Shown piece after piece: positions 1 through 64,000 of a stretch of 64,000 nucleotides of DNA. The notes beneath the pieces are model-generated. The model saw only the letters and a list, made by a program, of their open reading frames with translations. It made no database searches and was not told the origin of the DNA. This DNA is from Bacteroidia bacterium (lineage in GTDB: Bacteria > Bacteroidota > Bacteroidia > AKYH767-A > 2013-40CM-41-45). The translations under genes were made by a program, and so were the position numbers. The stretch spans positions 4,364 to 68,363 of the forward strand of contig JBBRAY010000017.1 of assembly GCA_038206355.1 (NCBI GenBank), in the 5' to 3' direction. Within the stretch, counting starts at the first letter, position 1. The number at the start of each line of letters is the position of its first letter.

Positions 1-516
1 AACACGACAACCTGTGCTGTATCGACAGCATGGACGACATCAAGTTCAGTGGATCAGTTTTATACTGCCATGGATAGCGGAGCCACAATGGTCGCTTATT
101 ATGGTGGCTTCGGAATGCCAACTGTAGTTCTTGTGGGCGGACTTGATCACCGGACAATGTTTTCAACGTTGAGTTTCAGTACAAGTGATACCACCATTAT
201 GCGCGATTCTATAATGGCCCTGTATAGTCAGTTGAATGGTGTGAATCAAATCTCTTCCGTGGTTTCCCGGTTTGCGGTTTTTCCAAATCCGGCAACAGAC
301 ATGATAAATATCAATGTTGATCTGAATGAAACAACAGATCTGCTCATTGATATTGCTGATATTACAGGAAAACAAGTGGCACTTGTTATGGATGAAAAAA
401 GTAGCGGAATTGTATCTAAACAATTTGACACCAATTCTCTTGCGAATGGAAGTTACCTTGTACGATTAACTATAAATGGTAAAACCACAACAAGAAAATT
501 AACAGTCAACCATTGA
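1..516 (+). CDS. T9SS C-terminal-sorting-domain protein, 3' fragment (the reading frame is open to the window start, so the gene begins upstream)
   Basis: There is no stop between position 1 and the GTG at 49. The last ~90 aa (VFPNPATDMININVDL...GSYLVRLTINGKTTTRKLTVNH) have the FPNPA...beta-sandwich pattern of T9SS type-A sorting domains. Confidence 0.6.
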   Translation, partial: NTTTCAVSTAWTTSSSVDQFYTAMDSGATMVAYYGGFGMPTVVLVGGLDHRTMFSTLSFSTSDTTIMRDSIMALYSQLNGVNQISSVVSRFAVFPNPATDMININVDLNETTDLLIDIADITGKQVALVMDEKSSGIVSKQFDTNSLANGSYLVRLTINGKTTTRKLTVNH

Positions 517-1217
517 TTTTGAAAAAAATTCTCCAATACATACTATTATCGGTGGCCGGATTTTTTCCGGCTACCGGTAATTCTTTTGGCCAGAACTATT
601 CAATTTCTCCAAATGATTCAGTAGAAATTTCGGGAGTCTTTGAGGACCTGCAAACGCTTATCGTTAATCAAATAAATACGTCAAACGATACACTTCACTT
701 GCAGTGGGAAAAAATAGACGAAAACATTCCACTTCTCTGGGAGGCCTCTGTATGTGATAATTCATTCTGTTATTCTACGCTGGAAGAAAGCGGATACATG
801 GACCCTGTATTGCCGGGGGAGTATGGTTTTTTGCTTTTGCACATCACTCCTCATGTAAATTTCGGCACCTCAGTTATCCGTTATGCTGTATGGGATACCA
901 ATTTTCCATTGGTAAAAGACACACTCACCTATATTCTAAAGGTTGATTCAGCCAATGCAATCGGTGAAGCGGGAAAAGGGACAGGAGTGAAACTATATCC
1001 GAATCCGGCAACAAATTTTATTCACCTTACCGCCGATTGGGAATCCGGATTTTCTTATTCCATCTCTGATTTATCAGGCAAAGAAATCAATATAGGTATT
1101 GCATCCACCGGTTCCATTTCAATTCCTGCAATCAATTTTCAAAACGGAATTTACCAAATTGCAATAACCCGGAAATCAAAAACGACTACCGTTCTGAAAT
1201 TTATGATTCATCATTAA
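513..1217 (+). CDS. Secreted hypothetical protein with T9SS C-terminal sorting domain
   Basis: N-terminal hydrophobic signal-like segment. The C-terminus (KLYPNPATNFIHLTADW...GIYQIAITRKSKTTTVLKFMIHH) is T9SS sorting-domain-like. The start is uncertain (a TTG overlapping the previous stop). Confidence 0.5.
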   Translation: MILKKILQYILLSVAGFFPATGNSFGQNYSISPNDSVEISGVFEDLQTLIVNQINTSNDTLHLQWEKIDENIPLLWEASVCDNSFCYSTLEESGYMDPVLPGEYGFLLLHITPHVNFGTSVIRYAVWDTNFPLVKDTLTYILKVDSANAIGEAGKGTGVKLYPNPATNFIHLTADWESGFSYSISDLSGKEINIGIASTGSISIPAINFQNGIYQIAITRKSKTTTVLKFMIHH

Positions 1218-2948
1218 ATGAAAAAAACATACATACTTTTTTTTATTCTACTATCCGGCAAAATTAATTTTGCACAAAATCCTTTATTCATTCCTCCCGC
1301 ATTAACAGGATCTACTTTTAACCTCAGCATTCAGGATGGCATTACTCAGTTTTACCCCGGGATCAATACACCTACTTATGGCATTAACGGTCCATTACTT
1401 GCCCCAACCCTCATTGTAAATAAATGGGACTGGGTAACAATGAATGTCACAAACAACCTGGCAGGAAACGGAAATTCGACAACCATTCACTGGCACGGAA
1501 TGCACGTACCTGCAATGGATGACGGCGGACCACACCAGGTAATTCTGCAAGGTTCAACATGGAGTCCGGATTTTCAGATCCTGAATTCCGCGGCTACTTT
1601 CTGGTACCATCCACACGGTGAAAATAAAACGGACCGCCACGTTTCTAAAGGCCTTGCCGGGCTGATCATCGTTAAAGACAGTTTGGAAGCATCACTTACA
1701 CTTCCACGCACATATGGCTTAGATGATTTTCCTGTCATTGTTCAATCCAAAGCTTTTGATGTTCTCAATCAGATTGCCATTGCCACTGAAGGCGATACTG
1801 CTGTATGTGTGAATGGAACAATGCATCCATATTTAGATGTTCCTGCTCAGGTTGTCCGATTACGTTTGCTGAACGGCTCTTCAATGCGCTCCTACAATTT
1901 TGGATTCACCGGCAATAAACCATTTAAAATGATTGCCACAGATGCCGGATTGCTTGACAGTGCAATTAACCTGACCAGAATATTATTAAACCCCGGCGAA
2001 AGGGCAGAAATCCTTCTGGACCTCCAGGGCATGATAGGGCAAACAATTTTTTTAAACAGTTACAGTTCCGAATTACCAAATGGTATTTATGGCGCAGCGA
2101 CTGTAACAGGAATGATGGGCGGTACAATTCCAGAATATGATTTAAATCCTTTGAATGGTGCTGACTTTGGAATACTACAGTTAAACGTAGTTGCACAAAC
2201 AGGAAATCCCGTTACCACATTTCCTACGACCCTGGAGTCAAATTATCCATGGACCAACTTCTCCCATTCACGAAATTTCACTTTCGCGCCTGATACAATG
2301 ATGAGTGCACAGGGGCAAGTTGAAGGACCGTTTAATATTAATGGAACACATTTCGACATGGGAGTTATCAATGAAATCACCTATCTCAACACAACAGAAA
2401 AGTGGAGAATCACAAATAACACGGGCATCGCACACCCGTTTCATATGCATGATATGCATTTTTACTTGCTGAATATCAATGGCGGAGTTGTTCCGCCTGA
2501 GTTGCGGGGAAAAAAAGATGTGGTATTGGTAATGCCCATGCAATATGTGGAGTTCATTACCAGGTTTGAAGATTTTGCTGACGACAGTATTCCTTATATG
2601 TATCACTGTCATCTATTACATCATGAAGATGATGGAATGATGGGTTCGTTTGTTGTTGTTGATACGACAGGAACAGCTATTCAGGAGACTGACAGGAACG
2701 CCTTTGAGATTTTCCCGAATCCCGCTTCGGGGTTGATCAGTGTAAAGACAATTACCACCATGAACATTGCAGAAATCAACATTTCCGTTTTTGATATTTC
2801 GGGTAGAAATATAAAATCAAATACGGTCCAGACTTCAGTTGATCAATTCACACTTGATCTTAATGAGATAGAAGATGGGATTTACTTTATCGCACTCAGA
2901 TCCGGAAATATGAATGTCACAAAAAAAATTATTATTCATAAATTATAA
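1218..2948 (+). CDS. Three-domain multicopper oxidase (laccase/CotA/bilirubin-oxidase-like) with T9SS C-terminal sorting domain
   Basis: Copper-ligand motifs HWHGMHV, HPHGEN, HPFHMHDMHF and HCHLLHHEDDGMMG are present. There is a signal peptide. The C-terminus (FEIFPNPASGLISVKT...GIYFIALRSGNMNVTKKIIIHKL) matches the T9SS sorting-domain pattern. Confidence 0.8.
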   Translation: MKKTYILFFILLSGKINFAQNPLFIPPALTGSTFNLSIQDGITQFYPGINTPTYGINGPLLAPTLIVNKWDWVTMNVTNNLAGNGNSTTIHWHGMHVPAMDDGGPHQVILQGSTWSPDFQILNSAATFWYHPHGENKTDRHVSKGLAGLIIVKDSLEASLTLPRTYGLDDFPVIVQSKAFDVLNQIAIATEGDTAVCVNGTMHPYLDVPAQVVRLRLLNGSSMRSYNFGFTGNKPFKMIATDAGLLDSAINLTRILLNPGERAEILLDLQGMIGQTIFLNSYSSELPNGIYGAATVTGMMGGTIPEYDLNPLNGADFGILQLNVVAQTGNPVTTFPTTLESNYPWTNFSHSRNFTFAPDTMMSAQGQVEGPFNINGTHFDMGVINEITYLNTTEKWRITNNTGIAHPFHMHDMHFYLLNINGGVVPPELRGKKDVVLVMPMQYVEFITRFEDFADDSIPYMYHCHLLHHEDDGMMGSFVVVDTTGTAIQETDRNAFEIFPNPASGLISVKTITTMNIAEINISVFDISGRNIKSNTVQTSVDQFTLDLNEIEDGIYFIALRSGNMNVTKKIIIHKL

Positions 2949-2950
2949 GA

Positions 2951-3361
2951 ATGTCACCTAAAAGCTTTTATGCTTCCGGAGTACTTCTCCTTTCAGTCCT
3001 CCTGTGTTCTTGTAAAAAAGAAGACAAATGCACCGGTGGCTCAGGTGGCAATCTCACATTGAAAATATCTCTCGTTCATCAAACTCATGCTATTATTAAT
3101 CTGAAAAACTTTCGGGATACCATTTATATTAAATACAATGCAAAAGAATTTCCCGGAACCGATCCCGCTCTTTATGATGCCGTCGTTATTGGTGACTGGC
3201 CTGCAGATGATGTTCTCATTCCCGGACTGCATTGCGGCGACTATTTTATTTATGGCGTCGGATATGAATCAGTACATGGGTATCGGGTGAGCGGAGGAAT
3301 TCCATTTAGTACCGATCAGAAAGAAGGAGAAAAGTCTTTAACGATACCTGTGTCAGAATAA
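2951..3361 (+). CDS. Hypothetical lipoprotein
   Basis: Lipobox-like LLCSCKK after a hydrophobic N-terminus. It starts 2 nt after the oxidase stop, so it is probably co-transcribed. No recognisable domain. Confidence 0.4.
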   Translation: MSPKSFYASGVLLLSVLLCSCKKEDKCTGGSGGNLTLKISLVHQTHAIINLKNFRDTIYIKYNAKEFPGTDPALYDAVVIGDWPADDVLIPGLHCGDYFIYGVGYESVHGYRVSGGIPFSTDQKEGEKSLTIPVSE

Positions 3362-3411
3362 TTTCTGACCTGATTACAGAATGAAAGAATAAATTTCTAA
3401 AATTAATTCCA

Positions 3412-3981
3412 ATGAAAAAGAAAATAATGTTTATCAGTCTTGCATTTTGTGCATCGACACTAATTTCATGTGCCCAGGCGAAACATGAACAAAAAAGTAA
3501 AGAATCAAAGACATCCGTTGTCTTATTTGAGAACACAAATGAGGAAGTAAAGACTCAAATCAATAATCTGCTTTCGGATTATATTAAACTAAAAGACGCC
3601 CTTGTAGCCGATGATGCAAAGATGACTGCCGTCAATACAAAAGCATTCCGAAAAACACTTGAGTTGATTGAAATGAATAAAATGACCGGCGCTGAGCATA
3701 CTTACTTTATGACGATGCAACCAAAACTTGATTATGATGCAGAACATATTCAAGGAGCACCGAATATAGATCACATGCGCGAACATTTTGCAACCCTATC
3801 CGACAATTTATTTTCTCTCGTGAAAGCATTTAAAGCAAACAATGGCACTGTTATTTATCTGGATCATTGTCCGATGTACGACAAAGGCGCAAACTGGATC
3901 AGCACTGAAGAGTCGATTAGAAATCCTTATTTCGGAAAACAAATGCCTACCTGTGGCAAGGTGACTGAAACACTGAATTAG
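3412..3981 (+). CDS. Periplasmic lipoprotein, DUF3347-like (a family that recurs in Bacteroidota metal-resistance loci)
   Basis: Lipobox LISCAQ. The body is helical, with a C-terminal HCPMY...MPTCGKV cysteine/His/Met segment. The family assignment is from memory of the DUF3347 architecture, not a search. Confidence 0.45.
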   Translation: MKKKIMFISLAFCASTLISCAQAKHEQKSKESKTSVVLFENTNEEVKTQINNLLSDYIKLKDALVADDAKMTAVNTKAFRKTLELIEMNKMTGAEHTYFMTMQPKLDYDAEHIQGAPNIDHMREHFATLSDNLFSLVKAFKANNGTVIYLDHCPMYDKGANWISTEESIRNPYFGKQMPTCGKVTETLN

Positions 3982-4081
3982 CATTTCAATATTTTCCGAA
4001 GAAAATAAAATACATCCATTCCGTTGAATTATTGATTTGATGGAATGATAAATCTATTCTCATTTTAAATATTTTCTATTA

Positions 4082-6424
4082 ATGGTTCGATCGAATAGAA
4101 TATCATTCCCACGGATTTCTAAATACGGGAAAAACTTTTTGCGGCTCGTAATCACATTACAGATTATTTCTTCATATGACTTATCGGCACAAAAGGTTGT
4201 GCGATACGACCTTTTGGTAAAAGACACCATTGTTAATTTTTCGGGAAAACAAAAACGTGCCATTGCAGTGAACGGACAAATCCCAATGCCGACGCTCACA
4301 TTTACAGAAGGAGATACGGCAGAAATATATGTGCACAATGAACTGAACGAAGAAACTTCTCTTCATTGGCATGGCTTGTTTTTGCCGAATCAATTTGACG
4401 GAGTACCAAATCTTACGCAGATGCCAATCAAGGCGCATCACACCCATTTATATAGATTCCCAATCATACAAAACGGTACGCACTGGTACCATAGTCATTC
4501 AGGATTGCAGGAACAGATAGGAATGTATGGATCAATGATCCTTAATAAAAAAGAATCTGATATAACCTATCGTAATGGAATAGATGATTTACCAACAGTT
4601 CCAATTATAATCAGTGAATGGACTGATATGAATCCGAGGCAGGTTCACCGGAGATTACACAATGCCTCCGACTGGTTTGCGATAAAGAAAGGAACCACAC
4701 AAAGTTATGGAGAAGCCATCGTGCAAGGGCATTTCAAAACGAAAGTGGCCAATGAATGGAAACGCATGAATGCAATGGATGTCAGTGATGTCTACTATGA
4801 CAAATTTTTGATCAATGGTCAAAATCATTTTGCACAATCTCAATTCAAGGCTGGAGATAAGGTCCGGTTAAGAATTTCCAATGGTGGTGCTTCAGATTAT
4901 TTCTGGCTTACCTATTCCGGCGGCAGGATTACCGTGGTAGCCACTGATGGTAGTGATGTTGAACCTGTTGAGGTTGACAGACTGATCATCGCCGTTTCAG
5001 AAACCTACGATGTGATTGTTACTGTTCCTGAAAATATGAGTTATGAATTTCTGGTAACGCCCGAAGATAGAACCAAGTCAGCATCTCTTTGGCTCGGATC
5101 AGGCATGAAGATGCCGGCCACACCCTTGCCGAAGTTAAAATATTTTGCCGGAATGAAAATGATGAACGGGATGATGAAGATGAATGGCGATCTTGATGAT
5201 ATGGGAATGAAGATGAGTCTGAATCAGATGGACATGAATAATGTGATGTATCCGGAAATTACAGGAGACGGGAAAAAGAAATCTAAAACGAAATCCGAAG
5301 GTCATGACATGCACAACATGCAAATGGGTGAAGATTCAAATTCCCCGGATGCAATGAAGGATATAGTTACACTGAATTATGCAATGCTGAAATCTCCGGT
5401 TGCCACAACACTTCCATCAGATGCACCGGTGAAGGAATTATTTTTTGAACTTACCGGTAATATGAACCGCTATGTATGGAGTATAAATAATAAAGTAATT
5501 TCCGAGAAAGAAAAAATTCTGATCAGGAAAGGAGAGAATGTACGCATCATATTATACAACAACTCAATGATGCGCCATCCTATGCATTTGCATGGACATG
5601 ACTTCCGCATATTGAATGGACAAGGCGCACATGCACCGTTAAAAAATGTGTTGGACATCATGCCGATGGAAACCGATACGATTGAATTTAACGCCAATGT
5701 TTATGGCGACTGGTTTTTTCATTGCCATATCCTTTATCATATGATGAGCGGTATGGGCAGGATATTCAGTTATGAAAATCAGCCGGCTAATCCTGAAATT
5801 ACAAATCCCGGACTGGCAAAACGGAAATTTATTTCCGAAGACAGGAAATTTCATTTTATGCTGAGTGCAGGAATTGAAACAAACGGCTCCGACGGAGAGG
5901 CAATGTTTGCTAATACCAGATGGAATGCAAAAACCATGTGGCATTTGGGATTTCATTCAGGTCATGGTTATGAAAGTGAAACGATGTTTGGAAGATATTT
6001 TGGAAAAATGCAGTGGCTGTATGCATACACAGGCTTTGATTATCATTACAAGACTGATGGTCCGACGCAGAAAAATTTTGTTGATATGGAGGGAAGCCCG
6101 AAAAATATTTTCGGGAGTGAGGAAATGAACTGGTTTGGGCAACGCAGTGATAAAAATAACAGGCAGACTGCAGTTTTAGGGATTGCTTATACCCTTCCCA
6201 TGTTACTCGTTGCTGACATCAGGGTTGACCTCAATTCCAAACTTCGTTTTCAACTAGCGAGAGAAGATATACCTTTAACCAAAAGATTTCGCGGAAGCAT
6301 CATGTTGAATACGGACAAGGAATACATGATAGGCCTCCACTATATTGCAATGAAACTTATTTCACTTTCAACGCACTATGACAGCGACATGGGTTGGGGT
6401 GCGGGCTTGATGTTTACTTACTGA
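4082..6424 (+). CDS. CopA/CueO-like multicopper oxidase with a methionine-rich segment and a ~230-aa C-terminal extension resembling an outer-membrane CopB-like beta-barrel
   Basis: MCO motifs HWHGL, HWYHSH, HPMHLHGHDF and HCHILYHMMSGM are present. The Met-rich tract (GMKMPATP...GMKMMNGMMKMNGDLDDMGMKMSLNQMDMNN) is typical of periplasmic Cu-resistance CopA. The C-terminal tail has alternating hydrophobic residues and ends in an aromatic residue (..AGLMFTY). Confidence 0.75.
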   Translation: MVRSNRISFPRISKYGKNFLRLVITLQIISSYDLSAQKVVRYDLLVKDTIVNFSGKQKRAIAVNGQIPMPTLTFTEGDTAEIYVHNELNEETSLHWHGLFLPNQFDGVPNLTQMPIKAHHTHLYRFPIIQNGTHWYHSHSGLQEQIGMYGSMILNKKESDITYRNGIDDLPTVPIIISEWTDMNPRQVHRRLHNASDWFAIKKGTTQSYGEAIVQGHFKTKVANEWKRMNAMDVSDVYYDKFLINGQNHFAQSQFKAGDKVRLRISNGGASDYFWLTYSGGRITVVATDGSDVEPVEVDRLIIAVSETYDVIVTVPENMSYEFLVTPEDRTKSASLWLGSGMKMPATPLPKLKYFAGMKMMNGMMKMNGDLDDMGMKMSLNQMDMNNVMYPEITGDGKKKSKTKSEGHDMHNMQMGEDSNSPDAMKDIVTLNYAMLKSPVATTLPSDAPVKELFFELTGNMNRYVWSINNKVISEKEKILIRKGENVRIILYNNSMMRHPMHLHGHDFRILNGQGAHAPLKNVLDIMPMETDTIEFNANVYGDWFFHCHILYHMMSGMGRIFSYENQPANPEITNPGLAKRKFISEDRKFHFMLSAGIETNGSDGEAMFANTRWNAKTMWHLGFHSGHGYESETMFGRYFGKMQWLYAYTGFDYHYKTDGPTQKNFVDMEGSPKNIFGSEEMNWFGQRSDKNNRQTAVLGIAYTLPMLLVADIRVDLNSKLRFQLAREDIPLTKRFRGSIMLNTDKEYMIGLHYIAMKLISLSTHYDSDMGWGAGLMFTY

Positions 6425-6571
6425 ATTCATTTTATAATTTGGCGGTGTGTAAAGCAGCCAGATGATTGAATGAAAACAAATCACTTATGGCTAGAATATT
6501 TTCAAAACGTTTTATTTCCTCTGATTTTTTTTCAGTACGACATAATTTGAAATGGATAAAACTTTTCAAAT

Positions 6572-7852
6572 ATGATTGAAAAAATAATCAGCTGGAGTAT
6601 CAGGCACCGGTACGAGGTGGTTTTGTTCACCTTGTTAACCATTGGGTTTGGCTGGTTTGCCCTAAAAAATACGCCTATTGATGCCATTCCCGATTTATCA
6701 GAAAACCAGGTAATTGTTTTTACGGAATGGATGGGACGCAGTCCGCAATTAATAGAAGACCAGGTTACCTATCCGCTTGTTTCAAATTTGCAAGGCATAC
6801 CGAAAGTAAAAAACATACGCGGCACTTCGATGTTCGGAATGAGTTTCGTTTATCTTATTTTTGAAGATGATGTGGATTTATACTGGGCACGGTCACGTGT
6901 ACTGGAGCGTTTAAATTATGCGCAGCGTTTATTGCCCGAAGGCGTAACCGCCAATCTTGGACCTGACGGCACAGGCGTTGGACATGTTTTCTGGTACACC
7001 ATAAAAGCGCCCGGTCTGGATTTAGGCGAGCAGCGTGCATTACAGGATTGGTACGTTAAGTTTGCTTTACAAACAGTTCCCGGTGTAAGTGAAGTCGCAT
7101 CATTTGGCGGATTTGAAAAACAATTTCAGATCACACTTGATCCTCACAAATTAAATTACTACAACATCCCTATGATGGATGTATTGCGCGCAGCCAAGAG
7201 TAATAACAATGATGTGGGAGGCCGTAAATTTGAAATGAGCAGCATGGCTTATATTATTCGCGGCTTAGGTTACATAAAAAATCTGGAGGATGTAGAAAAC
7301 ATTCCTGTGGGCGTTTATAATTCCGTTCCAGTAAGGATGAAAGATTTGGGAAGCGTACAGATGGGAGGCGCTTTGCGACTCGGCATATTTGATAACAACG
7401 GACAAGGCGAAGCAGTAGGAGGAATTGTGGTGATGCGTTATGGCGAAAACGCTGATAAAGTGATTAATGATGTAAAAGCAAAAATGAAAGATGTTGGCAA
7501 AGGGTTACCCGATGGTGTAACCTTTAATATTGCTTATGACAGAAGCGTGCTGATTGAAAGTGCAATGGAAACATTGAAACGAATTCTAACCGAAGAGATG
7601 ATTATCGTTTCCATTGTAATTATGATTTTTCTTTTTCACCTGCGGAGTTCCCTCATTGTAATTATCACACTACCGATTGCAATTCTCATCAGTTTTATAT
7701 TAATGTATTGGTTTAAGATTTCTTCCAACATCATGTCGCTCTCCGGAATTGCAATTGCAATAGGAGTAATTGTTGATGCCGCCATTGTGATGATTGAAAA
7801 TACACATCGTCATTTATCAGATGCACAAATAAAAAAGGAGGCTGAATTATGA
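6572..7852 (+). CDS. CusA/CzcA-family heavy-metal efflux RND permease, N-terminal 426 aa (the gene is split here by a -1 frameshift)
   Basis: The N-terminus (MIEKIISWSIRHRYEVVLFTLL...IPDLSENQVIVFTEWMGRSPQLIEDQVTYPL) is the canonical CusA start. The ORF ends in an ATGA overlap with the next ORF, which continues the same protein. Confidence 0.85.
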   Translation: MIEKIISWSIRHRYEVVLFTLLTIGFGWFALKNTPIDAIPDLSENQVIVFTEWMGRSPQLIEDQVTYPLVSNLQGIPKVKNIRGTSMFGMSFVYLIFEDDVDLYWARSRVLERLNYAQRLLPEGVTANLGPDGTGVGHVFWYTIKAPGLDLGEQRALQDWYVKFALQTVPGVSEVASFGGFEKQFQITLDPHKLNYYNIPMMDVLRAAKSNNNDVGGRKFEMSSMAYIIRGLGYIKNLEDVENIPVGVYNSVPVRMKDLGSVQMGGALRLGIFDNNGQGEAVGGIVVMRYGENADKVINDVKAKMKDVGKGLPDGVTFNIAYDRSVLIESAMETLKRILTEEMIIVSIVIMIFLFHLRSSLIVIITLPIAILISFILMYWFKISSNIMSLSGIAIAIGVIVDAAIVMIENTHRHLSDAQIKKEAEL

Positions 7853-9780
7853 ATTTGAAATTCTGGAAAAAGCAGCCCAATGATTTACTCTCTAAAGAAG
7901 AACGGAAAGCTATAATTGAAAAATCTTCTCACCAGGTTGGTCGTCCAATATTTTTCTCGACCATCATAATTGTCGTTTCTTTTTTGCCTGTATTTATGCT
8001 TACAGGAATGGAAGGGAAATTATTTCATCCGCTTGCTTATACAAAAACATTTGTATTGCTTGGCTCTGCATTGCTTGCCATCACTATCGTTCCGGTGCTG
8101 ATGATTTTATTTATGAAAGGAAAAGTAAAACCCGAAGGTAGTAATCCGGTTTCGCGTTTTTTTGAAAAATTATACGCTCCAGTTTTGCATTTATGTCTGG
8201 AATGGAAAAAAACAACACTTGCAATTAATGTTGTGGCATTAATCATCGGAATTTTTCTTACCTTGAATTTGGGTTCAGAATTTATGCCCCCGTTGGATGA
8301 AGGCTCTATTTTGCTGATGCCTGTTACCATGCCCGATGTAAGTAACTCCGAAGCAAAGCGCATCATTCAGTTGCAGGACAAAATAATCATGACCGTTCCT
8401 GAAGTGCATCATGTACTTGGTAAAGCAGGTCGTGCAAATACAGCAACCGACAATTCCCCTATCAGCATGATTGAAACAATTATTTTGCTGAAACCAAAAA
8501 CGGAATGGAGAAAAGGAATTTCGAAAGAGGATATTGTGAATGAACTGAATTCGAAATTGCAAATTCCGGGAGTAGTTAACGGCTGGACACAACCTATCAT
8601 CAACCGCATCAATATGCTTTCAACAGGAATCAGAACGGATGTGGGTTTGAAAGTATATGGTCAGAGTTTGGATACGATTTACAAACTTTCGGTGATGATG
8701 AAAAAGGAATTGGAAGATATCCGTGGCGTTAAAGATTTATATGTGGAGCCAATTACCGGAGGAAAATATCTCGACATCAAAATTAAAAAAACGGAAATAG
8801 GAAGATATGGTTTGAGTGAGAACGATGTAAACATGCTGGTGGAATCAGCATTGGGCGGAATGAACCTGACCTCTGTAATTGACGGAAGGCAACGCTTTAG
8901 TGTGAATGCACGGTTTGCACAAAACTTCCGAAACAGCATTGAAGACATCAAACGATTACTCGTCCAGACGCCTTCATATGGTCCGGTGCCCTTGAGTGCA
9001 GTAGCAGACGTTTACATTAGTGAAGGACCACCAATGATAAATTCAGAAAATGCAATGCTCCGCGGAACCGTGTTGTTCAATGTGCGCGACCGCGACCTTG
9101 GCGGCACTGTGAATGAAGCCATGAAAAAATTAAATGACATGGTGCAAAAACTTCCCAAAGGATATTACATCGAATGGAGCGGACAATGGGAAAATCAGGT
9201 GCGTGCAAACAAGCGATTGTCCATCATCATTCCACTTGCGTTGTTATCCATTTTCATACTTTTATTTTACACCTACAGATCGCTGAAAGAAGCCATTATC
9301 ACTTCCATCAGTGTTCCGTTTGCATTGATTGGCGGAGTTTATATTATTTATTTCTACGGAATTAATTTATCCGTTGCTGTTGCAGTGGGATTTATTGCAT
9401 TGCTCGGTGTTGCTGTTGAAACGGGTGTGCTCATGGTAATTTATCTGGATGAAGCAATGATAAAACTCACGGAGGAAAAAGGAAATAACCGTGAGAGTAT
9501 TACCCCGTTGGATATTCGCAAAGCCGTAGTGGCAGGCTCAGTAAAAAGATTGCGACCGAAACTAATGACGGTGGCTGCTGCAATCATGGGATTGATTCCG
9601 ATTTTATTATCGGATGCAACAGGCAGTGATGTAATGCGACCCATAGCACTGCCGATGATAGGCGGAATGGTCACTTCAGCAATACATGTACTGTTAGTTA
9701 CGCCAATTATTTTTTTACTGACAAAGGAATATGAATTTAAGAAACATGGGAAAATTGATGTGCTCAATGCCAAGCATTAA
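7849..9780 (+). CDS. CusA/CzcA-family RND permease, C-terminal 643 aa (continuation after the frameshift)
   Basis: The sequence continues colinearly with CusA (…GRPIFFSTIIIVVSFLPVF…, C-terminal TM bundle, IGGMVTSAIHVLLVTPIIF). The combined 426+643 aa is about the CusA length. Confidence 0.85.
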   Translation: MNLKFWKKQPNDLLSKEERKAIIEKSSHQVGRPIFFSTIIIVVSFLPVFMLTGMEGKLFHPLAYTKTFVLLGSALLAITIVPVLMILFMKGKVKPEGSNPVSRFFEKLYAPVLHLCLEWKKTTLAINVVALIIGIFLTLNLGSEFMPPLDEGSILLMPVTMPDVSNSEAKRIIQLQDKIIMTVPEVHHVLGKAGRANTATDNSPISMIETIILLKPKTEWRKGISKEDIVNELNSKLQIPGVVNGWTQPIINRINMLSTGIRTDVGLKVYGQSLDTIYKLSVMMKKELEDIRGVKDLYVEPITGGKYLDIKIKKTEIGRYGLSENDVNMLVESALGGMNLTSVIDGRQRFSVNARFAQNFRNSIEDIKRLLVQTPSYGPVPLSAVADVYISEGPPMINSENAMLRGTVLFNVRDRDLGGTVNEAMKKLNDMVQKLPKGYYIEWSGQWENQVRANKRLSIIIPLALLSIFILLFYTYRSLKEAIITSISVPFALIGGVYIIYFYGINLSVAVAVGFIALLGVAVETGVLMVIYLDEAMIKLTEEKGNNRESITPLDIRKAVVAGSVKRLRPKLMTVAAAIMGLIPILLSDATGSDVMRPIALPMIGGMVTSAIHVLLVTPIIFLLTKEYEFKKHGKIDVLNAKH

Positions 9781-9788
9781 TTAATAAA

Positions 9789-11024
9789 ATGAAAAAGAAT
9801 TGTGTCATCTGTATTTTGATTTTGTTTTTGGGCAGTAGTTGTCTTAAAATAAATGCACAGGTAATTTCTCTCGATTCCATTCTAACGGCTGTGGAGACAA
9901 ATTACCCGATGCTTAAAATGTATGATGAAAAAATAAAAGCACTAAACGCAAATGCCGAAGGGGCGAAGTCATGGATGCCACCGCAATTCGGGGTTGGTTT
10001 GTTTATGACACCTTACAATTTTCAAAAGGATATGGGGGCTGTTATGCTTAGCGGCGAACAAATGATTCCAAATCCGGTGAAACTATCAGCAAATAAAAAA
10101 TACATGCAAAGTATGTCGGCCGTAGAATCAGATAGTAAATCCTATTCAAAGAACCAGATGTTCGGAATGGCAAAAATGATTTACTACGATTGGGTGGTGA
10201 TGAAGATGAAAAAACTCGTGCTTACCCGGAATGAAGAACTTTTGAATTTTACCATTGCCAGTGCAGAAAACAGGTACCCCTATGGTAAAGAAAAATTAAA
10301 TAATATTTATAAAGCCAAAGCCCAATTGTATGAAGTTTATAATATGCAGTTAATGCTTGACAAAGACATTTCTCAGATGAGGATTGCACTGAACACGTTG
10401 TTGAACGTTGATAAAAATACAACGTTTGATGTAGACACCAACTTTATAATCCAAAATTATGATGTCAGCTTGGTGGATATTTCATCGTTTAAATCTTTTC
10501 GCAGTGACATCAAACTGGCAGAGTCACAAATCAGCATGATGCAATACAAACAGCAGCTTGAAAAGAATGCCCGACTTCCTGATTTTGGTATCAGGTACGA
10601 TCATATGAATACCCTGGGTAAGTCTTCTAATCTCTTTTCAATTATGGGAATGATTACCATCCCAATTGCTCCATGGTCTTCAGGTATGTACAAGGCAAAT
10701 GTGAAAGGCCTCGGATTTGAAATTCAATCCAAGCAGTTTCTAAAAGTGGACATCGTAAATGAAGCAGCCGGTAAACTGGAAGATTTGCGAATACAAATTA
10801 AATTCAAAAAACAGCAATTGATTCTTTACAGTGATAGCATATTGCCGGCTCTTAAAAACAACTATCAGATTACAATAATAGCATATGATCAAAATACCGA
10901 TGATTTATTCATGGTTCTTGACGCATGGCAAATGCTCAACATGAAAGAATTGGAATATTACGACCGTGTGGGTGAACTTTTGCAGTTGCAAGTCGGCTAT
11001 GAAAAAGAAATTGAAAAGCGATAA
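9789..11024 (+). CDS. TolC-like outer-membrane efflux channel (CusC/CzcC-type OMF)
   Basis: Signal peptide, then the typical OMF N-terminal helix (LDSILTAVETNYPMLKMYDEKIKALNANAEGAKS). About 410 aa with coiled-coil repeats. It lies between the RND permease and the adaptor genes. Confidence 0.75.
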   Translation: MKKNCVICILILFLGSSCLKINAQVISLDSILTAVETNYPMLKMYDEKIKALNANAEGAKSWMPPQFGVGLFMTPYNFQKDMGAVMLSGEQMIPNPVKLSANKKYMQSMSAVESDSKSYSKNQMFGMAKMIYYDWVVMKMKKLVLTRNEELLNFTIASAENRYPYGKEKLNNIYKAKAQLYEVYNMQLMLDKDISQMRIALNTLLNVDKNTTFDVDTNFIIQNYDVSLVDISSFKSFRSDIKLAESQISMMQYKQQLEKNARLPDFGIRYDHMNTLGKSSNLFSIMGMITIPIAPWSSGMYKANVKGLGFEIQSKQFLKVDIVNEAAGKLEDLRIQIKFKKQQLILYSDSILPALKNNYQITIIAYDQNTDDLFMVLDAWQMLNMKELEYYDRVGELLQLQVGYEKEIEKR

Positions 11025-11027
11025 AGG

Positions 11028-12320
11028 ATGATTAACAGAAAAAATAAATTAAATAAAATATTCTTCATCGTAACGATTTCAATTTCGGCGGCCTTTCTAT
11101 TTGGCTGTAATGAAAATAATTCATCACATGATGATCACAATCATTTGACTGAAAATAAAATATATACCTGCTCCATGCATCCGCAGATCATTCGAAATGC
11201 CCCAGGGAACTGCCCAATTTGCGGAATGAAGCTGATTGAAAAAACACAAGGCGTATCACTTGATGGAAACATCAACATCACTGATGTGGTAAAACCAACA
11301 GATGAATCTGTAATTTCAAATGTAAAAACTTTCACGGTAAAAGAATTGATTTTTCGACCTAAAATTACAAGTATTGGAAGTATTGAATATGACACCAGAA
11401 GATTTACAAACATTGCATCAACAATTGACGGGCGTATAGAGCATCTGTATGTTAAGTACCAATATCAGGTGATTCATAAAGGAGAAAAACTATACGATAT
11501 TTATAGTCCGGCTTTACAGACTGAAGTACAGAACTTAATTTATCTTTTAAATCATGAATCGGATAATTCCAATTTAGTTATTGCTTCAAAACTGAAATTG
11601 AAATTACTTGGTTTGTCGCATATGCAGCTTGATGAAATATCAACAAACAAACAAGCAACTGCTACCCTCAGCATTTACAGCCCGGCCGACGGATACGTTA
11701 TAGACAATTCAATGAATGTCGTTTCTTCAAATCAGTCCATGCCAATGGCTACCTTATCACAAAATAAATCTGCATCTACTAATTCTTTTTCAATGAAAGA
11801 AGGGCAGTATGTTAAACAAGGGGAAACCGTTTTTAAAGTCATCAACACACAGAAGGTTTGGGCAGTGATGAATATATATGCCGATGAAATTAATCACATT
11901 TCGAAAGGACAATCAGTAAAACTGATAATGGATAATATGCGGGATGACACGTTGATCACAAAAATTGATTTTGTGGAACCCGTGTTTGATTCCGGCAACA
12001 AATTTTTAAAGCTCCGCGCCTATCTCGATAATCCTACGGGCATGTTGATTCGCGGCAATTTATTTCACTCATATATTCAAACAGAACTCACATCAGGATT
12101 TTGGATCCCGAAATCTGCAGTGCTTGATTTAGGCAAAGAAAAAGTAGTGTATGTTCAAAATGAAAATATGTTTTATGCCCGCTTGATAACCACCGGCGCC
12201 GCCGTAAATCAGCATGTGCGTATTACTGCCGGATTACATTCAGGAGAAACAATTGCATCAAACGCACAGTATCTAATGGATAGTGAAAGTTTTATAAAAA
12301 TTAAAACACATGAAAATTAA
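11028..12320 (+). CDS. RND periplasmic adaptor (CusB-like membrane fusion protein) with an N-terminal CxxC heavy-metal-binding domain
   Basis: Lipobox FLFGCNEN. The motif YTCSMHPQIIRNAPGNCPICGMKL matches the YxCPMHP...CPxCGM metal-binding domain found at CusB N-termini. The rest is a membrane-fusion-protein beta-barrel/lipoyl-like body. Confidence 0.8.
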   Translation: MINRKNKLNKIFFIVTISISAAFLFGCNENNSSHDDHNHLTENKIYTCSMHPQIIRNAPGNCPICGMKLIEKTQGVSLDGNINITDVVKPTDESVISNVKTFTVKELIFRPKITSIGSIEYDTRRFTNIASTIDGRIEHLYVKYQYQVIHKGEKLYDIYSPALQTEVQNLIYLLNHESDNSNLVIASKLKLKLLGLSHMQLDEISTNKQATATLSIYSPADGYVIDNSMNVVSSNQSMPMATLSQNKSASTNSFSMKEGQYVKQGETVFKVINTQKVWAVMNIYADEINHISKGQSVKLIMDNMRDDTLITKIDFVEPVFDSGNKFLKLRAYLDNPTGMLIRGNLFHSYIQTELTSGFWIPKSAVLDLGKEKVVYVQNENMFYARLITTGAAVNQHVRITAGLHSGETIASNAQYLMDSESFIKIKTHEN

Positions 12321-13413
12321 TATACTGCCACTTTTTTTTCTTCTAATATTATTTTCCTGTAATAAAAACAAGGAAAAGCAAATGAATATGACGGAAGAAG
12401 AACACAGCTCAATGAACAAATTTATATTCAGTGAAGCACAACTGAAACTCGCCAACATTAAGGTGGAATCAATTGAAATGAAAAACATTTCGGAAGAAAT
12501 ACTATTAACCGGAAAGATCGTACCTGATGAAAATAATGCCACTCAAATCAATTCCCGAATCATGGGGCGAATTGATAAGTTGTATTTCAAATACGCAGGA
12601 GAAAGTATCCATAAAGGAAATTTACTATTTGAAATTTATAGTGAAGATTTAATGGTCGCTCAGCGAGATTATTTGCTTGCCCTGCAGCAAACAGAAAACA
12701 AATCTTATAACCACGAATACCTGAAACAGCTAAAAACATCTTCAAAAAACAAGTTAATTCTTTGGGGCTTGACTGAATTGCAGCTTGCTGAACTGGAAAA
12801 AACCAAAAAAATAAATTCAACTACAAATATTTACAGTGATGTCAGCGGCATCATAACCGATGTAACGGTACGCGAAGGAGATTATGTAATGGAGGGCACC
12901 CCTGTATATAAACTAAATGATCTGTCATCGCTTTGGGTGGAAGCTCAATTGTATTCCAATGAACTGCAATCGGTAAAAAAAAATACAGAAGCAGAAATAA
13001 TAGTTGATGGTTTCACCAATCAAAGTCTAAAGACGAAAATTTCATTTATCAATCCCGAACTGAACAACAACAGTATTGTAAATATCGTCCGTGCAGGAAT
13101 TCCAAATGCTGATTATAAATTAAAACCCGGCATGATGGCAACTATCCGAATAAAAACAAAATCAAAAAATGCTTTGGTGCTCCCGGTAGATGCAGTACTT
13201 CAGGAACCGGATGGTAGTTCGGTATGGGTACAAAATAGCGATGGATCATTTAAGAATAAAATGGTAATGACAGGCATCAGAAATAAAAACGAACTGGAAA
13301 TAACGATGGGATTGAATGCCGGTGAGAAAGTTGTGGTAAGCGGGGCCTATCTCATCAACAGCGAATTCAGACTCAAGCAAGATTCAGATCCAATGGCAGG
13401 AATGAAAATGTAA
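12310..13413 (+). CDS. Second RND periplasmic adaptor (membrane fusion protein paralog) lacking the metal-binding module
   Basis: Lipobox LFSCNKN. It has the hairpin/lipoyl/beta-barrel organisation of a membrane fusion protein and a Met-rich C-terminus (DPMAGMKM). It overlaps the upstream adaptor gene by 11 nt. Confidence 0.7.
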   Translation: MKINILPLFFLLILFSCNKNKEKQMNMTEEEHSSMNKFIFSEAQLKLANIKVESIEMKNISEEILLTGKIVPDENNATQINSRIMGRIDKLYFKYAGESIHKGNLLFEIYSEDLMVAQRDYLLALQQTENKSYNHEYLKQLKTSSKNKLILWGLTELQLAELEKTKKINSTTNIYSDVSGIITDVTVREGDYVMEGTPVYKLNDLSSLWVEAQLYSNELQSVKKNTEAEIIVDGFTNQSLKTKISFINPELNNNSIVNIVRAGIPNADYKLKPGMMATIRIKTKSKNALVLPVDAVLQEPDGSSVWVQNSDGSFKNKMVMTGIRNKNELEITMGLNAGEKVVVSGAYLINSEFRLKQDSDPMAGMKM

Positions 13414-13510
13414 ATTGAAAAAACAATAATATTTCCTCAAGAAAATATTAATTTGTCAAATAGAATGATTAAAATAACCTATTTTCATTAATTCAAAACT
13501 CAAAATAACC

Positions 13511-13780
13511 ATGAGAAAATCAAACATCATTTTAACGGCAGCATTTGCTTTAATGCTTTGCGCCTGCAGTACTTCATCCAACAAGAATGAACAATCAAAT
13601 GCTACTGATAGCGCTGGAGTTCAAAGTACGGCCATGGAACAAATTTTTAATCTGGATACCACAATCCTGGCAAGTGGAGCAACATTTTATCAGTGTGAAA
13701 TGGATCCCGAAGTTCTTTCAGACAATCCCGGTAGTTGTCCTAAATGCGGAATGTATCTATCGGCGCGTAAGAAAAATTAA
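13511..13780 (+). CDS. Small lipoprotein carrying a variant CxxC heavy-metal-binding domain
   Basis: Lipobox LMLCACS. The C-terminus (FYQCEMDPEVLSDNPGSCPKCGMYL) is a variant of the YxCPMHPE..CPxCGM module. Confidence 0.6.
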   Translation: MRKSNIILTAAFALMLCACSTSSNKNEQSNATDSAGVQSTAMEQIFNLDTTILASGATFYQCEMDPEVLSDNPGSCPKCGMYLSARKKN

Positions 13781-13886
13781 AGAGCTCCCAAACGCAAATG
13801 TATTCGATATGGATCCATTGAAAAAGATGATGCTTGCATCCTCGCAATTACTCTTATAAACGCAACAAGCGCTAAAAAATAAACCG

Positions 13887-14099
13887 GTGGAAAGTAACCT
13901 TATTCTGAATGCTGTAATTAAATGTCCGGTTTGTGGTTTCAGCAAAATAGAAATAATGCCGGTTGATGCCTGTCAGTACTTTTATGAATGTGAAAATTGC
14001 AAAACCATCCTCAAACCTAAGCCCCGTGATTGCTGCGTTTATTGCAGTTATGGATCAGTAAAATGTCCTTCAAAACAGGAAGGAAAAAGTTGTTGCTAA
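13887..14099 (+). CDS. GDCCVxC-family small cysteine-rich metal-binding protein
   Basis: 70 aa with CPVCGF, CENCK, PRDCCVYC and a C-terminal KSCC. The RDCCVYC core matches the GDCCVxC domain signature seen in heavy-metal loci. Confidence 0.55.
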   Translation: MESNLILNAVIKCPVCGFSKIEIMPVDACQYFYECENCKTILKPKPRDCCVYCSYGSVKCPSKQEGKSCC

Positions 14100-14721
14100 A
14101 CTAATCAGTTTAAACTTGAAATAGCATAGAATAAAAACCACCGGAATACATCGGGAAAACATTTTGGAAACGAAAGCTGAAAATGAAGTAAGTTGACTTT
14201 AAACTTACATCAAAATTTCAATATACTTTTAAGAACTATTTTACTTACGAATTTACATAAGTGTTATTGATGTCTTTATATTCTGAACGAGTCAACCTTT
14301 AATATGAGAAAGATCATCTCAATGAATGACAAAAGTCAGATAAATAAGATTCCGCTATTTCCATATTTACTACACAAAAGATGTACAAATCCCTGAATAG
14401 AAATTGATGTCTGGATGCCGATCAATGGAAGGAATATTTTACTTCATAATATGTGCATTATAACCAACTGAAAATGTCGGCGCATTACATCAGGAGCAAA
14501 TTTTGCCCCATGCAAGTGAATGCGTTTACACCTTCTGCATTGAATGGAAATATTCAGATCGACAACGTTTTAATGCGAAAGTCATTTATAGAAACTTTCT
14601 CCGGCTTACAGTCCTGACATATGAATTATGTAACTATTTCCAATAATTATATAATGCCCTTCATTAAAAAAAAAGGATCTTTGATGAAAGTAAAATCATT
14701 TAAATATTAAACACAAATAAA

Positions 14722-14835
14722 ATGATGAACGAACATTCATGGGGTTGGGGAATGGGTTATGGTATGTGGATCATTCCAATTATACTTCTCATTATTGTTG
14801 TCTTTACTTTAAGAAACAGACGGAGAAAAAAATAA
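14722..14835 (+). CDS. Possible 37-aa single-pass membrane mini-protein (MMNEHSWGWGMGYGMWIIPIILLIIVVFTLRNRRRKK)
   Basis: It is the only coding-like ORF in an 840-bp gap. It has a strongly hydrophobic core followed by a basic tail. It lies just upstream of the Met-rich chaperone gene and is below the ORF-track length cutoff. Confidence 0.25.
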   Translation: MMNEHSWGWGMGYGMWIIPIILLIIVVFTLRNRRRKK

Positions 14836-14937
14836 TAAGACTGTATTAATTTTTAATGACGCAATATACATCCGGGCGACAGCGATACTGAAGAGCGGGT
14901 AACAGCGCCTCTGAAATATATTTAAACTAAATTTAAA

Positions 14938-15399
14938 ATGAAAAACAAAAAAATGATTGCCGCCATGTTTGCTTCAATGCTCATGCTGGTTGTATGCATT
15001 ACTTCAGGTAATTCTTTTGCACAAACCAAGACCGATTCTACAATGATGAAAGATTGCTGTTTGATGAAGGATGGTAAAATGATGCAAATGATGGACGGCA
15101 AAATGATGCCAATGGAAAAAGACATGACCATGAAAAATGGAACCATGTGTATGACCAATGGCGAATGTGTGATGAAAGATGGAACAAAGATGATGATGAA
15201 AGATGGAGATTGTATGGACATGAGTGGCAAGATGGATAATTGCGCCATGATGATGAAAGGTTCAAAAAGTGGAACCAAAATGGAAAGTGATAAAAAGGAT
15301 GTGGCTATGACTTACACTTGCCCAATGCATCCCGAAGTTACAAGTGACAAAGCAGGGAAATGCCCGAAATGCGGAATGGATCTGATGGAGAAGAAGTAA
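14938..15399 (+). CDS. Secreted Met/Cys-rich copper-binding protein with degenerate MKDG(K)MM repeats and a C-terminal CxxC metal-binding domain
   Basis: Signal peptide. About 75 aa contain >25 Met plus Cys pairs (MMKDCCLMKDGKMMQMMDGKMMPMEKDMTMKNGTMCMTNGECVMKDGTKMMMKDGDCMDMSGKMDNCAMMMKG). The C-terminus (YTCPMHPEVTSDKAGKCPKCGMDL) is the canonical metal-binding motif. Confidence 0.7.
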   Translation: MKNKKMIAAMFASMLMLVVCITSGNSFAQTKTDSTMMKDCCLMKDGKMMQMMDGKMMPMEKDMTMKNGTMCMTNGECVMKDGTKMMMKDGDCMDMSGKMDNCAMMMKGSKSGTKMESDKKDVAMTYTCPMHPEVTSDKAGKCPKCGMDLMEKK

Positions 15400-15420
15400 C
15401 AAAAAAACTGACTTCTAAAT

Positions 15421-17469
15421 ATGAATATGACGCATACGGATCACTCAAAGATGAATCATTCGGAACACGGGAATGTTCCAATGGGAATGGCAGGTCATAA
15501 TCATCACAAAATGATGATTGATGATTTCAAGCGACGATTTTATGTGACGCTTGTCATTACCCTTCCTGTCATGCTGCTTTCGCCAATGATTCAGCATTGG
15601 TTCCATTTCACCATTGCGTTTCCCGGGTCAACTTATTTACTATTCGGCCTCTCAACTGTTGTCTTTTTTTATGGCGGGCTGCCTTTCCTGAAAGGAATCG
15701 TTGATGAACTAAAACAGAAAACGCCCGGCATGATGACATTGATCGCAGTGGCTATTACTACTGCCTATGCCTACAGCGTTGCTACCGTTTTTGGCTTACA
15801 TGGGATGGATTTTTTCTGGGAACTCTGTACCTTGATCTTAATCATGTTACTTGGGCACTGGATTGAAATGAAATCCGTAGCAGGAGCTTCGAAAGAACTG
15901 GAACTCCTCGTGCAACTTATGCCTTCTGATGCACATATGATTATGCCGGCCCACAAAGGTTCAGGCGCCGGTGAAATGATACATGAAGTAAAAACAGATT
16001 CACTGAAAGAAGGTGACCTGATTTTAATTAAGCCCGGAGAAAAAGTTGCTGCAGATGGAATCATTTCCCACGGAGAAAGCTACCTGAATGAATCCATGCT
16101 CACCGGAGAATCTGTCCCCGTAAAAAAGAACAAGGGAGAAAAAGTTATTGCAGGATCTATCAATGGCAATGGCTCATTAAAAGTTACGGTGAGTCATTCA
16201 TCAAAAGACTCCTATCTTTCACGCGTAATCAAACTGGTGAATGACGCACAAAAAGCAAAATCAAAAACCCAGCTACTCGTTGATAAGGCAGCACAGATAC
16301 TTACCATCGTTGCACTCGCATCAGGTTTTGCTACATTTTTTTTCTGGTGGTTAATTGCTAAGGAAACACCTGTATTTGCCATTGAGAGAATGGTAACTGT
16401 GATCGTAATCTGCTGCCCGCATGCACTTGGGCTTGCAGTACCATTGGTGGTTGCAATCTCAACATCACTATCTGCTAAAAACGGCCTGCTTATAAAAAAC
16501 AGAACGTCTTTTGAGAATGCAAGGAAAATTACCACCGTCATATTTGACAAAACAGGAACACTCACTTATGGAAAGTTTGAAGTGGCAAGAATAAAAATCT
16601 TAAAACCGGGGCTGGATGAAAAAGAAATCATCCGCATTTCAGCAGCACTCGAACAAAACTCTGAACATCCGATCGCAACAGGAATCATTGCAAAAGCTAA
16701 AGAATTTTCACTTAACATTCCCACGGTAAATAATTTCAGGGCCATCACAGGAAAAGGAATAGAAGCTGAGTTGGAAGGGAAGAATGTCAAAGTTGTAAGT
16801 CCGGGTTATTTACGTGAGAAAAACATTCATTTACCTGACAATGATTCCGGGACCGCTGCCGAAACCATTGTATTTGTTATTGTCAATGATGAGTTGACCG
16901 GATACATTTCACTGGCAGATAAAATCAGACCTGAATCAGCAGAAGCAATTAAAATACTCCATGAAAACAATATCAAATCCATTTTACTCACCGGTGACAA
17001 TGCAAAAGTTGCAAAGAGTGTAAGTGATGAATTAAAAATGGATGGCTTCTTTGCTGAAGTATTACCACATCAAAAACTTGAAAAAATAAAAGAGTTGCAA
17101 AGCAAAGGTGAGTTCATTGCTATGACAGGCGACGGAGTAAACGATGCGCCTGCACTGGCTCAGGCAGATATCGGAATTGCAGTTGGCAGTGGCAGCGACA
17201 TTGCAGCAGAAACCGCGGGAATCGTTCTTGTCAACAGCAATCCAAAAGACATTTCAAGTCTGATCCTTTTTGGAAAAGCTACCTACAGAAAAATGATTCA
17301 GAATTTAATCTGGGCGACAGGATACAATGTCATCGCACTTCCTTTGGCTGCAGGCGTGCTTTACAAATGGGGAATAATGCTGAGTCCGGCGGCAGGAGCA
17401 GTACTGATGAGCGTTAGTACAATCGTTGTTGCCATTAATGCAAAAATGCTTCGGGTTACAAATAAATGA
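15421..17469 (+). CDS. Heavy-metal-translocating P1B-type ATPase, CPH-type (P1B-3/CopB-like) with a His-rich N-terminus
   Basis: His-rich MNMTHTDHSKMNHSEHGNVPMGMAGHNHHKMM N-terminus. TM6 carries CPH (VICCPHALGLAVP) rather than CPC. DKTGTLT, TGDN and GDGVNDAPAL motifs are present. No ferredoxin-like GMxCxxC N-terminal domain. Confidence 0.9.
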   Translation: MNMTHTDHSKMNHSEHGNVPMGMAGHNHHKMMIDDFKRRFYVTLVITLPVMLLSPMIQHWFHFTIAFPGSTYLLFGLSTVVFFYGGLPFLKGIVDELKQKTPGMMTLIAVAITTAYAYSVATVFGLHGMDFFWELCTLILIMLLGHWIEMKSVAGASKELELLVQLMPSDAHMIMPAHKGSGAGEMIHEVKTDSLKEGDLILIKPGEKVAADGIISHGESYLNESMLTGESVPVKKNKGEKVIAGSINGNGSLKVTVSHSSKDSYLSRVIKLVNDAQKAKSKTQLLVDKAAQILTIVALASGFATFFFWWLIAKETPVFAIERMVTVIVICCPHALGLAVPLVVAISTSLSAKNGLLIKNRTSFENARKITTVIFDKTGTLTYGKFEVARIKILKPGLDEKEIIRISAALEQNSEHPIATGIIAKAKEFSLNIPTVNNFRAITGKGIEAELEGKNVKVVSPGYLREKNIHLPDNDSGTAAETIVFVIVNDELTGYISLADKIRPESAEAIKILHENNIKSILLTGDNAKVAKSVSDELKMDGFFAEVLPHQKLEKIKELQSKGEFIAMTGDGVNDAPALAQADIGIAVGSGSDIAAETAGIVLVNSNPKDISSLILFGKATYRKMIQNLIWATGYNVIALPLAAGVLYKWGIMLSPAAGAVLMSVSTIVVAINAKMLRVTNK

Positions 17470-17532
17470 CGAACTATTTTTTCATTCAATTGATTTCGTC
17501 AAAAATGAAGAAAGTAATTTCAGTTGCGAAGG

Positions 17533-18843
17533 TCACACCACTTCCGCCACCACAAATGTACTCCCGCCCACAAACACAAGATCATTCTCCTCTGCGGAAG
17601 ATTGAGCGGCATTAAGGGCTGCAGCCACAGACGGATAACTTTCACCTGTAAGATCAAATTCCTTCGCCTTATCTTTCAAATCATTTGCATCAAGTGCCCT
17701 TGGAATACCTGCCTTACAGAAATAATAAGTGGCATCTGAAGGCAGCAACTTAAGAACAGATGCAACCTCTTTGTCGTTCACCATTCCCAGTACAAAATGT
17801 AAATGACGGAAAGGGATTTTTGAAAGCTGATTAACTACTTCAAAAACTCCGGATTCATTGTGCCCTACATCACAAATGGTCAGTGGATTATCACTGATCC
17901 GTTGCCAGCGACCCAAAAGTCCTGTGAGTTGCTTTACGTTTTTCAATCCACCGGAAATGTGCTCATCATTTATTTTCCATCCCTTTATTTGTAACAGTCG
18001 AACAGTCTCAAGAACTGCAATTATATTTTTAGACTGATAGCTTCCTTTGAGATCAACCTCATAATGTTGAATAGAACTGCTGTTGTCCTCAACTGCAATC
18101 ACATTGAAAGCTGCATTTTCCCTTATCACATTTGCGTTGAATTTTTGAGAAGCAAATACAATAGGACTTTTCAATTCTTCAGCACGATGAATAAATACAT
18201 GATCAATGCTTTCATTTATCTCGCCGATCACAGTAGGAACTCCCCGCTTGATGATGCCTGCTTTTTCAGTTGCAATTTTTTCGAGCGTGTTCCCCAAAAG
18301 ATTGGTATGGTCAAAACTGATATTGGTAATTACGCATATTTCCGGAGTGATTACGTTGGTGGAGTCGAGACGCCCGCCCAGACCGGTTTCAATTACTGCG
18401 ATGTCCACTTTTTCACGCGCAAAATAATCGAAGCATAAACCTACCGTCCATTCAAAAAATGACAGATCGATTTTTTCAAATTGCGATTTATGGTTTTCAA
18501 CAAATGAAACTAATTCCGTATCAGGAATCATCTCACCGTTTATTTTAATCCGCTCACGAAAATCCTTCAGATGTGGAGAAGTATAAAGTCCTGTTTTATA
18601 ACCTGCTTTCTGCAAAATGGCGGCAAGCATATGCGAGGTACTACCCTTCCCATTCGTTCCCGCAACGTGAATACTTTTGAATTTTGTCTCAGGATGCTTA
18701 AGAATTTCGCAAAGCGCCAATGTGTTTTTCAGATCTGCTTTATACGCAGCAGCACCAATGCGCTGATACATCGGTAGTCGGGAAAATAAATAATCAAGTG
18801 TTTCCTTGTAAGTCATCTGATCAGGCAAAGAAAGAGGAAACAA
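17533..18843 (-). CDS. folC: Bifunctional folylpolyglutamate synthase / dihydrofolate synthase
   Basis: P-loop HVAGTNGKGST and Mur-ligase-family central and C-terminal domains. 436 aa. Confidence 0.85.
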   Translation of the reverse strand: MFPLSLPDQMTYKETLDYLFSRLPMYQRIGAAAYKADLKNTLALCEILKHPETKFKSIHVAGTNGKGSTSHMLAAILQKAGYKTGLYTSPHLKDFRERIKINGEMIPDTELVSFVENHKSQFEKIDLSFFEWTVGLCFDYFAREKVDIAVIETGLGGRLDSTNVITPEICVITNISFDHTNLLGNTLEKIATEKAGIIKRGVPTVIGEINESIDHVFIHRAEELKSPIVFASQKFNANVIRENAAFNVIAVEDNSSSIQHYEVDLKGSYQSKNIIAVLETVRLLQIKGWKINDEHISGGLKNVKQLTGLLGRWQRISDNPLTICDVGHNESGVFEVVNQLSKIPFRHLHFVLGMVNDKEVASVLKLLPSDATYYFCKAGIPRALDANDLKDKAKEFDLTGESYPSVAAALNAAQSSAEENDLVFVGGSTFVVAEVV

Positions 18844-18869
18844 CTAAATGAAAAGAAGTAAAGGAATAA

Positions 18870-20312
18870 TTAATGTAACACAGTCAGCTTTTGGGCAGCG
18901 ATCACATTGTTGCTGCGAACGGTAACAAAATATATTCCTGCAATATTAAGATTTACAGAAATCTTTTTTGCCCCGGGTAGATCATGATACACAATTTGCC
19001 CCAATGCATTTGTGATCACGACTTCATCCATAACCTGCTTGCTTGTTATCTGAACCTCTGAAGAAGCAGGGTTCGGAAACACAGACAATGAAACAGAAAC
19101 TGCGGTCTCCTGCACTCCTGTTGTTGAATTAAAAGATCCGGTACGAATCTTTATCGTATTTGACCCATCATCCTGCCAGATCACAAAAACTTTCCCGCCG
19201 TAAACCGCTACGTCAGCATTGGTAACATTACTAAGATCTACCGTATCGTATTGCATGGGTAATCCATTTGTAATATCATTGGTAAACCGTATCACGCACT
19301 GGTCATTGCCACTCACCACCTGCTTCCACACCACAGCCATCGCCGTTCCGTCACTTGCAATGCGCGGATAATTCTGCAATGAAAGTCCGGGAACAGATCC
19401 CGCAAGTGCAATACCCTGCGAGCCATTCATCTCTGAAATGGAAGAAGCATTCATGTACACTAAACTCGTTCCGCTCGCTCCGTTCATGTAAACAGAATAA
19501 AGTGAATCTCCTATTATTACAGCATCACCACCTGTAGAAGGGCAGGAAAAAATATTCCAGTTGTTCTGGTCAATCGGCATTCCGTATGAAAATGTATAGC
19601 CGCCATCCGTTGAAATGCCGGCCCATGAATCACGATTGTTATTGTCGTTGTCTCTGTAAACCATAGCCACCGTATTCCCGCTGCAGGCCAGTGCTCCCGG
19701 ACAACAGTCGCAAATCAAAGACGATGCGCTGCTCCATCCGCTTGCCTTGGTATCAATTGAAAATGAGAATCCGAAATCGGTGGATCTGGAAACTGCCCAT
19801 CGCGAATCTGAAAATGTTGCATCAAATTTCATAAAGGCAACAATGGGATTTCCCAGATCATCAGTAGTAACTGTGGGAAAACGGGAAATGCTGTCTGCAA
19901 TATCGTCAACCTGAACAGGCGCGGAAAAATTAACTCCTCCATCATAAGAATGCGTGCAAAAAATATGGCAGGTATCTGAATTTTCAGGAGTCTGTTTGAA
20001 AACAACATAAACAGTGTCACCGTACGAAGCAATATCAGGCCCCATCCAGGCAGCCCCTGCAACAGTAATATTCATAGGGTTCACGGGCATGGGCATTGTG
20101 AATGCATTTCCATCCCAGCGTGTAAACATTGCATTGTTATTATGATTCCAGACAACCAACGGATTTCCACTTCCATCTACAGCAATGCGAGGATGGTTGT
20201 TCCCTGATGCAGAATTTATATTCATTCCTGAGTTCCATGTGATGCCTGTCTGTGCCTGACCGAATGAACTTAACAAAAGGAAAGCAATAAATAGGTAAAG
20301 ATTCTTATTCAT
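18870..20312 (-). CDS. BNR/Asp-box repeat (sialidase-like beta-propeller) protein with T9SS C-terminal sorting domain
   Basis: Signal peptide. Asp-box motifs SYDGGVNFS, SRSTDFGFSFS and ISTDGGYTFS. The C-terminus (LSVFPNPASSEVQI...GIYFVTVRSNNVIAAQKLTVLH) is T9SS sorting-domain-like. Confidence 0.7.
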   Translation of the reverse strand: MNKNLYLFIAFLLLSSFGQAQTGITWNSGMNINSASGNNHPRIAVDGSGNPLVVWNHNNNAMFTRWDGNAFTMPMPVNPMNITVAGAAWMGPDIASYGDTVYVVFKQTPENSDTCHIFCTHSYDGGVNFSAPVQVDDIADSISRFPTVTTDDLGNPIVAFMKFDATFSDSRWAVSRSTDFGFSFSIDTKASGWSSASSLICDCCPGALACSGNTVAMVYRDNDNNNRDSWAGISTDGGYTFSYGMPIDQNNWNIFSCPSTGGDAVIIGDSLYSVYMNGASGTSLVYMNASSISEMNGSQGIALAGSVPGLSLQNYPRIASDGTAMAVVWKQVVSGNDQCVIRFTNDITNGLPMQYDTVDLSNVTNADVAVYGGKVFVIWQDDGSNTIKIRTGSFNSTTGVQETAVSVSLSVFPNPASSEVQITSKQVMDEVVITNALGQIVYHDLPGAKKISVNLNIAGIYFVTVRSNNVIAAQKLTVLH

Positions 20313-20512
20313 GATAAATATTTTGGGTAGTCATGCAATATACAAAAATTCAGCGCGGGATCTCTAATTGCCAGTAAAAAATTCCCTGAAAAGGCCATCT
20401 TATCTCCATTCTTAAAACCATTCAGAACTGTCTGGCATTGAACAATCATATTCCGGATTTGAAAAAATAAATTATACCTTTCATTTTTGAAAAACCGGTA
20501 AAACCCCAACCA

Positions 20513-22933
20513 ATGAAACACCTCTCCATCACAATTATTTTATTGACTTCTATTTTCGTTGTTAATGCCAGTGGCCAGAGTAATCCTATAGCTCTAAAAG
20601 CGGGAATCACTATCAACAGGATTCTCACTGTTCAAAACGGGTCAATTCGGGTTATCAAAGATCCCGTCAGTAGAAATTTATTTTATTCAACAACCGATGG
20701 AAAAATATTTGAAGTACATCAGCCATCGGGCAGTGCAGCTTATGATTCACTTGTATTTACATCTGCCGACCACATGGTAACCTATGCACAGGGATTCACC
20801 GTTCACGACAGCACATTTTATATTTCCGGAAACGACAGTTCGAATAAGCCGCTCACTTTCGGAATTATTGTACGTGGTGTACTGCAACCAAATGGTACCC
20901 GTATGTGGAGCAAGGTAATGCAAACAGATTTTTATGAGACAGGTGATTATTTTGATCACCTTTTTAGTGGACTTGCTGTTACGCCGTCCGGTGATAGTTT
21001 ATTAATATGCAGCGGCGCAAGAGGAGATCATGGTGAAATCGAAACACGTTATGGACTTTATCCGAATCTTCGAAATGTACCACTGACGACGAATTTATAT
21101 ATCGTTCCCGCAAATGATACGGGCATTGTTGTGCTGCACAATGACTCAGTATGGAATGATACATCTGATCTTCTTTACGCGCGCGGAATCCGCAACACTT
21201 TCGACTTGGCATTTGATGGAGGCGGACATTTGTTCGGGGTAGAAAATTCAGGCGACCGCGACCACAACGAAGAAATGAACTGGCTTAGGAGAGGTCGGCA
21301 TTATGGTTTTCCATGGGTGATGGGCGACACAGATAATCCTCAACAATTTCCGGGATTCATTCCCGCTGCTGACCCGTTGATATCTCACTATTCCAGGTCA
21401 TGGAGAATCGGTGCTTGGAGTAATGATCCCACCTTTCCTCCTCCTCCAACGGGTGTGGTGTTCGATGCCCCCATTCAAAACTTCGGACCGGATGCAGATA
21501 AATACCGGGATCCTGTAACAGGACTTGTAATGGATGCAAGCGATTCTTCTGTTTCGATTGGAACATTTACAGCGCACCGTTCACCGCTTGGACTTGTGTT
21601 CGACAACGACAGCGTGATGCATACTGATTACAGAGGTGATGGATTTATGCTGAGCTGGACAAAAGGTCTTGACTCTTGCGGATGTACTGCGATTCCTGAT
21701 TCCGGTATCGGGCCTTTTGTTGATCCCTCGCAGGACCTCATTCACCTCGACCTTGCTTTTGATTCATTGATTGATAATTTCACGCTTCATGCCACACGTG
21801 TCATTGCTGAATTTCAACATCCTGTTGATGATGCTATAGACAGCAATAAAATTTACGTGCTTGAAAACGGTTATGGTGGCACATCCGGGCTTTACGAAGT
21901 TGTAATGCCATTCATTCCTGTTTGTGCGCCCGCTTACAGCGCAGCAGTAACGCATTATGCCTGTGATTCGGCAAAAGTTTTTGCTACTGCCAATGCAACA
22001 GGTTTTCCGCCCTATATTTATGTATGGAGAGATTCCACCGGACAAACTATTCAAACGGACACACTCAATTCCGATGATTCCCTTTCCATTTTTATGCCCG
22101 GTAATTATTCCGTTGAAGTTATCGATAGTTTCGGTTGCAACATGCTGATACCATTTACTATCATCGATCCCGTTCAGTTCAACATTAATCTTTTTAATTT
22201 ATGTGATTCCGGATTGGCGTTTTCAGTTGCGAATGCTGATGGTACAGGTCCTTTTAGTTATACATGGAGGTCACCTGATTCAACCGGAACCATTATTCAA
22301 TACCATTCACCGTCACCGGAAACTGATTCACTCTTTAATATTCCACCCGGAAATTATTTTGTGGTAGTCAGTGACAGCATTGGTTGTTCCGTTTCAACAT
22401 CATTCACCATAGTTGCGCCCATTGTGCTGCATCGTGATTCTGTACATCACACCACATGTATTGGATGCAACAACGGTTCGATTTTCTTTAGTGTTGCTCC
22501 CGGGCCGTTTTCACTTGTACTGAATCCTCCGGTCGGGTTCTTCCAGGGAAATTCAATAGACAGTTTACCTCCCGGTGGTTATACACTTTGCGGAACCGAT
22601 TCTATGGGTTGTAGCAGTTGCATTAATTTTATTATTCAGGAAGATCCGTCATCAATTGCTCCAATTGCCTATCATACATTATCCATTTTTCCAAATCCTG
22701 CAGATGGAATTATAACGATTAGGACAAAAATCAATACTGAATCTCCGCTTTCAATTAATATTTTCAATGCCACCGGACAAAAAACCGGCATCGTTGCTGA
22801 TGAATTGATTTCTGCAGCAAGTGAAAGGGAATTTTCATTAGACACAAAAAATCTTTCACCGGGATGCTATTATGTTGAGTTCAGATTGTCCACGCAAGTG
22901 ATGCGGGGAAAATTTATTGTGACGAAAAATTAA
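20513..22933 (+). CDS. PQQ-dependent sugar dehydrogenase-like (soluble glucose/sorbosone dehydrogenase family) beta-propeller fused to Ig-like repeats and T9SS C-terminal sorting domain
   Basis: RGIRNTFDLAFDGGGHLFGVENSGDRDHNEEMNWLRRGRHYGFPW matches the glucose/sorbosone-dehydrogenase signature. Ig-like repeats follow (YIYVWRDSTG..., FSYTWRSPDSTG...). The C-terminus (LSIFPNPADGIITIRT...) is T9SS sorting-domain-like. Confidence 0.65.
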   Translation: MKHLSITIILLTSIFVVNASGQSNPIALKAGITINRILTVQNGSIRVIKDPVSRNLFYSTTDGKIFEVHQPSGSAAYDSLVFTSADHMVTYAQGFTVHDSTFYISGNDSSNKPLTFGIIVRGVLQPNGTRMWSKVMQTDFYETGDYFDHLFSGLAVTPSGDSLLICSGARGDHGEIETRYGLYPNLRNVPLTTNLYIVPANDTGIVVLHNDSVWNDTSDLLYARGIRNTFDLAFDGGGHLFGVENSGDRDHNEEMNWLRRGRHYGFPWVMGDTDNPQQFPGFIPAADPLISHYSRSWRIGAWSNDPTFPPPPTGVVFDAPIQNFGPDADKYRDPVTGLVMDASDSSVSIGTFTAHRSPLGLVFDNDSVMHTDYRGDGFMLSWTKGLDSCGCTAIPDSGIGPFVDPSQDLIHLDLAFDSLIDNFTLHATRVIAEFQHPVDDAIDSNKIYVLENGYGGTSGLYEVVMPFIPVCAPAYSAAVTHYACDSAKVFATANATGFPPYIYVWRDSTGQTIQTDTLNSDDSLSIFMPGNYSVEVIDSFGCNMLIPFTIIDPVQFNINLFNLCDSGLAFSVANADGTGPFSYTWRSPDSTGTIIQYHSPSPETDSLFNIPPGNYFVVVSDSIGCSVSTSFTIVAPIVLHRDSVHHTTCIGCNNGSIFFSVAPGPFSLVLNPPVGFFQGNSIDSLPPGGYTLCGTDSMGCSSCINFIIQEDPSSIAPIAYHTLSIFPNPADGIITIRTKINTESPLSINIFNATGQKTGIVADELISAASEREFSLDTKNLSPGCYYVEFRLSTQVMRGKFIVTKN

Positions 22934-23427
22934 TGGGGTTGGGTAACCGCCCTGTTTCTTAATGCTAATTTACTTTCAGCTGCGAGAGATTTAGCAAGCA
23001 TTTCTCCTTCTTTTGTAAACGACCAGACGAACAATGTATTTATCGGATGATCTTTGCAGATTGCGTTGATGGCATTCAAACAAACTTTTTTTGTTTCTCC
23101 TTTGCCGCGGTATTCAGGCAACGTGGTTGCAGAGCAAAGGTAAATGCAATCGTAAGTCGCGCCTGGTATTGTTCTTTCCGGAATTTCTCTTTCCTGAATT
23201 TTTCCATCAAGAAAATCATTCATGACTGATGAAGTAGTTGGAATCACGAGCACCCAGATTACAGGACCATTTTCATTGGCAAGTTCGGAAAGGGCAGCAG
23301 GATGAATTTCATTTAGTTTTTTCAAATCACTTTCCGTTACCTGAAGCTGTCCGGCGTCGCTGCGGGTTGCAAAAACCTCGTCAATGAGGGCAAACATTCG
23401 AGACATGTTAGGTGAATATTCCGACAT
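22930..23427 (-). CDS. Hypothetical protein, possibly a GNAT-family acetyltransferase
   Basis: 165 aa. A weak acetyl-CoA-binding-like motif (EYRGKGETKK). No other recognisable features. Confidence 0.35.
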   Translation of the reverse strand: MSEYSPNMSRMFALIDEVFATRSDAGQLQVTESDLKKLNEIHPAALSELANENGPVIWVLVIPTTSSVMNDFLDGKIQEREIPERTIPGATYDCIYLCSATTLPEYRGKGETKKVCLNAINAICKDHPINTLFVWSFTKEGEMLAKSLAAESKLALRNRAVTQPH

Positions 23428-23467
23428 TGAAAGAACTTAATTTAAATGATACCTGAAATAACCATAT

Positions 23468-24508
23468 TTAATAATACTTTTTCGTTGAAAGAAATTCCTT
23501 CACATACTCACCGACTCCATCTTCCAATGAATAAAAAGAATTTGAATATCCAATACTGCGCAGCTTTTCCATTTTTGCTTCTGTGAAGTATTGGTACTTG
23601 TCACGGATGTCAAGCGGGGTATTAATAAATTCTATTTCTTCCTTTTTGTTCATCGCTTTAAAAACGTTTTTTACCAGGTCTAAAAAAGTACGCGCAGTTC
23701 CTGAACCAAGATTATATATACCGGAGTTTTTTCTGTGGTGCATTAGCCAGTAGCAAACGTTTACTACATCTTTCACATATACAAAATCACGAAGTTGTTC
23801 ACCATCTTTGTAAGCGGGGTTGTGTGAACGAAACAATTTCATTTTACCGGATGAAGAAATCTGATTGTATGCGTGAAACATTACAGACGCCATCCGTCCT
23901 TTATGATATTCATTCGGACCATAAACATTAAAAAACTTTAATCCCGCCCAGAAGTATGGTGAACCGGGTTCCTCCTGACTGCTGCTGCTATCTTTGCTGC
24001 TGCCGCTGCCTCCTGCCGCTTTCCCCACTGCCCATTTATCAAATTCATTCTTAGAATCCCCGTAAGGATTGAGTGGTTTTAACTGCTGAATAATTTCATG
24101 GTTATCTTCATACCCCAACTCACCATCTCCGTATGTCGCTGCTGACGAAGCATACACCAATGGCAAGCCAAATTCAACACACAGATTCCACACGTCCTTC
24201 GTGTACTGAACATTCAGTTTTTCAAAAATCGCATAATCAAACTCAGTAGTATCCGTTCTTGCACCGATATGAAACACAAACTGAACAAAACGATGATTCT
24301 GTTTCAGCCATTCAATAAAATGATCCCGTTCAACGAGCGCTGAATATTTTTTCCCTTTGTAGTTCTCCTCTTTATCCTTTTTTGAAAAGTCATCTACCAG
24401 AATGAGATCATAGTACCCCTCATCGTTGAGTTTCCTCACGAGACAACTGCCGATGAATCCTGCTGCTCCTGTTATTACTATCATAATTATCTTTTTCGCA
24501 ATCCACAA
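23468..24508 (-). CDS. NAD-dependent epimerase, ADP-L-glycero-D-manno-heptose-6-epimerase-like (HldD/RfaD family) with a Ser-rich low-complexity insertion
   Basis: Rossmann VITGAAGFIGS. YASSAATYG and FFNVYGPNEYHKGRMASVMFH parallel the HldD motifs. There is an unusual GKAAGGSGSSKDSSSSQEEPGSP insert. The true start is probably the internal MIVITG. Confidence 0.6.
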   Translation of the reverse strand: MWIAKKIIMIVITGAAGFIGSCLVRKLNDEGYYDLILVDDFSKKDKEENYKGKKYSALVERDHFIEWLKQNHRFVQFVFHIGARTDTTEFDYAIFEKLNVQYTKDVWNLCVEFGLPLVYASSAATYGDGELGYEDNHEIIQQLKPLNPYGDSKNEFDKWAVGKAAGGSGSSKDSSSSQEEPGSPYFWAGLKFFNVYGPNEYHKGRMASVMFHAYNQISSSGKMKLFRSHNPAYKDGEQLRDFVYVKDVVNVCYWLMHHRKNSGIYNLGSGTARTFLDLVKNVFKAMNKKEEIEFINTPLDIRDKYQYFTEAKMEKLRSIGYSNSFYSLEDGVGEYVKEFLSTKKYY

Positions 24509-24538
24509 CCACTCTGTGCCGATGTTGCGGCTATTTTT

Positions 24539-25450
24539 CTATAGTACTACTTTTTGACTGACCACAAAAATATCCTGCGGCACAGATTTTATTAACCCGG
24601 CATCTTTTGACTTTTGAAATAAAACCCGGATTGCATTTTTACCATCCTCTCCCAAATCAATTGAAAATTCATTCACATACGTTTTAATATGCTTCATCCT
24701 TACTTCCTCTTCCATTTCCTGCGCATGTTGCTTTACATAATCTCTTCCTGAATCCTGATTTGCAAATGCAAACTCCACACTTCTTCTCATCACTCTGTCT
24801 ATCTTTATTTTAAATTCTTCAGGTAAATTTCTTTTTACAGCAATACCTCCTAGGGGAATTGGCTGACTTGTTTCCTGCTCCCATAATTCTCCGAGGTCAC
24901 AGATTTTTACCAAACCCTTTTGCTGATAGGTGAACCGGTTCTCATGAATGATTACACCTGCATCGGCATGACCTGATAAAACGGCATCTTCAATTTCTGA
25001 AAAAATATATTCTGTTATATTTTTTGCTTCCGGAAAATAAAGTGAGAAAAGAAAATTTGCTGTGGTCCGCATTCCGGGAATGGCAATTTTCATGTTGGCA
25101 ATATGCGACCTGTATTCAGCTAACCTCTCCTCCGCAGACTCCATGCTTTTATTATCCTTACAAACAAGCAATGGCCCAACTCCCTTGCCGAGTGCGCTAC
25201 CTCCATTCAGTAACTGCCATGAATCCGCCAGTTGAGTGAATGCAGCAAAACTAATTTTCGTAATGTCAGGAATTCCCTTTTCTGCATTGCGGTTAAGTGC
25301 CTCCACATCTTCCATCATCACTTCAAAATCCAAACCTTCTGTATCAATTTTATGATGAACCATGGCATCAAACATAAACGTATCATTCGGGCAGGGAGAA
25401 AAGCCGAGTTTTAGTTTGTGTTCCGGATGATATGTTTCTGAAAAAGACAT
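24539..25450 (-). CDS. mqnD: 1,4-dihydroxy-6-naphthoate synthase (futalosine-pathway menaquinone biosynthesis)
   Basis: LKLGFSPCPNDTFMFDAMVHHKIDTEGL, KGVGPLLV, IAIPGMRTTANFLFSLYFPE and IIHENRFTYQQKGL are collinear with MqnD (VitK2_biosynth fold). An MqnA paralog cannot be fully excluded. Confidence 0.75.
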   Translation of the reverse strand: MSFSETYHPEHKLKLGFSPCPNDTFMFDAMVHHKIDTEGLDFEVMMEDVEALNRNAEKGIPDITKISFAAFTQLADSWQLLNGGSALGKGVGPLLVCKDNKSMESAEERLAEYRSHIANMKIAIPGMRTTANFLFSLYFPEAKNITEYIFSEIEDAVLSGHADAGVIIHENRFTYQQKGLVKICDLGELWEQETSQPIPLGGIAVKRNLPEEFKIKIDRVMRRSVEFAFANQDSGRDYVKQHAQEMEEEVRMKHIKTYVNEFSIDLGEDGKNAIRVLFQKSKDAGLIKSVPQDIFVVSQKVVL

Positions 25451-25458
25451 AGACTAAT

Positions 25459-26115
25459 TTACACGATCATTTTATCAAGTAAGGTACGCATTGCACCGGA
25501 AAGATTTTCAAGCGCCGGTTCAATCTTCCATGCACTTCGGTCCCTCAATTCTACACGGTTGCTGATGGCACGCAGCTGAAGAAAAGGTATATGCTCCATG
25601 GCGCAAACATAAAAAAACGCTGCGCCTTCCATCGTTTCAATATCAGGATGAAACTTAATAAAAGTACGGTTAATGCTATCATAATTCCCGTGTACCTTAT
25701 TCACTGTTATCCCTTTCACTTTTTTTAATGCGCCGATGGATTTATAATTCCCTGCATGTTCATTTTTAATTTTTCCATTCCAGAATGGGAACCCATCTCT
25801 GCCTTGCAACTTGAGGTCAAATACTGAAAGAAATTTTTCACCATCTTCAGCACCGAGATCAGCAAATGTATCACTCACCACATTTACCACTTCTCCGATC
25901 GAAATTTCATTGCGGAAACTACCAGCGAGACCAACGTTGACTACCAGGTCATATTTTTTTGCTGAAAGTTTTTTGGTAAGCGAATAAACCGTTGGCGTCA
26001 TTCCCACGCCCGTAACAAGAAAATCAATGGTCATTTTCGACGAGACCGCTCCTGAATAATGATCCCTGGTTGCAGCAATTTCATGCGCTGTAGCCGCAAC
26101 AATGAGTATTCGCAT
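25459..26115 (-). CDS. mqnB: Futalosine hydrolase (MTA/SAH-nucleosidase family)
   Basis: PNP/UDP phosphorylase-like fold (MRILIVAATAHEIAAT...). 218 aa. It sits directly beside mqnD. Confidence 0.65.
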   Translation of the reverse strand: MRILIVAATAHEIAATRDHYSGAVSSKMTIDFLVTGVGMTPTVYSLTKKLSAKKYDLVVNVGLAGSFRNEISIGEVVNVVSDTFADLGAEDGEKFLSVFDLKLQGRDGFPFWNGKIKNEHAGNYKSIGALKKVKGITVNKVHGNYDSINRTFIKFHPDIETMEGAAFFYVCAMEHIPFLQLRAISNRVELRDRSAWKIEPALENLSGAMRTLLDKMIV

Positions 26116-26335
26116 GGAGCAAATATACGGGATTGGTTGATGTTAATAAAGTTATCTCAGATCCGTTCTGATCCATGTGCGATAGATTCGGAGACTTCTC
26201 GCCGTAAAATCCGTTGCCACCATTCTAGTCTCAGTTCCTTTGCTAATACTGACGATACTGGCTTTTGCGAAATAACCATCAGTCAGGCAAACCTTTCCAC
26301 AAGTCATTTGTTACATTTGCGCCTTTAAAAATAGT

Positions 26336-26749
26336 ATGGTATTCATAACAAGAAAAGAGACCTTCAGCGCAGCTCATAAATTAAGTCGCACCGACTGGGA
26401 CGAGGAAAAAAATAAATCTGTATTTGGAAAATGTGCCAACCCAAACTGGCATGGGCATAATTACAACCTGTCCGTTACGGTGAAAGGGGAAGTGAATCCG
26501 GATACTGGTTTTGTGGCAAACCTTTCCTTGGTTGGGCAAATCCTTAAAACCAAAATCATTGATAAGGTTGATCACAGAAACCTGAACCTTGACGTTGATT
26601 TTATGCAAGGCAAATTACCAAGTACTGAGGTGCTTGCGATTGAAATCTGGAACCAGATTGAAAATGAGGTCAATGCACTTGGATGTAAATTGCACTGTGT
26701 AAAAATCCAGGAGACAGAAAAAAACTACGTGGAATACTTCGGAAAATAA
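26336..26749 (+). CDS. queD: 6-carboxy-5,6,7,8-tetrahydropterin synthase / 6-pyruvoyl-tetrahydropterin synthase
   Basis: PTPS-family motifs (CANPNWHGHNY, catalytic Cys/His/Glu pattern). 137 aa. It lies beside folE. Confidence 0.7.
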   Translation: MVFITRKETFSAAHKLSRTDWDEEKNKSVFGKCANPNWHGHNYNLSVTVKGEVNPDTGFVANLSLVGQILKTKIIDKVDHRNLNLDVDFMQGKLPSTEVLAIEIWNQIENEVNALGCKLHCVKIQETEKNYVEYFGK

Positions 26750-26880
26750 ATCGATTAATTCCCGGAAGAAGGAGTAATGCAAAAAAAAAGATTACGATTT
26801 GAAAAAATTAGTTTTTCGTAATTCGCTTATTCGTTTCAGATTAGTTATTCGAAGGGGTTATTAAACATAAAAACAATTGT

Positions 26881-27516
26881 ATGTCACCTAAAAAAGATAT
26901 GGCAGATGAAAACGAAATGAACGGCTATTTAAAGATAGATAGCTACGATACTGAACTGGTTGAAAAGAATTCAAAACTATATTCTTCAATCATCACCAAC
27001 CTTGGCGAGGATGTTCACCGCGAAGGACTCTTGAAAACGCCTGAGCGCGTATCGAAGGCCATGCAATACCTCACCCATGGGTACGGCCTGAACCCGGCTG
27101 AAATATTGAAGTCTGCGATGTTCAAAGAAGATTATCGTCAGATGGTAATCGTAAAAGACATTGAGATTTATTCTTTATGCGAGCACCACATGCTTCCGTT
27201 TTTCGGGAAAGCGCACGTTGCTTATATTCCCAATGGTTGCATCGTAGGGTTAAGTAAAATTCCGCGGATTGTGGATGCTTTTGCAAGGCGATTACAGGTG
27301 CAGGAACGGCTAACAACGGAAATCAGGGATTGCATTCAGGATACTTTGAAACCTCTTGGCGTTGCTGTCGTAATTGAAGCCAAACATTTATGTATGCTAA
27401 TGCGCGGAATTCAGAAACAAAATTCTGTTGCTACGACGTCTGCCTTTACCGGTGAATTTGAAAATGAAAAAACGCGTGGAGAATTCATTCGACTCATATC
27501 TGCCAATCTTTCTTAA
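26881..27516 (+). CDS. folE: GTP cyclohydrolase I
   Basis: [37 protein letters not shown] and [23 protein letters not shown] signatures. Confidence 0.9.
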
Positions 27517-27568
27517 TCTATACCTTTGGCAAATAATTTGACAACAATCAAAATTCAAACAAATAAAA

Positions 27569-28306
27569 ATGGACAATAATCAAAATTGGAATTTCAATGT
27601 TCAGAATCAACCGGGGCTTGCCACACAACCGGTAACAAGAACATTCTTCGCAAGCGTATTTATGTGGATGGGTGTGGCTCTCGGCATCAGCGCCATTACC
27701 GCTTACGTATTCGGAACTGACATGAGTTATATGCAGTACCTTATCAATACTGAAAAGGGCGGTATGTCAGGACTGGGTTATTTTGTCATGTTTGCCCCAC
27801 TCGGACTTGTCCTTCTGATGAGTTTCGGAATCAACAAACTTTCATCAACTGCTTTGATTGGCGTCTTTCTTCTTTATTCAGTGCTGATGGGCATGAGTCT
27901 CAGCTTTATTTTCATGGCCTATACGCTGGGATCTATTTATGGAGTATTCTTCGCCAGTGCTGCCATGTTTGGTGTGATGGCGGTTCTCGGTTATACCACC
28001 AAAACTGACCTTACCAAATTCGGAAGCATCATGATCATGGCTTTGATCGGAATTATCATTGCGGGAGTGATCAATATGTTTATGCGAAGTGACGGACTGA
28101 GTTACATCATCAGTTTTATCTCTGTGATTGTTTTCACAGGCCTTACAGCTTATGACGTTCAGAAGATTAAAAACATCGGCGAGCAAGTTGAAAACGGAAC
28201 AGAAGCTGCAGCCAAGATGGGTATCATGGGAGCACTTACGCTGTATCTTGATTTCATTAACCTGTTCCTGGCGTTGTTGAGATTGTTTGGAAGTAGAAGA
28301 AACTAG
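27569..28306 (+). CDS. Bax-inhibitor-1/YccA-family inner-membrane protein
   Basis: Seven predicted TM helices. The N-terminal Q/N-rich tail and overall BI-1 topology fit the family. 245 aa. Confidence 0.8.
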   Translation: MDNNQNWNFNVQNQPGLATQPVTRTFFASVFMWMGVALGISAITAYVFGTDMSYMQYLINTEKGGMSGLGYFVMFAPLGLVLLMSFGINKLSSTALIGVFLLYSVLMGMSLSFIFMAYTLGSIYGVFFASAAMFGVMAVLGYTTKTDLTKFGSIMIMALIGIIIAGVINMFMRSDGLSYIISFISVIVFTGLTAYDVQKIKNIGEQVENGTEAAAKMGIMGALTLYLDFINLFLALLRLFGSRRN

Positions 28307-28342
28307 GGTACGAATAACCAATCATTACAAATTTACAAATGA

Positions 28343-28381
28343 AAAATCCGGTCGTGCAAAATGCAGATCGGATTTTTTTTT
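28343..28381 (+). terminator. Rho-independent terminator after the BI-1 gene
   Basis: An AAAATCCG...CGGATTTT hairpin followed by a T9 run. Confidence 0.5.
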
Positions 28382-28416
28382 GCAGTCGCGGATTTTATTT
28401 CGACTTTGCAACTCCT

Positions 28417-28488
28417 GAACTATTGAACTATTGAACTATTGAACTATTGAACTTTTGAACTAATCAACAAATCAACTACTCAACCAAA
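28417..28488. repeat. Tandem 8-bp repeat (GAACTATT x4 perfect, then degenerate GAACTTTT, GAACTAAT, CAACAAAT, CAACTACT, CAACCAAA) abutting the fabD start codon
   Basis: Read directly from the sequence. The 8-nt periodicity runs into the ATG at 28488. Confidence 0.8.
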
Positions 28489-29372
28489 TGAAAGCATACA
28501 TCTTCCCCGGACAAGGCTCACAATTTATCGGAATGGGAAAGGATCTTTACGATTCCTCCACTATTGCCAAAGCGCTTTTTGAAAAAGCAAATTCATTGCT
28601 GGGTTTTAATATTACAGATCTGATGTTCAGCGGAACAGATGAGGACCTGAAACAAACAAAGGTCACACAACCGGCTATCTTTTTGCATTCGATTATTCAG
28701 GCAATAGTCATGGGTGATTCATTGAAACCGGATATGGTTGCCGGTCATTCGCTCGGCGAGTTCTCTGCACTTGTGGCAAATAAAACACTCACATTTGAAA
28801 ATGCATTGTTGCTGGTGAAAGAACGTGCCGGTGCCATGCAGGCAGCATGTGAAGCAAATCCTTCCACAATGGCAGCAGTTCTTAGTCTGGAAGATGCTAT
28901 AGTCGAAAATATTTGCGCTGAAGTATCAGCCTCAGGAGAAATTGTTGTTGCAGCAAATTATAATTGTCCGGGCCAGTTGGTCATCAGTGGAACGATTAAC
29001 GGAGTAAACATAGCCTGCGAAAAATTAAAAGCTGCCGGCGCCCGTCGGGCATTGGTACTACCTGTTGGCGGCGCATTTCATTCTCCATTGATGGAACCTG
29101 CACGCACACGACTTGCCAAAGCCATTGAAGGAACAACATTCTCTGTTCCGGTTTGTCCGGTATATCAAAACGTTACCGCGAAACCGGTAATCAATCCAGA
29201 TGAAATAAAACAAAATCTCATCGCACAACTCACAGCTCCCGTTCGCTGGACGCAAACCATTCAAAACATGATTGCCGACGGCGCAACACAGTTTATTGAA
29301 GTTGGTCCGGGGAAGGTGCTTCAAGGGCTTGTAAAGAAAGTGAATAAAGAGATGGAAGCGGTTTCTGCGTAG
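28488..29372 (+). CDS. fabD: Malonyl-CoA:ACP transacylase
   Basis: MKAYIFPGQGSQFIGMG, the GHSLGEFSAL active-site Ser, and a conserved C-terminal Gln/His. Confidence 0.9.
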   Translation: MKAYIFPGQGSQFIGMGKDLYDSSTIAKALFEKANSLLGFNITDLMFSGTDEDLKQTKVTQPAIFLHSIIQAIVMGDSLKPDMVAGHSLGEFSALVANKTLTFENALLLVKERAGAMQAACEANPSTMAAVLSLEDAIVENICAEVSASGEIVVAANYNCPGQLVISGTINGVNIACEKLKAAGARRALVLPVGGAFHSPLMEPARTRLAKAIEGTTFSVPVCPVYQNVTAKPVINPDEIKQNLIAQLTAPVRWTQTIQNMIADGATQFIEVGPGKVLQGLVKKVNKEMEAVSA

Positions 29373-29373
29373 G

Positions 29374-29470
29374 GGAAGTAGGGAGGGGAAGTCGCAAGCG
29401 GAAGTCAGTAGGGGAAGTCCCAAGGGGAAGTCAAGAGGAGAAGTCGCTAGGCAACCTCTTGCGACTTCTG
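29374..29470. repeat. GA-rich degenerate ~9-mer array (GGGGAAGTC-like units) with an embedded inverted repeat (GAAGTCGCAAG...CTTGCGACTTC)
   Basis: Read directly. It is the reverse-complement counterpart of the TC-rich array downstream of the 29553..29966 gene. Confidence 0.6.
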
Positions 29471-29552
29471 TTAGTGAATTCCGATACTGATCCGGATGCC
29501 AATAAAATAAACTGTATAAATCAGTTGGCGAGCCCGAATCTACCATATAGTT

Positions 29553-29966
29553 TTGGGGTTGATGGAAAAAATATTTACTAAAGAAATTAAGTATAGTCAT
29601 CTGGGATACGAAGGCTTGAATGTTTACCGCTTATCATTCATTTTAGCAATGGATATATTCGAAATTTCTAAAACATTCCCTAAAGAAGAAAAGTATTCCT
29701 TAACAGACCAGGTGCGAAGAAGCTCAAGGTCTATATGCGCAAATCTGGCTGAAGGATATCGTAAGCGCATTTACCCAAAATCATTTTCCGCAAAAATGAT
29801 TGACTGTGCCGGAGAATGTTCAGAAACTTTGGTTCACTTGAAATTTGCCCATTGTTGTAATTATATTACCTCGGAAATTTTAACTTACTTTGAAACAAGA
29901 TACGATGAGGTGGGGAAAATCCTCAACTACATGTATCAACATCCTGAAAAATTTGCACCGAAATGA
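29553..29966 (+). CDS. Four-helix-bundle protein (the 23S-rRNA-intervening-sequence / 'S23 ribosomal'-like family)
   Basis: 137 aa. YRLSFILAMDIFEISKTFPKEEKYSLTDQVRRSSRSICANLAEGYRK matches this family's conserved core. The gene is bracketed by inverted repeat arrays. Confidence 0.75.
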   Translation: MGLMEKIFTKEIKYSHLGYEGLNVYRLSFILAMDIFEISKTFPKEEKYSLTDQVRRSSRSICANLAEGYRKRIYPKSFSAKMIDCAGECSETLVHLKFAHCCNYITSEILTYFETRYDEVGKILNYMYQHPEKFAPK

Positions 29967-30010
29967 AATGGTAACATTAATTAAAACTAAAAATTCACGG
30001 CTATTGGATT

Positions 30011-30222
30011 TGACTCCCTCCTTCCGCTCCCTACTACCTACTAATCGGCTGCTGTTCTTCACTTCCTCCTTCCGCTCCCTACTCGCGACCACTCGGCTGC
30101 TGGATTTAACTCCCTCCTTCCGCTCCCTACTTGCGACCACTCGGCTGCTGGATTTACCTCCCTCCTTCCGCTCCCTACTCGCGACCACTCGGCTGCTGGA
30201 TTTAACTCCCTCCTTCCATCTA
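30011..30222. repeat. Tandem ~48-bp repeat, about 4.3 copies (unit TCCCTCCTTCCGCTCCCTACTCGCGACCACTCGGCTGCTGGATTTAAC)
   Basis: Read directly, with periods of 48, 48, 49 and 47 nt. It has open frames in several phases only because the unit length is a multiple of 3. Confidence 0.85.
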
Positions 30223-30241
30223 AAATACTAATCAACAACAA

Positions 30242-31771
30242 GTGCCAATCATAAACTCGATACTCTCCTGGTGGATGAAAAAACGAATGCACCAGGTGGA
30301 GCTTTTCATCAAGTACCCGCATGAGGTGCAGGAGGACTGGCGTGTGCGGTTGATTCAGGCTGCTAAGATGACGGAATGGGGACGCAAATATGACTACTCA
30401 ACTATACGGTCGCTGAAAAATTTTAAAGAACGTGTACCGGTTAGCAATTATGATTCGGTTAAACCATTTATTAAACGGATCATGCATGGCGAACAGAATA
30501 TTTTATGGCCCAGCGATATCAAATGGTTTGCAAAATCTTCCGGAACTACATCCGATAAAAGTAAATTCATTCCTGTCAGCAATGAAGCGATGGAGGAATG
30601 TCATTTCAAAGGAGGAAAAGATTGCGTTTCATTTTATTGTACAAACAACCCCGATACAAAAATATTTACAGGAAAGGCGCTGCTACTCGGCGGAAGTCAC
30701 CAGATCAACACTTTCAGTAATGAATCTTTTTATGGTGACATCTCCGCTGTACTCATGCAGAACCTCCCCTTCTGGATACAGTTCCTTCGAACACCTGATT
30801 TATCCATTGCCCTCATGGATAAGTGGGAAGAAAAAATTGAACGACTTGCCGATGCTACTATCAATGAAAACGTAACCAACATCAGTGGTGTTCCTACCTG
30901 GACGCTTGTGCTGGCGAAACATGTGATGGAGATGACCGGTAAAAGCAACCTCCTCGAAATATGGCCAAACCTGGAATTGTTTATCCATGGTGCTGTGAGT
31001 TTCACTCCTTACCGCGACCAGTTTGCAAAACTGATTCCTTCGGAGAAAATGAGTTACCTGGAAACCTATAATGCCTCAGAAGGTTTTTTTGGTATTCAGG
31101 ATCAGCCACGCAGCGATGAGATGTTGCTGATGCTCGACTATGGTATTTACTATGAGTTCATGCCGATGGAAGAATACGGAAAAGATTTCCCTGATACCCT
31201 TTCACTCGAACAGGTGGAGCTCAATAAAAATTATGCTGTCGTCATTTCCACCAATGCCGGACTGTGGAGATACCTCATCGGCGATACCGTGAGGTTCACT
31301 TCTTTGAATCCATACCGGATAAAAATTACAGGACGTACTAAATTATTCATCAATGCCTTTGGCGAAGAGGTGATGATTGAAAATACTGACAATGCTGTAC
31401 ATATTGCCTGTGAGAAAACAGAAGCACTGATCAGGGATTATACTGTTGCTCCTGTTTATTTTTCTGAAAGTGAAAACGGTGCCCATGAATGGCTAATCGA
31501 ATTTGAAAAAGCACCTGACAACCTTGACTACTTTATTGAAACGCTTGATACTGCTCTCAAATCACTCAACAGCGATTACGAGGCAAAACGGTATAAAAAT
31601 ATGGCGCTCAGAAAACCAATACTAAAGGTACTTCCTGAAAATACATTCTATTCATGGATGAAGAGCAAAGGAAAACTGGGCGGACAGCACAAAGTACCAA
31701 GATTGAGTAATGATCGTAAATTTGTGGAGGAGATTCTTCATATGCTGGATCAACAGAATACTAAGGTATAG
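30242..31771 (+). CDS. GH3-family (auxin-responsive-promoter-like) acyl-acid amido synthetase homolog
   Basis: 509 aa. The N-terminus (LFIKYPHEVQEDWRVRLIQAA...) and the adenylate-forming GH3 architecture (SSGTTSDKSKFIPVS, YNASEGFFGIQD) fit the family. Confidence 0.8.
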   Translation: MPIINSILSWWMKKRMHQVELFIKYPHEVQEDWRVRLIQAAKMTEWGRKYDYSTIRSLKNFKERVPVSNYDSVKPFIKRIMHGEQNILWPSDIKWFAKSSGTTSDKSKFIPVSNEAMEECHFKGGKDCVSFYCTNNPDTKIFTGKALLLGGSHQINTFSNESFYGDISAVLMQNLPFWIQFLRTPDLSIALMDKWEEKIERLADATINENVTNISGVPTWTLVLAKHVMEMTGKSNLLEIWPNLELFIHGAVSFTPYRDQFAKLIPSEKMSYLETYNASEGFFGIQDQPRSDEMLLMLDYGIYYEFMPMEEYGKDFPDTLSLEQVELNKNYAVVISTNAGLWRYLIGDTVRFTSLNPYRIKITGRTKLFINAFGEEVMIENTDNAVHIACEKTEALIRDYTVAPVYFSESENGAHEWLIEFEKAPDNLDYFIETLDTALKSLNSDYEAKRYKNMALRKPILKVLPENTFYSWMKSKGKLGGQHKVPRLSNDRKFVEEILHMLDQQNTKV

Positions 31772-31804
31772 GAATGAGGATTGAGTATTGAAGTGGGAAT
31801 GATA

Positions 31805-32125
31805 AGTCAGAAGTTAAAAGTTAAAAGTTACGAATTACGAGTTTCAAATTGAGGACGAATAAATGACCAATGACGGCTGCTCCTTTCCCCACGTTCACCC
31901 CTTCCCCATAGCCATCGGGACCTGAAGGGGGCATTCGCACAGAATATGATATACAATTTTGATTTTGTACTCGATTATAATCCCGTGAACTAATGACTTA
32001 ATGACGGCTGCTTCTTCTTAAGTCAAAACGCAAAAGTTAAAAGTTACAAGCTACGAATTACGAGTTTCAAATTTACAATGAGCAAATGACTAATGACTTA
32101 ATGACGGCTGCTTCAATGACGGTTG
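31805..32125. repeat. Intergenic repeat family: two ~80-bp copies (AAAAGTTAAAAGTTAC.AG.TACGAATTACGAGTTTCAAATT...AATGAC.AATGACGGCTGCT.C) plus extra copies of the AATGACTTAATGACGGCTGCTTC module, flanking a CCCCTTC...GAAGGGG hairpin
   Basis: Read directly. There is no ORF of 60 aa or more in this 400-bp gap. Confidence 0.6.
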
Positions 32126-32168
32126 TTTCAGCAATACTCAAGACGTAAATTAAAATTTATATTAAAAA

Positions 32169-32960
32169 GTGAAATTGAAAAACCTAATTTCCATCATCAC
32201 TTGCATCGTACTTGTTTCATTCACTCCGGATGAATTCAGGCTGATCAATTCTTTGCCGTTCACAAGCGCCCGCCTTACAACTGATCGCCTTGGGAACGCA
32301 TACGTCATTGTTGAAAATCAGCTATTGGAATTTGATTCATTGGGAAAACCGAAAGCCAATTTCGCAGAAACAAATTCCGGAATACTTACTTCAGTTGATG
32401 CCGGTAATCCGTTTAAGATAATGCTGTTCTACCGCGACTTTGCCCGTTTGCAATTGCTCAACAATAAACTATCAAAGGAATCTACCATCGAATTACGTGA
32501 TGCAGGAATCATGCAGCCGCTCGTGGCATGCCAGTCGTATCTTGATGGTTACTGGATTTTTGACCAGCAGGATTTCTCTCTTAAAAAAATAAACCTCAGC
32601 CTCCGGCTAGTTTACCAGAGTGGAAACATGAATCAGACACTGGGCTATTCACTGGAACCGGAATCAGTAAAAGAATCCGGCGACAATATTTACATGAACA
32701 ATCCCGCTACGGGAATGCTGGTTTTTGATAAGTTCGGCACTTACTATAAAACCATTCCGATTACCGGCATTGTCTCATATCAGATTATCGAAAATAATTT
32801 ATTGTACGTCAAAGACAATAAACTCAACCAGTACAATTTTACCACCTTCGACGACCACGAGGTAATACTCCCTCCTTTTGAATCACTGGTGGCGGCAAGA
32901 TTTGAACAGCAGAAACTTTTTTTATTAACAACTGCCTCTCTTACTTTTTATTCTTATTAG
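32169..32960 (+). CDS. Hypothetical protein
   Basis: 263 aa with a hydrophobic N-terminus and beta-rich composition. No recognised motif. Confidence 0.4.
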   Translation: MKLKNLISIITCIVLVSFTPDEFRLINSLPFTSARLTTDRLGNAYVIVENQLLEFDSLGKPKANFAETNSGILTSVDAGNPFKIMLFYRDFARLQLLNNKLSKESTIELRDAGIMQPLVACQSYLDGYWIFDQQDFSLKKINLSLRLVYQSGNMNQTLGYSLEPESVKESGDNIYMNNPATGMLVFDKFGTYYKTIPITGIVSYQIIENNLLYVKDNKLNQYNFTTFDDHEVILPPFESLVAARFEQQKLFLLTTASLTFYSY

Positions 32961-33049
32961 ATTCGCTCGCTGAAACGTTTTTCGTTCACATAATCAGGAA
33001 AACAACAACAAAATACTTATTTCGAATTTAACATTATTCAATTTAAACT

Positions 33050-33799
33050 ATGACAGTTAAAAGCGTCCGCAAAAAATCTTCCTCCAAGGCAAGTGTAAAA
33101 TCAAAAGCACCATCACGTAAAGTAAATGTGACTGTAAAGTCCGAAAAGGAAAAGTACATCCCGACAAAGAAGCAGGTGAATCCGCTTCACATTGCCATTG
33201 CCGGGAATATCGGCGCCGGAAAAACAACACTGACCAATCTGCTTTCCAAAAACATGAAATGGGAACCGCATTATGAAGCGGTAGAGGACAATCCATACCT
33301 CAACGATTTTTATGAGGACATGCAGCGCTGGAGTTTTAACCTACAAATCTATTTTCTCAATTCCCGCTTTCAGCAGGTGATGAAAATCCGCCAGAGCGGG
33401 AAAACAATTATCCAGGACAGGACCATTTATGAAGACGCACACATCTTTGCTCCAAATTTACATAGTATGGGACTGATGACCACCCGCGACTTCAACAATT
33501 ACCAGGCGTTGTTTGATCTGATGAACAAATTTATTTCTCCGCCTGATTTACTGATCTATCTGCGTGCATCTGTTCCAACGCTGGTAAACCAGATCCAGAA
33601 ACGTGGTCGCGATTATGAAAATACCATCCGCATTGATTACTTAAAACGATTGAATGAGCGTTATGAAGCATGGATATCAACCTATGAAATGGGAAAAATC
33701 TTAGTCATTGACATCGACCACATCAACTTTGCAGAAAACCGCGAAGACCTCGGTGGCATCATCAATAAAATAAATTCACAGATCAACGGATTGTTTTAA
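33050..33799 (+). CDS. Deoxynucleoside kinase (dNK/dGK family) with a ~45-aa Lys/Ser-rich N-terminal extension
   Basis: P-loop IAIAGNIGAGKTT. ERS-like and lid motifs are present (EAVEDNPYLNDFYEDMQRWSFNLQIYFL; IQDRTIYED). The N-terminus (MTVKSVRKKSSSKASVKSKAPSRKVNVTVKSEKEK) is histone-H1-like. Confidence 0.8.
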   Translation: MTVKSVRKKSSSKASVKSKAPSRKVNVTVKSEKEKYIPTKKQVNPLHIAIAGNIGAGKTTLTNLLSKNMKWEPHYEAVEDNPYLNDFYEDMQRWSFNLQIYFLNSRFQQVMKIRQSGKTIIQDRTIYEDAHIFAPNLHSMGLMTTRDFNNYQALFDLMNKFISPPDLLIYLRASVPTLVNQIQKRGRDYENTIRIDYLKRLNERYEAWISTYEMGKILVIDIDHINFAENREDLGGIINKINSQINGLF

Positions 33800-33877
33800 T
33801 TACTTAACATATACTACCCAGCATAAACAATTTGCGAAGTGGTAACTTAGACTTGAAAAGAGGTTGTCTCAAAATTA

Positions 33878-33898
33878 AAGAGATGGCCTCTTTTTTTT
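33878..33898 (+). terminator. Putative Rho-independent terminator after the kinase gene
   Basis: AAAGAG-ATGGC-CTCTTT hairpin followed by a T8 run. Confidence 0.45.
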
Positions 33899-33982
33899 AC
33901 CCTTATGGTTAGCAGGGATTTCTATTTCAGATTTTAGTTGCCCGCGAGTGGAATACCTTATGATTTTTTTTCGCGCTCTTTA

Positions 33983-34237
33983 ACCCATTCTACTTTTTAT
34001 CCTGATCAGCGCATTCACAAATTTGCTGCTTTTCTTTTTATTAAACCTCCCGCAGTTTATTTTTTCAAAAATATTTTTTTATCCAATAATTAAATTCCAT
34101 CTCCAATTTCGATTACGATTCTTAAAACCTATATGCCTGCCTGGATTGTAAGCCCGGCTGTTCTTTTCTTTTTAGCAGCCACATCCGCTTTTTAATGCAA
34201 CCATCTTCTGATGAAGAAGATTGTGTATTTTTCAAAA
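33983..34237. repeat. Cassette leader repeat, copy 1 (~250 bp, near-identical to 35936..36181)
   Basis: Two blocks (about 110 bp and 105 bp) are almost identical between the copies, separated by a ~40-bp diverged core. It contains the ATCTTC-TGATG-GAAGAT hairpin immediately 5' of the downstream gene. Confidence 0.85.
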
Positions 34238-34251
34238 CTAAAAATATCATT

Positions 34252-35091
34252 ATGAAAATAATAATTCTTCTTTTCGTTCTAAGCATTTCCTTATTGTTAA
34301 CAACTGCTTCTAAAGCCCAAATAATTCTGGAACATACTCTGGATTCAACTGGCGTTCCCTATTTTTATTATACTGATATCGGGAACAACGATTTTAAATA
34401 TGTTTTTCTCAATCGAGCATTAAATAGTTTTAGCTTGTTTAATATGGATATGTCACCATTCCTTATAAATATTAGTATCCCTGTAACCAATGATTCAATT
34501 TCCCAGGGGTTTGGTGTTATATATATCACGAAAACTTTATTTGATTGCGACTCTACAAACCTTGAATATGTTTATGAAAATCCTTACAGCGTCAATAGTA
34601 AGTTTCGTGTATTTAGAACAGACGGAACAATGTTACTTGAGGTGGATAGTGCCAACGGTCCATATTATTTAGGAGGAGGAATTTATGGGGGCTCCAATGA
34701 TTTCAGACCAATTGCAAATACATCAGATGGAACAAAATTGTTTTTACAGAAATACAATAATAATGGCATACCAGAGATATTAATTTATGGTTTGTGCGGT
34801 ATTCTTCCATTGCACATTTATGATTTCAGAGACATGAAATCATACGTACAAATATTTCCTAATCCAGTAAATCAGGAATTAAATTTTGAAATCTCGTTGC
34901 CAAATAATCATGAAGAATTTCAAATTACAATTTTTGATACGAATTCCAAGGAACAAAAAAAGCAGTGTATTTCATTATCTCAAAACAAATGTGTTCTTGA
35001 TGTGAGAAATTACAACAGTGGTACCTATTTCTATTCCCTTTCCTCAAAGAATAAAATATATCAAAGTGGTAAATTTATGATATCAAAGTAA
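34252..35091 (+). CDS. T9SS-sorted hypothetical protein, cassette gene 1, copy a (the ORF track extends to 34195 through the repeat)
   Basis: The start at MKIIILLF has a signal peptide. The TLFDCDSTNLEY motif is shared with its paralog. The C-terminus (YVQIFPNPVNQELNFEI...GTYFYSLSSKNKIYQSGKFMISK) is T9SS sorting-domain-like. Confidence 0.65.
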   Translation: MKIIILLFVLSISLLLTTASKAQIILEHTLDSTGVPYFYYTDIGNNDFKYVFLNRALNSFSLFNMDMSPFLINISIPVTNDSISQGFGVIYITKTLFDCDSTNLEYVYENPYSVNSKFRVFRTDGTMLLEVDSANGPYYLGGGIYGGSNDFRPIANTSDGTKLFLQKYNNNGIPEILIYGLCGILPLHIYDFRDMKSYVQIFPNPVNQELNFEISLPNNHEEFQITIFDTNSKEQKKQCISLSQNKCVLDVRNYNSGTYFYSLSSKNKIYQSGKFMISK

Positions 35092-35132
35092 AATTAATAA
35101 AAATAAATCTTAACTTCAAAAAATAAATACAA

Positions 35133-35831
35133 ATGAAAAATCAATTCAAACTGATAACATTAACCATATTGGTAATCGTCAGTGCCCAATTCAATTCTGC
35201 CGTTGGGCAGGTAACAGTTCCTACAAATGGGATTACTTCTACCGATTATGTCGGCAGTAGTAATCCTAATGATGTATTGTTTAAAGGAAATGGAAATCTT
35301 TATTTAAAACTATTGCAAAGCAACGGTAATCTTGGTTTAAGTAACCCAACAAATTGGGCTGGCGGTTTTGTTCCTAATTTTAGTTTAGATGTAGATGCCG
35401 GAGACATTAATTTAAACACCTTCACCAATGCATATCGTATTGGCGATGGCTCAACAGGTAATAGTGTTCCTGTACTTTGGCATAACGGTATTATCAGCAG
35501 TATTTATGTAGGCGTTGGAGCAGGGAACTCAACAAGCGCGGCTACGGAGAATACCTTTGTTGGTAACAATTGCGGAAATATTATTGGACTTGGGGGCTCC
35601 AATACTTTTGTAGGGTACAATTCGGGAGCCTTAAATACAGGTGGTTCACTAAACACTTATATTGGTAGCAGCGCCGGTCCGATAAGCACTACAGGAGATG
35701 CAAATACTTTTATTGGAAATGAGTCCGGATTTTCTAATATAACCGGCGGGGAAAACACCTTTGTTGGCGCACTCAGCGGCCATACCAGTAATGGCGGTGG
35801 CGGAAATACCTTTATTGGTGCAAGGGTATAA
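35133..35831 (+). CDS. Gly-rich fibre-like repeat protein, N-terminal module only (cassette gene 2, copy a). It lacks the stalk, the S74 module and the sorting domain
   Basis: Signal peptide. NTF(V/I)G beta-helix-like repeats. The last ~105 aa are encoded by a block ~98% identical in nucleotides to 37390..37702. It ends (..GNTFIGARV*) where copy b continues. Confidence 0.6.
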   Translation: MKNQFKLITLTILVIVSAQFNSAVGQVTVPTNGITSTDYVGSSNPNDVLFKGNGNLYLKLLQSNGNLGLSNPTNWAGGFVPNFSLDVDAGDINLNTFTNAYRIGDGSTGNSVPVLWHNGIISSIYVGVGAGNSTSAATENTFVGNNCGNIIGLGGSNTFVGYNSGALNTGGSLNTYIGSSAGPISTTGDANTFIGNESGFSNITGGENTFVGALSGHTSNGGGGNTFIGARV

Positions 35832-35935
35832 TCCGGAAATTAAAATCATTTCTCTTTCTGATGGAAATTTTTCTGTATATTTAGTCTCAGTAATCTAAAT
35901 CAGTAATGGAAACATCCCCTCTCGTTTCTCTTTTA

Positions 35936-36181
35936 CTTTTTATCCTGATCAGCGCATTCACAAATTTGCTGCTTTTCTTTTTATTAAACCTCCCGCAGTT
36001 TACTTTTTCAAAAATTTTTTTTTACCCGCTCGGTAAATTCAATCTTACGTTTCGGTTGCAAATCTTAAAACCTGTATGCCTGCCTGGATTGTAAGCCCGG
36101 CTGCTCTTTTCTTTTTAGCAGCCACATCCGCTTTTTAATGCAACCATCTTCTGATGAAGAAGATTGTGTATTTTTCAAAAA
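35936..36181. repeat. Cassette leader repeat, copy 2
   Basis: See copy 1. Both copies carry TATGCCTGCCTGGATTGTAAGCCCGGCTG..TTTTTAGCAGCCACATCCGCTTTTTAATGCAACCATCTTCTGATGAAGAAGATTGTGTATTTTTCAAAA. Confidence 0.85.
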
Positions 36182-36197
36182 AATAAAAATTAATTCT

Positions 36198-37022
36198 ATG
36201 AAAATAATTCCGTTTGTTTTGATGTTACTGTTAAGTATTTTAAGCAAAGCTCAATTTACTTTTGAGCAAACCTATATAATAGGCGGAGGACATGAATCGC
36301 CTTTTCTAACCAATCTTGGAAACAATAATTTCAAGTGGGTTTTGAATGACTATTTCCACGACAAGTTCAGTTTGTACAATTTGGATCACAGTCCATTTTT
36401 GGTAAATATACCATACGCCGTTTCTTCTGATTCAGGACAATCGTACGCATTAGGTTATATTACAAATACATTATTTGATTGCGACAGCACAAACATTGAA
36501 TATACTTTGATGAGCGCATCTCCGAATCCTGCTCGAAAATTTATGGTGTACAGAACGGATGGTACGCTCTTGTTTTCTAAGGACAGCGTTACAGTTCCTT
36601 ATGCTCTCGGTGCTAATGTTGGAAGCGTTTCATGGCATGGTGTAACTAATACAAATGGAGGAACTAAACTGACGCTCTTTAAAGCCATCTCAGGTCAATT
36701 TCAATTTAACATATATGGGCTATGTGGAATATTGCCTGAAAATATAACAGAGATCTACCAATCGTCATCTTTTGTTCAAGTTTCACCTGTGCCATCTTCG
36801 AACCAGGTAAAATTCAGGATAATTCCTCCCGGCAACCTGGATGAATACAATTTAATAATTTTTAATTCGGAATATCAAACCATACAAACTACAAGTATTC
36901 CCACAGGACGTGAGACTGAAATAAACCTGGACGGCCAGTCTTTAAGTACAGGAACTTATTTCTATTCTCTGCAAAACAAAAACAAAATATTTCAAACAGG
37001 AAAATTCATTATTTCAAAATAA
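36198..37022 (+). CDS. T9SS-sorted hypothetical protein, cassette gene 1, copy b (paralog of 34252..35091 at roughly 40% identity)
   Basis: MKIIPFVLMLLLSILSKAQ signal. TLFDCDSTNIEY and YGLCGILP are shared with copy a. The C-terminus (FVQVSPVPSSNQVKFRI...GTYFYSLQNKNKIFQTGKFIISK) is T9SS sorting-domain-like. Confidence 0.65.
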   Translation: MKIIPFVLMLLLSILSKAQFTFEQTYIIGGGHESPFLTNLGNNNFKWVLNDYFHDKFSLYNLDHSPFLVNIPYAVSSDSGQSYALGYITNTLFDCDSTNIEYTLMSASPNPARKFMVYRTDGTLLFSKDSVTVPYALGANVGSVSWHGVTNTNGGTKLTLFKAISGQFQFNIYGLCGILPENITEIYQSSSFVQVSPVPSSNQVKFRIIPPGNLDEYNLIIFNSEYQTIQTTSIPTGRETEINLDGQSLSTGTYFYSLQNKNKIFQTGKFIISK

Positions 37023-37059
37023 AATTCTTTAAACAACATACACTTAATTCTTAAATAAA

Positions 37060-39614
37060 ATGAAAAAAAGTATATCCTTTACAGTTATCATCTGGATAAT
37101 TATGCTATTTAATTTTAGCATGAATGCACAGACTACCGTCCCTGCAAATTCACCTTCATTAGCTACTGACCATCTTGGATGGGATGTAAACTCTTATTTA
37201 ACCGTTAATTCTCTCGATATAGCAACTAAAGATGTTGGGGCTAATGCAATTCCTATTAATTTTTATACAGATAATACTTTATTCCTCCAAGTTCTCACCG
37301 GTGGAGATTTGAATATCGCGCAACCTACCAATGGCTATATGATAGACAACGATTTTGTGCTGCGGCATAATGGAACCGTATCAAGCATCTATGTAGGCGT
37401 TGGCGCAGGGAACTCAACAAGCGCGGCTACGGAGAATACCTTTGTTGGTAACAATTGCGGAAATATTATTGGACTTGGGGCTCCAATACTTTTGTAGGGT
37501 ACAATTCGGGGGCATTAAATACAGGTGGTTCACTAAACACTTATATTGGTAGCAGCGCCGGTCCGTTAAGCACTACAGGAGATGCAAATACTTTTATTGG
37601 AAATGAGTCCGGATTTTCTAATATAACCGGCGGGGAAAACACCTTTGTTGGCGCACTCAGCGGCCATACCAGTAATGGGGGTGGCGGAAATACCTTTATT
37701 GGAAATTCGGCCGGATATGTAATGTAGAATAGGAGTGGCTGTACTTTTGTTGGAAATTCGAGCGGCTATAATACAACAGAAAGAGGTAATTCATTTTTCG
37801 GCGGTGATGCGGGTGCATCCACAACTGAAGGCACGTATAACACTTTTATTGGCTATGAAGGCGGCAATGGGAATGTGTCAGGGAGTTTCAATTCAGCTAT
37901 TGGTTTTCAGGCTGGTTTTAATAATGGTTCAGGTAATTACAATACACTTCTGGGCTGCACAGCAACTGTTCAAAGCGGTGCCACTCGTCTTAATTGTACG
38001 GCAGTTGGTGCCAATACCATTGTACCAGGGAGTAATCAACTCATACTTGGTGGTAATACTATTGGCACTACTCATAATGATGTAAATGTCGGCATAGGAT
38101 TATCGGGAGATAATACCGGGGCAAATGGTCTTGGCTATGAAGGACCTGCTGTTAAGCTTGAAATAAACGCAGATGCCAACAGTTTTGCTTATACAAGTGC
38201 CGGTAGTGGATTGCGCTTTAGGCAACTTACAACTGCCAATGATGTTACTGCCAACCCCGGACCAGGATTATTGTCAGTAACCGAGGACGGAGATGTTATA
38301 TATGTTGAAGACATCGGAAATTACTGTAATGAAACACCGCAAAGAGCATTACGTGCTGATTATGAAATTCCGCTTTATGATAATATTGGCATGACAGGTC
38401 ACGATTATTATTTTACAGGATCATCAATTGGCGTTACGGACATTATTGTTGGGGAACCTGTTTGTGGTACAAACCCCATTCCGAGTTCAAAATTTCAATC
38501 CTATCAGTTAATGAATCAGGGCGTTCCGAGCTATGCCGGTTATTTTAAAAATAGTACGGATGACAAAACCGCGGTAGGTGCATTGGGAATATCAGATGCA
38601 TCACAGAACATTAATTTTGGTCTGCAAGGTTTTGTAAGAGAGTATAGAGGTAAATCTAATTATGGTGTTCTTGGAGCGACCATTCCGAACCCAGCAGCAC
38701 TAATAGGCAATATTAATATTGGCGTTTATGGCTATGCTAACCTGAATCCTGATCCAGCAATCTCAAAGAGGAACTATGCTGTAGTTGGTGACTTAGGTCC
38801 TATGTGTGCCGCTTGTACTTCGGGTACAGCCGGAGGATTTCTTGATTTTGCCGGATATTTTAATGGAGATTTGTTTACAACTGCCGGATTTTACACACCT
38901 TCAGATTCAACTCTTAAGGAAAACATTCAGGATATTACTAACCCGATGGATATAATAAATTCATTGAATCCTAAATCGTATACTTTTAAACAGCAAGGTA
39001 ACGAATCAATGCATTTATCGAGCGGCACGCATTACGGTTTGTTAGCTCAGAATATTGCTTTAGTATTACCTTTCGCAGTAAAAGATTGTATTCATCCGGC
39101 TCGATACGATTCACTGGGAAACCAAACGCACGATGAAATAGATTTCAAAGGAGTTAACAATTTAGAAATAATTCCATTCCTGATTGCAGCAGTGAAAGAG
39201 CAAGAACAGACGATTGAAGCAATGCAAGCAGAAATTGCTACACTTAATGGCGGAGGCAATCGCCAAAACCATCATAGTGGTGAAGAAGAGAATTCTAGTG
39301 ATGAAGAACAAGGCACTCGTTCCTCCATTGATGTTGAATTGCAAAACGCAAAATCAATCATCCTCAACCAAAATGTACCTAACCCGTTTGCAGAGCAAAC
39401 AACCATTACCTACTTTCTTACTGATGATGTAAAGAAAGCACAAATGTTCTTTTATGATAACAAAGGAACGATCTTAAAAACGGTTGACATCAATGAAAAA
39501 GGTGAGGGGCAAATTAATGTTTTCGCTGCAGATCTCAGCAGTGGAAACTATACCTACACTCTTGTCGCTGATGGAAAAGTTATGGATACTAAGAAAATGA
39601 TTAAGACAAACTAA
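37060..39614 (+). pseudogene. Full-length fibre-like protein (cassette gene 2, copy b), interrupted by a 1-nt G-run frameshift near 37485 and an in-frame TAG at 37725..37727. Its modules are signal peptide, Gly-rich NTFxG repeats, a stalk, a peptidase-S74 intramolecular-chaperone module, an acidic linker and a T9SS C-terminal sorting domain
   Basis: The ORF pieces 37060..37497, 37455..37727 and 37875..39614 are colinear. G4 here versus G5 in copy a (35596) accounts for the frameshift. Translation continues in the same frame straight through the TAG. SDSTLKENIQDITNPMD...KSYTFK...HYGLLAQNIALVLPFAVK is the auto-cleaving tail-spike chaperone signature. The C-terminus (NVPNPFAEQTTITYFL...GNYTYTLVADGKVMDTKKMIKTN) is T9SS sorting-domain-like. 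Confidence 0.6.
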
Positions 39615-39671
39615 GAACTGATTTTTCGAAATTAATTTTCAGGAAAAGAGTTTGTAGCTTGAAATTATTAA

Positions 39672-39712
39672 GAGCCCTTCGGTCCCGGATAATAAGAACG
39701 AAGGGCTTTTTT
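39672..39712. terminator. Bidirectional Rho-independent terminator between the convergent fibre gene and the O-methyltransferase gene
   Basis: AGAGCCCTTCG-(17 nt)-CGAAGGGCT followed by T6. On the opposite strand it is A-rich. Confidence 0.7.
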
Positions 39713-39716
39713 GCAC

Positions 39717-40784
39717 TCAAACCTTTTTACACTTCAACAGCGAATGATAAACCCCGATATCATCCGTTTGCTCCGCAATTGTAAATCCTGCCTTCTCCAC
39801 ACATTGCTGAAATACTTTTGAATAATACATCTGACTGTTGCCATTGGCGATAGTGGTGAAGTACAGCGAAGTCATCTGTAAGCAAAAAGCAGAAGTTTCA
39901 AAATCCTGTTGGTCCCACAATGTTTCCATAATGTAAACATGCCCGGCTTCCGATACTGCGTCACGGCAGCGACTCAGGATTGAAACAATTTCATCGTCAG
40001 AAAAACAATCCAGAAACTGGCTCATCCAGATGGCATCAAATCCCTGAGGAAATTTTTTATCGCCTTCGAGAATATTATTTTCGAAAAATGAAATGCGGTT
40101 GCTCAGTCCGAGTTCGGCTACATTTTTCTTCGCCATCTCTAATTGTCCGGGCAAATCCATAATGGTAACATGCACATCGGGATCATGTTTCACGCATTGT
40201 ATCGCCCACTTGCCCGTGTTGCCACCAATATCAAGCAGGTGTTTGGGCTTGTCTTTGAATATAGCTTTCAATGCATACGGAAAGGCATGGTCAGAATAAT
40301 AATGATCGAAGCCAAACCAGCTTCGCTGTACATGTACAGGTAGTTTCGACAACCCTTCATACACCGTTTTCCAGTTTCCAAAAACTTTTAGTCCTTCCGG
40401 CTTTCCGTTTCTGATGGATTCATCAAGACGAAACAACCCTTCATAGCAAACATCATGTGTGAAGTCCATATTCGCTTTCGTCATCGGATCATTCAGAATA
40501 AAATAACCCGTTTTACTCAGGCGGTATTTTTCATCATCCCACAATAACAAACCAATACCCAATCCTGCTTCCATGAGTACACGCGCACCATAATGACTCA
40601 GGTTACATTTTTTCTCCACCTGTTCAATGGTTACAGCATTAGGTTTTTGCGATTCTATATATTCCAGTATTCCGAAATCACGCAAGGCACGCGATGCCTG
40701 AAAAACAAATGGTGCATAAGCTATCCACTGTGCATTTTCCTTTGCTTCAAGAGCAGTCTTTACTTCCTTTTTGAAAAAATCCAT
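39717..40784 (-). CDS. Class I SAM-dependent O-methyltransferase (dimerisation domain plus Methyltransf_2-like)
   Basis: LLDIGGNTGKWAIQ is SAM-binding motif I, followed by the acidic motif II (IMDLP). 355 aa. It borders the pigment-type fatty-acid-synthase-like cluster. Confidence 0.7.
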   Translation of the reverse strand: MDFFKKEVKTALEAKENAQWIAYAPFVFQASRALRDFGILEYIESQKPNAVTIEQVEKKCNLSHYGARVLMEAGLGIGLLLWDDEKYRLSKTGYFILNDPMTKANMDFTHDVCYEGLFRLDESIRNGKPEGLKVFGNWKTVYEGLSKLPVHVQRSWFGFDHYYSDHAFPYALKAIFKDKPKHLLDIGGNTGKWAIQCVKHDPDVHVTIMDLPGQLEMAKKNVAELGLSNRISFFENNILEGDKKFPQGFDAIWMSQFLDCFSDDEIVSILSRCRDAVSEAGHVYIMETLWDQQDFETSAFCLQMTSLYFTTIANGNSQMYYSKVFQQCVEKAGFTIAEQTDDIGVYHSLLKCKKV

Positions 40785-40811
40785 AGGCCGGCAAAGAGAA
40801 GAAAAAAATCT

Positions 40812-41354
40812 TTAATTCACGATAAACTTTCCGTTCATTTTCTGATAATGGCCGGGATAGGTGCAAATGAAATCATACGTTCCTTTTTCAGGAGCAGGAA
40901 AAGTGATCTCTGTTTTTTCTTTCGGCGCCGTCATTTTTGTTGACACGAGTACCTGTTTCATTTTTGGAACGTAATCGTTATCAGCTCCTGCTTTCATTCC
41001 CTCAGGTCCTACTTTTTCGGCAGAACCTTCATCAATAAGTACAAAATTATGCGACATGGAAACGTCAGTGCTTTCATTGATAAATAAAAGATGGACTGTA
41101 CTTCCGGCTTTAACACGAAGTTCCTTCAGATCATAACTCATATCAGCCATTGAATTTCCCATTGCTTTGAGCGTCACTTCTACAACCGGCGCAGCAGGAT
41201 CAATTTTAATAGGATCATAAGCAGGACCTTCATCCATCAGATTGGAAGGAGCTGCAGTTTCGGGTTCAGCAGGAGCCTGTTTTTGCCCGTTGTTGCTGCA
41301 GGATGAGATAAAAAAACATGCTGCAATTGAAATTAATGATGCGTACTTTTTCAT
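40812..41354 (-). CDS. Azurin-family blue (type-1) copper protein, lipoprotein
   Basis: Lipobox FISSCSNN. Ligand motifs SHNFVL and CTYPGHYQKMNG (the azurin C-x-x-P-G-H-x-x-x-M signature). Confidence 0.75.
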   Translation of the reverse strand: MKKYASLISIAACFFISSCSNNGQKQAPAEPETAAPSNLMDEGPAYDPIKIDPAAPVVEVTLKAMGNSMADMSYDLKELRVKAGSTVHLLFINESTDVSMSHNFVLIDEGSAEKVGPEGMKAGADNDYVPKMKQVLVSTKMTAPKEKTEITFPAPEKGTYDFICTYPGHYQKMNGKFIVN

Positions 41355-41682
41355 GGTAAAAGAATTTAGCGTATAAAAGTAGTTATAAAATTTATGGTAT
41401 CAGGAAAGAATCCCCATGGTGAAGTAGCTCAGATTCAATTTGTAAAAAAATACATGCAACGAATTTCACTAATTAACACTAAACATACAGAAGACATGAA
41501 ATTCTTAATAAATTGAATTACACAAATAAGGATCCAATTTTGTTAAATAATAACCAACCGATGCATTGGTGTTAATTCGTGAAATTCGTGGCAGATCTTT
41601 TCAAAACTTATTCACTACCCTTGCTACATACCCTGCCACATGAAAATAATTTAAGTAATATTGAACCCCGAATTAAAAATTT

Positions 41683-43221
41683 ATGGTTTCAATAGGCGAT
41701 CGCTACCTGGCGCTGGAGGATTTAATTGCAATTGTGGAACAAAACCGTAAAGTTGAGTTGAATGACACAGCTACACGAAGAGTTTACCAGAGCTATTATT
41801 TCCTAAAAGAGTTCATCAAGGAAAAACTGATTTACGGTATTAATACCGGCTTCGGCCCTATGGCCCGTTACCGCATCAATGCTGAAGACCAGGTAGACCT
41901 CCAGTTCAACCTCATACGCAGCCATTGCAGCGGAAGCGGTGCCATGATTGACCCACTTTTTGTAAAAGCAACATTGATTGCACGTCTCAATACCTTGCTT
42001 TTGGGCTATTCCGGAATCCATCCTGATGCTGTTGAATTGCTGAAGGAGATGATCAACCACGATGTGCTTCCTGTCATATACGAACATGGCGGTTTGGGCG
42101 CCAGCGGTGACCTCGTCCAACTTGCACATGTGGCGCTTTCCATGATCGGCGAAGGAAATGTAATTCATGCTGGCACAGTGAAAAAAACCGCCGACGTATT
42201 TGCAAAAGAAAAAATTACTCCGTTGCAAGTTCATATCAGAGAAGGACTTGCGTTGATGAACGGCACCTCTGCCATGTGCGGAATTGGTGCTTTGAATATC
42301 AGCAATGCAAAAAACCTGATGAACTGGTCGGTGGCCATTTCATCCATGATCGTAGAACTTGTTGAATCGTATGACGACCACTATTCTTCCGAACTGAATA
42401 ACGTAAAGCAGCATGAAGGCCAGAGAAAGGTGGCCGGAATGATGAGGGCATTTCTGGTTGACAGTAAAATGGTGAAGAGCCGTGAAGAGCATCTGTACAA
42501 CAGAAAGATTGACGAGAATATCCTAAAGGAAAAAGTACAGGAATATTATTCCATCCGCTGCGTGCCGCAAATTCTCGGACCGGTTTACGACACCATTGCA
42601 AACGCGGAAAAAGTGGTGATGGATGAAATCAATTCAGTGAATGACAATCCTGTTATTGATTATGAAAATAAAAATGTTTTTCACGGAGGAAATTTTCACG
42701 GAGATTATGTGGCATTGGAGATGGACAAACTAAAAATTGCCGTTGCCAAACTATCTATGTTGTGCGAACGACAACTTAATTTCCTAATGAACGACCACCT
42801 GAACGGAAAGCTTCCGCCTTTTGTAAATCTCGGAAAACTCGGATTGAATATCGGCATGCAGGGCACACAGTTTACGGCAACTTCTACCGTTGCAGAAAAT
42901 CAAATGCTCTCCAACCCGATGTATGTTCACAGCATTCCAAGCAATAACGACAACCAGGATATCGTAAGTATGGGATCAAATGCTGCGCTGATAGCTGCAA
43001 AGGTGATCAACAATTCATTTGAAATAATAGCCATTGAATTAATTTCTCTCGTTCAGGCCATTGATTACCTCGGCATTGCAAATAAACTTTCATCAGCATC
43101 TAAAGTTGTTTACCATGATGTCAGGAAATTAGTTCCTGTCTTCAAGAGCGATGAGATCATGTACGAGCGTGTAAAAATTGTAAAGGATTTTTTAAAAAAC
43201 AATAAGAAAAATCTCAATTGA
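41683..43221 (+). CDS. Aromatic amino-acid ammonia-lyase (HAL/PAL/TAL family, MIO-forming)
   Basis: GGLGASGDL MIO tripeptide. NTGFGP, and conserved Tyr, Arg and Asn lyase residues. 512 aa. Its neighbours argue for a tyrosine/phenylalanine starter-unit role rather than histidine catabolism. Confidence 0.85.
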   Translation: MVSIGDRYLALEDLIAIVEQNRKVELNDTATRRVYQSYYFLKEFIKEKLIYGINTGFGPMARYRINAEDQVDLQFNLIRSHCSGSGAMIDPLFVKATLIARLNTLLLGYSGIHPDAVELLKEMINHDVLPVIYEHGGLGASGDLVQLAHVALSMIGEGNVIHAGTVKKTADVFAKEKITPLQVHIREGLALMNGTSAMCGIGALNISNAKNLMNWSVAISSMIVELVESYDDHYSSELNNVKQHEGQRKVAGMMRAFLVDSKMVKSREEHLYNRKIDENILKEKVQEYYSIRCVPQILGPVYDTIANAEKVVMDEINSVNDNPVIDYENKNVFHGGNFHGDYVALEMDKLKIAVAKLSMLCERQLNFLMNDHLNGKLPPFVNLGKLGLNIGMQGTQFTATSTVAENQMLSNPMYVHSIPSNNDNQDIVSMGSNAALIAAKVINNSFEIIAIELISLVQAIDYLGIANKLSSASKVVYHDVRKLVPVFKSDEIMYERVKIVKDFLKNNKKNLN

Positions 43222-43266
43222 AATAATGTCGGCTGCTCCCAATCAACTTTATCAACCTTTTCACCA

Positions 43267-43995
43267 ATGAAATACGCATTAGTCACCGGAGGATCTCGAG
43301 GAATCGGCAAGGCCATTTGTCTGAAACTGGCAGAGCTGGGATATTTTGTGCTCATCAATTATCAGTCAAATAAAAAAGCAGCAGAAGAAACATTAGCTGA
43401 AGTAAGAGCAAAAGGAAGTGATGGCGAACTGATGATGTTTGACGTAGCAGACGAAACCCGGGTGAATGCTGTGCTCGGCGGATGGATTGAAAATCACAAA
43501 GAAGAACCAATAGAAATTCTCGTCAACAATGCAGGAATAAAAAACGATACTTTGCTGATGTGGATGAGTACGAAGCAATGGAAAGACGTATTGAATACCA
43601 GTGTAGATGGTTTCTTTTACGTTACCAAGGTCGTGGTTCAGGGAATGATCGTAAAGAAGTACGGAAGAATTGTGAACGTTGTTTCATTGTCGGGATTAAA
43701 AGGAATGCCGGGACAAGTGAATTATTCCGCTGCAAAAGCGGCTGTAATAGGCGCTACAAAAGCACTGGCGCAGGAAGTAGGAAGAAGAAACATTACGGTG
43801 AATGCTGTTGCTCCGGGATTTATAAGGACGGACATGACGAAAGAAATTGACGAGAAAAGTTTCAAGCAATTAATTCCGGTGGCGCGTTTCGGAAACCCTG
43901 AAGAAGTCGCAGAAGCCGTTTGTTTCCTTGCATCAGAAAAAGCGTCGTATATTACAGGGACCATACTAAACGTCAATGGCGGATTGTACACTTAG
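43267..43995 (+). CDS. fabG: 3-oxoacyl-ACP reductase (SDR)
   Basis: TGGSRGIGKA, NNAG and the YSAAK catalytic triad. Confidence 0.8.
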   Translation: MKYALVTGGSRGIGKAICLKLAELGYFVLINYQSNKKAAEETLAEVRAKGSDGELMMFDVADETRVNAVLGGWIENHKEEPIEILVNNAGIKNDTLLMWMSTKQWKDVLNTSVDGFFYVTKVVVQGMIVKKYGRIVNVVSLSGLKGMPGQVNYSAAKAAVIGATKALAQEVGRRNITVNAVAPGFIRTDMTKEIDEKSFKQLIPVARFGNPEEVAEAVCFLASEKASYITGTILNVNGGLYT

Positions 43996-44030
43996 TCACA
44001 TAATCACTTAATCACGTAGTCACTTCCAAA

Positions 44031-45254
44031 ATGAACAGAGTAGTAATAACAGGCATGGGGGTTTATTCCTGCCTGGGGAAAAATTTAGAAGAGGTTCGCA
44101 ATTCTTTATACACAGGGAAATCAGGTATTGGTTTTGATCCCGAAAGAAAAGCGTTTGGATTTCGATCAGGTCTAACAGGTATTGTAGAAAAACCACAACT
44201 GAAAGGAAAACTGGACCGCAGGCTGAGAATTGGATTGGCAGAAGAAGGAGAATACGCATACCTCTCTACCCTCGAAGCATTGGCAAACGCAAAGCTTGAT
44301 ACTGAATATCTTGATTCTCATGAAGCAGGAATTATTTTCGGTAACGATAGTTCTGCACTTGCTGTAGTTGAAGCAACAGATACCATCCGTTTGAAAAAGG
44401 ATACTACGCTTTTGGGATCTGGGTCTATTTTTCAGAGTATGAACTCAACGGTGAACATGAACCTTGCAACAATTTTCAAACTGAAAGGAATTAATTTCAC
44501 CGTGAGTGCAGCTTGTGCAAGTGGATCTCATGCGGCAGGATTGGGATTTTTATTTATCAAAGAAGGTTACCAGGACATAGTAATCTGTGGCGGTGCGCAA
44601 GAAGTAAATATGTATTCGATGGGAAGTTTCGATGGACTCAGTGCATTCTCCATCAGGGAAAATGAACCGGCAAAAGCTTCACGGCCGTTTGATAAATCAC
44701 GTGATGGATTAATTCCAAGTGGCGGAGCGGCAACAATTGTACTGGAAAGTTTAGAGAGCGCTCAAAGACGAGGTGCGAATATTCTCGGAGAAATTATCGG
44801 ATACGGATTTTCATCCAACGGCGACCATATCTCCAATCCCAACGTTGACGGGCCATACCGTTCACTGATGCGCGCCATGAAACAATCCGGTCTAAATATT
44901 TCTGACATTGACTATATCAATGCACATGCGACTTCCACTCCCAATGGTGATATGTTTGAAGCACGCGCTATTGATAAACTTTGCGGTGACGTAAAAACAG
45001 CTGTCAGTTCTACCAAATCAATGACAGGCCATGAATGCTGGATGGCAGGTGCAAGTGAAATTGTTTATTCATTGCTGATGATGCGCGATTCTTTTGTTGC
45101 GCCCAACATCAACTTCGAAACTCCTGATGAAGATTCGGCCAAGCTCAACATTATTGCGAAAACACTCGATAAGAATATTGATATTTTTCTATCCAACTCG
45201 TTTGGATTTGGAGGAACCAATTCGACAATTATCGTAAAGAAATTCAGAAATTAA
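44031..45254 (+). CDS. Beta-ketoacyl-ACP synthase (KAS I/II type)
   Basis: Active-site Cys in SAACASGSHAAG. The two His are in NAHATSTPNGD and KSMTGHECWMAGA. Confidence 0.85.
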   Translation: MNRVVITGMGVYSCLGKNLEEVRNSLYTGKSGIGFDPERKAFGFRSGLTGIVEKPQLKGKLDRRLRIGLAEEGEYAYLSTLEALANAKLDTEYLDSHEAGIIFGNDSSALAVVEATDTIRLKKDTTLLGSGSIFQSMNSTVNMNLATIFKLKGINFTVSAACASGSHAAGLGFLFIKEGYQDIVICGGAQEVNMYSMGSFDGLSAFSIRENEPAKASRPFDKSRDGLIPSGGAATIVLESLESAQRRGANILGEIIGYGFSSNGDHISNPNVDGPYRSLMRAMKQSGLNISDIDYINAHATSTPNGDMFEARAIDKLCGDVKTAVSSTKSMTGHECWMAGASEIVYSLLMMRDSFVAPNINFETPDEDSAKLNIIAKTLDKNIDIFLSNSFGFGGTNSTIIVKKFRN

Positions 45255-45277
45255 ATTTAACCAGGGATCCTGTTTAA

Positions 45278-46747
45278 TCACCGGCACACCACCAGTTTTT
45301 TTGTGATGATTCCCCTATCAGTTTTCACGTTGACAAAATAAATCCCTGCCCCAAAGGCACCAATGTCAATTTCGTTTTTTATACCTGTCCTTATTACTCC
45401 CTTGTAAACTTCCTTCTGTAGGATATTAAATACTGAAATATCCATGATCTTATCCGGGAACAATACACTTTCCAATACCAATTGAAATTTCCCCATATTG
45501 GGATTTGGGAACACCTGCATCATTTCCTGAAGTGAAATGTCATTGGTACCAATCACGGAACAAAGTCCGCTAACCTGAACCGGAGAAGTCGCACTGGTAT
45601 TATTTCCATTTCCCAATTGACCGTATGAATTGTCTCCCCACGTCCATACCGTTCCGTCATTTTTCAAAACCGTAGAACTGATTTGATTACCCTGCATGGA
45701 TATTACAGTACTTATGGTATTAACCTGTACAAAAGTGCTGGTACTTGTAGTTGTTCCATTTCCCAATTCACCCCAGTCATTGGTTCCGCAGGCCCAATAG
45801 GTTCCGTTATTCTTAAGTACCATTGCATGCTTACCGCCGGCTTCAATGGCAACAATACCGGTTAATGATAAGGCTTGCACAGGAACATTATATGCATTTG
45901 CAAAAACGCCCGTACCCATTTGACCTTCGTTATTATCTCCCCATCCCCACACAGTACCGTCACTTTTTAATGCCATAGAATGGGCCACATCGCCTGATAT
46001 CGCTATTACATTATCTAATCCGCTTACCTGAACCGGTACATTGCTGTTTGTATTATTTCCGTTTCCAAGCTGTCCGTAATTATTATCGCCGGTACACCAA
46101 ACAGTTCCGTTATTCTTCAGAAAAATACTGTGGTTGGTACCTGCAGCTATTGCACTTACCTCACTCAAAGCGGTTACCTGAACAGGTGTATTTGTATTTG
46201 TGGTACTTCCATTTCCAAACTGACCAATATCATTACTGCCCCATGCCCAAACTGTTCCATCATTCCTTATGGCAAGTGAATGTCCGTTCGCGGCTGCGAT
46301 TGCGACAATACCTGTCAGAGAATTTACATGAACTGGAACGTTGCTGTTTGAATTGGTACCATTACCAAGCTGGCCATAAAGATTAAATCCCCAAGCCCAA
46401 ACTGAACCATCATTTTTCAATGCCAGGGAATGAAAAACTCCAGCAGCGACAGCTTTTACATCTGTAAGTGTACTCACCTGAACAGGAACATTGCTGCTTG
46501 TAGTTGTTCCATTTCCTAGTTGACCATAAGAATTATCTCCCCACGAACGTACGCTGTTATTGGTGCACAAAGCAAGCGAATGATATGAACCACCGGCAAT
46601 TGACTGTGACCATGAATTACCGGTTGAAATCAAATTTATCAGTAGAATAAAAATGATTGCTGAAAATCCTGACGATAATGATTGTAGTTTTTTATTCATT
46701 TTAAATGGCTCAATGTATTTATGTATTGCACAATAATACAAATTCAA
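45278..46747 (-). CDS. RCC1-repeat (seven-bladed beta-propeller) protein with T9SS C-terminal sorting domain
   Basis: At least seven tandem ~50-aa GDN.YGQLGNG.......PV.V repeats. The C-terminus (MQVFPNPNMGKFQLVLES...GIYFVNVKTDRGIITKKLVVCR) is T9SS sorting-domain-like. Confidence 0.75.
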   Translation of the reverse strand: MNLYYCAIHKYIEPFKMNKKLQSLSSGFSAIIFILLINLISTGNSWSQSIAGGSYHSLALCTNNSVRSWGDNSYGQLGNGTTTSSNVPVQVSTLTDVKAVAAGVFHSLALKNDGSVWAWGFNLYGQLGNGTNSNSNVPVHVNSLTGIVAIAAANGHSLAIRNDGTVWAWGSNDIGQFGNGSTTNTNTPVQVTALSEVSAIAAGTNHSIFLKNNGTVWCTGDNNYGQLGNGNNTNSNVPVQVSGLDNVIAISGDVAHSMALKSDGTVWGWGDNNEGQMGTGVFANAYNVPVQALSLTGIVAIEAGGKHAMVLKNNGTYWACGTNDWGELGNGTTTSTSTFVQVNTISTVISMQGNQISSTVLKNDGTVWTWGDNSYGQLGNGNNTSATSPVQVSGLCSVIGTNDISLQEMMQVFPNPNMGKFQLVLESVLFPDKIMDISVFNILQKEVYKGVIRTGIKNEIDIGAFGAGIYFVNVKTDRGIITKKLVVCR

Positions 46748-47046
46748 TTTTGTAATTCATTACAAATCCCGGACTTAGTGCATATCAAAATGAAGAGGAG
46801 TTGAATGTGTGATCCGAAAAAAATATGACAAGCCAACTTTTCAACCGCCGTTTTCAAGTTATGAATTATGAATTTTCATAAATCAGTTCTTGTTTTTAAT
46901 ACCAATCGGGGAATCCTCCGGCTGCGCTTTACTTCCGCATTTCATACCGGAATTAAGGGGTCATTTTCTTTGAGATAATCAGCGATGGATTTTTAAAAAA
47001 AATGATGTAGGTTTGCCGTTCTTCTTCAAATAACAAACATTTTGAA

Positions 47047-47298
47047 ATGACAGCAACTGACGAAATTATTACAAAAATAAACGCCTTCCTCGTAGACGAG
47101 TTTGAGGTTGAGCCTCAGGCAATTACACCCGCCGCCAACCTGAAAGAAACGTTGAACCTCGACAGCTTAGACTATGTGGATCTGGTCGTTGTTATTGAAA
47201 GCAATTTCGGCTTTAAGGTAAAAGGAGAGGATTTTGTCAATATAAAGACCTTTCAGGATTTCTACGACTACATCAACTCTAAAGTAGCGGCTAACTGA
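47047..47298 (+). CDS. Acyl carrier protein
   Basis: 83 aa. LDSLDYVDLV phosphopantetheine-attachment Ser motif. Confidence 0.8.
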   Translation: MTATDEIITKINAFLVDEFEVEPQAITPAANLKETLNLDSLDYVDLVVVIESNFGFKVKGEDFVNIKTFQDFYDYINSKVAAN

Positions 47299-47305
47299 TT
47301 TTCTC

Positions 47306-48190
47306 ATGCCTTCATGGAAAGGTAAATCGCAGGGCGGACTTCTCGGATACAAAATATTTGTTTTCATTTTAAAGCTGCACGGATTACGGCTGGCTTATTT
47401 TATTCTGAGGTTTGTTGCGTCTTATTACCTTTTATTTTCTTTCAAAACATTTAAATCTTCCTGGAATTTTTACCGGAGAAAATTGAAGTTTAATTTCTTT
47501 AAAAGCATTGCTTCAATTTATTCAAGCTATTATAATCTCGGCGTTTCATTGCTCGACAAGTTTGCAATGATGGCAGGCATCAAAACAAACTTTACTTTTA
47601 AATTTGTCGGAGAAAAATTTCTTCATGAGATGTCAGATGCCGGACGTGGTGGTGTACTCATCAGCGGGCATCTCGGAAACTGGGACATGGCCGGAAACAT
47701 GTTGAGGCGCATTGAAACGAAAGTGAACATTGTACTCTTCGAAGGTGAAGCCGAACAGATTAAAAAATACATGGAGCAATTCGCAGGAACACCGTACTAT
47801 AATATTATCTCTGTGAAAAATGATATGTCGCACATTTTTCAGATTTCAGCGGCGATACAGCGAAATGAATTCATTTGTATTCATGGCGACCGGTTTACAG
47901 AGGGAACAAAAACATTTGAAACTGAATTTCTCGGGGAGAAAGCACTATTTCCTGCAGGAGTATTTCAGATTGCACACAAACTGAAAACGCCTTACACTTT
48001 TGTTTATGCGATAAAGGAAAGCTCAAAACATTATCACTACTCAGCTACGCAACCAAAAGTAAGCACAACAAGTCCTGAAGATATTTTAAAAGAATACGTT
48101 ACTTCGCTCGAGGATAAATTAAAACAGTATCCGACGCAGTGGTTTAATTTTTATGACTTCTGGAGGGAAGGAAGAAAGCAGGCCATGTAA
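47306..48190 (+). CDS. LpxL/HtrB-like lysophospholipid (lipid-A-type) acyltransferase
   Basis: SGHLGNWDMAG matches the HxGNWE catalytic motif of the LPLAT family. N-terminal TM segment. Confidence 0.65.
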   Translation: MPSWKGKSQGGLLGYKIFVFILKLHGLRLAYFILRFVASYYLLFSFKTFKSSWNFYRRKLKFNFFKSIASIYSSYYNLGVSLLDKFAMMAGIKTNFTFKFVGEKFLHEMSDAGRGGVLISGHLGNWDMAGNMLRRIETKVNIVLFEGEAEQIKKYMEQFAGTPYYNIISVKNDMSHIFQISAAIQRNEFICIHGDRFTEGTKTFETEFLGEKALFPAGVFQIAHKLKTPYTFVYAIKESSKHYHYSATQPKVSTTSPEDILKEYVTSLEDKLKQYPTQWFNFYDFWREGRKQAM

Positions 48191-48234
48191 AATGTAAGAA
48201 TTAATATTTAAACGGTAATAAGTAACATTGAGAA

Positions 48235-48690
48235 ATGGACAAGGAACAAATCTTAGCGAAGGGAGATGAGATCCTAAATTACATTCCGCAACGTCCGCCG
48301 TTTGTGATGGTTGACAAGTTGTATGCTTGTGATGAAAAATTTGTGAGAACGGGATTTCAACCCGCGAAAGAAAATATATTTTCTTCAGGAGGTTTTTTTA
48401 CCGAGCCCGGGTTGATCGAAAATATGGCTCAGAGCGCGGCAGCCGGTACGGGATATTTTTTCAAAAGCAGGAATAGGGATGTCCCTGTTGGATTTATCGG
48501 TGCCATAAAGGACTTTCAACTATTTCAACTGCCAAAAATAAATGAATTGCTGACTACAGAAATTACAGTGGTTGCCGAAGTTATGAATGCTTCCGTCATC
48601 AGGGCAAAAATCAGTTATAATGATGTAGAAATTGCGTCCTGCGAAATGAAAATATTCCTTATGGATACGACGCCGAAGCCCTCCGCGTAA
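48235..48690 (+). CDS. Hot-dog-fold 3-hydroxyacyl-ACP dehydratase-like protein
   Basis: IPQRPPFVMVDKL parallels the FabZ/FabA ILPHRYPFLLVDR entry motif. 151 aa. Confidence 0.6.
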   Translation: MDKEQILAKGDEILNYIPQRPPFVMVDKLYACDEKFVRTGFQPAKENIFSSGGFFTEPGLIENMAQSAAAGTGYFFKSRNRDVPVGFIGAIKDFQLFQLPKINELLTTEITVVAEVMNASVIRAKISYNDVEIASCEMKIFLMDTTPKPSA

Positions 48691-48800
48691 GCTGTTCTTT
48701 ATGGAGCATTTGTGTGAATTTAACTTTGGGAAAAATAAATTAATCGGTTTATCCGCATACCTTTTTTGTTTTACCTTCGCATACACTAACAAACCACAAG

Positions 48801-50096
48801 ATGAATAAAAATCTACTTCTGTCATTAGTATGTCTGTTTTCCCTCCTCAGAATTAACGCATATGCACAGCCCGCAGATGCTGAAGTTGCAACATTTGCAT
48901 CGCCTGCAATGCAGTATTTTTGCCCGGCCCAGATGCCAATCACTATTAATATTTATAACAATGACCTGGTTGACATTACCGATGTAGCATTAACATGGAC
49001 CATCGATGGCGTTTCTCAATCTCCCGTTTCATGGTCAGGTCTGATTGCAGCCGGTGACATCGCTCCCGTTGAACTTACTACTGCTCACGATTTTTTAAGC
49101 GGGACCGGTTACAATATCGAAGTTACCATTCAATCAGTAAATGGAATGGCCGATCCGAATTCCGCAAATGATGTCGGTTCAGAAACATTTACTGCGTACG
49201 ATGTCTTCATTCCCATTTTTTACTGGAACGGATGTTCACTTGAATGCCTGAACTTCACAGATTACATTTCAATACAGTGGTATAAGGATGGAGTACCGGA
49301 TCCCGATGCTCCTGATAATGCAATTTATACTCCGTCACATAGCGGCTCTTACACGATGATAGGTTTGACTTTTGACTCCTGTGACGCAACTACAGACTCA
49401 TCTATTTTTGTAACTCCGCCTACACATGATATTACTCCCCTTGGTGTAATTGCCTTTTGTGAAGGCGATTCAGTTGGACTTGTATTCACATCCAGCGAGC
49501 AGGTATTTTATTCCTGGAATACAGGAAGCATGGATGATACGATTTACGCAAGTATGGATGGATGGTATGCTGTAAACGGAGTTACCGTGTTTTCCTGTCC
49601 GGTTATCGACAGCATTTATGTTACCGTTTATCCTACTCCTGTCGTTTCAATCAGCGACATGAATGATACACTGGTCTCAACATACAGCGGCTTACACCAA
49701 TGGTATTTTAACGGCAGTCCGATTGGTGGTGCACATGATTCCACTTTTGTGCCAACTGCTTCAGGGATTTATTATACCACCGTAACTGATATTAATGGGT
49801 GCACAGGAACGTCCAATTCAATCAACTGGATTTTCCCGGGTATCAGCATTCCTGTTGAAGTGACAGATATCATGATTTATCCGAATCCTGCTAAAGATAT
49901 AATTAATGTCCGATTCAATAACGGAAATGAAGATCTGGCGTTGACCATTTTTGATGCTGTTGGCCGCCTTGTCCTGCAAGATGAAATCAATGCAGACAAA
50001 ACCATCAATATTTCCGGATTAAAAGAAGGTGTTTATCAGTGTGTGTTTACAGGAGAAAAGGTAAGATTCTCGAAAAAACTGGTGAAGACTTTTTAA
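48801..50096 (+). CDS. Secreted Ig-like-repeat protein with T9SS C-terminal sorting domain
   Basis: Signal peptide. The C-terminus (IMIYPNPAKDIINVRFNN...GVYQCVFTGEKVRFSKKLVKTF) is T9SS sorting-domain-like. Confidence 0.6.
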   Translation: MNKNLLLSLVCLFSLLRINAYAQPADAEVATFASPAMQYFCPAQMPITINIYNNDLVDITDVALTWTIDGVSQSPVSWSGLIAAGDIAPVELTTAHDFLSGTGYNIEVTIQSVNGMADPNSANDVGSETFTAYDVFIPIFYWNGCSLECLNFTDYISIQWYKDGVPDPDAPDNAIYTPSHSGSYTMIGLTFDSCDATTDSSIFVTPPTHDITPLGVIAFCEGDSVGLVFTSSEQVFYSWNTGSMDDTIYASMDGWYAVNGVTVFSCPVIDSIYVTVYPTPVVSISDMNDTLVSTYSGLHQWYFNGSPIGGAHDSTFVPTASGIYYTTVTDINGCTGTSNSINWIFPGISIPVEVTDIMIYPNPAKDIINVRFNNGNEDLALTIFDAVGRLVLQDEINADKTINISGLKEGVYQCVFTGEKVRFSKKLVKTF

Positions 50097-50137
50097 AGCG
50101 GTTTTGGGAATTTGTTATTCCGAAAGTTAATACTCAC

Positions 50138-52108
50138 TTACTGAACTGTAAGTACTGAAGCCTCTACCCAGTCACCGTTATCTTTAATAAGGGTGATCAG
50201 TTCGTCCACAGCCTGTTCTGTCGGAACACTTTTCTTCATTACTTCTTTGCCTTTATACAAAGTAATTTTTCCGGGACCGGAACCAACATATCCATAGTCT
50301 GCATCTGCCATTTCACCGGGGCCGTTGACAATGCAGCCCATGATGCCGATTTTAATTCCTTTCAGATGATCAGTCCTCGAGCGGATTTTCGCAGTCGTTT
50401 CCTGTAAATCAAAGAGTGTTCTGCCGCAACTTGGACAAGAGATGTATTCTGTTTTGGAAATGCGCGTACGTGCTGCCTGTAATATCCCGAAAGAAAGACT
50501 ATTCAAAAGTTTGGGGTTGTACTTCCCTCCTATCCAGATGCCGTCACCAAAACCATCAATGAGCAAACCTCCGCAATCGGTCGAAGCATGAAGCATGAGT
50601 GTGTCTTCCGGAAGATTGTTGTACTGACGTCGTATAATAACCGGACAGTAAATATTTTTCTGAAGGAAGTCGAAGAATATTCTTCGCTGCTCTGCCATGC
50701 CGTGCATGTTTTCTGAATCAATAACAAATACAACCGGATAAGATTTAATTTTTGCAACATCGAATCCTGAAATTAAATCATTGATACCGGCAGAAACAAA
50801 ATTCAGCTGAGGAGATCGTTTATCTGCAACTAAAAATTCTTTCAGTGTAAAAAGCGGAAAGCTTCGCGTTTGATTTTCCAGTTGATTCCATTTATCGAAA
50901 TCGTAAATCAGTCCGAGTGTTCCCGGTATTTCAAATTCAACGGGCAATTGCCCCACGTATAAATAATCACATGCCTGATCAGAAATATTCCATTTATCAA
51001 GACCTGCAGAATAATTATATCCGAATGGAAATAAAGTAGCCGGCGTAATTTCCTTTCTGTCACTGATATCGCCAATCACCCGTGGAACCTGGTGTCCACC
51101 GAAATTGGCAATTTCGCCGGTCTGCCTTCTGAAGTGTTCAACGGGAGAAAAAAACTTCAGGAGTTTATAAATGTCTTCAATTTCATGAATGGGTTTCTGA
51201 TTTGCAGCTCTGTCATTATACCGTTTTACAAGTTCCTTTGCTACAGGAATTTCAAATTCAGGATCCTCTGTGAGCGAAACACGAATGGTATCTCCCAGTC
51301 CGTCTTCCAGCAATGTTCCGATTCCTGTTGCTGATTTTATCCTGCCGTCTTCTCCTTCTCCTGCTTCCGTAACTCCGAGGTGAAGCGGATAGTTCATGCC
51401 TTCCTCCTTCATCTTCATCACGAGCAAGCGGTAAGCCTGTACCATTACCTGTGTATTACTCGACTTCATGGATAGCACAATGTTGAAATAATTTTCGCTT
51501 TCACAGATCCTCAGAAACTCCAATGCTGATTCCACCATTCCGAGCGGAGAATCGCCATACCTGCTCATGATTCTGTCACTCAATGAACCGTGGTTGGTTC
51601 CGATGCGCATGGCAGTACCATACTCTCTACAAATTTTTACAAGCGGAATAAAACGCTTGCGGATTCTATCCAGCTCCATGTCATAAGAAGCATCGGTATA
51701 ATCTATCGTTTCAAATTTTTTACGGTCGGCATAGTTTCCCGGATTCACACGTACCTTCTCTACGATGCGTGCCGCAGTTTCTGCAGCATTGGGCGTGAAA
51801 TGGATGTCAGCACATATTGGTTGTAAATAACCCCTCTTCTTCAATTCAGATTTAATGACTGCAAGGTTATTCGCCTCATTGATACTGGGTGCTGTAATGC
51901 GTACCAATTCACATCCTGCTTCAATCATTCGTATAGATTGCTCGACAGTTGCCTTGGTGTCCATCGTATCAGTAGTTGTCATACTCTGTACGCGAATGGG
52001 ATTACTGCCTCCGATATGAAGACTACCTGCCATCACTTCCCTGGTAATAAAACGGGAATAGCGGGTTAAACTATTACAATAAAGCTGAGGAAGCGGTTGC
52101 GCTTGCAT
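50138..52108 (-). CDS. ispG: 4-hydroxy-3-methylbut-2-enyl-diphosphate synthase, long (insert-containing) form
   Basis: The N-terminal TIM-barrel (IRVQSMTTTDTMD) and the C-terminal 4Fe-4S motif (ISCPSCGRT) are both present. The 656-aa length indicates the Bacteroidota/plant-type inserted domain. Confidence 0.9.
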   Translation of the reverse strand: MQAQPLPQLYCNSLTRYSRFITREVMAGSLHIGGSNPIRVQSMTTTDTMDTKATVEQSIRMIEAGCELVRITAPSINEANNLAVIKSELKKRGYLQPICADIHFTPNAAETAARIVEKVRVNPGNYADRKKFETIDYTDASYDMELDRIRKRFIPLVKICREYGTAMRIGTNHGSLSDRIMSRYGDSPLGMVESALEFLRICESENYFNIVLSMKSSNTQVMVQAYRLLVMKMKEEGMNYPLHLGVTEAGEGEDGRIKSATGIGTLLEDGLGDTIRVSLTEDPEFEIPVAKELVKRYNDRAANQKPIHEIEDIYKLLKFFSPVEHFRRQTGEIANFGGHQVPRVIGDISDRKEITPATLFPFGYNYSAGLDKWNISDQACDYLYVGQLPVEFEIPGTLGLIYDFDKWNQLENQTRSFPLFTLKEFLVADKRSPQLNFVSAGINDLISGFDVAKIKSYPVVFVIDSENMHGMAEQRRIFFDFLQKNIYCPVIIRRQYNNLPEDTLMLHASTDCGGLLIDGFGDGIWIGGKYNPKLLNSLSFGILQAARTRISKTEYISCPSCGRTLFDLQETTAKIRSRTDHLKGIKIGIMGCIVNGPGEMADADYGYVGSGPGKITLYKGKEVMKKSVPTEQAVDELITLIKDNGDWVEASVLTVQ

Positions 52109-52129
52109 AACAAGAGCAAAGATAGGGAA

Positions 52130-52804
52130 TCAGTCTTTGAAAAATTTCTTTATAACAGTGGAATGGTCACTATTCATAACTTCAACAAAGTAAATTCCGC
52201 TGCTGCAGGATCCCGTATTAAAGCCTGTAACGGGACCTTTAAACCGCAATACCTCAACACCCATGATGTCAAAAACCCTTACCTGTTCAACTTTTTCAGG
52301 ATGGGCAATCTGAAGTTCCATTCGTCCACCGGAAGAGCCGGGAAACAATAAAAATGATTGTGCGTTATTGTGTTCTTCGATTCCCACATTAATGAAATAC
52401 ACATTAAAATACAGCGAATCATTCGAAACTGCGAGCGGCATCTGAGATGAAGCCGGCCAAACGACTACAATGTTGTCACCACCATCCAGTTCGGAAGCCT
52501 CAAAGGTGTGTGTAATGTGAAGGGTATCATAAAAAGTATTTCCGGAAATAACGTATGCAGGATTATAATAGAGGGTATCAACACCTGAGGAATCACCCAG
52601 CGAATGCATCAGGACGACCAGGTCGGCATTAAAAAGAAATCCACCTGAATTGCTGATCAGCAAGTCCATGGTTTTGGATTCGCCAGCATAAACCGTATCA
52701 GGAAATCCAATAATTGAATCCAGCTTTATGGTTTGGGCCGAGGTACTTTTTCCAAAAAGAAAAACAGAAATGAAAAGGGTCAGAAATAAAAATAGCTTCT
52801 TCAT
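52130..52804 (-). CDS. Secreted hypothetical protein with T9SS C-terminal sorting domain
   Basis: Signal peptide. The C-terminus (...VRVFDIMGVEVLRFKG...GIYFVEVMNSDHSTVIKKFFKD) is T9SS sorting-domain-like. Confidence 0.55.
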   Translation of the reverse strand: MKKLFLFLTLFISVFLFGKSTSAQTIKLDSIIGFPDTVYAGESKTMDLLISNSGGFLFNADLVVLMHSLGDSSGVDTLYYNPAYVISGNTFYDTLHITHTFEASELDGGDNIVVVWPASSQMPLAVSNDSLYFNVYFINVGIEEHNNAQSFLLFPGSSGGRMELQIAHPEKVEQVRVFDIMGVEVLRFKGPVTGFNTGSCSSGIYFVEVMNSDHSTVIKKFFKD

Positions 52805-52892
52805 AAAGGGGAAGTTTTGTTGGAAACAAATTTATTAAATCCTTTCTTCGCACCAATATTATTTTTAATTTTCCTTACCTGTTTAAATCCCT

Positions 52893-54341
52893 ATGGACAT
52901 CCTGAACCAGATTATTGCAAACATGAACAAGGAGCAGGTACGCGGCTATAAACTCTTCGTTAACCGGACCAATGAAAAAGATGACCGGAAGGACATTTTA
53001 TATTTTGATTATGTGCGCAAAAGTGGCGAGGGTTATGATGAAAAAAAGATTCACAGCAAATTATACAACGGGGCAGATAAAAATACTTTTTACCGTCTGA
53101 AGAACAGGGTGCTCAGCGATGTAAGTAAAAGCCTCATGGTTCAGCATTTTGATGATGATGAGCTGATCTACGCATTGCATCTCCTCGCACTTGAAAAATT
53201 TCACTTTAACCACAACCGTACGCACATCGCCCATTATTATCTGAAGAAGGCCGAGGCAGAAGCAAAGCGGATTGAGAACTTTGAATTGTTGGACATCATT
53301 TATGGAGAATACATCCGGTTGAGCCGGGAAATGATGACAATTAATCCTGAACAATACATTAGCCTAAGAACTTCAAACCAGGAACAGATCAGGCAGTTGC
53401 GAGCGATTGACAATATACTTGCAACCGTTACATTCCGACTAAAAACAACTCAGAATTTTTCTACTTCTGAAAATCCGGTGCTGAAGCTGCTGCAGAAAAC
53501 GGTAAAAGAACTTTCAGCTGATAAAGAACTTCAGCAAAGTGCGAAGCTCCGGTTCAAAATTTATGATGCGGTTACACAAATTCTTTTGCAGAAACGGCAA
53601 TACCCTGCGCTGGAGGAATACCTGCTGAGCATGTACAATGATTTTGTCAAAGAAAAATTATTCAACAAAAACAACCACGATACCAGGTTGCAGATGTTGG
53701 TGTTTATCGTGAACACCTTATTCAAAACAGAGAAACTGAATGAGTCATTGAAATATACGGAGAAGCTGAAATCAGCCATGGAAGAGCATCACAGGCTGCA
53801 CTATGACAAGTACCTGTTTTTTTATTACAACTCACTGGTGATAAATTATTCACGCCTCGATAGAAAAAAAGCCATTGATATCCTTACTGAAATGAAGGGA
53901 AATGAAAAAATCTGTGCCAATAATTTTTATGAACTTTTCATTTACCTGAATCTTGCTGTCGTTTATTTCGATAAAAAAGATTTTCACCAAAGCATCCGTA
54001 ATCTGCATAAAATTTACCTCCTCGGTGGTTATAAGGATGCCGACAAAGCATTGCAGTTTAAAATAGCCATTGCCGACCTAATCGTGCGATATGAATTGAA
54101 TGATGAAGATACTTTAGCTTATAAACTGAAACAGGTAAAAAAAGACTTCCGGGTTTTGCTGTTGCAAAAAGAAAATAGCAGGGAAAAAGAAATGATAGAC
54201 ATTATTTCAGGTATGATCAATACGCAGGATATAAAAAGAAATCCGTTGCTGGTTAAAAAAATTCAGGCATTGCTCAAACAAGGTGAAGCCAGCGACACCG
54301 AAATCATTCATTACAGAAACTGGCTCAAGGAAAAAATTTAA
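52893..54341 (+). CDS. Hypothetical alpha-helical protein
   Basis: 482 aa, no signal peptide. Helical, TPR-like composition. No motif recognised. Confidence 0.35.
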   Translation: MDILNQIIANMNKEQVRGYKLFVNRTNEKDDRKDILYFDYVRKSGEGYDEKKIHSKLYNGADKNTFYRLKNRVLSDVSKSLMVQHFDDDELIYALHLLALEKFHFNHNRTHIAHYYLKKAEAEAKRIENFELLDIIYGEYIRLSREMMTINPEQYISLRTSNQEQIRQLRAIDNILATVTFRLKTTQNFSTSENPVLKLLQKTVKELSADKELQQSAKLRFKIYDAVTQILLQKRQYPALEEYLLSMYNDFVKEKLFNKNNHDTRLQMLVFIVNTLFKTEKLNESLKYTEKLKSAMEEHHRLHYDKYLFFYYNSLVINYSRLDRKKAIDILTEMKGNEKICANNFYELFIYLNLAVVYFDKKDFHQSIRNLHKIYLLGGYKDADKALQFKIAIADLIVRYELNDEDTLAYKLKQVKKDFRVLLLQKENSREKEMIDIISGMINTQDIKRNPLLVKKIQALLKQGEASDTEIIHYRNWLKEKI

Positions 54342-54345
54342 ACGC

Positions 54346-55221
54346 TTACATTTTTTTAGGAGTCATCAGGTTCTTGCAGGAGTTATCTTTGTACTGATTC
54401 TTCAGTTTGTAAGGCTTGAAGAGTGCTGTAGTAAAATAATAAGTGAGGTGAAAATTTGTGTAAACGTACCAATCCTTGTTAGTCGGATTCCCACGCACCC
54501 TGTTATGTGCCGCCGGATCAGTACTTCTGTCGGAAAGTTGTACGGCAATTTCACCTTCTTTCGCCCGAAGCTGATTTTTGTCCGGATAGAAAGTACTGAC
54601 GTCATCGAGATAATCCGTAAAAGTTTTTCTGAAACCGCACTCTCCGCCGAAGTCAAATTTTTGTGTGATTTTTATCATGAATCCGATTCCAAATGGTATA
54701 CTGATTTGCTGCAGCTGATAAGGTTTTGGGTAATTGCCTCCGAGGTTTTGTCCTTCAGTCCCTACTTTCTGTAATTCATATGTTTTGCCGTTGAAATTGG
54801 TTTTAGGGTTGAACATGAAACCGGCAGCGCCGGCAAAAATATATGGCGTAACAAAGTTTCGTTTGGTAAATCCCCGCTTCCGGTTTTGAAATTTGTACAT
54901 AAACACCAGCGACAACTCATCAATGTCAGTATAAAAATCAAGATTGCGCCTGTTATTGGCAGCGAGTAGTCCACCGTCATGAGCTCCCATGCGACCGTGA
55001 AAGAATGCGAGCCGAACGTGGACCCGGCTGAAGAACAATGCAGTGGCATGAATCCCTACCCCCGGCTTTGTAAATTGTAAGGAAAAATTATCATCAAGCT
55101 CACCTGCGTAATTGACGGCACCTGCTGAAATACCGAATCCGATCATGCCACGCTTTTCCTGCGCCAGCAGATGAATGGAACATAGAACCAATAGAATAAA
55201 AATGAAGTAATATTTTTTCAC
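54346..55221 (-). CDS. Putative outer-membrane beta-barrel protein
   Basis: Signal peptide. Alternating hydrophobic beta-strand pattern with Gly/aromatic girdles. About 290 aa. Confidence 0.45.
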   Translation of the reverse strand: MKKYYFIFILLVLCSIHLLAQEKRGMIGFGISAGAVNYAGELDDNFSLQFTKPGVGIHATALFFSRVHVRLAFFHGRMGAHDGGLLAANNRRNLDFYTDIDELSLVFMYKFQNRKRGFTKRNFVTPYIFAGAAGFMFNPKTNFNGKTYELQKVGTEGQNLGGNYPKPYQLQQISIPFGIGFMIKITQKFDFGGECGFRKTFTDYLDDVSTFYPDKNQLRAKEGEIAVQLSDRSTDPAAHNRVRGNPTNKDWYVYTNFHLTYYFTTALFKPYKLKNQYKDNSCKNLMTPKKM

Positions 55222-55268
55222 AACGGTAGAAAATCAAAAATAGCTAAAGTGATGCGATAAAAAAATTA

Positions 55269-55898
55269 TCAGAGGTATTTATCAAGCGAATCAAACTGAA
55301 AACCCAACTGTGAAAAATGCTTTATGGTCATTTCAAGTGCCGGCAACATCCTTTCTTTTGCTTTAATACTATCATGAAAAACGATGATGCTTCCCGGTAC
55401 AGCCTTTCTTATTACTTTATCATAACAAAACAAAGGGCTTCGGTTTTTTTTCCAGTCATAGGTTAATACATCCCACATCACAATTTTATATTTCTTTTTA
55501 ACTGCAGCGTATTGTGAATATGTCAGCTTTCCGTAAGGCGGACGAAATAACATTTGTGATTGCCTGGACTGACCATTCTTTTCAAGCACTTCTTTGCATT
55601 GTTCAATATTATTGAGGTAAGCATCAAATGTATTGTGCCATCCGTTCAAGTGATGAAAAGTGTGGTTACCAACGGCATGACCATCATCTATTATTTGCCT
55701 GAAAAGGTCAGGATGCTTGATGATATTTTCACCGATACAGAAAAATGTCGCTTTTGCCTTTTCGCGACCAAGAATTTCAAGAACCTGCGGGGTAGCTTCC
55801 GGAACAGGGCCATCATCAAAAGTGAGAAATATTTTTTTCTCATCCGTTTTTATACGACATGTTACTGAAATGAATAACTCAAGGACACGGGGAAGCAA
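55269..55898 (-). CDS. Polysaccharide deacetylase (NodB-homology / CE4 family)
   Basis: LTFDDGP (Asp-Asp metal motif) and HAVGNHTFHH (His-His motif). Confidence 0.8.
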   Translation of the reverse strand: MLPRVLELFISVTCRIKTDEKKIFLTFDDGPVPEATPQVLEILGREKAKATFFCIGENIIKHPDLFRQIIDDGHAVGNHTFHHLNGWHNTFDAYLNNIEQCKEVLEKNGQSRQSQMLFRPPYGKLTYSQYAAVKKKYKIVMWDVLTYDWKKNRSPLFCYDKVIRKAVPGSIIVFHDSIKAKERMLPALEMTIKHFSQLGFQFDSLDKYL

Positions 55899-56424
55899 AA
55901 AGTTGTTTATTTAAAATTTTGATAAAATAGGCTCTTTCCGTTGAAACTTTTGCCAAGCATACAAAATTACTCAATCATTATTTAATAATTTTTAATCGAA
56001 ACTTAAGGCGCAATTGCCGTCATCTTAAAAATATATAACCAACCAATACAATAAATACCATGAAAACATTTTAATTCTTAAATAGATGAAATTTATCAAA
56101 ATTTAACCATTTTTGCTGTATCCATAAATTATTAATACAATTCATACTCATCCATTCAACTATTTATTAATCAGCATATTAAAGTCAAATTATTTTTTAT
56201 GTGACATTTTAACCGCTTGTATTATGCTAAGTAATTAGCCAATAATATTATGAATTATACCAAATAAAAAGCCACACTCGCACCAATTATATTGATTATT
56301 GCCAAAATAATTAAACAATATTGTATTATAATCCTACTTTAGCACCAAAATAAAATTATACTAATTATTAACCATTACTAACAAGGCAATCAATCAATTA
56401 AGTTAGTACAAAAAACTCTTCAAA

Positions 56425-59400
56425 ATGAAAAAAATTACATTCATTTGGGCATCTATGTTTTTGCTGTTATTTACGGCAATTACAAGCACATTTGCTATCT
56501 CACCTACAAGCGATTGTGGAACCAATGGCAGCCAGCAAATTACTGTTAACAACAATAACTGCAACACGACTTCATTCGATTTCAGTTCATCTATTGGAAG
56601 TCCTTCATTGAGTGGCACTTGTGCAAGCGGCGGGACCCAGGATGGCTGGGGATGGTTCAATGCAAATGGAACATCTACAACCGTATCAGCAACACCCTCA
56701 GGAAGTAACCCCAGAAACATTGCGCTGATGATTTATACAGGAACATGTGGTTCTTTATCCTTGGTTACATGCATAAATGCCAGTTCAGGGTCGGGTACTG
56801 AAAGCGTGACTTTCACTTCAGTAAATGGAGTAAATTACTTTATTAGGGTCGTGAGAATGTCGGGTACGTCAAATAGTTCAGAAAATGATGTTTGTGTTAC
56901 GAATAATGTCCCTCCTGTTATTTCAGGATTCTCACCTTCATCAGGATGTGTGGGATCAACGTTAACAATTAACGGCACCAATCTTAACAATGCTACATCA
57001 GTAAAAATCGGAGGCACCAATGCAGCAATTATCTCCAATAGTTCAACAGTAATAACTGCCACCGTAGGAAGCGGTACTACAGGTATCGTTTCTGTAACAT
57101 CTTCAGGAGGTACAGCTAACGGTTCAGGAACATTTACTGTAAACCAGCTTCCTGTTCTTTACACGGTTTCCGGTGGCGGTGCTTATTGTCCGGGCGATGC
57201 CGGAATGCCGGTTAACCTGAGTAATTCAGAAGTCGGAGTTTCATATCAGTTAAAATTAGGAGCATCCAATTCAGGTTCACCGGTTTCAGGTACGGGCGGT
57301 GCATTTTCTTTTGGAAATCAGACAAGCACAGGAACGTATACCGTAGTCGCAACAACCGGAGCCGGCTGCGGACGCACGATGTCGGGAAACGCAGCTGTTA
57401 GTACAAACACAAATGCCGGAATCAGTTCTCAACCTCCAAACAGAACCATCTGTGAAAATGCAAATACGAGTTTCTCTGTAACAGCAAATGGTACAGGTCC
57501 TTATAGCTATCAATGGCAGGACAACAGCACAGGAAGTATGGCTGACATTTCAGGAGCAACAAATTCTTCTTTTAGTGTTTCCGGCGCATCACTTGGAATG
57601 AGTGGTAGACAATACCATGTATTGGTAACGGGCGCCTGTGGTCCGGTTGTAACTTCCAACACGGTTTCACTTACTGTCAATCCGATACCCGTTGTATCAG
57701 TTTCACCTACTCCATCAAATGCAATGGTTTGCGGTACAGGATCGGTTACGCTTGCAGCTTCCGGCGCAACAACTTACAGCTGGACACCGGGTGGATCATC
57801 TAGTGCATCTATATCAGTATCACCTCTTACAACTACTAACTATACTGTTACAGGTACTACAACAGGATGCTCTTCAACAGCAACACAAAGCGTAACTGTT
57901 AATCCGGCGGTTACTGCTCTGGCGTCAGCTTCTCTTACCACGCTTTGTGAAGGCGGTAATTCAGCACTGGCAGCCGCCGGAGGAAATACAACCAATTATA
58001 ATATCACATCCATACCATACAGCGGCCCGCTTGGATCAGGTTCAAGTGCTGTTTCCGGAGATGATGTCGTTTCAGGATCAGTAACGATACCATTTACATT
58101 CAGCTACTACGGTATAAATTATAACAACCTGTATGTTTATACCAATGGTTTTGTTCAGTTGGGAAGCAGTTCAAACTCAACAACTGTTTACGGACAAACA
58201 CTTCCATCGGCATCAAATCCGAATAATATAATTGCCGGTGTATTGTCTGACCTGAATGCTTCTTCAAATACCATTTCAACTTTTACCACGGGCTCTTCGC
58301 CAAATCGTGTGTTTAGTATTTATTATAACAACGTCCAGTTTTATTGCAGCGGAACTTCAGGTGGATGTTCAAGTAACAAAAGAGGAAATGCAAATTTTCA
58401 GATACGCTTATATGAGAACTCAAACATCATAGAAGTGCATTTACAAAATGTCGCAAATAGTTCCACCACTTCAGGTTCATTAAAATCCTGTGGACTGGAA
58501 AACGCAAATGGTACGTCGGCTAAAGTTCCTACCGGCAGAAATGGCAGTGATGGCAACTGGATGGTTTCTACTCCTGAAGCGTGGCGCTTTACGCCAGGTG
58601 GTGGAACGCTTACTTATTCATGGTCTCCTACAACATACCTCACAGACGAAACGATCAGTGATCCGACAGCACAGAATATGTTGTTAAGTCAAAACTATAT
58701 TGTTACGGTTACTGATCAAAACGGATGTACCGATGTATCACAGGCAGCAGCGATTACTGTAAATCCACTGCCGAATGTTACCATTACTCCTGCCGGACCT
58801 ACAGCATTTTGCGCAGGGGGAAATGTTACACTAACGGCACCGGCAGGTATGTCATCTTATTCATGGAATACAACCCCGGTACAAACAACACAAAGTATCG
58901 TTGTAAATACACAGGCCGGTTATATTGTTACAGGTACCAATTCAAACGGTTGTTCCAATACAGCAACACAGGTAATAACGGTTTATGATACTTTGCCTGC
59001 TGCAATTATTGTAATAGGAAACAGTAACCTCTGCACCGGGCAAACAACTACGGATCTTCTGGCATTCCAGTCCAATGCAGTAAGTTATTTATGGAATACA
59101 TCTTCGGGAACTGATTTGATCACCGTATCCACTTCAGGAATTTATTCTGTATCAGTAACTGACAATCATGGATGCCTGCACAACCAAAGTCAGGCAATAA
59201 CAGAATCATCAGCGCCGGTAGCTCCCATTATACAAGCCCTGGGATCTATTGTTTTATGTTCTGACGGAATAACAACTACAAGTGTTGTACTCAGTACCAC
59301 CAACTACTCCTCAGATCTTTTATGGAGTACCAGTGAAACTACGCCGGATATTACCGCAGATTATGGTGACAATTTTATTGTTACCTATACAGATGCCAAC

Positions 59401-61335
59401 GGATGCTATTCATCTTCAAATACAATAACGACTGAAGTGAGGGACTTTTCATTAGATCCTTCATCTGCTTTGAATAACTCATCTTACGGAGAGATATGCT
59501 CAGGATCTCCTGCATCACTCACTGTAAACGGAGGTGCATTGGCAGTTGACGCAACCTGGGTGTGGTATGAAGGCGCATGCGGAAATGGTATTGCTGTAGC
59601 ATCAGGAACATCTGCAGCTCCAATTCCTACAGGTGGTGGGATGCATCATTATTATGTAAGAGCCGAAGGGTATTGCAATGTCACCAATTGCGTCCCGGTA
59701 TCAGTAAGGGTGCGTACATCAGTTCCTTTATCTACCGTAAATGTGAATTCCGCACCTGCTTCAGCATGTACAGGAAATACGGCAGCGATTTCAGTAAGCA
59801 CTGTATCAAACGCTTCTTATTATTCATGGAGCGGTCCATCAGGCGTATTGTTTGATGGCGTTGCAGGTCCTTATCAAACTACTGCTACAGGTGTTGTAAC
59901 CACATTCGGTTCATTACCTTCCGGATCAGGTTATAGTATTTGTGCTTTTGCGGGAAATGCCTGCGGACAAAGCGGTACAATCTGCAAATGGGTTCGCGCC
60001 AAACTTACTACTCCCGGTGCAATTTCAGGCAGCACTACCGGTTGCCCGAATACAAATTCGATTTATAGTGTAGATCCTGTGGCAGGTGCTGATACTTATA
60101 CATGGACAGTATCAGGAAACGATGCAACATTAAACGGAACATCACTTTCAACAACCACAACCTCTACTCCGAATGTATCGGTTGATTTCGCCGCTCCGTT
60201 TACAGTTGCTACACTTCAAGTTTATGCTTCACTGAGTTGTGGCTATAACAGCGCATCAAGAAGTCTTGCCATCAGCCGCAATCCTGCAGCGCCGGGAACA
60301 ATGTCAGGCATTTCATACGTCTGTCCTCAGGGCAGTGCGATGTATTCAATATCCCCGGTAAACGGGGCGGCAAGTTATAACTGGTCATGTTCTGTTCCCG
60401 GAGCCATCATAAGCCCGGCAGGAAATACGGCAAACATATTTTTCCCTACCACTATTCCGGGTGGATCTGTGGTTTGCGTAACGGCATTGAGTGGATGCGG
60501 ATATCCAAGTATAACAAGGTGTAAAGGAATTGCAACAGGTATTCCAAATACACCTGCCAATATCATTGGTCCTGCGCTCGGACAGTGTGGCGAAAACGGA
60601 GTATCCTATTCAATACCTCCGGTAAACAGCGCAACTTCATACCAATGGAATGTTTCCAATGGAAATGCATCAATAGTAGGTCCAAATAACCTGAGTTCAA
60701 TCGCTGTTGATTTCACCGGAAGTCTGAATAATGTACAGTTGTCCGTTTATGCCATCAACAATTGTGGAGTCAGCGTAACACGTACATTGAGCGTCTTCGG
60801 CAAACCGGGAAATCCTTCAGCGATCCAGGGGAATAATTCTGTGTGTAATGGATCTGTTGAAAGTTATACTACAGGCGGATCAGCAGGCGCTACAACATTA
60901 ACATGGGTGGTACCGAATACTGCCACCATTCTTGGAGGACAAGGCTCTGCAAACATCCTGGTGCTTTGGGGAAGTTCAGGTGGTCAGCTAAAAGTAATTG
61001 CTGTAAACGATTGCGGAAGTTCCTCATATGTTATCCTGCCGGTTAATGTTACCTGCCGCCAGTCACAAATAAGCAACACATTTGAAAGTGACGTTAAGAT
61101 TTATCCTAACCCTGCACACGATAAGATGAAAGTGGAAATATCCTCTTTGATTTCTGACCGTGCAAACATTGAATTAATTAATACCATCGGCGAAATTGTT
61201 TACCGTTCAGAATTAAAAATTAATGAAGGCACTAACGTGATTGAGCTAAACCTTGAAAATATGGCAAAAGGATTCTATAACCTTTCTGTTAAGGGATCCT
61301 CAATCAATGCTCAGCAGCGTATTGTAATTGAATAA
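56425..61335 (+). CDS. Giant (1636-aa) cell-surface adhesin-like protein with IPT/TIG and many Ig/PKD-like Cys-containing repeats and T9SS C-terminal sorting domain
   Basis: Signal peptide. IPT-like segment (PPVISGFSPSSGCVGSTLTINGTNLNNATSVKIGG). More than 12 repeats of the ...C.G....L.A.GG..YSW...form. The C-terminus (DVKIYPNPAHDKMKVEISS...GFYNLSVKGSSINAQQRIVIE) is T9SS sorting-domain-like. A 520-bp AT-rich leader lies upstream. Confidence 0.75.
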   Translation: MKKITFIWASMFLLLFTAITSTFAISPTSDCGTNGSQQITVNNNNCNTTSFDFSSSIGSPSLSGTCASGGTQDGWGWFNANGTSTTVSATPSGSNPRNIALMIYTGTCGSLSLVTCINASSGSGTESVTFTSVNGVNYFIRVVRMSGTSNSSENDVCVTNNVPPVISGFSPSSGCVGSTLTINGTNLNNATSVKIGGTNAAIISNSSTVITATVGSGTTGIVSVTSSGGTANGSGTFTVNQLPVLYTVSGGGAYCPGDAGMPVNLSNSEVGVSYQLKLGASNSGSPVSGTGGAFSFGNQTSTGTYTVVATTGAGCGRTMSGNAAVSTNTNAGISSQPPNRTICENANTSFSVTANGTGPYSYQWQDNSTGSMADISGATNSSFSVSGASLGMSGRQYHVLVTGACGPVVTSNTVSLTVNPIPVVSVSPTPSNAMVCGTGSVTLAASGATTYSWTPGGSSSASISVSPLTTTNYTVTGTTTGCSSTATQSVTVNPAVTALASASLTTLCEGGNSALAAAGGNTTNYNITSIPYSGPLGSGSSAVSGDDVVSGSVTIPFTFSYYGINYNNLYVYTNGFVQLGSSSNSTTVYGQTLPSASNPNNIIAGVLSDLNASSNTISTFTTGSSPNRVFSIYYNNVQFYCSGTSGGCSSNKRGNANFQIRLYENSNIIEVHLQNVANSSTTSGSLKSCGLENANGTSAKVPTGRNGSDGNWMVSTPEAWRFTPGGGTLTYSWSPTTYLTDETISDPTAQNMLLSQNYIVTVTDQNGCTDVSQAAAITVNPLPNVTITPAGPTAFCAGGNVTLTAPAGMSSYSWNTTPVQTTQSIVVNTQAGYIVTGTNSNGCSNTATQVITVYDTLPAAIIVIGNSNLCTGQTTTDLLAFQSNAVSYLWNTSSGTDLITVSTSGIYSVSVTDNHGCLHNQSQAITESSAPVAPIIQALGSIVLCSDGITTTSVVLSTTNYSSDLLWSTSETTPDITADYGDNFIVTYTDANGCYSSSNTITTEVRDFSLDPSSALNNSSYGEICSGSPASLTVNGGALAVDATWVWYEGACGNGIAVASGTSAAPIPTGGGMHHYYVRAEGYCNVTNCVPVSVRVRTSVPLSTVNVNSAPASACTGNTAAISVSTVSNASYYSWSGPSGVLFDGVAGPYQTTATGVVTTFGSLPSGSGYSICAFAGNACGQSGTICKWVRAKLTTPGAISGSTTGCPNTNSIYSVDPVAGADTYTWTVSGNDATLNGTSLSTTTTSTPNVSVDFAAPFTVATLQVYASLSCGYNSASRSLAISRNPAAPGTMSGISYVCPQGSAMYSISPVNGAASYNWSCSVPGAIISPAGNTANIFFPTTIPGGSVVCVTALSGCGYPSITRCKGIATGIPNTPANIIGPALGQCGENGVSYSIPPVNSATSYQWNVSNGNASIVGPNNLSSIAVDFTGSLNNVQLSVYAINNCGVSVTRTLSVFGKPGNPSAIQGNNSVCNGSVESYTTGGSAGATTLTWVVPNTATILGGQGSANILVLWGSSGGQLKVIAVNDCGSSSYVILPVNVTCRQSQISNTFESDVKIYPNPAHDKMKVEISSLISDRANIELINTIGEIVYRSELKINEGTNVIELNLENMAKGFYNLSVKGSSINAQQRIVIE

Positions 61336-61373
61336 AAATAAATCAGAAAAACTTTCAGTGGCTCATCCAAAAG

Positions 61374-61404
61374 AAAATGCCCTTCAAATTGAAGGGCATT
61401 TTCT
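61374..61404. terminator. Bidirectional terminator hairpin between the convergent adhesin gene and the DUF2723 gene
   Basis: AAATGCCCTTCA-AAT-TGAAGGGCATTT is a perfect 12-bp stem. It is flanked by T-rich sequence on the plus strand and A-rich on the minus strand. Confidence 0.7.
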
Positions 61405-61417
61405 TTATTAGTAATTT

Positions 61418-64000
61418 CTACATCCCTGCCTGTGAGGCAAGGTCATTAAACTTCTTATCCAGCTTCTCAGCCAATTCTTTCTGATCCGTTTGTTTCACAA
61501 TGCCTGATACAGCCTGCAAGATATATAGTGCCTGGTTCATATCCTGTTCTACAAACTTGAAATACTTGGTGCCCTTCAAAGACAAATAATAATTCAGGTT
61601 GTCGGCATAAATATCGCTGAGCCGTGTAAGAATTGAGTTTGCTTTATCTACCCATTCTTTTTTCTTACTCAACTCCACATCAGCATTTGCCAGAGCCGGA
61701 TCAAACGGTATGTTTGTTACGCCTGCCGCGCGGTAGTACAACTCTCCGATCTTCGTCATGAAATAATTGTAAGGAATCGTCTTGTCGGGCGTAACCTCCA
61801 CGCATTTATCAAGCACAGCAATTGCCGAATCCTTCTTTCCTTCGTTTAGTAATTCCTCAGCCAGACGGCCAAAGTTGATGCGGAAATTCGTCGTCATACG
61901 CGTGTTGTTTTCATCGAGATAAACGCGCTCATCATTCATATTTCCCCACACAAATTCAGACATTACATTCTTGTACATCACATCTGTTTCCACTCTGCCG
62001 GGAACGATGTCATTTTTCTTTTCGGTACGGATGGGAACAATCCGGTAGGTAAGGCCTTCCAGCTGAAAATATGGTTCAAGGTTCATAAAATTATCTGAAC
62101 CCACTGTGGTTGCAAAGTAAACCGGTCGCTTCCAGTTGTTATTGGCAAGGATATTCAGCACCATGAGGTCATTCTTCATCAGGTACCCCCCGTCAATAGT
62201 CCAGTCCATTACTTTTACAATTTTATCAGCATCTTTAGCAGCTACTGTTCCGCTGTTAACGGCTGCTGCAGAATCCACAGTAATCTTGAAATGTTTGGTT
62301 GGATAATAATTCACCGACTCCCCGCCTTGTGTTCTCGCTTTCGCCGACTCATCATCGTTGCCCATAAAGTCAACAATTTCCTTTAATTCAACCGGACCTT
62401 TCAGGCCGCGGTCATAAAACGGAATATAATCCCTTTTGCCGAGAGAGTATTTTTCAGTGGCCCATGAAATATTGATCGGATCGCTGTCATAATATTTCCG
62501 TTTCAACTGATTGATGTACCAGTCAGTATTCAGGAGCGACAAATTCACTACACGGACATCCGTCCGAACACCTTCCACTTCCTGGGCATACCACAATGGG
62601 AATGTATCATTGTCGCCATTTGTAAAGATGATTGCATTGGGTGCACATGAATTCAGGTAGTCTGTCGCAAAGTCACGCGAAGTATAACGGAAAGAACGGT
62701 CGTGATCATTCCATTCAGCTTTAGCCATGATTGCAGGTACAACGAGTCCGACAACGGTTGCGAGGACTGCGGCTACATTGCCGGAAGATTTTTTTCGTAT
62801 CCATTCAAAAATCTGCAGTACACCAATACCGATCCACATTGCAAATGCATAGGTGGAGCCTGCATAAGCATAGTCACGTTCACGCGGCTGAAGCGGAGGA
62901 CCATTTAAGTAAATCACAATTGCAATTCCTGTAAAGAAGAACAATAACAAAACAATCCAGGCATCGTGCTTGTCGCGTTTAAAATGGAAATATAAACCGA
63001 GCAGACCAAGGATGAATGGAATGCCGTAAAGAAAATTCCGCGCCTTGTTATTTTTTAATTGTTCTGATAATTTGTCCTGTGGCCCCAGGCGCATTTCATC
63101 AATGAATTTGATACCACTCATCCAGTTTCCTTTGGTGATTCCGCCCGGCCCCTGAATGTCATTCTGACGTCCTACATAATTCCACAAAAAATAACGCCAG
63201 TACATTTCTCCAACCTGATAGGTAAAAAAGAATTTAAGATTCTCGCCAAATGTCGGTGTGCGGTCACCTTTGATATCGGCCCACTTTTTATATTCCGCGA
63301 CATGGTTATCCTGACTGCTGTACATCCGTGGGAAAATGGTGCTTTTGCTGTCATCATAAATAGGAATTACTTTTCTTCCTGCTTCAACATATTTATCCAC
63401 CCCTTCTATTTTTGCATACTGCATAGAACCTTGTTCCTGGTTCACAACTTTTGCATTGAAATATTGTCCATAGAAAAGCGGCCTGTCCCCATATTGCTCA
63501 CGGTTGAGGTAACTTACAAAGTTGAATACATTGTCAGGATTGTTTTCGTCGAGTGGAGGTTCTACCTGACTGCGGATTACAATCATGGCAAAGGATGAAT
63601 ATCCGATCAGCACAAAAGCAAAGCTGATCACGGCAGTATTCCAGTGCACTAAATTTTTTCTTTTGGTGTATCTCAATCCCCACACTACACCGATAATAAT
63701 CAGTGCAATATAAAATGTGAATCCGCTCCAGAATGGAAGTCCCATCGTATTCACAAAAAGCAATTCAAATTTACTTCCCAATACAAATAATCCCTGGATC
63801 ACCCCGAACTGAATAAATCCGAGAATGAGCATTCCAAGTGAGGCCGTATAAAAAATTCCTTTTTTTGTTGGTTTGTATTTTCTGAAATAATAAACAAAAC
63901 CCAGTGCAGGGATCGTAAGTAGGTTCAGTAAGTGAACGCCGATAGAGAGTCCCATCAGGTAGGCGATGAGGATAATCCACCGGAGGTTATGCGGTTCATC
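61418..64000 (-). CDS. DUF2723-like polytopic membrane protein with a C-terminal TPR-like domain. It is 5'-truncated, with the N-terminus beyond the window end
   Basis: More than 845 aa. Multiple TM helices then a soluble helical repeat tail. Family members usually have about 100 more N-terminal residues. The frame is still open at 64000. Confidence 0.55.
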   Translation of the reverse strand, partial: DEPHNLRWIILIAYLMGLSIGVHLLNLLTIPALGFVYYFRKYKPTKKGIFYTASLGMLILGFIQFGVIQGLFVLGSKFELLFVNTMGLPFWSGFTFYIALIIIGVVWGLRYTKRKNLVHWNTAVISFAFVLIGYSSFAMIVIRSQVEPPLDENNPDNVFNFVSYLNREQYGDRPLFYGQYFNAKVVNQEQGSMQYAKIEGVDKYVEAGRKVIPIYDDSKSTIFPRMYSSQDNHVAEYKKWADIKGDRTPTFGENLKFFFTYQVGEMYWRYFLWNYVGRQNDIQGPGGITKGNWMSGIKFIDEMRLGPQDKLSEQLKNNKARNFLYGIPFILGLLGLYFHFKRDKHDAWIVLLLFFFTGIAIVIYLNGPPLQPRERDYAYAGSTYAFAMWIGIGVLQIFEWIRKKSSGNVAAVLATVVGLVVPAIMAKAEWNDHDRSFRYTSRDFATDYLNSCAPNAIIFTNGDNDTFPLWYAQEVEGVRTDVRVVNLSLLNTDWYINQLKRKYYDSDPINISWATEKYSLGKRDYIPFYDRGLKGPVELKEIVDFMGNDDESAKARTQGGESVNYYPTKHFKITVDSAAAVNSGTVAAKDADKIVKVMDWTIDGGYLMKNDLMVLNILANNNWKRPVYFATTVGSDNFMNLEPYFQLEGLTYRIVPIRTEKKNDIVPGRVETDVMYKNVMSEFVWGNMNDERVYLDENNTRMTTNFRINFGRLAEELLNEGKKDSAIAVLDKCVEVTPDKTIPYNYFMTKIGELYYRAAGVTNIPFDPALANADVELSKKKEWVDKANSILTRLSDIYADNLNYYLSLKGTKYFKFVEQDMNQALYILQAVSGIVKQTDQKELAEKLDKKFNDLASQAGM

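Follow-up and report, generated by a model that had tools for sequence, protein, structure and literature searches.

The first 17,469 nucleotides of the window, i.e., the whole 64-kb stretch of DNA analysed, most likely constitute a modular cluster for copper (and probably silver) homeostasis that is resident on the chromosome, was not acquired recently and does not possess a transcription factor of its own. Positions 1–17469 are occupied by 15 ORFs, all on the + strand, and both ORF calls and domain assignments bear out the preliminary description of 15 same-strand genes belonging to the families it listed. As a number of ORFs this count is exact, CusA accounting for two of them (6572–7852 and 7849–9780) and not, as had been assumed, for one; the count also takes in three ORFs (1–516, 513–1217 and 2951–3361) having no demonstrated link with metals. 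The first ORF (1–516) is cut by the start of the window, its frame being open from base 1, and the − strand ORFs within the cluster (≤118 aa) all lie antisense inside well-supported genes. The “three CxxC proteins” and “two adaptors” of the same description are correct as families, yet one protein, adaptor 1, had been counted in both; the HMBD CxxC domain (PF19335) is carried by this adaptor, by an 89-aa lipoprotein (13511–13780) and by a DUF6799 protein (14938–15399). Finally, of the attribution “copper/heavy-metal” only the first half can be retained, the signature being specifically that of copper/silver because the Met triad M573/M623/M672 of CusA is kept, the ATPase displays a CPH motif and both oxidases are multicopper enzymes. 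The cluster would combine five modules, each recurring in shuffled order across Bacteroidota, and the gene spacing suggests that it is transcribed as some five to seven units.

The module at the left end is centred on MCO1 (1218–2948, + strand), a three-domain multicopper oxidase of the CotA/bilirubin-oxidase-like type (Cu-oxidase_3, Cu-oxidase_2) whose translation shows the motifs HWHG, HPHG, HPFHMH and HCHLLHH and whose homologues (65–78%) are widespread among Bacteroidota MAGs. Since it bears a T9SS C-terminal sorting domain (Por_Secre_tail), MCO1 is predicted to be secreted or surface-attached. Two genes for T9SS-sorted proteins precede it on the same strand: T9a (1–516; Por_Secre_tail, E = 8.8e-16), of which only the 3′ part is present, and T9b (513–1217; E = 3.2e-9), which encodes a 234-aa protein with no family beyond Por_Secre_tail in domain searches, shares 4 nt with T9a and borders directly on MCO1. 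Orthologues of T9a lie immediately 5′ of the MCO1 orthologue in two related loci (72% in L092 and 56% in L093), an arrangement that marks T9a, as judged from sequence, as a conserved partner upstream of MCO1; a T9b orthologue (62%) occupies the same position in L092. MCO1 is followed by lipo136 (2951–3361, + strand), a 136-aa predicted lipoprotein with an LLCSC lipobox that finds no match in Pfam or NCBIfam but has an orthologue (66%) between MCO1 and MCO2B in L092. In this module, Cu(I) would be oxidised at the cell surface by the T9SS-exported MCO1 with the two T9SS proteins as partners.

A second module would consist of a DUF3347 lipoprotein (3412–3981, + strand; PF11827, E = 2.6e-23) and of MCO2B (4082–6424, + strand), a 780-aa CopA/PcoA-like multicopper oxidase endowed with all three Cu-oxidase domains and with a Met/His-rich insert. 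The DUF3347 gene, found in 58 out of 81 sources (80 related loci and the window), is the one usually located 5′ of oxidases of the MCO2B type. GTDB genomes yield 593 relatives of MCO2B, the 80 best of which are 66–76% identical to it, and full-length homologues lie on 21 Bacteroidota plasmids. MCO2B resembles the oxidases of Pseudomonas syringae copABCD and of the E. coli plasmid system pcoABCDRSE in having a Met-rich periplasmic CopA/PcoA-type core and an envelope-located partner function; unlike these, it scores under the TIGR01480 cutoff (377 vs. 479 bits, the alignment covering residues 36–560) and is fused to a domain of ~210 aa (5792–6424) in which no resemblance to CopB/PcoB or to another family can be detected, with no Pfam match at E ≤ 1 and no PDB match. 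This additional C-terminal domain may represent an outer-membrane anchor. Furthermore, the cluster contains neither CopRS/PcoRS nor any protein assigned to the CopC or CopD family.

The third module contains a Cu(I)/Ag(I) pump of the HME-RND type which, in a manner that had escaped the preliminary description, is encoded by two genes. CusA_N (6572–7852, + strand) corresponds to positions 1–420 of the 1021 positions of the ACR_tran profile and to positions 1–431 of TIGR00914 (467 bits), and spans TM1, the first periplasmic loop and TM2–TM4, including the equivalent of D405. CusA_C (7849–9780, + strand; ACR_tran positions 417–1020) aligns with residues 418–1037 of E. coli CusA and spans TM5–TM12 together with the second periplasmic loop. 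It contains the Met triad and the equivalents of E939/K984; indeed, M573, M623, M672, E567, D617, E625, R669, E939 and K984 are all kept, K678 being replaced by R. The split falls in the TM4–TM5 loop and the start of CusA_C overlaps the stop of CusA_N in the sequence ATGA. The 120 best homologues of CusA_N are all 401–534 aa long, 116 of them being 418–456 aa, a size class that includes RefSeq proteins of Hymenobacter, Runella and Hydrotalea; CusA_N is represented by a single 50%-identity cluster, and four junction architectures are found among the split genes. Thus, the split is natural, and it is retained within a Bacteroidota subfamily in which four types of junction occur. The protomer of this proton-driven exporter would be assembled from two translationally coupled polypeptides, contributing TM1–4 and TM5–12, respectively, and its partners would be an outer-membrane factor and two distinct adaptors, a CxxC domain being present in one of them.

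The genes for these partners follow on the same strand. The TolC/CusC-like outer-membrane factor (9789–11024; OEP, E = 6.8e-18) is encoded 3′ of CusA in all related cassettes, and next come the CusB-type periplasmic adaptor lipoproteins MFP1 (11028–12320; HlyD_D23, E = 4.7e-44), which has an N-terminal HMBD at residues 46–72 (E = 4.1e-14), and MFP2 (12310–13413; HlyD_D23, E = 3.2e-59), which lacks it. The two adaptor genes overlap by 11 nt, their products are paralogous (25–30% identity) and the pair is kept in related loci. As in E. coli CusCFBA, a CusB-type adaptor and an outer-membrane factor accompany an HME-RND pump in which the M573/M623/M672 triad and the residues of the proton relay are present; unlike in E. 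coli, CusA consists of two polypeptides, the adaptors are two paralogues, one with an HMBD, CusRS is absent, no protein of the cluster is assigned to the CusF family and the gene order is A-C-B-B instead of C-F-B-A. The Pseudomonas aeruginosa TriABC-OpmH system, a triclosan drug pump of the HAE1 class, is an RND pump dependent on two distinct adaptors, and the presence of two paralogous membrane-fusion proteins beside one RND pump and one outer-membrane factor is reminiscent of it; in contrast, the pump of the window is of the HME Cu/Ag type and is itself split, and a requirement for both adaptors is putative.

Small CxxC and Cys-rich metal-binding proteins may be regarded as a fourth module. 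HMBD89 (13511–13780, + strand), an 89-aa lipoprotein with signal peptide, lipobox and a C-terminal HMBD (PF19335, E = 1.6e-8), is probably a periplasmic copper-binding protein, whereas the 70-aa Cys-rich GDCCVxC mini-protein (13887–14099, + strand; NF041374, 96 bits vs. a cutoff of 40), having no signal peptide, is probably a cytoplasmic metal-binding protein. In L034, L058, L065 and L080 the GDCCVxC domain forms the C-terminal end of a protein of ~200 aa whose hydrophobic N-terminal part contains an SPCCFP motif and, on this basis, is putatively MerC-like.

The cluster ends with a pair of + strand genes. The first (14938–15399) encodes a secreted, Met-rich protein of 153 aa with MKDG repeats, a DUF6799 domain (PF20606, E = 1.9e-23) and a C-terminal CxxC domain (PF19335, E = 7.5e-16), and ends 21 nt before the second (15421–17469), which encodes a copper-exporting P-type ATPase of the CopB type (P1B-3-like; E1-E2_ATPase and Hydrolase domains; TIGR01511, 583.7 bits vs. 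a cutoff of 397). The pair is found again in L005, L027, L032 and L060, and homologues of the ATPase (71–84%) occur in ~20 related loci. CopB-type (P1B-3) ATPases are characterized by a CPH metal site and by a His-rich N-terminal extension that replaces the CxxC HMA domains; the translation of the ATPase shows that its N-terminus is His-rich, that its transmembrane metal site carries CPH and that the motifs DKTGT and GDGVNDAP are present, and in all these features it is like Enterococcus hirae and Archaeoglobus fulgidus CopB. Unlike these, it is preceded by, and probably co-transcribed with, the DUF6799-HMBD gene and has no partner of the CopY/CopZ type. Cytoplasmic copper would be moved to the periplasm by this ATPase, paired with the secreted Met-rich protein.

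The claim that no CueR/MerR, CopY, CusRS or AraC-type gene is present in the cluster proved correct and the absence extends to the entire 64 kb. In fact, no transcription-factor domain was detected in any ORF ≥100 aa across the window, tblastn of the window with regulator clusters from related loci gave no match, pseudogene remnants included, and profile HMMs for AraC_HMA, HMA-MauE, Crp and ECF (--max, six frames, 64 kb) returned only noise (E > 0.8). The weight originally placed on this absence was, on the other hand, excessive: it is common for such clusters, since an AraC-HMA (17 of 52), Crp or ECF regulator is encoded in just 25 of the 52 full-length related loci, and in the flavobacterium Bizionia argentinensis, too, a published genome analysis revealed neither a regulator adjacent to the copper ATPase genes nor a canonical CueR or CopY (PMC11213822).

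The AraC-HMA gene, whose AraC(HTH_18)+HMA architecture was confirmed by Pfam, heads same-strand operons in 22 of the 80 related loci. Clusters so headed, such as those of GTDB loci L009 (Saprospiraceae), L060 and L027 and that of the Pontibacter actiniarum plasmid NZ_CP021236, in which the regulator is also annotated, share with the window DUF3347, an MCO with the same C-terminal domain, HMBD proteins, DUF6799 and CopB-type ATPases as well as TolC, two adaptors and CusA, the latter being split also in the Pontibacter plasmid; the L009 order DUF3347 → MCO → CusA → OMF → MFP-MFP is that of the window. The window differs from them in lacking the AraC-HMA gene and its usual partner, an HMA-MauE membrane protein, as well as the Haem_bd and DUF305 proteins, and in the addition of the T9SS MCO1 module.

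Given this arrangement, a dedicated regulator might lie just upstream of position 1 and open the unidirectional array, which must run on in that direction as its first ORF is cut. The source contig (68,499 bp) extends ≤4.5 kb beyond the 64 kb searched, but this sequence may sit partly or wholly beyond the other end. Moreover, in L092, the closest relative with the left module (MCO1 78%), the 10 kb upstream encode four more T9SS-tail proteins along with a TPR protein, TauE and small unknown ORFs, none of all these matching a transcription-factor family, L093 has TonB-dependent receptors and ParAB on that side, and a regulator so placed would be separated from the ATPase by 14 kb and several likely promoters. 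We consider its presence there distinctly unlikely.

Concerning cis elements, no promoter or operator was identified in the cluster: the exact Bacteroidetes −7 motif TAnnTTTG does not occur in any of its intergenic regions and sigma-70-type scans remained at chance level. Its only long non-coding stretch is an 838-bp segment (14100–14937) with no assignable gene and no ORF over 54 aa, in which the promoter of the DUF6799-ATPase pair presumably lies and which gave no blastx match, no profile match, no Rfam match at E ≤ 1 and no convincing RNA structure. That this segment exerts a non-canonical control over the pair, through an unrecognised RNA or through a 37-aa ORF (14722–14835) acting, for example, as a leader peptide or small membrane sensor, is very improbable. 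The ORF does have a plausible single TM helix and a basic tail, the fold of 14100–14721 scores z = −1.96, in L060 the position of the gap is taken by the AraC-HMA and HMA-MauE genes, and there is a precedent for small peptides in the different conserved mini-ORF (...KKDCCK) that related loci have directly 5′ of the ATPase or MCO. However, the 37-aa ORF has no family and, at the coverage filter applied, no homologue in the 80 related loci; the z-score derives from 20 shuffles only, the region immediately 5′ of the pair folds no better than shuffles (z = +0.72) and neither a conserved repeat nor a palindrome was found.

The cluster had also been regarded as an “island”; understood as a compositionally foreign and recently acquired block, this view largely fails because its composition matches that of the surroundings and its synteny is conserved. 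GC3 is 0.371 ± 0.045 in 1–17469 vs. 0.389 ± 0.057 elsewhere (Mann-Whitney p = 0.33), and the tetranucleotide distance from the rest (0.0157) is just above that of equal-sized chunks of the rest (0.008–0.015), two other stretches of the window being more deviant. The window contains neither a tRNA nor a flanking repeat, and none of the ORFs scanned has an integrase or transposase domain. Both ends of the cluster are syntenic with relatives at housekeeping-like divergence: on the left, T9a, T9b, MCO1, lipo136 and MCO2B (82%) follow one another in the same order in L092 (62–82%), while on the right the housekeeping gene folC (17533–18843, − strand; Mur_ligase_M, Mur_ligase_C) forms a boundary on which the P-type ATPase converges also in L087/L088 (FolC 73%), with 89% identity over the last 64 residues, and the core block folC-T9c-epimerase-VitK2-PNP-PTPS-GCH1-Bax1-FabD is kept in L087, L088 and L091.

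Acquisition of the region as an island or a stack of cassettes, having arrived without a regulator and being expressed from foreign or read-through promoters, nevertheless agrees with several observations. The copper modules are shuffled among genomes (gene-order maps, 80 loci); in L091 (FolC 69%) the core block is retained as far as folC, beyond which YceI and other, unrelated genes take the place of the copper genes; homologous clusters reside on mobilizable Bacteroidota plasmids, beside a transposase; and mean gene GC is 1.6 points lower in the cluster than in the rest of the window (0.392 vs. 0.408, p = 0.007). In addition, the five-gene cus cassette (6567–13414) is shared with L081, where its surroundings are unrelated and it follows a GH94 glucan synthase gene, with protein identities of 94–96% for CusA, 81% for the OMF and 68–72% for the adaptors, whereas, leaving aside the organism of the window itself, the best relative of FolC reaches 73%. 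Yet the cassettes share 81% DNA identity with mostly synonymous differences, which argues against a recent transfer, and overall we judge this origin to be rather unlikely.

In a resident cluster devoid of a transcription factor, expression would thus be either constitutive or controlled in trans by a regulator encoded at another locus. The most likely candidate for the latter function is an AraC-family protein bearing an HMA domain at its N-terminus, the gene of which comes first in the equivalent operons of about one third of the related clusters. These are ordinary chromosomal copper-detoxification genes of an uncultured Bacteroidota bacterium, whose sole unusual feature is a copper pump made by two genes.

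The copper-resistance cluster at positions 1-17469 comprises fifteen ORFs, all on the plus strand, whose families were assigned by Pfam and NCBIfam. It opens with a T9SS-tail protein truncated by the start of the window (T9a, 1-516) and a second protein of this type (T9b, 513-1217), followed by MCO1 (1218-2948), a three-domain multicopper oxidase with a T9SS tail of its own, and by lipo136 (2951-3361), a 136-aa lipoprotein assigned to no family. A DUF3347 protein (3412-3981) and MCO2B (4082-6424), a 780-aa, Met-rich, CopA/PcoA-like oxidase, precede the efflux genes, namely CusA in two ORFs (6572-7852 and 7849-9780), an outer-membrane factor (OMF, 9789-11024) and two CusB-type adaptors, MFP1 (11028-12320), which carries at its N-terminus the CxxC metal-binding domain PF19335 (HMBD), and MFP2 (12310-13413). 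The remaining genes encode an 89-aa HMBD lipoprotein (13511-13780), a 70-aa GDCCVxC protein (13887-14099), a secreted, Met-rich DUF6799-HMBD protein (14938-15399) and a P1B ATPase (15421-17469) with a CPH motif and a His-rich N-terminus. The fifteen genes of the preliminary description are all found, provided that CusA is counted as two of them; three of them have no demonstrated link to metals, and the first is partial. Likewise, the three CxxC proteins and two adaptors listed there do carry their domains, but one CxxC protein doubles as an adaptor, and of the label “copper/heavy-metal” only the first half holds, the chemistry being specifically that of copper/silver as judged from the CusA residues compared with E. 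coli CusA (PDB 3ne5). As a copper cluster, this standard Bacteroidota toolkit for envelope copper detoxification adds little; the feature most worth following is the two-gene CusA.

The surrounding window, which belongs to a Bacteroidota chromosome, has a GC content of ~40% and encodes many proteins with a T9SS C-terminal sorting domain (at least 13 ORFs in the 64 kb). The genes to the right of the cluster have housekeeping functions (folC, GTP cyclohydrolase I, PTPS, FabD, FabG, IspG and a lipid A acyltransferase), and 23 kb away, with an O-methyltransferase and an aromatic amino-acid lyase as neighbours, is a gene for a cupredoxin of the plastocyanin/azurin family (40812-41354, minus strand).

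CusA belongs to the CusA/CzcA family (TIGR00914/PF00873), its best PDB match being E. coli CusA (E = 7e-163). Instead of a single ~1050-aa, 12-TM polypeptide, however, two ORFs in different frames are found, joined by an ATGA stop/start overlap. The N-half, CusA_N, covers positions 1-431 of TIGR00914 (467 bits) and the C-half, CusA_C, positions 421-1039 (623 bits), so that each falls below the full-length cutoff of 701 while the two together cover the whole model; the corresponding positions in Pfam ACR_tran (PF00873) are 1-420 and 417-1020. Alignment of CusA_C with E. coli CusA (3ne5_A, chain index minus 7) shows that M573, M623 and M672 are kept, as are the charged relay residues E567, D617, E625, R669, E939 and K984, K678 being replaced by R; the D405 equivalent is found in CusA_N, within VIVDAAIVMIEN. 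The split protein would work like CusA, of which it represents an architectural variant. The break falls in the cytoplasmic loop between TM4 and TM5, around E. coli CusA residue 418 and away from the pseudo-symmetry boundary at TM6/TM7, and separates the D405 equivalent, on the first chain, from E939/K984 and the Cu(I) Met triad, on the second.

Two genes in place of one might reflect an assembly error, a frameshift artefact or a pseudogene, and these explanations are rejected because the lengths of the N-halves are uniform, because a single sequence represents the family, because the junction differs from lineage to lineage and because a -1 slip fails. Indeed, the best 120 CusA_N homologues in the database measure 401-534 aa, 116 of them 418-456 aa, and upon clustering at 50% the CusA_N family is represented by one 427-aa sequence, the next relatives being full length. 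The RefSeq homologues of the N-half include proteins of Hymenobacter, Runella and Hydrotalea. The window shares its ATGA overlap with Flavobacterium rhamnosiphilum; in Emticicia the two genes overlap by 14 nt in the +1 frame, and on a plasmid of Pontibacter actiniarum they are separated by a 21-nt spacer. Altogether the split is conserved across a Bacteroidota subfamily with four gene-junction designs, at least three in addition to that of the window. An unsplit orthologue of 1051 aa with ~70% identity exists in a Saprospiraceae MAG (L009).

Programmed frameshifting would be another way of obtaining a single chain from these two genes. A dnaX-like heptamer, A_AAA_AAG, is present in frame at 7831-7837 and is followed by AAGGAGG (the whole at 7831-7841), 8-18 nt before the CusA_N stop and the CusA_C start. 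A -1 slip on this heptamer meets a TGA at 7843-7845 and terminates at once, so that no CusA fusion product can arise in this way. A Shine-Dalgarno-like run such as AAGGAGG is unusual in Bacteroidota. We consider it fairly probable that the CusA of this subfamily, which comprises Hymenobacter, Runella, Hydrotalea, Flavobacterium, Emticicia, Pontibacter and many MAGs, is a two-chain protomer produced from translationally coupled genes split in the TM4-TM5 loop.

In the paper library that was searched, no description of a split CusA/CzcA was found. RefSeq labels the N-terminal half an ordinary permease subunit in Hymenobacter, Runella and Hydrotalea. For the split CusA of the Pontibacter actiniarum plasmid NZ_CP021236 (L095 4031-7237, corresponding to plasmid positions 153030-156236), the PLSDB gene table, which is incomplete and omits pseudogenes, gives no CDS carrying a protein accession; this copy may be annotated as a pseudogene, and annotation pipelines may be inconsistent in their treatment of split CusA. 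A second class of CusA-like proteins was also encountered, of ~1375-1460 aa, i.e., ~400 aa over the CusA length, and with ~35% identity to the CusA of the window; their genes are found in the related loci L002, L018 (12881-17146, for example), L025, L034, L036, L037, L045, L058, L074, L078 and L079, and the products are presumably fusions with another pump component.

As to the other metal-handling proteins, the translation of the ATPase contains VICCPHALG, MNMTHTDHSKMNHSEHG...GHNHHK, FDKTGTLT and MTGDGVNDAPAL, and thus displays the CPH transmembrane motif, the His-rich N-terminus and the P-type core (DKTGT, TGDG/GDGxNDxP) of the P1B-3/CopB type; it scores 584 bits against TIGR01511 (cutoff 397) and 580 bits against TIGR01525 (cutoff 346). 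MCO2B has three cupredoxin domains and four His-rich copper motifs and scores 377.4 bits against TIGR01480 (CopA/PcoA), under the curated cutoff of 478.95; by its sequence it qualifies as a multicopper oxidase with CopA-like features, not as a certified equivalog. Its C-terminal ~210 aa (residues ~570-780, 5792-6424) yield no Pfam family at E <= 1 and no meaningful PDB match, and a tblastn search of 72,556 plasmids matched solely Bacteroidota MCO genes on 21 plasmids; the domain is found only as a fusion to multicopper oxidases of Bacteroidota. Neither Pfam nor PDB nor the plasmid tblastn reveals any sequence similarity to CopB/PcoB, which had been considered as a fused partner. A single-sequence AlphaFold (AF2) model with a pLDDT of 34 is unusable; as the domain ends in an aromatic residue, it is suspected to be an outer-membrane barrel, and is regarded as a candidate barrel or anchor.

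The GDCCVxC domain, which stands alone in the window, forms in four related loci (L034 16939-17541, L058 7136-7750, L065 4248-4856 and L080 9393-10001) the cytoplasmic C-terminal part of proteins of ~200 aa; the hydrophobic N-terminal part of these proteins contains an SPCCFP motif and is read as MerC-like. The possibility that this small protein is a hidden regulator is dismissed in light of these relatives, in which the domain is fused to this presumably MerC-like membrane protein and not to a DNA-binding domain.

The claim of the preliminary description that the cluster has no regulator gene is borne out, since none of its fifteen ORFs contains a DNA-binding, receiver, kinase or sigma domain. 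The same holds for the surroundings: no transcription-factor family was found by Pfam in the remaining 37 window ORFs of at least 100 aa, tblastn with the regulator families of the related loci gave no match in the whole 64 kb, and profile HMMs of these families (--max, six frames, whole window) returned only noise (E > 0.8), so that no remnant of a regulator pseudogene is left either. No cognate gene for the canonical copper regulators (CueR/MerR, CopY, CsoR, CusRS/CopRS and AraC-HMA, the latter being an AraC-family regulator with an HMA domain) occurs anywhere in the 64 kb.

The only sizeable space within the cluster is the 838-bp stretch ahead of the DUF6799 gene (14100-14937), which in another locus (L060) is the position of genes for AraC-HMA and HMA-MauE upstream of DUF6799-ATPase. 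It contains no assignable gene. A decayed regulator gene is rejected at the sensitivity of the searches, blastx (E <= 10) and profile HMMs (--max) both being empty, and a riboswitch or other known RNA finds no support, there being no Rfam match at E <= 1 and the fold z-scores being unconvincing. The stretch does hold a 37-aa ORF with a single TM (14722-14835), MMNEHSWGWGMGYGMW...RNRRRKK.

The junctions are of 8 nt or less, or overlapping, within T9a-T9b-MCO1-lipo136 and within CusA_N-CusA_C-OMF-MFP1-MFP2, the DUF6799 and ATPase genes are 21 nt apart, and all other junctions, save the 838-bp gap, measure 50-147 nt; this spacing suggests roughly five to seven transcription units. None of the intergenic regions of the cluster contains an exact copy of TAnnTTTG, the Bacteroidetes -7 motif, and scans for sigma-70 promoters and terminators remained at chance level. 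The search for k-mers enriched upstream of orthologous genes yielded two motifs, neither of which is present in the intergenic regions of the window: one of GACAGCC type, located ahead of the DUF3347 gene in several loci of Flavobacteriia/Flavobacterium type, and AAGATTGC, which is actually the coding sequence of a mini-ORF. At least 16 related loci of Chitinophagaceae type (L004, L007, L016, L024, L027, L028, L032, L034, L035, L036, L040, L042, L053, L055, L062 and L074; e.g., L027 6630-6710) have a conserved mini-ORF of ~22-25 codons, with the ending ...IFKAIFIRKKDCCK*, just before the gene for the copper ATPase or MCO; this mini-ORF is absent from the window and could encode a small copper-binding or leader peptide.

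How unusual is a cluster of this kind devoid of a regulator? The comparison set consisted of 80 GTDB loci (the best 80 of 593 relatives) extending +/-10 kb around MCO2B homologues of 66-76% identity, whose ORFs were clustered. An AraC-type protein of 187 aa (HTH_18, E = 5e-15) with an N-terminal HMA-like domain was found in 22 of the 80, typically as the first gene of a same-strand operon in the order AraC-HMA, HMA-MauE, DUF3347, (ATPase), MCO; a Crp-like protein is present in nine loci and a Cys-rich ECF sigma factor in seven. Among the 52 full-length loci, which were compared for these three regulator types, 17 have AraC-HMA and 25 have any of the three, so that about half of the comparable clusters have none of them within +/-10 kb. 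Published work points in the same direction: a genome analysis of the flavobacterium Bizionia argentinensis found that no regulator adjoins the copper ATPases and that neither a CueR nor a CopY possessing copper-binding residues is present (PMC11213822), and CsoR is described as noticeably absent in Bacteroidales (PMC4938975). The missing regulator is therefore real but unsurprising in this phylum. Control of the cluster would be either constitutive or exerted in trans, the AraC-HMA family representing the most plausible trans-acting sensor; a literature search returned nothing specific on AraC-HMA copper regulators in Bacteroidetes.

The preliminary description had also presented the cluster as an island, and this reading finds no support in composition or in mobility hallmarks. 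The GC3 of its genes (0.371 +/- 0.045) is like that of the genes elsewhere in the window (0.389 +/- 0.057, p = 0.33); in overall gene GC, their mean lies 1.6 points below that of the other genes (p = 0.007). In tetranucleotide usage the 17.5-kb cluster is at a distance of 0.0157 from the rest of the window, which served as the reference; this is marginal with respect to equal-sized control chunks (0.008-0.015), and two 5-kb stretches elsewhere in the window are more deviant than any part of the cluster. The 64 kb contain no tRNA gene, and an integrase or transposase domain was detected in none of the ORFs scanned.

Both ends of the cluster are partly syntenic with relatives. At the right-hand boundary, folC (17533-18843, minus strand) converges on the ATPase gene. 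The nearest relatives of FolC outside the same organism have at most 73% identity, and in the two loci with this value (L087/L088) the block FabD, Bax1, GCH1, PTPS, PNP, VitK2, epimerase, T9c (a T9SS protein adjoining folC) and folC is conserved, while a P-type ATPase converges on folC with 89% identity over its last 64 residues, at which point the contigs end. In L091 (FolC 69%) the same core block ends at folC and is followed by YceI and unrelated genes. As regards the left-hand part, the closest relative of MCO1 (78%) resides in L092, where T9a is 72%, T9b 62%, lipo136 66% and MCO2B 82% identical; its genes keep the order of the window with small indels, a T9c-like gene and an HMBD protein standing between MCO1 and lipo136 and a T9SS protein between lipo136 and MCO2B, and the 10 kb upstream contain no match to a transcription-factor family.

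The T9SS-oxidase trio is a module of its own, since L093 has only the T9a-like, MCO1 and T9c-like genes, in unrelated surroundings. T9c (18870-20312, minus strand) is 55% identical to L092 11743-13203 and 49% to L093 11716-13155, both of which directly follow the MCO1 orthologue; these resemblances hint at an ancestral T9a-MCO1-T9c unit, now separated or rearranged by the copper genes. The five-gene cus cassette (exactly 6567-13414) shares 81% DNA identity with L081, the proteins being 96% and 94% (CusA halves), 81% (OMF) and 68% and 72% (adaptors) identical; there (1282-16840 region) a GH94 glucan synthase gene precedes the cassette, and no other copper genes are nearby. The homology extends from 5 nt before the CusA_N start to 1 nt past the MFP2 stop, and the L081 cassette begins 8 nt inside the 3′ end of the preceding gene, which encodes a 2908-aa GH94/glycoamylase (cyclic glucan synthase-like) protein. 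The same modules recur in many differing orders across the 80 loci, and mobilizable plasmids, among them those of Pontibacter, Hymenobacter and Flavobacterium, carry homologous clusters as well. We read the cluster as a long-resident, modular and rearrangement-prone assemblage at a variable locus next to folC, not as a recently acquired, compositionally foreign island; an older exchange of single cassettes is possible.

From the gene families alone a division of labour can be proposed. Cytoplasmic copper would be exported by the CopB-type ATPase, and periplasmic Cu(I) would be bound by the three proteins that carry HMBD, namely the DUF6799 protein, the 89-aa lipoprotein and, through this domain, adaptor 1. 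Expulsion of Cu(I)/Ag(I) through the outer membrane would fall to the CusA pump, operating with two different adaptors and the OMF. The oxidation of Cu(I) would be carried out in the envelope by MCO2B, along with DUF3347, and at the cell surface by MCO1, which the T9SS would export together with its two partners.

In Bacteroidota, where the canonical CueR, CopY and CsoR are missing, the uncharacterised AraC-HMA protein is the best candidate copper sensor, yet about half of the related clusters, and the present one with them, lack all three of the regulator types considered. The split CusA bears on RND assembly, on proton coupling and on annotation, as genes of this kind risk being called frameshifted pseudogenes. 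Its retention with four different junctions shows that a TM4-TM5 break can be tolerated in an RND protomer and is maintained by a whole clade, and a two-chain CusA, if true, would offer a natural system for the study of RND assembly and energy coupling.

Follow-up and report, generated by a model that had tools for sequence, protein, structure and literature searches.

A DUF6799–HMBD fusion protein encoded in a copper island of Bacteroidota, a candidate for periplasmic Cu(I)/Ag(I) handling

The window, by which we mean the whole stretch of 64,000 nucleotides analyzed here, contains a copper island whose features all lie on the forward strand (Table 1). Within this island is a complete ORF that starts with ATG and codes for a 153-residue protein combining two Pfam domains, DUF6799 (PF20606) and HMBD (PF19335). 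The translation quoted in a preliminary description of this DNA was exact, and an identical protein is present in the public protein collection (P0001). A scan of the 153-residue protein against NCBIfam assigned no family, and an Rfam scan of the 840-bp gap upstream of the gene returned nothing above noise; a scan for σ70 promoters and terminators gave 13 sites against 10.5 expected from shuffled sequences, using a model that is unsuited to Bacteroidota promoters. An antisense ORF of 118 aa overlaps the gene. In PLSDB plasmids, tblastn returned matches to the HMBD only, the low-complexity filter probably masking the Met-rich tract.

Table 1. Features of the DUF6799–HMBD gene and of the surrounding copper island (nucleotide positions in the window; residue numbers refer to the respective protein)
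Feature	Position	Strand	Basis
CopA-like multicopper oxidase, Met-rich insert aa 336-415	4082..6424	+	TIGR01480, E 1.2e-112
CusA/CzcA-type RND pump, two overlapping ORFs (6572-7852, 7849-9780)	6572..9780	+	TIGR00914
Outer-membrane efflux (TolC-like) component	9789..11024	+	OEP, E 6.8e-18
CusB-like periplasmic adaptor lipoprotein	11028..12320	+	HlyD_D23, E 4.7e-44; HMBD, E 4.1e-14; lipobox LFGC
Second CusB-like adaptor, without HMBD	12310..13413	+	HlyD_D23, E 3.2e-59
Small HMBD lipoprotein, 89 aa, third periplasmic HMBD of the island	13511..13780	+	HMBD, E 1.6e-8; signal/lipobox-like N-terminus
DUF6799–HMBD protein, complete CDS	14938..15399	+	ORF list and translation; 153 aa plus stop; Pfam DUF6799 and HMBD
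Predicted Sec (signal peptidase I) signal peptide, aa 1-28, cleavage SFA/QTK	14938..15021	+	Read from sequence
Met/Cys-rich β-hairpin tract, aa 36-106	15043..15255	+	PF20606 match, AlphaFold2, TRF arrays, conservation
Pfam DUF6799 core, aa 38-99	15049-15234	+	PF20606, profile positions 1-63 of 63
Lys/Ser-rich flexible linker, aa 103-121	15244..15300	+	AlphaFold2 pLDDT <50; length and sequence vary among homologs
HMBD module, aa 126-152, YTC128-P-M130-H131 ... C142-P-K-C145-G-M147	15313..15393	+	PF19335
Copper P1B-type ATPase, CPH-motif, CopB-like; probable operon partner	15421..17469	+	TIGR01511, E 4e-175

The gene for the CopB-like ATPase is co-oriented with the DUF6799–HMBD gene and separated from it by 21 bp, with no terminator-like site in the gap; its translation has a His/Met-rich N-terminus and the motifs 'CCPH' and 'MSVST', and neither an HMA nor an HMBD domain was found in it. 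Upstream, the two overlapping ORFs of the RND pump match TIGR00914 over positions 1-431 (E = 1e-139) and 421-1039 (E = 8e-187), respectively. The first of the two CusB-like adaptors has an N-terminal HMBD of its own (aa 46-72; nt 11163-11243), and the Met-rich insert of the CopA-like oxidase has 17 Met in 80 aa, with Met tracts of the MKM-NG type. A second multicopper oxidase, with a type IX secretion (T9SS) sorting tail, and a GDCCVxC protein are also encoded upstream of the DUF6799–HMBD gene and on the same strand. Among the island ORFs scanned, no CusF, CopC or HMA (CopZ-type) protein was found.

The association with copper genes recurs elsewhere. In a sample of 21 distinct related loci with a DUF6799–HMBD fusion, a P1B ATPase and/or a multicopper oxidase lies within 6 kb in 17, and in 13 of the 21 the ATPase is directly adjacent, upstream or downstream, and on the same strand; orthologs of the CopA-like oxidase flank the fusion gene in many of these related loci. 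The copper neighbor is absent from four loci, of which three have a truncated flank. The adjacency to a pump and an ATPase, claimed in the preliminary description, is borne out in the island, and synteny bears out the linkage to an ATPase and/or an oxidase. In addition, two Cys-bearing DUF6799 proteins that have no HMBD are encoded in a copper context, one beside an HMA protein (L023) and the other, in Hymenobacter terricola 3F2, between CusA and a fragmented ATPase (L024).

Within the DUF6799–HMBD protein, the 80 residues from position 36 to 115 include 25 Met (31%) and six Cys, and make up the Met-richest stretch of that length in all six frames of the window, where Met makes up 2.9% of the stop-free segments that are 200 aa or longer (binomial P ~4e-19). 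The earlier figure of more than 30% Met in an 80-residue tract was accordingly right, and its count of about nine degenerate 8-residue units was fair: at the protein level, we distinguish 8-9 units of 6-8 aa each, with D/N-G turns at their centers (positions 40, 46, 54, 68, 75, 82, 90 and 97). A tandem-repeat finder (TRF), the check then proposed, detects two arrays, at 15064-15114 (24 nt × 2.1, 85% matches) and at 15130-15207 (21-22 nt × 3.5, 72% matches). The nucleotide similarity between units is largely forced, because Met has a single codon.

The N-terminus of the protein is formed by an n-region (MKNKK) and a hydrophobic core that leads to A28 and Q29, both invariant or near-invariant across the family and placed on either side of the predicted cleavage site. 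Signal peptidase I substrates of Bacteroidota prefer an N-terminal Gln. A lipoprotein anchor was also considered and ruled out: C20 is not conserved, and the residues that precede it do not form a canonical lipobox. The mature protein is predicted to be soluble and periplasmic, in line with the location first suggested.

The Met/Cys-rich tract is not a new repeat: it matches the full DUF6799 model of Pfam (E = 1.9e-23; 82.4 bits against a gathering cut-off of 26.8), a family that is already catalogued, and used by NCBI to name relatives ('DUF6799 domain-containing protein'), but uncharacterised; a literature search for DUF6799 or PF20606 found no paper naming either. Of 5.8 billion proteins searched, 1067 were homologs; among the 120 matches listed, nearly all are proteins of about 150 aa with both DUF6799 and HMBD, at 56-100% identity. 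The homologs span Chitinophagales, Flavobacteriales and Sphingobacteriales; in reference genomes, the full-length relatives all belong to Bacteroidota, most of them from MAGs, and were found in Chitinophagales, Flavobacterium, Ferruginibacter, Segetibacter, Sphingobacteriales, Hymenobacter and Pedobacter. Conservation was drawn from alignments of 26 and 91 sequences (overall, 91-122 sequences at 63-81% identity). About 15-20 Met residues, including M43, M48, M59, M65, M79, M87, M95 and about ten more, are invariant or more than 90% conserved, and the same is true of seven Gly (G46, G54, G68, G75, G82, G90 and G97) and six Cys (C40, C41, C71, C77, C92 and C102). The pattern of Gly turns, with a D/N-G every 7-8 residues, extends to a broader set of 243 domains from 50%-identity clusters, in which the seven Gly are kept at 86-98%. 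A survey of repeat-number variation had been recommended; among the homologs, the number of hairpin units is constant, and it is the number of whole-domain copies that varies, with two in P0002 and P0004 and three in L023. With the 91-sequence alignment, AlphaFold2 predicts six short strands in hairpins for residues 40-100 (pLDDT 85-92); a Foldseek search of the PDB with the DUF6799 part gave no significant match. We conclude that the repeat units represent strands and turns within a conserved domain of fixed length, and not a variable low-complexity tract.

The C-terminal module had been recognized early on as a CxxC metal-binding unit (C128-P-M-H ... C142-P-K-C145-G-M), and this assignment holds: it is an HMBD, of the family of PDB 8OVL (PMC11970713), with a Pfam match at E = 7.5e-16 (58.2 bits against a gathering cut-off of 23.6). 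A profile search matched it to the N-terminal domain of the Legionella CopA ATPase, LpCopA (8ovl, E = 2.6e-9; also 3rfu), and Foldseek superimposed the predicted module (pLDDT 74-89) on 8ovl with a target TM of 0.75, an rmsd of 0.9 over 30 columns and a probability of 1.00, at an E-value of 0.097, the domain being tiny. Residues C128, M130, H131, C142, C145 and M147 are invariant or more than 90% conserved in the homologs, and align with C42, M44, H45, C56, C59 and M61 of LpCopA. In the N-terminal domain of LpCopA, studied by NMR, M44, C59 and M61 bind Ag+, as a mimic of Cu+, in a three-sulfur site, and this HMBD is regarded as a copper sensor rather than as a delivery site (PMC11970713). The three corresponding residues, M130, C145 and M147, are the putative sulfur ligands of the protein, and all three are conserved. 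Its last 28 residues clearly belong to the family, with both the M/C/M ligands and the C/H/C framework kept. The one paper found to cite PF19335 deals with an HMA-like plastid chaperone and sheds no light on this module. However, the HMBD of LpCopA sits in the cytoplasm, on the N-terminal side of the pump, where it works as a sensor to lift autoinhibition, whereas the HMBD described here is C-terminal, fused to DUF6799 and, as predicted, secreted.

The protein very probably belongs to the periplasmic copper-handling machinery of Bacteroidota. More specifically, and with a probability that we put at about 0.6, we propose that it is a Sec-exported, soluble, periplasmic protein of Bacteroidota that handles Cu(I)/Ag(I), as an acceptor or buffer that passes copper on; by its sequence, it is a candidate Met-rich periplasmic Cu(I) protein assembled from two already catalogued Pfam domains. 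P1B ATPases load Cu(I) from the cytoplasm and, for this reason, transfer would run from the ATPase to the protein and not in the reverse direction; the initial suggestion that the protein feeds the ATPase has to be abandoned, as a periplasmic protein cannot do so, and it is more plausibly an acceptor. In the mechanism that we envisage, the probably co-transcribed CopB-type ATPase would expel cytoplasmic Cu(I) into the periplasm, where the metal would be captured by the tethered HMBD together with the Met/Cys domain, whose thioether-rich chemistry would tolerate the oxidising conditions of this compartment. The Met/Cys domain would be a rigid β-hairpin structure of about 64 residues, its strands lined with Met, many in M-x-M pairs, and with six conserved Cys; a disordered linker of about 20 residues would tether to it the HMBD, which would bind a single Cu(I) through three sulfur ligands in trigonal geometry (Met130, Cys145 and Met147). 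The capacity of the DUF6799 domain as a copper 'sponge', in the words of the preliminary description, is a candidate property, and the number of sites that it may add is likewise conjectural. By ligand exchange, Cu(I) would then pass to the HMBD at the N-terminus of the CusB-like adaptor, a candidate recipient, or to that of the small HMBD lipoprotein, for export via CusCBA; alternatively or additionally, it would be handed over to the multicopper oxidases for oxidation, the CopA-like oxidase being a possible recipient.

In this scheme, the protein would fill the role of CusF in E. coli with a different fold. CusF is an OB-fold protein whose one site, His-Met-Met, is capped by a Trp, and M-x-M is the spacing of its ligands. 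The tract is rich in M-x-M pairs, and the contrast to CusF drawn in the preliminary description was therefore overstated; the likeness covers the proposed role, the M-x-M thioether motifs and the fact that both proteins are encoded with a pump. The protein differs from CusF in its predicted fold, its six Cys, the absence of His from the tract and the added HMBD. No match to the CusF family was found in Pfam, the tract has neither His nor Trp, and no CusF structure was among the Foldseek matches; an HMA or CopZ-type chaperone finds no support either, with no match to PF00403 and a predicted model that is all-β. In the presumed CusB partner, an HMBD takes the place of the Met triad of E. coli CusB. 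CusF accepts periplasmic Cu(I), including from a P1B ATPase, and loads the metal site at the N-terminus of CusB (Bagai, 2008; Mealman, 2012; Padilla-Benavides, 2014; cited in PMC4335983). A further likeness is to PcoE/SilE and to the inserts of the CopA/PcoA/CueO oxidases, periplasmic stretches rich in Met that recruit Cu(I)/Ag(I) or act as a buffer for it. Such stretches are His/Met-rich, use M-x-x-M or M-x-x-H spacing and are disordered, or helical upon binding; the tract studied here is His-free, contains Cys and is predicted to be a folded β-hairpin domain of fixed length.

Periplasmic copper handling is poorly described in Bacteroidota, a phylum that is dominant in soil, water and gut. 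Should this fusion turn out to be the Cu(I) carrier that is missing from the periplasm, it would show how P1B ATPases are linked to HMBD-bearing CusB adaptors and to multicopper oxidases in the phylum. It would also provide a first function for a Pfam DUF with more than 1,000 sequence clusters, and a folded, Met-lined β-hairpin scaffold, possibly related to CopK (see below), would join the few known thioether copper sites. Should only the HMBD bind metal, the meaning would be more modest, that of another example of a secreted HMBD chaperone.

This last possibility is the alternative that survives best, and we regard it as unlikely yet serious: the HMBD alone would handle metal, and DUF6799 would be a generic β-hairpin scaffold, spacer or interaction module, with its Met in hydrophobic roles and its Cys in disulfides. 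The wider family bears on it in several ways. With the DUF6799 part alone, HMMER run over all 1.84 billion representatives returned 1119 clusters (50% identity) at E ≤ 1e-3, 180 of them at E ≤ 1e-10; the proteins have one to seven domains of about 64 residues each, as might a modular scaffold, and Met contents that range from 2% to 27% per protein, and the HMBD is present in 8 of 146 representatives. The Met-poor members carry V, L, I, F or Y at the conserved Met positions, and therefore many of the Met occupy hydrophobic positions of the scaffold and are not all free ligands; as judged from these substitutions, the best-conserved Met may serve in the core and not as ligands. The Cys residues occur in correlated pairs: C71 goes with C77 (phi 0.71), C40 with C92 is the commonest two-Cys pattern, and C102 is found almost only with C92, a pairing that is compatible with structural disulfides as well as with metal sites. 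To this is added a control set of six Met-rich DUF6799 proteins (18-29% Met) without HMBD, encoded on contigs of 0.5-6.5 Mb. In none of the six were copper-efflux or oxidase homologs found within 7 kb of the gene, by Pfam listing and tblastn. Instead, two of the genes (L086 and L087) have an OmpR-type response regulator and a histidine kinase downstream, two are preceded by a gene for a β-propeller of about 410 aa (PF10282), and one (L088) has genes for superoxide dismutase, rubredoxin and flavodoxin nearby. Therefore, Met-richness in the DUF6799 fold does not on its own mark copper loci or establish a copper role; it is the subgroup of DUF6799 proteins with an HMBD fusion or many Cys that shows the association with copper.

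Against a purely structural role for DUF6799, however, the tract reaches 31% Met, and its extra Met (positions 36, 37, 42, 51, 56, 57, 85, 86, 104 and 105) go beyond the scaffold positions. Moreover, DUF6799 domains with at least two of the Cys named above are richer in Met than the others (Met fraction of 0.22 versus 0.13), the Cys-rich variants L023 and L024 are still found in copper loci despite having no HMBD, and the multicopper oxidase of the island has similar Met tracts of the MKM-NG type. Finally, the tract has an order-dependent similarity to a Cu(I) protein, CopK.

CopK of Cupriavidus metallidurans (PF11525; 2K0Q, 3DSO) is the top sequence match of the DUF6799 part in the PDB, with E = 0.021 for a profile of the close family and E = 0.081 for a profile of 56 diverse DUF6799 domains; on the Pfam DUF6799 model, CopK scores 19.4 bits (E = 9e-4), below the cut-off. 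When CopK was shuffled, 0 and 1 of 2000 sequences reached the real score with the two profiles, respectively, so that the similarity depends on residue order and goes beyond composition. Like the protein studied here, CopK is small, secreted, largely β and encoded in a copper-resistance locus, and the two have hairpin motifs in common (F/M-K-D-G-K-M-x-M ... G-K-x-M-x-M ... D-G-T-K); unlike it, CopK has seven Met, no Cys and no HMBD. The Cu(I) site of CopK is formed by four Met, which we take to be M28, M38, M44 and M54; three of these fall on the conserved M49, M59 and M63 of the DUF6799 domain and the fourth on T73, beside M72, in an alignment that is unreliable. In its treatment of CopK, PMC4335983 describes a periplasmic protein that binds Cu(I) via Met thioethers only, in a tetrathioether site (Sarret, 2010; Chong, 2009). 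With hhalign, DUF6799 and CopK align at 38% (CopK as a single sequence) or 67.7% (CopK family of 14; 25 columns), over 13-25 columns and in registers that differ. Scanned against Pfam at E-values up to 10, the DUF6799 part matched DUF6799 alone and not the CopK model, and Foldseek gave no CopK match for this part. Homology to CopK, with hhalign values of at most 68% and shifting registers, was thus not established, and CopK is kept as an analogue and a lead: at the level of sequence, the two share hairpin motifs. The CopK family itself is tiny, with 16 clusters, and Cupriavidus is the sole name among those that are named. A broader and distinctly speculative proposal, which we consider improbable, is that DUF6799 is a widespread Cu(I)-thioether fold of which CopK is a divergent, truncated member, and that the version described here, with Cys and HMBD, is a multi-site relay that replaces CusF in Bacteroidota. 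If so, many of the Met-rich DUF6799 proteins encoded outside copper islands would be soft-metal buffers or sensors.

Two other roles would dispense with copper carriage, and we give little credence to either. In the first, the protein would be a sacrificial antioxidant, its surface Met scavenging HOCl or ROS that arise from periplasmic copper and being repaired by methionine sulfoxide reductases. Copper stress does yield periplasmic oxidants, the content of surface Met is very high, and the standalone homolog near the superoxide dismutase, rubredoxin and flavodoxin genes would suit such a function; however, no Msr or MsrPQ gene turned up as a neighbor, either in the window or at the loci inspected, and the HMBD fusion and the tight linkage to the copper ATPase point to metal handling. 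In the second, equally improbable, the protein would be a metal-sensing accessory of the periplasm, comparable to CopM in copMRS, that modulates a kinase or a pump and does not carry copper. The two standalone DUF6799 genes that precede an OmpR-type regulator and a histidine kinase speak for it, as does the HMBD of LpCopA, which senses copper rather than delivers it (PMC11970713); yet the ORFs scanned in the island and in the fusion locus L001 include no two-component system, and the flanking genes that were found code for an ATPase and/or an oxidase.

That the tract could be strain-specific low-complexity drift, or the ORF spurious, can be dismissed, despite the biased composition and the overlapping antisense ORF, since the homologs do not lack the repeat, as such drift would imply, but keep it in register and at fixed length, at 63-81% identity in the 91-sequence alignment, with a match to a curated Pfam family and a confidently predicted fold.

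The small proteins encoded around the DUF6799 gene, a predicted secreted DUF6799-HMBD fusion and candidate periplasmic copper carrier, recur in part in related copper loci (Table, below). The tiny single-helix ORF, which is without any Pfam family, has counterparts with 47-50% identity at L001 7294-7377, L004 3026-3121 and L023 5250-5360, and in these three loci, as in the window, it adjoins DUF6799 and copper genes; it may represent an unannotated small membrane protein of such copper islands. The GDCCVxC gene is flanked by that of the HMBD lipoprotein on one side and by the DUF6799 gene on the other, and a second copy of the protein, 72% identical, is found in copper locus L027 (2533-2727). 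A DUF3347 protein is also encoded in L001, directly downstream of the ATPase (12036-12545); as it is present in both islands, DUF3347 may be an uncharacterised part that copper islands of Bacteroidota repeatedly carry.

Features of the window and of one related locus
Feature	Location	Strand	Details
Two small proteins upstream of the second multicopper oxidase	window 49-516, 513-1217	+	Por_Secre_tail
Second multicopper oxidase	window 1218-2948	+	C-terminal sorting domain for type IX secretion (Por_Secre_tail)
DUF3347 protein	window 3412-3981	+	in copper island
Met-rich insert of CopA-like multicopper oxidase (ORF 4082-6424)	window 5087-5326		aa 336-415
CusA/CzcA-type RND pump	window 6572-9780		two ORFs, different frames; junction 7849-7852
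GDCCVxC-domain protein	window 13887-14099	+	70 aa, Cys-rich; NF041374, E 9e-28
Tiny single-helix ORF	window 14722-14835	+	36-37 aa (MMNEHSWGWGMGYGMW...LRNRRRKK)
Five-Cys DUF6799 protein without HMBD	L024 5746-7525		Hymenobacter terricola 3F2, cultured strain

The sorting domain of the second multicopper oxidase suggests a surface or secreted copper oxidase. The insert of the CopA-like oxidase carries 17 Met in 80 residues ('GMKMMNGMMKMNG...MGMKM') and resembles the DUF6799 tract in its M-K-M / N-G flavour. The two halves of the RND pump cover model positions 1-431 and 421-1039 and meet in an ATGA overlap directly past an A6 run (~7831-7836); the L012 homolog is a single uninterrupted frame. 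The split could reflect a frameshift, a pseudogene, a sequencing error or a genuinely divided pump.

Upstream of the DUF6799 gene, an unusually long stretch of about 840 bp (14100-14937) is devoid of any sizeable ORF. Rfam gave no match there (best E 0.62), and in a sigma-70 promoter scan, which is unsuited to Bacteroidota promoters, shuffled sequences scored as well.

DUF6799 proteins also occur without HMBD. Standalone Met-rich DUF6799 genes recurrently have a PF10282 beta-propeller of about 410 aa upstream and/or an OmpR-type response regulator with a histidine kinase downstream (L086 7001-10650, L087 5709-9542 and L089 5738-7312); no copper genes lie near any of the six standalone genes examined. 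The Hymenobacter gene has a CusA homolog on one side and a P1B ATPase on the other; this ATPase appears to be broken up into several ORFs that lack the central part of the enzyme.

L001 is the closest relative on a long contig. Its copper island comprises HMA, HMBD, cytochrome c, DUF6799-HMBD, ATPase and DUF3347 genes; beyond these come genes for a phage-type integrase and an HTH_17 protein (12931-15094), which hints that this island is mobile.

Follow-up and report, generated by a model that had tools for sequence, protein, structure and literature searches.

We found that the junction between fabD and a GH3-family gene is occupied by a gene for a four-helix-bundle (4HB) protein lying between two tandem-repeat arrays that are complementary to each other. 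The locus was analysed within a 64 kb window, by which we mean the whole stretch of 64,000 nucleotides. With slightly better than even confidence, we read it as a promoter-less cassette of the intervening sequence (IVS) type, the arms of which pair in the read-through transcript and probably form a substrate of RNase III. The cassette would be transcribed by read-through from fabD, and the arms, whose pairing potential we computed, would then pair and loop out the ORF; the arms are repetitive, and pairing would therefore be possible in several registers. The imperfect duplex of about 30 bp would, by analogy with the IVSs of rRNA, be cut by the double-strand-specific RNase III; this would free the 4HB message and leave fabD and GH3 on separate messages whose ends stay at the stem's base. 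The arrays of 13 and 48 bp themselves would be expansions by slippage or unequal exchange, as comparison with relatives indicates. Both RNase III processing and mobility of the cassette are inferred properties. The locus is laid out as follows.

28416–28462: separate array of TGAACTAT × 5.9, directly 5' of the fabD start and not accompanied by a 4HB gene.
28488–29372, + strand: fabD, malonyl-CoA:ACP transacylase, the upstream host gene (PF00698, E 4.9e-40).
29370–29372: fabD stop codon TAG, inside the first unit of the 5' array.
29369–29459, + strand: 5' arm, a purine-rich tandem array; the unit is a GGGGAAGTC core plus 4 variable nt, in about 5–6 units (TRF: period 13 nt × 4.8, plus higher-order periods of 26 and 39).
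29455–29482, + strand: local reverse-complement segment CCTCTTGCGACTTCTGTTAGTGAATTCC, from the inverted-repeat search, able to form a hairpin with the final 5' array units.
29483–29561, + strand: spacer from the 5' arm to the ORF, alignable with the orthologue L172.
29548–29555: TAGTTTTG, a match to the Bacteroidetes -7 box TAnnTTTG, ending 6 nt before the 4HB ATG.
29562–29966, + strand: 4HB gene, 134 aa, PF05635 / TIGR02436 ('23S rRNA intervening sequence protein').
29967–29997, + strand: AT-rich spacer from the 4HB stop to the 3' array.
29998–30222, + strand: 3' arm, a pyrimidine-rich 48-bp tandem array of 4.6 copies (TRF: 29998–30217, 87% matches, score 335); the unit is CTCCCTCCTTCCGCTCCCTACT, complementary to the 5' array, plus a CGGCTGCTGGATTT segment.
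30242–31771, + strand: gene of a GH3-family adenylate-forming enzyme, the downstream host gene (PF03321, PF23571, PF23572).

The cassette fills the stop/start junction of its hosts exactly: the first repeat unit of the 5' arm covers the fabD stop codon, 20 nt separate the end of the 3' arm from GH3, and fabD, the 4HB gene and GH3 all lie on one strand. GH3 starts with GTG (MPIINSILSWW...), which was confirmed against L165, L004 and L002, three of the related loci compared below. Every element described in the first-pass annotation was found at or within a few bases of where it had been placed, and the naming of the flanking genes as fabD and GH3 agreed with the profile matches. No rRNA or any other Rfam family was detected in the 64 kb window at gathering thresholds, the PADLOC defence models gave no match, a look-up of the exact fabD sequence returned nothing, and a scan working without a Bacteroidetes promoter model found no terminator-like site or sigma-70 promoter between fabD and GH3. 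The -7-box-like TAGTTTTG between the 5' arm and the ORF counts against the reading that we prefer: a genuine promoter here would give the 4HB gene a transcript of its own that leaves out the 5' arm.

The 5' arm contains six GGGGAAGTC-like 9-mers (at most one mismatch) at 29372–29445, spaced by exactly 13 nt, as expected from the earlier description of such 9-mers; the whole window holds 15 matches against 7.5 expected. A palindrome had also been noticed here, and indeed GAAGTCGCAAGCGG (29388–29401) pairs with CCTCTTGCGACTTC (29455–29468) at 93% complementarity. The hairpin of 29455–29482 with the last 5' array units is present in the MFE fold and could either replace the long-range pairing of the arms or lie inside it. 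The 48-bp CT-rich array downstream, with 4.6 copies by TRF, is slightly longer than the roughly 4.3 copies counted on first reading, and its 22-mer core CTCCCTCCTTCCGCTCCCTACT occurs four times where none is expected. Within the window both arrays are confined to the cassette locus.

The proposal that the downstream unit is roughly the reverse complement of the upstream motif proved sound. AAGTAGGGAGGGGAAG (29376–29391) and CTTCCGCTCCCTACTT are complementary at 15 of 16 positions, a match that recurs in each 48-bp unit, and the arm complementarity score was reached by 1 of 500 shuffles. Cofolding 29366–29412 with each of the four full 48-nt units gave an imperfect duplex of ~30 bp at -42 to -46 kcal/mol. 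Against the preferred reading, the longest near-perfect helix in the window is only 16 bp and the fold of the whole 881-nt unit was not better than shuffles (z = -0.95 and -0.93 for the two strands), a z that is uninformative because GA-rich and CU-rich shuffles pair equally well. The lack of significance in this fold would also suit chance low-complexity sequence or slippage debris unrelated to the gene, as would the free variation in array length and the dispensability of the cassette in the related loci L165 and L169. That explanation is effectively refuted by all the enrichment statistics against control genes and by the recurrence of the design across phyla and in rRNA (see below), and we give it next to no credence. 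A CRISPR array was rejected in view of the repetition of the whole 48-bp unit (87% matches) without unique spacers, and so were coding repeats, the ORFs across the arrays being mechanical only.

The 4HB ORF runs from the ATG at 29562 to the stop at 29966, and its product is identical to the listed translation P0001. Its assignment to the four-helix-bundle family is firm, with 99.4 bits against PF05635 (E 1.6e-28, cut-off 33.8, profile positions 2–105 of 106) and 94.4 bits against TIGR02436 (cut-off 24); the nearest PDB entry is 2GSC (E 1.5e-8). The gene is under purifying selection, with a pN of 0.13–0.18 against a pS of about 0.76 (pN/pS about 0.2 among the window, L004 and L002, two of the orthologous loci described below). 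Judged by profile comparison, the protein is a distant relative of the Avd protein of DGRs, with which it shares a distantly homologous four-helix-bundle fold; the Avd models scored under their cut-offs (PF22296, E 3.8e-6, 27.8 bits against 40; NF033474, E 3.9e-4, 20.7 against 80). Avd is a basic pentamer that binds reverse transcriptase and RNA or nucleic acid. We rejected a DGR at this locus, given these scores and the neighbours of the cassette, which are GTP cyclohydrolase I, Bax1-I, fabD and GH3 and not reverse transcriptases; no template/variable repeat pair was seen beside the cassette among the neighbouring genes.

We compared the fabD-GH3 interval between relatives. The ~870-bp unit had been taken for a discrete block with complementary array ends, and it is indeed absent in L165 (GH3 90% identical), L169 and L170, where 6–7 nt separate the fabD stop from the GH3 start. 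The junction of L171 holds an ORF-less heptamer hairpin (z = -4.7) and its 4HB cassette sits after GH3 instead, an example of how cassettes of this type lie at different junctions in different lineages; L166 and L168 retain array remnants. The expectation that the interval would vary was borne out only in part: it does not have one structure throughout, being empty or holding an ORF-less hairpin, remnants or a full cassette (some with short arms), yet L172, L174, L004 and the outgroup L002 all have the same gene at this junction. The 4HB proteins of these loci share 82%, 80%, 77% and 69% amino acid identity, respectively, with that of the window, and the gene has the same orientation in all five orthologues. 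When the window, L004 and L002 were compared, synonymous sites were saturated and 4HB identity tracked host-gene identity. These orthologue comparisons show the cassette to be an old resident of the fabD-GH3 junction that some lineages are without, and it is more parsimonious to assume that the cassette was ancestrally present and later lost.

The sequences of the arms differ between orthologues at this saturated synonymous divergence and are still complementary in most. The observed complementarity was reached by 0 of 500 shuffles in L004 and 6 of 500 in L002, next to the single one for the window. Two loci weigh against the preferred reading: arm complementarity is marginal in L172 (22 of 500 shuffles reach the score), and L174 has no Watson-Crick complementarity of its arms above chance (296 of 500). 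In the window the arms repeat every 13 and 48 nt instead of every 7; L172 has only 1–2 upstream units, of ~13 nt, L174 has a single copy, and a single-copy homologue of the 48-mer unit is found in L174/L175. Set side by side, these loci show the 13-bp and 48-bp arrays to be lineage-specific expansions; sister lineages have short arms or a single copy of the unit. Neither the rest of the window nor any other fetched locus contains the 48-mer core, except for L001, a short Logan contig that is identical to the window region and ends inside the 48-bp array.

The first-pass annotation had proposed a small non-autonomous element. Presence/absence among relatives and the complementary ends support this in part; on the other side, the cassette is not recent, and we saw no conserved TIRs, target-site duplication or transposase. 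A non-autonomous DNA transposon in the strict sense, with the arrays as TIRs for a transposase encoded elsewhere and the 4HB gene as passenger, appears unlikely to us. It would account for the presence/absence polymorphism at one junction, for cassettes at different junctions in related genomes (L171), for the very large and phylogenetically scattered 4HB family (5722 homologues; more than 596 genomic matches) and for ORF-less miniature versions, comparable to MITEs for transposons, and it agrees with the long-suspected mobile origin of IVSs (PMC4990558). However, no terminal sequence is conserved between loci or orthologues: only a CAGT/ACTG core recurs at other loci, and it is absent from the arms in the window. 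The restriction of the 48-mer core to this locus (apart from the identical L001) and the vertical inheritance at fabD-GH3 past synonymous saturation also argue against a transposon, as do the strong orientation bias to the upstream gene and the paucity of promoter boxes described below, neither of which is required of a DNA transposon. No target-site duplication was visible between the filled window and the empty L165 and L169 sites, at a divergence that is high and with synonymous sites saturated; there is no transposase or recombinase adjacent to the cassette in the window, and a scan of viral contigs returned no 4HB relatives. The cassette does resemble MITEs in its small size, inverted ends, presence/absence polymorphism and gene-less miniature forms, but differs in that its ends vary from copy to copy, its orientation is strongly biased relative to host transcription and it has resided at its site through long vertical descent; nor did we see a target duplication.

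The repeat-arm layout was found around most sampled relatives of the 4HB gene, in several phyla. We surveyed 134 non-redundant 4HB loci against 163 control genes of the same loci. Tandem repeats were present upstream in 66% (controls 21%), downstream in 75% (18%) and on both sides in 51% (3.7%), with a dominant period of 7 nt (49 upstream and 53 downstream arrays); the zones reaching 250 nt to either side of the 4HB genes make up 18% of the sequence and contain 140 of the 188 short-period arrays. Local alignment of the upstream flank with the reverse complement of the downstream flank exceeded the control 95th percentile in 69% of the loci and the control maximum in 49%, and at least five inverted 8-mers were shared in 57% (controls 4.9%). 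The 31% of loci not above the control 95th percentile speak against the preferred reading. In 37 of the 46 loci with the same 6–8 nt period on both sides, the upstream unit is the reverse complement of the downstream unit (at most one mismatch). At least three CAGT occur in the upstream 150 nt of 45% of the loci and at least three ACTG in the downstream 150 nt of 51% (controls 1% each), with the reverse polarity in only 3%. ORF-less versions form perfect hairpins (z down to -10.6). We also inspected six 4HB genes on plasmids of cultured cyanobacteria, all of them Nostocales, and saw such arms around five.

The survey also gives indications of read-through and of a role at the RNA level. In 109 of 120 loci the next gene upstream points the same way as the 4HB gene (91%; the baseline is 78%), and a Bacteroidetes -7 box lies within 40 nt upstream of 2 of the 134 4HB genes but of 22 of the 163 controls. 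Duplexes of the flanks were more favourable in the sense than in the antisense strand, with a mean difference of 5.3 kcal/mol (Wilcoxon p = 5e-6). For flank complementarity the control consisted of the flanks of other genes from these loci; non-cognate arm pairs are an inflated control because many loci share CAGT/ACTG units. G-U-compatible mismatches, numbering 90 in sense and 66 in antisense, lean the same way, but this asymmetry is only marginal (p = 0.065), a point against the preferred reading.

The orientation data also address an invertible DNA switch, in which the inverted arrays would be recombination sites and the 4HB segment would flip relative to the fabD promoter. Inverted repeats around a segment of 400–600 bp are the signature of an inverton, common in Bacteroidota, and inversion would, by reasoning, preserve the polarity of the arms relative to the gene. 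But 91% of the cassettes are co-oriented with the upstream gene in the assemblies, a single orientation is seen in all five orthologues at the junction, and no recombinase is adjacent in the window. Moreover, the arms are arrays of variable length rather than discrete core sites, and in 23S rRNA, which contains cassettes of the same design, an inversion would destroy the host gene. We regard a switch of this type as very improbable.

We also considered that the arrays might be independent cis-acting single-strand repeats, either sites bound by the 4HB oligomer itself or by a translational or post-transcriptional regulator, or leader/trailer repeats like TAACTGA or STRR, their complementarity reflecting common origin. 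This we hold to be rather unlikely. The binding of nucleic acid by Avd counts in its favour. So does the strict polarity (45–51% against 3%), which suggests that sequence is read and not structure alone, and so do the TGAACTAT × 5.9 array before fabD without a 4HB gene and the quarter of arrays that are not beside a 4HB gene. Proteins of the 4HB family form rings, a solved member being a toroidal homopentamer as reported in the account cited from Lin et al. 2006 in PMC4990558, and the heptamers of MacGregor 2015 lie near start codons with a proposed translational role (PMC4679880). Against it, the rRNA versions are stems proven by experiment (PMC4990558), the ORF-less versions are perfect hairpins, and the binding protein is a candidate only. 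The units are reverse complements in 37 of 46 loci though they differ between loci, and cognate units that differ by locus would be hard to maintain without pairing or concerted evolution. The polarity also counts against the preferred reading, because a mere stem does not require it; the strict arrangement of CAGT upstream and ACTG downstream may hint that the sequence is specifically recognised, or may simply reflect common descent.

The preferred reading, a read-through cassette with pairing arms, draws on the IVSs of 23S rRNA. These are defined by their position inside an rRNA gene, where they replace the loop of helix 9, 25 or 45, and by RNase III excision without religation. Six of the loci that we fetched (L152, L154, L157, L158, L160 and L164) lie inside Rfam-confirmed 23S rRNA, and in most of them complementary heptamer arms, such as ACAGAAG/TCTTCTG and GGAATCA/CCTGATT, directly adjoin the ORF; these rRNA IVSs carry arms of the same type as the cassette. 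ORF-bearing 23S rRNA IVSs are known from Leptospira, Coxiella burnetii, Xanthomonas and Brucella (Ralph & McClelland 1993; Warrier et al. 2016, PMC4990558). That of C. burnetii has an ORF of the same family, a 28-bp terminal stem and 2–3 tandem GACAGAT heptamers, at the first of which RNase III cuts (PMC4990558). The cassette and these IVSs have in common an S23p / PF05635 ORF in sense orientation within the host transcript, complementary termini that enclose the ORF, sporadic presence/absence among relatives and ORF-less miniature versions. Tandem heptamers beside the ORF, with a copy number that varies between strains, mark the IVSs, and period 7 dominates among the homologous loci, next to the 13 and 48 nt of the window. 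They differ in that the cassette lies between two protein-coding genes and not in an rRNA helix, and that its arms are much longer, with periods of 13 and 48 nt against 2–5 heptamers; RNase III excision is known from rRNA and is proposed for the cassette. The Coxiella ORF is reported to be decaying, in contrast to the clear purifying selection on the 4HB gene. On these comparisons the architecture of the cassette matches an ORF-bearing 23S rRNA IVS rather than a MITE.

The arms also recall intergenic heptanucleotide tandem repeats, such as the cyanobacterial STRR sequences reportedly described by Mazel et al. in 1990. That description is said to leave four-helix-bundle genes, paired inverted arrays and rRNA IVSs unmentioned. 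MacGregor 2015 reported intergenic heptamer direct repeats in Beggiatoaceae, Cyanobacteria and Bacteroidetes, with TAACTGA repeats mostly a few nt upstream of start codons (PMC4679880). Both types share with our arrays tandem direct repeats of ~7 nt, an intergenic position, an unexplained origin, a patchy distribution in Bacteroidetes, Cyanobacteria and others, and units containing ACTG or CAGT, and they often lie just 5' of a start codon, as the 3' arm does before GH3. In contrast, the 4HB arrays are complementary pairs around one gene family, and the TAACTGA study mentions neither S23, four-helix or IVS nor paired inverted arrays (PMC4679880). Our literature search, which took in few of the subscription journals, found no link between 4HB genes outside rRNA and flanking arrays.

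The nature and origin of rRNA IVSs, the abundance of the IVS protein outside rRNA and the intergenic heptanucleotide arrays of some phyla have so far been unexplained, and the comparison suggests that they are facets of one element type. The arms break short-read assemblies, as in the Logan contig L001, and may explain spurious "CRISPR-associated" calls for the 4HB family. Cassettes are present in cultured strains, for example Nostoc punctiforme PCC 73102 on plasmid pNPUN02 (NPUN_RS36250), and the sample also took in cultured Bacteroidota such as Flavobacterium phragmitis and Maribacter aquimaris; RNase III-dependent processing, array-length polymorphism and binding of the protein to the repeats can therefore be examined directly. 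At an operon junction, a cassette should affect the expression of its flanking genes, here fabD and GH3. More tentatively, as a possibility that we would put well short of even, 4HB genes in complementary short-tandem-repeat arms may belong to a single class of promoter-less cassettes, spread over several phyla, for which transcribed DNA in rRNA helices, at operon junctions and on plasmids is the site of colonisation, with 23S IVSs, many heptamer arrays (TAACTGA, possibly STRRs) and ORF-less hairpins as its manifestations or relics and an Avd-like protein acting on the arms. If so, this protein might, for example, help to process or protect RNA, or it might partner a reverse transcriptase in RNA-mediated propagation, in the manner of Avd in DGRs.

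We read positions 28800–30800 directly and with TRF and a repeat finder, and this bore out the first-pass description of a repeat-bracketed gene between fabD and a GH3 gene. The gene encodes a four-helix-bundle (4HB) protein, and together with the tandem arrays on its two sides (the 5' and 3' arms) it makes up the cassette described here.

Layout of the fabD–GH3 junction in the window
29370–29372: stop codon TAG of fabD (PF00698)
from 29369, overlapping the fabD stop codon: 5' array, ~6 units of a 13-nt repeat with core GGGGAAGTC
29455–29482, following the 5' array: reverse-complement segment, a potential local hairpin (I21, 93% of 14 nt)
79 nt between this segment and the 4HB ORF: spacer
29562 (ATG) to 29966 (stop): 4HB ORF, 134 aa
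29998–30217/30222, starting 31 nt past the 4HB stop: 3' array, 48-bp unit, 4.6 copies, 87% matches, TRF score 335
30242: start codon GTG of GH3

A motif search of the window placed six 9-mers of the 5' array, each with at most one mismatch, at exact 13-nt spacing. In profile searches the protein matched PF05635 '23S rRNA intervening sequence protein' (E 1.6e-28) and also TIGR02436 'four helix bundle protein', while its scores against Avd models were under threshold. The sequences of both arrays are unique within the 64 kb window, which gave no match in Rfam.

We retrieved 160 loci with genes for relatives and set the 134 that were non-redundant against 163 other genes from these loci. The sample is biased to relatives of the window gene's subfamily; gene starts were set heuristically and control ORFs called mechanically.

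Flanks of 4HB genes and of control genes (percentage of 4HB loci vs controls)
Upstream tandem repeats: 66% vs 21%
Downstream tandem repeats: 75% vs 18%
Tandem repeats on both sides: 51% vs 3.7%
At least 5 shared inverted 8-mers: 57% vs 4.9%
At least 5 shared direct 8-mers: 13% vs 7%
At least 3 CAGT in the upstream 150 nt: 45% vs 1%
At least 3 ACTG in the downstream 150 nt: 51% vs 1%

These enrichment statistics exclude a chance origin of the arrays. Periods of 7 nt predominate in the arrays at 4HB loci, ahead of 6, 8 and 13/14. The zone reaching 250 nt from a 4HB gene makes up 18% of the sequence and contains 140 of the 188 short-period arrays. When the upstream flank was aligned locally with the downstream flank in reverse complement, the score topped the 95th percentile of the controls at 69% of loci and their maximum at 49%. 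Where both sides had an equal period of 6–8 nt (n=46), the upstream unit was the reverse complement of the downstream one, with at most one mismatch, in 37 cases. Several arrays away from 4HB genes are ORF-less paired arrays forming long hairpins (z down to -10.6). GA/CT-rich arm variants like those of the window occur also at four fetched loci (L077, L060, L065 and L073), and of six plasmid genes inspected in cultured cyanobacteria (all Nostocales), five are arranged alike, among them NPUN_RS36250 of Nostoc punctiforme with (AGCAGGGG)n upstream and (CCCCTGCT)n downstream. L180, on Oscillatoria nigro-viridis pOSC7112.02, departs from the inverted arrangement: G-rich (GGAGAGTGG)n arrays flank its 4HB gene on both sides in the same orientation.

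The polarity of the arms is strict, the opposite layout (ACTG-type upstream, CAGT-type downstream) being found in 3% of loci. A reading after MacGregor 2015 (PMC4679880), in which a protein recognises the arrays as single-strand repeat elements, fits this polarity and also arrays that stand alone, among them TGAACTAT x 5.9 in front of fabD; it does not easily account for locus-specific complementarity. Within 28410–28489, the TGAACTAT array (94% matches) and the AACAAATC-like units that follow it adjoin the fabD start codon (28488) and are similar to the heptamer repeats that MacGregor 2015 describes close to start codons. Before the array come a hairpin resembling a terminator and the conserved box CTTTGCAA; at the corresponding position, the relatives' loci L165 and L004 carry a shorter, periodic (A)ATCAAC leader.

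The comparison of orthologous junctions suggested in the first-pass description was made through exact-protein look-ups of homologues of 4HB and GH3; together with the window, these junctions show five states. The junction is empty in L165 (TAA + 6 nt + ATG, with a GH3 90% identical to the window's) and in L169/L170 (TGA + 7 nt + ATG). L171 has an ORF-less hairpin (GTTTACG GTTTACC GTTTACT GTTTCGG and immediately after it TAAACTG TAAACCG CAAACTG TAAACAA; fold z = -4.7) and additionally a complete 4HB cassette one junction on, past GH3. L166/L167 and L168 retain remnants of arrays without the ORF. Complete, short-armed cassettes occupy the junction in L172/L173 (82% 4HB identity), L174/L175 (80%), L004 (77%) and the outgroup L002 (69%), and the window represents the state with expanded arrays.

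When the window, L004 and L002 are compared, synonymous sites have reached saturation in 4HB and host genes alike (pS ~0.75), 4HB pN is 0.13–0.18, and 4HB identity tracks that of fabD and Bax1-I. By these comparisons the 4HB gene is an old, selected resident of the fabD–GH3 junction that is missing from some lineages, for which loss is a more parsimonious explanation than repeated gain at this junction. The first-pass annotation had likened the arrays to the termini of a small non-autonomous element. Presence/absence polymorphism and the miniature forms agree with a DNA transposon with inverted-array ends, but the ends are not conserved, no target duplication is visible at this diverged junction, vertical residence there is long and orientation is tied to transcription. 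The orientation data argue against an inverton, as does the presence of this design within rRNA.

In the window, every 48-nt unit contains CTCCCTCCTTCCGCTCCCTACT, a near-complement (15/16) of AAGTAGGGAGGGGAAG in the 5' array. Cofolded with 29366–29412, all four complete units gave an imperfect duplex of ~30 bp (-42 to -46 kcal/mol); folding of the whole window cassette was not significant. Across the 4HB loci the sense strand gave the better duplex energy (by a mean of 5.3 kcal/mol, p = 5e-6), and it had a marginal excess of G-U-compatible mismatches (90 vs 66 on the other strand, p = 0.065). Arm sequences have turned over completely among the orthologues at this junction and are still complementary in L004, the window and L002 (score reached by 0, 1 and 6 of 500 shuffles, respectively), marginally so in L172 (22/500) and not in L174 (296/500). 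L174 contains one copy homologous to the window 48-mer (GGATTTGACTCCTTCCTTCAGCTACCTACT), and L172 has 1–2 GGAGGAAGTC units upstream and ~5 CTTCCTCCYGAC units downstream; the window arrays are therefore lineage-specific amplifications. The sole other assembly of the exact locus, the 1354-nt Logan contig L001, stops within the second 48-bp unit, and many close homologues lie on ~1 kb contigs; short-read assembly probably breaks off at the repeat arms. In L002 the 5' arm contains AGTATGGAGTTG, whose 12 nt are perfectly complementary to codons 4–7 of GH3 (CAACTCCATACT; ~2944–2955 and ~3511–3522); L004 has a weaker match at the equivalent position, with substitutions that correspond on the two sides. 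The 5' arm might also pair with the initiation region of the downstream gene.

Further repeats occur in the window. A 397-nt ORF-less spacer (31772–32168) separates GH3 from the next gene, whereas these genes abut or overlap in relatives. It holds a 67-nt direct repeat (31808–31874 and 32031–32097, 85%), ACTAATGACTTAATGACGGCTGCTTC copies, mini heptamer arrays (AAGTTAA x 2.9) and C-rich CCTTTCCCCACGTTCACCCCTTCCCC, whose GGGGAA-rich complement is like the 5'-arm units. The same junction holds the 4HB cassette in L171, and the spacer may be a relic or an ORF-less relative of the same element type. The window contains 11 copies of the 8-mer CGGCTGCT, where 0.8 are expected (30046–30197, 31874–32112 and elsewhere); four of them are in the 48-bp units and three in this spacer. 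A 16–17-nt periodic array (AATTGGACAACAATCAA x 3.4; 27535–27590) spans an intergenic region and the Bax1-I gene start (27569), and adjacent arrays of 24 and 21 nt (ATGAAGGACGGCAAAATGATGCAA, ATGAAAAATGGAACAATGTGTG; 15064–15207) are possibly coding repeats.

Six fetched loci lie within 23S rRNA genes, as confirmed with Rfam, and most of them have complementary heptamer arms abutting the ORF. The rRNA operon of L158 contains, besides an ORF-bearing intervening sequence (IVS), two ORF-less heptamer hairpins (1220–1330 and 2200–2315), one in the 16S–23S spacer and the other in the 23S, with (GGAAUCA)n/(CUGAUUC)n stems of 30–40 bp (z -8.8 and -10.6). The Coxiella IVS shares this ORF family and has a terminal stem of 28 bp; its tandem GACAGAT heptamers number two or three depending on the strain, and RNase III cleaves at the first of them (PMC4990558). 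From the arms of the 23S rRNA loci and these Coxiella features we conclude that the window unit is an IVS-type cassette: it shares the ORF family and the complementary arms beside the ORF, but resides in an mRNA operon and not in rRNA. An S23p ORF, inverted termini, heptamers and excision by RNase III are already known from IVSs, and intergenic heptamer arrays are likewise known, without explanation; in the literature searched, no paper connected non-rRNA 4HB genes to paired repeat arms or intergenic heptamer arrays. A figure legend of the FLSHclust CRISPR survey, on novel CRISPR-linked associations, names '23S rRNA IVP' (PMC10910872), and repeat arms around 4HB genes could be mistaken for CRISPR arrays.

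The 4HB gene is co-oriented with its upstream gene at 91% of loci vs a 78% baseline, Bacteroidetes -7 promoter boxes are nearly absent upstream (2/134 vs 22/163 controls), and the median gap to each neighbour is ~76 nt. A scan found no terminator-like site within the window cassette. One sequence, TAGTTTTG at 29548–29555, fits the -7 box TAnnTTTG and ends 6 nt short of the 4HB ATG, a position that would imply a leaderless or very short-leader 4HB transcript. In the mechanism we propose, read-through from fabD would transcribe the cassette and the arms would pair with each other, their repetitiveness offering several pairing registers and so tolerating slippage. RNase III would then cut the arm duplex, so that the 4HB message is freed and those of fabD and GH3 end at the stem base. 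Relatives with the empty site have 6–7 nt between the fabD stop and the GH3 start; a stem based flush with this junction would rejoin the two or give GH3 a new 5' end.
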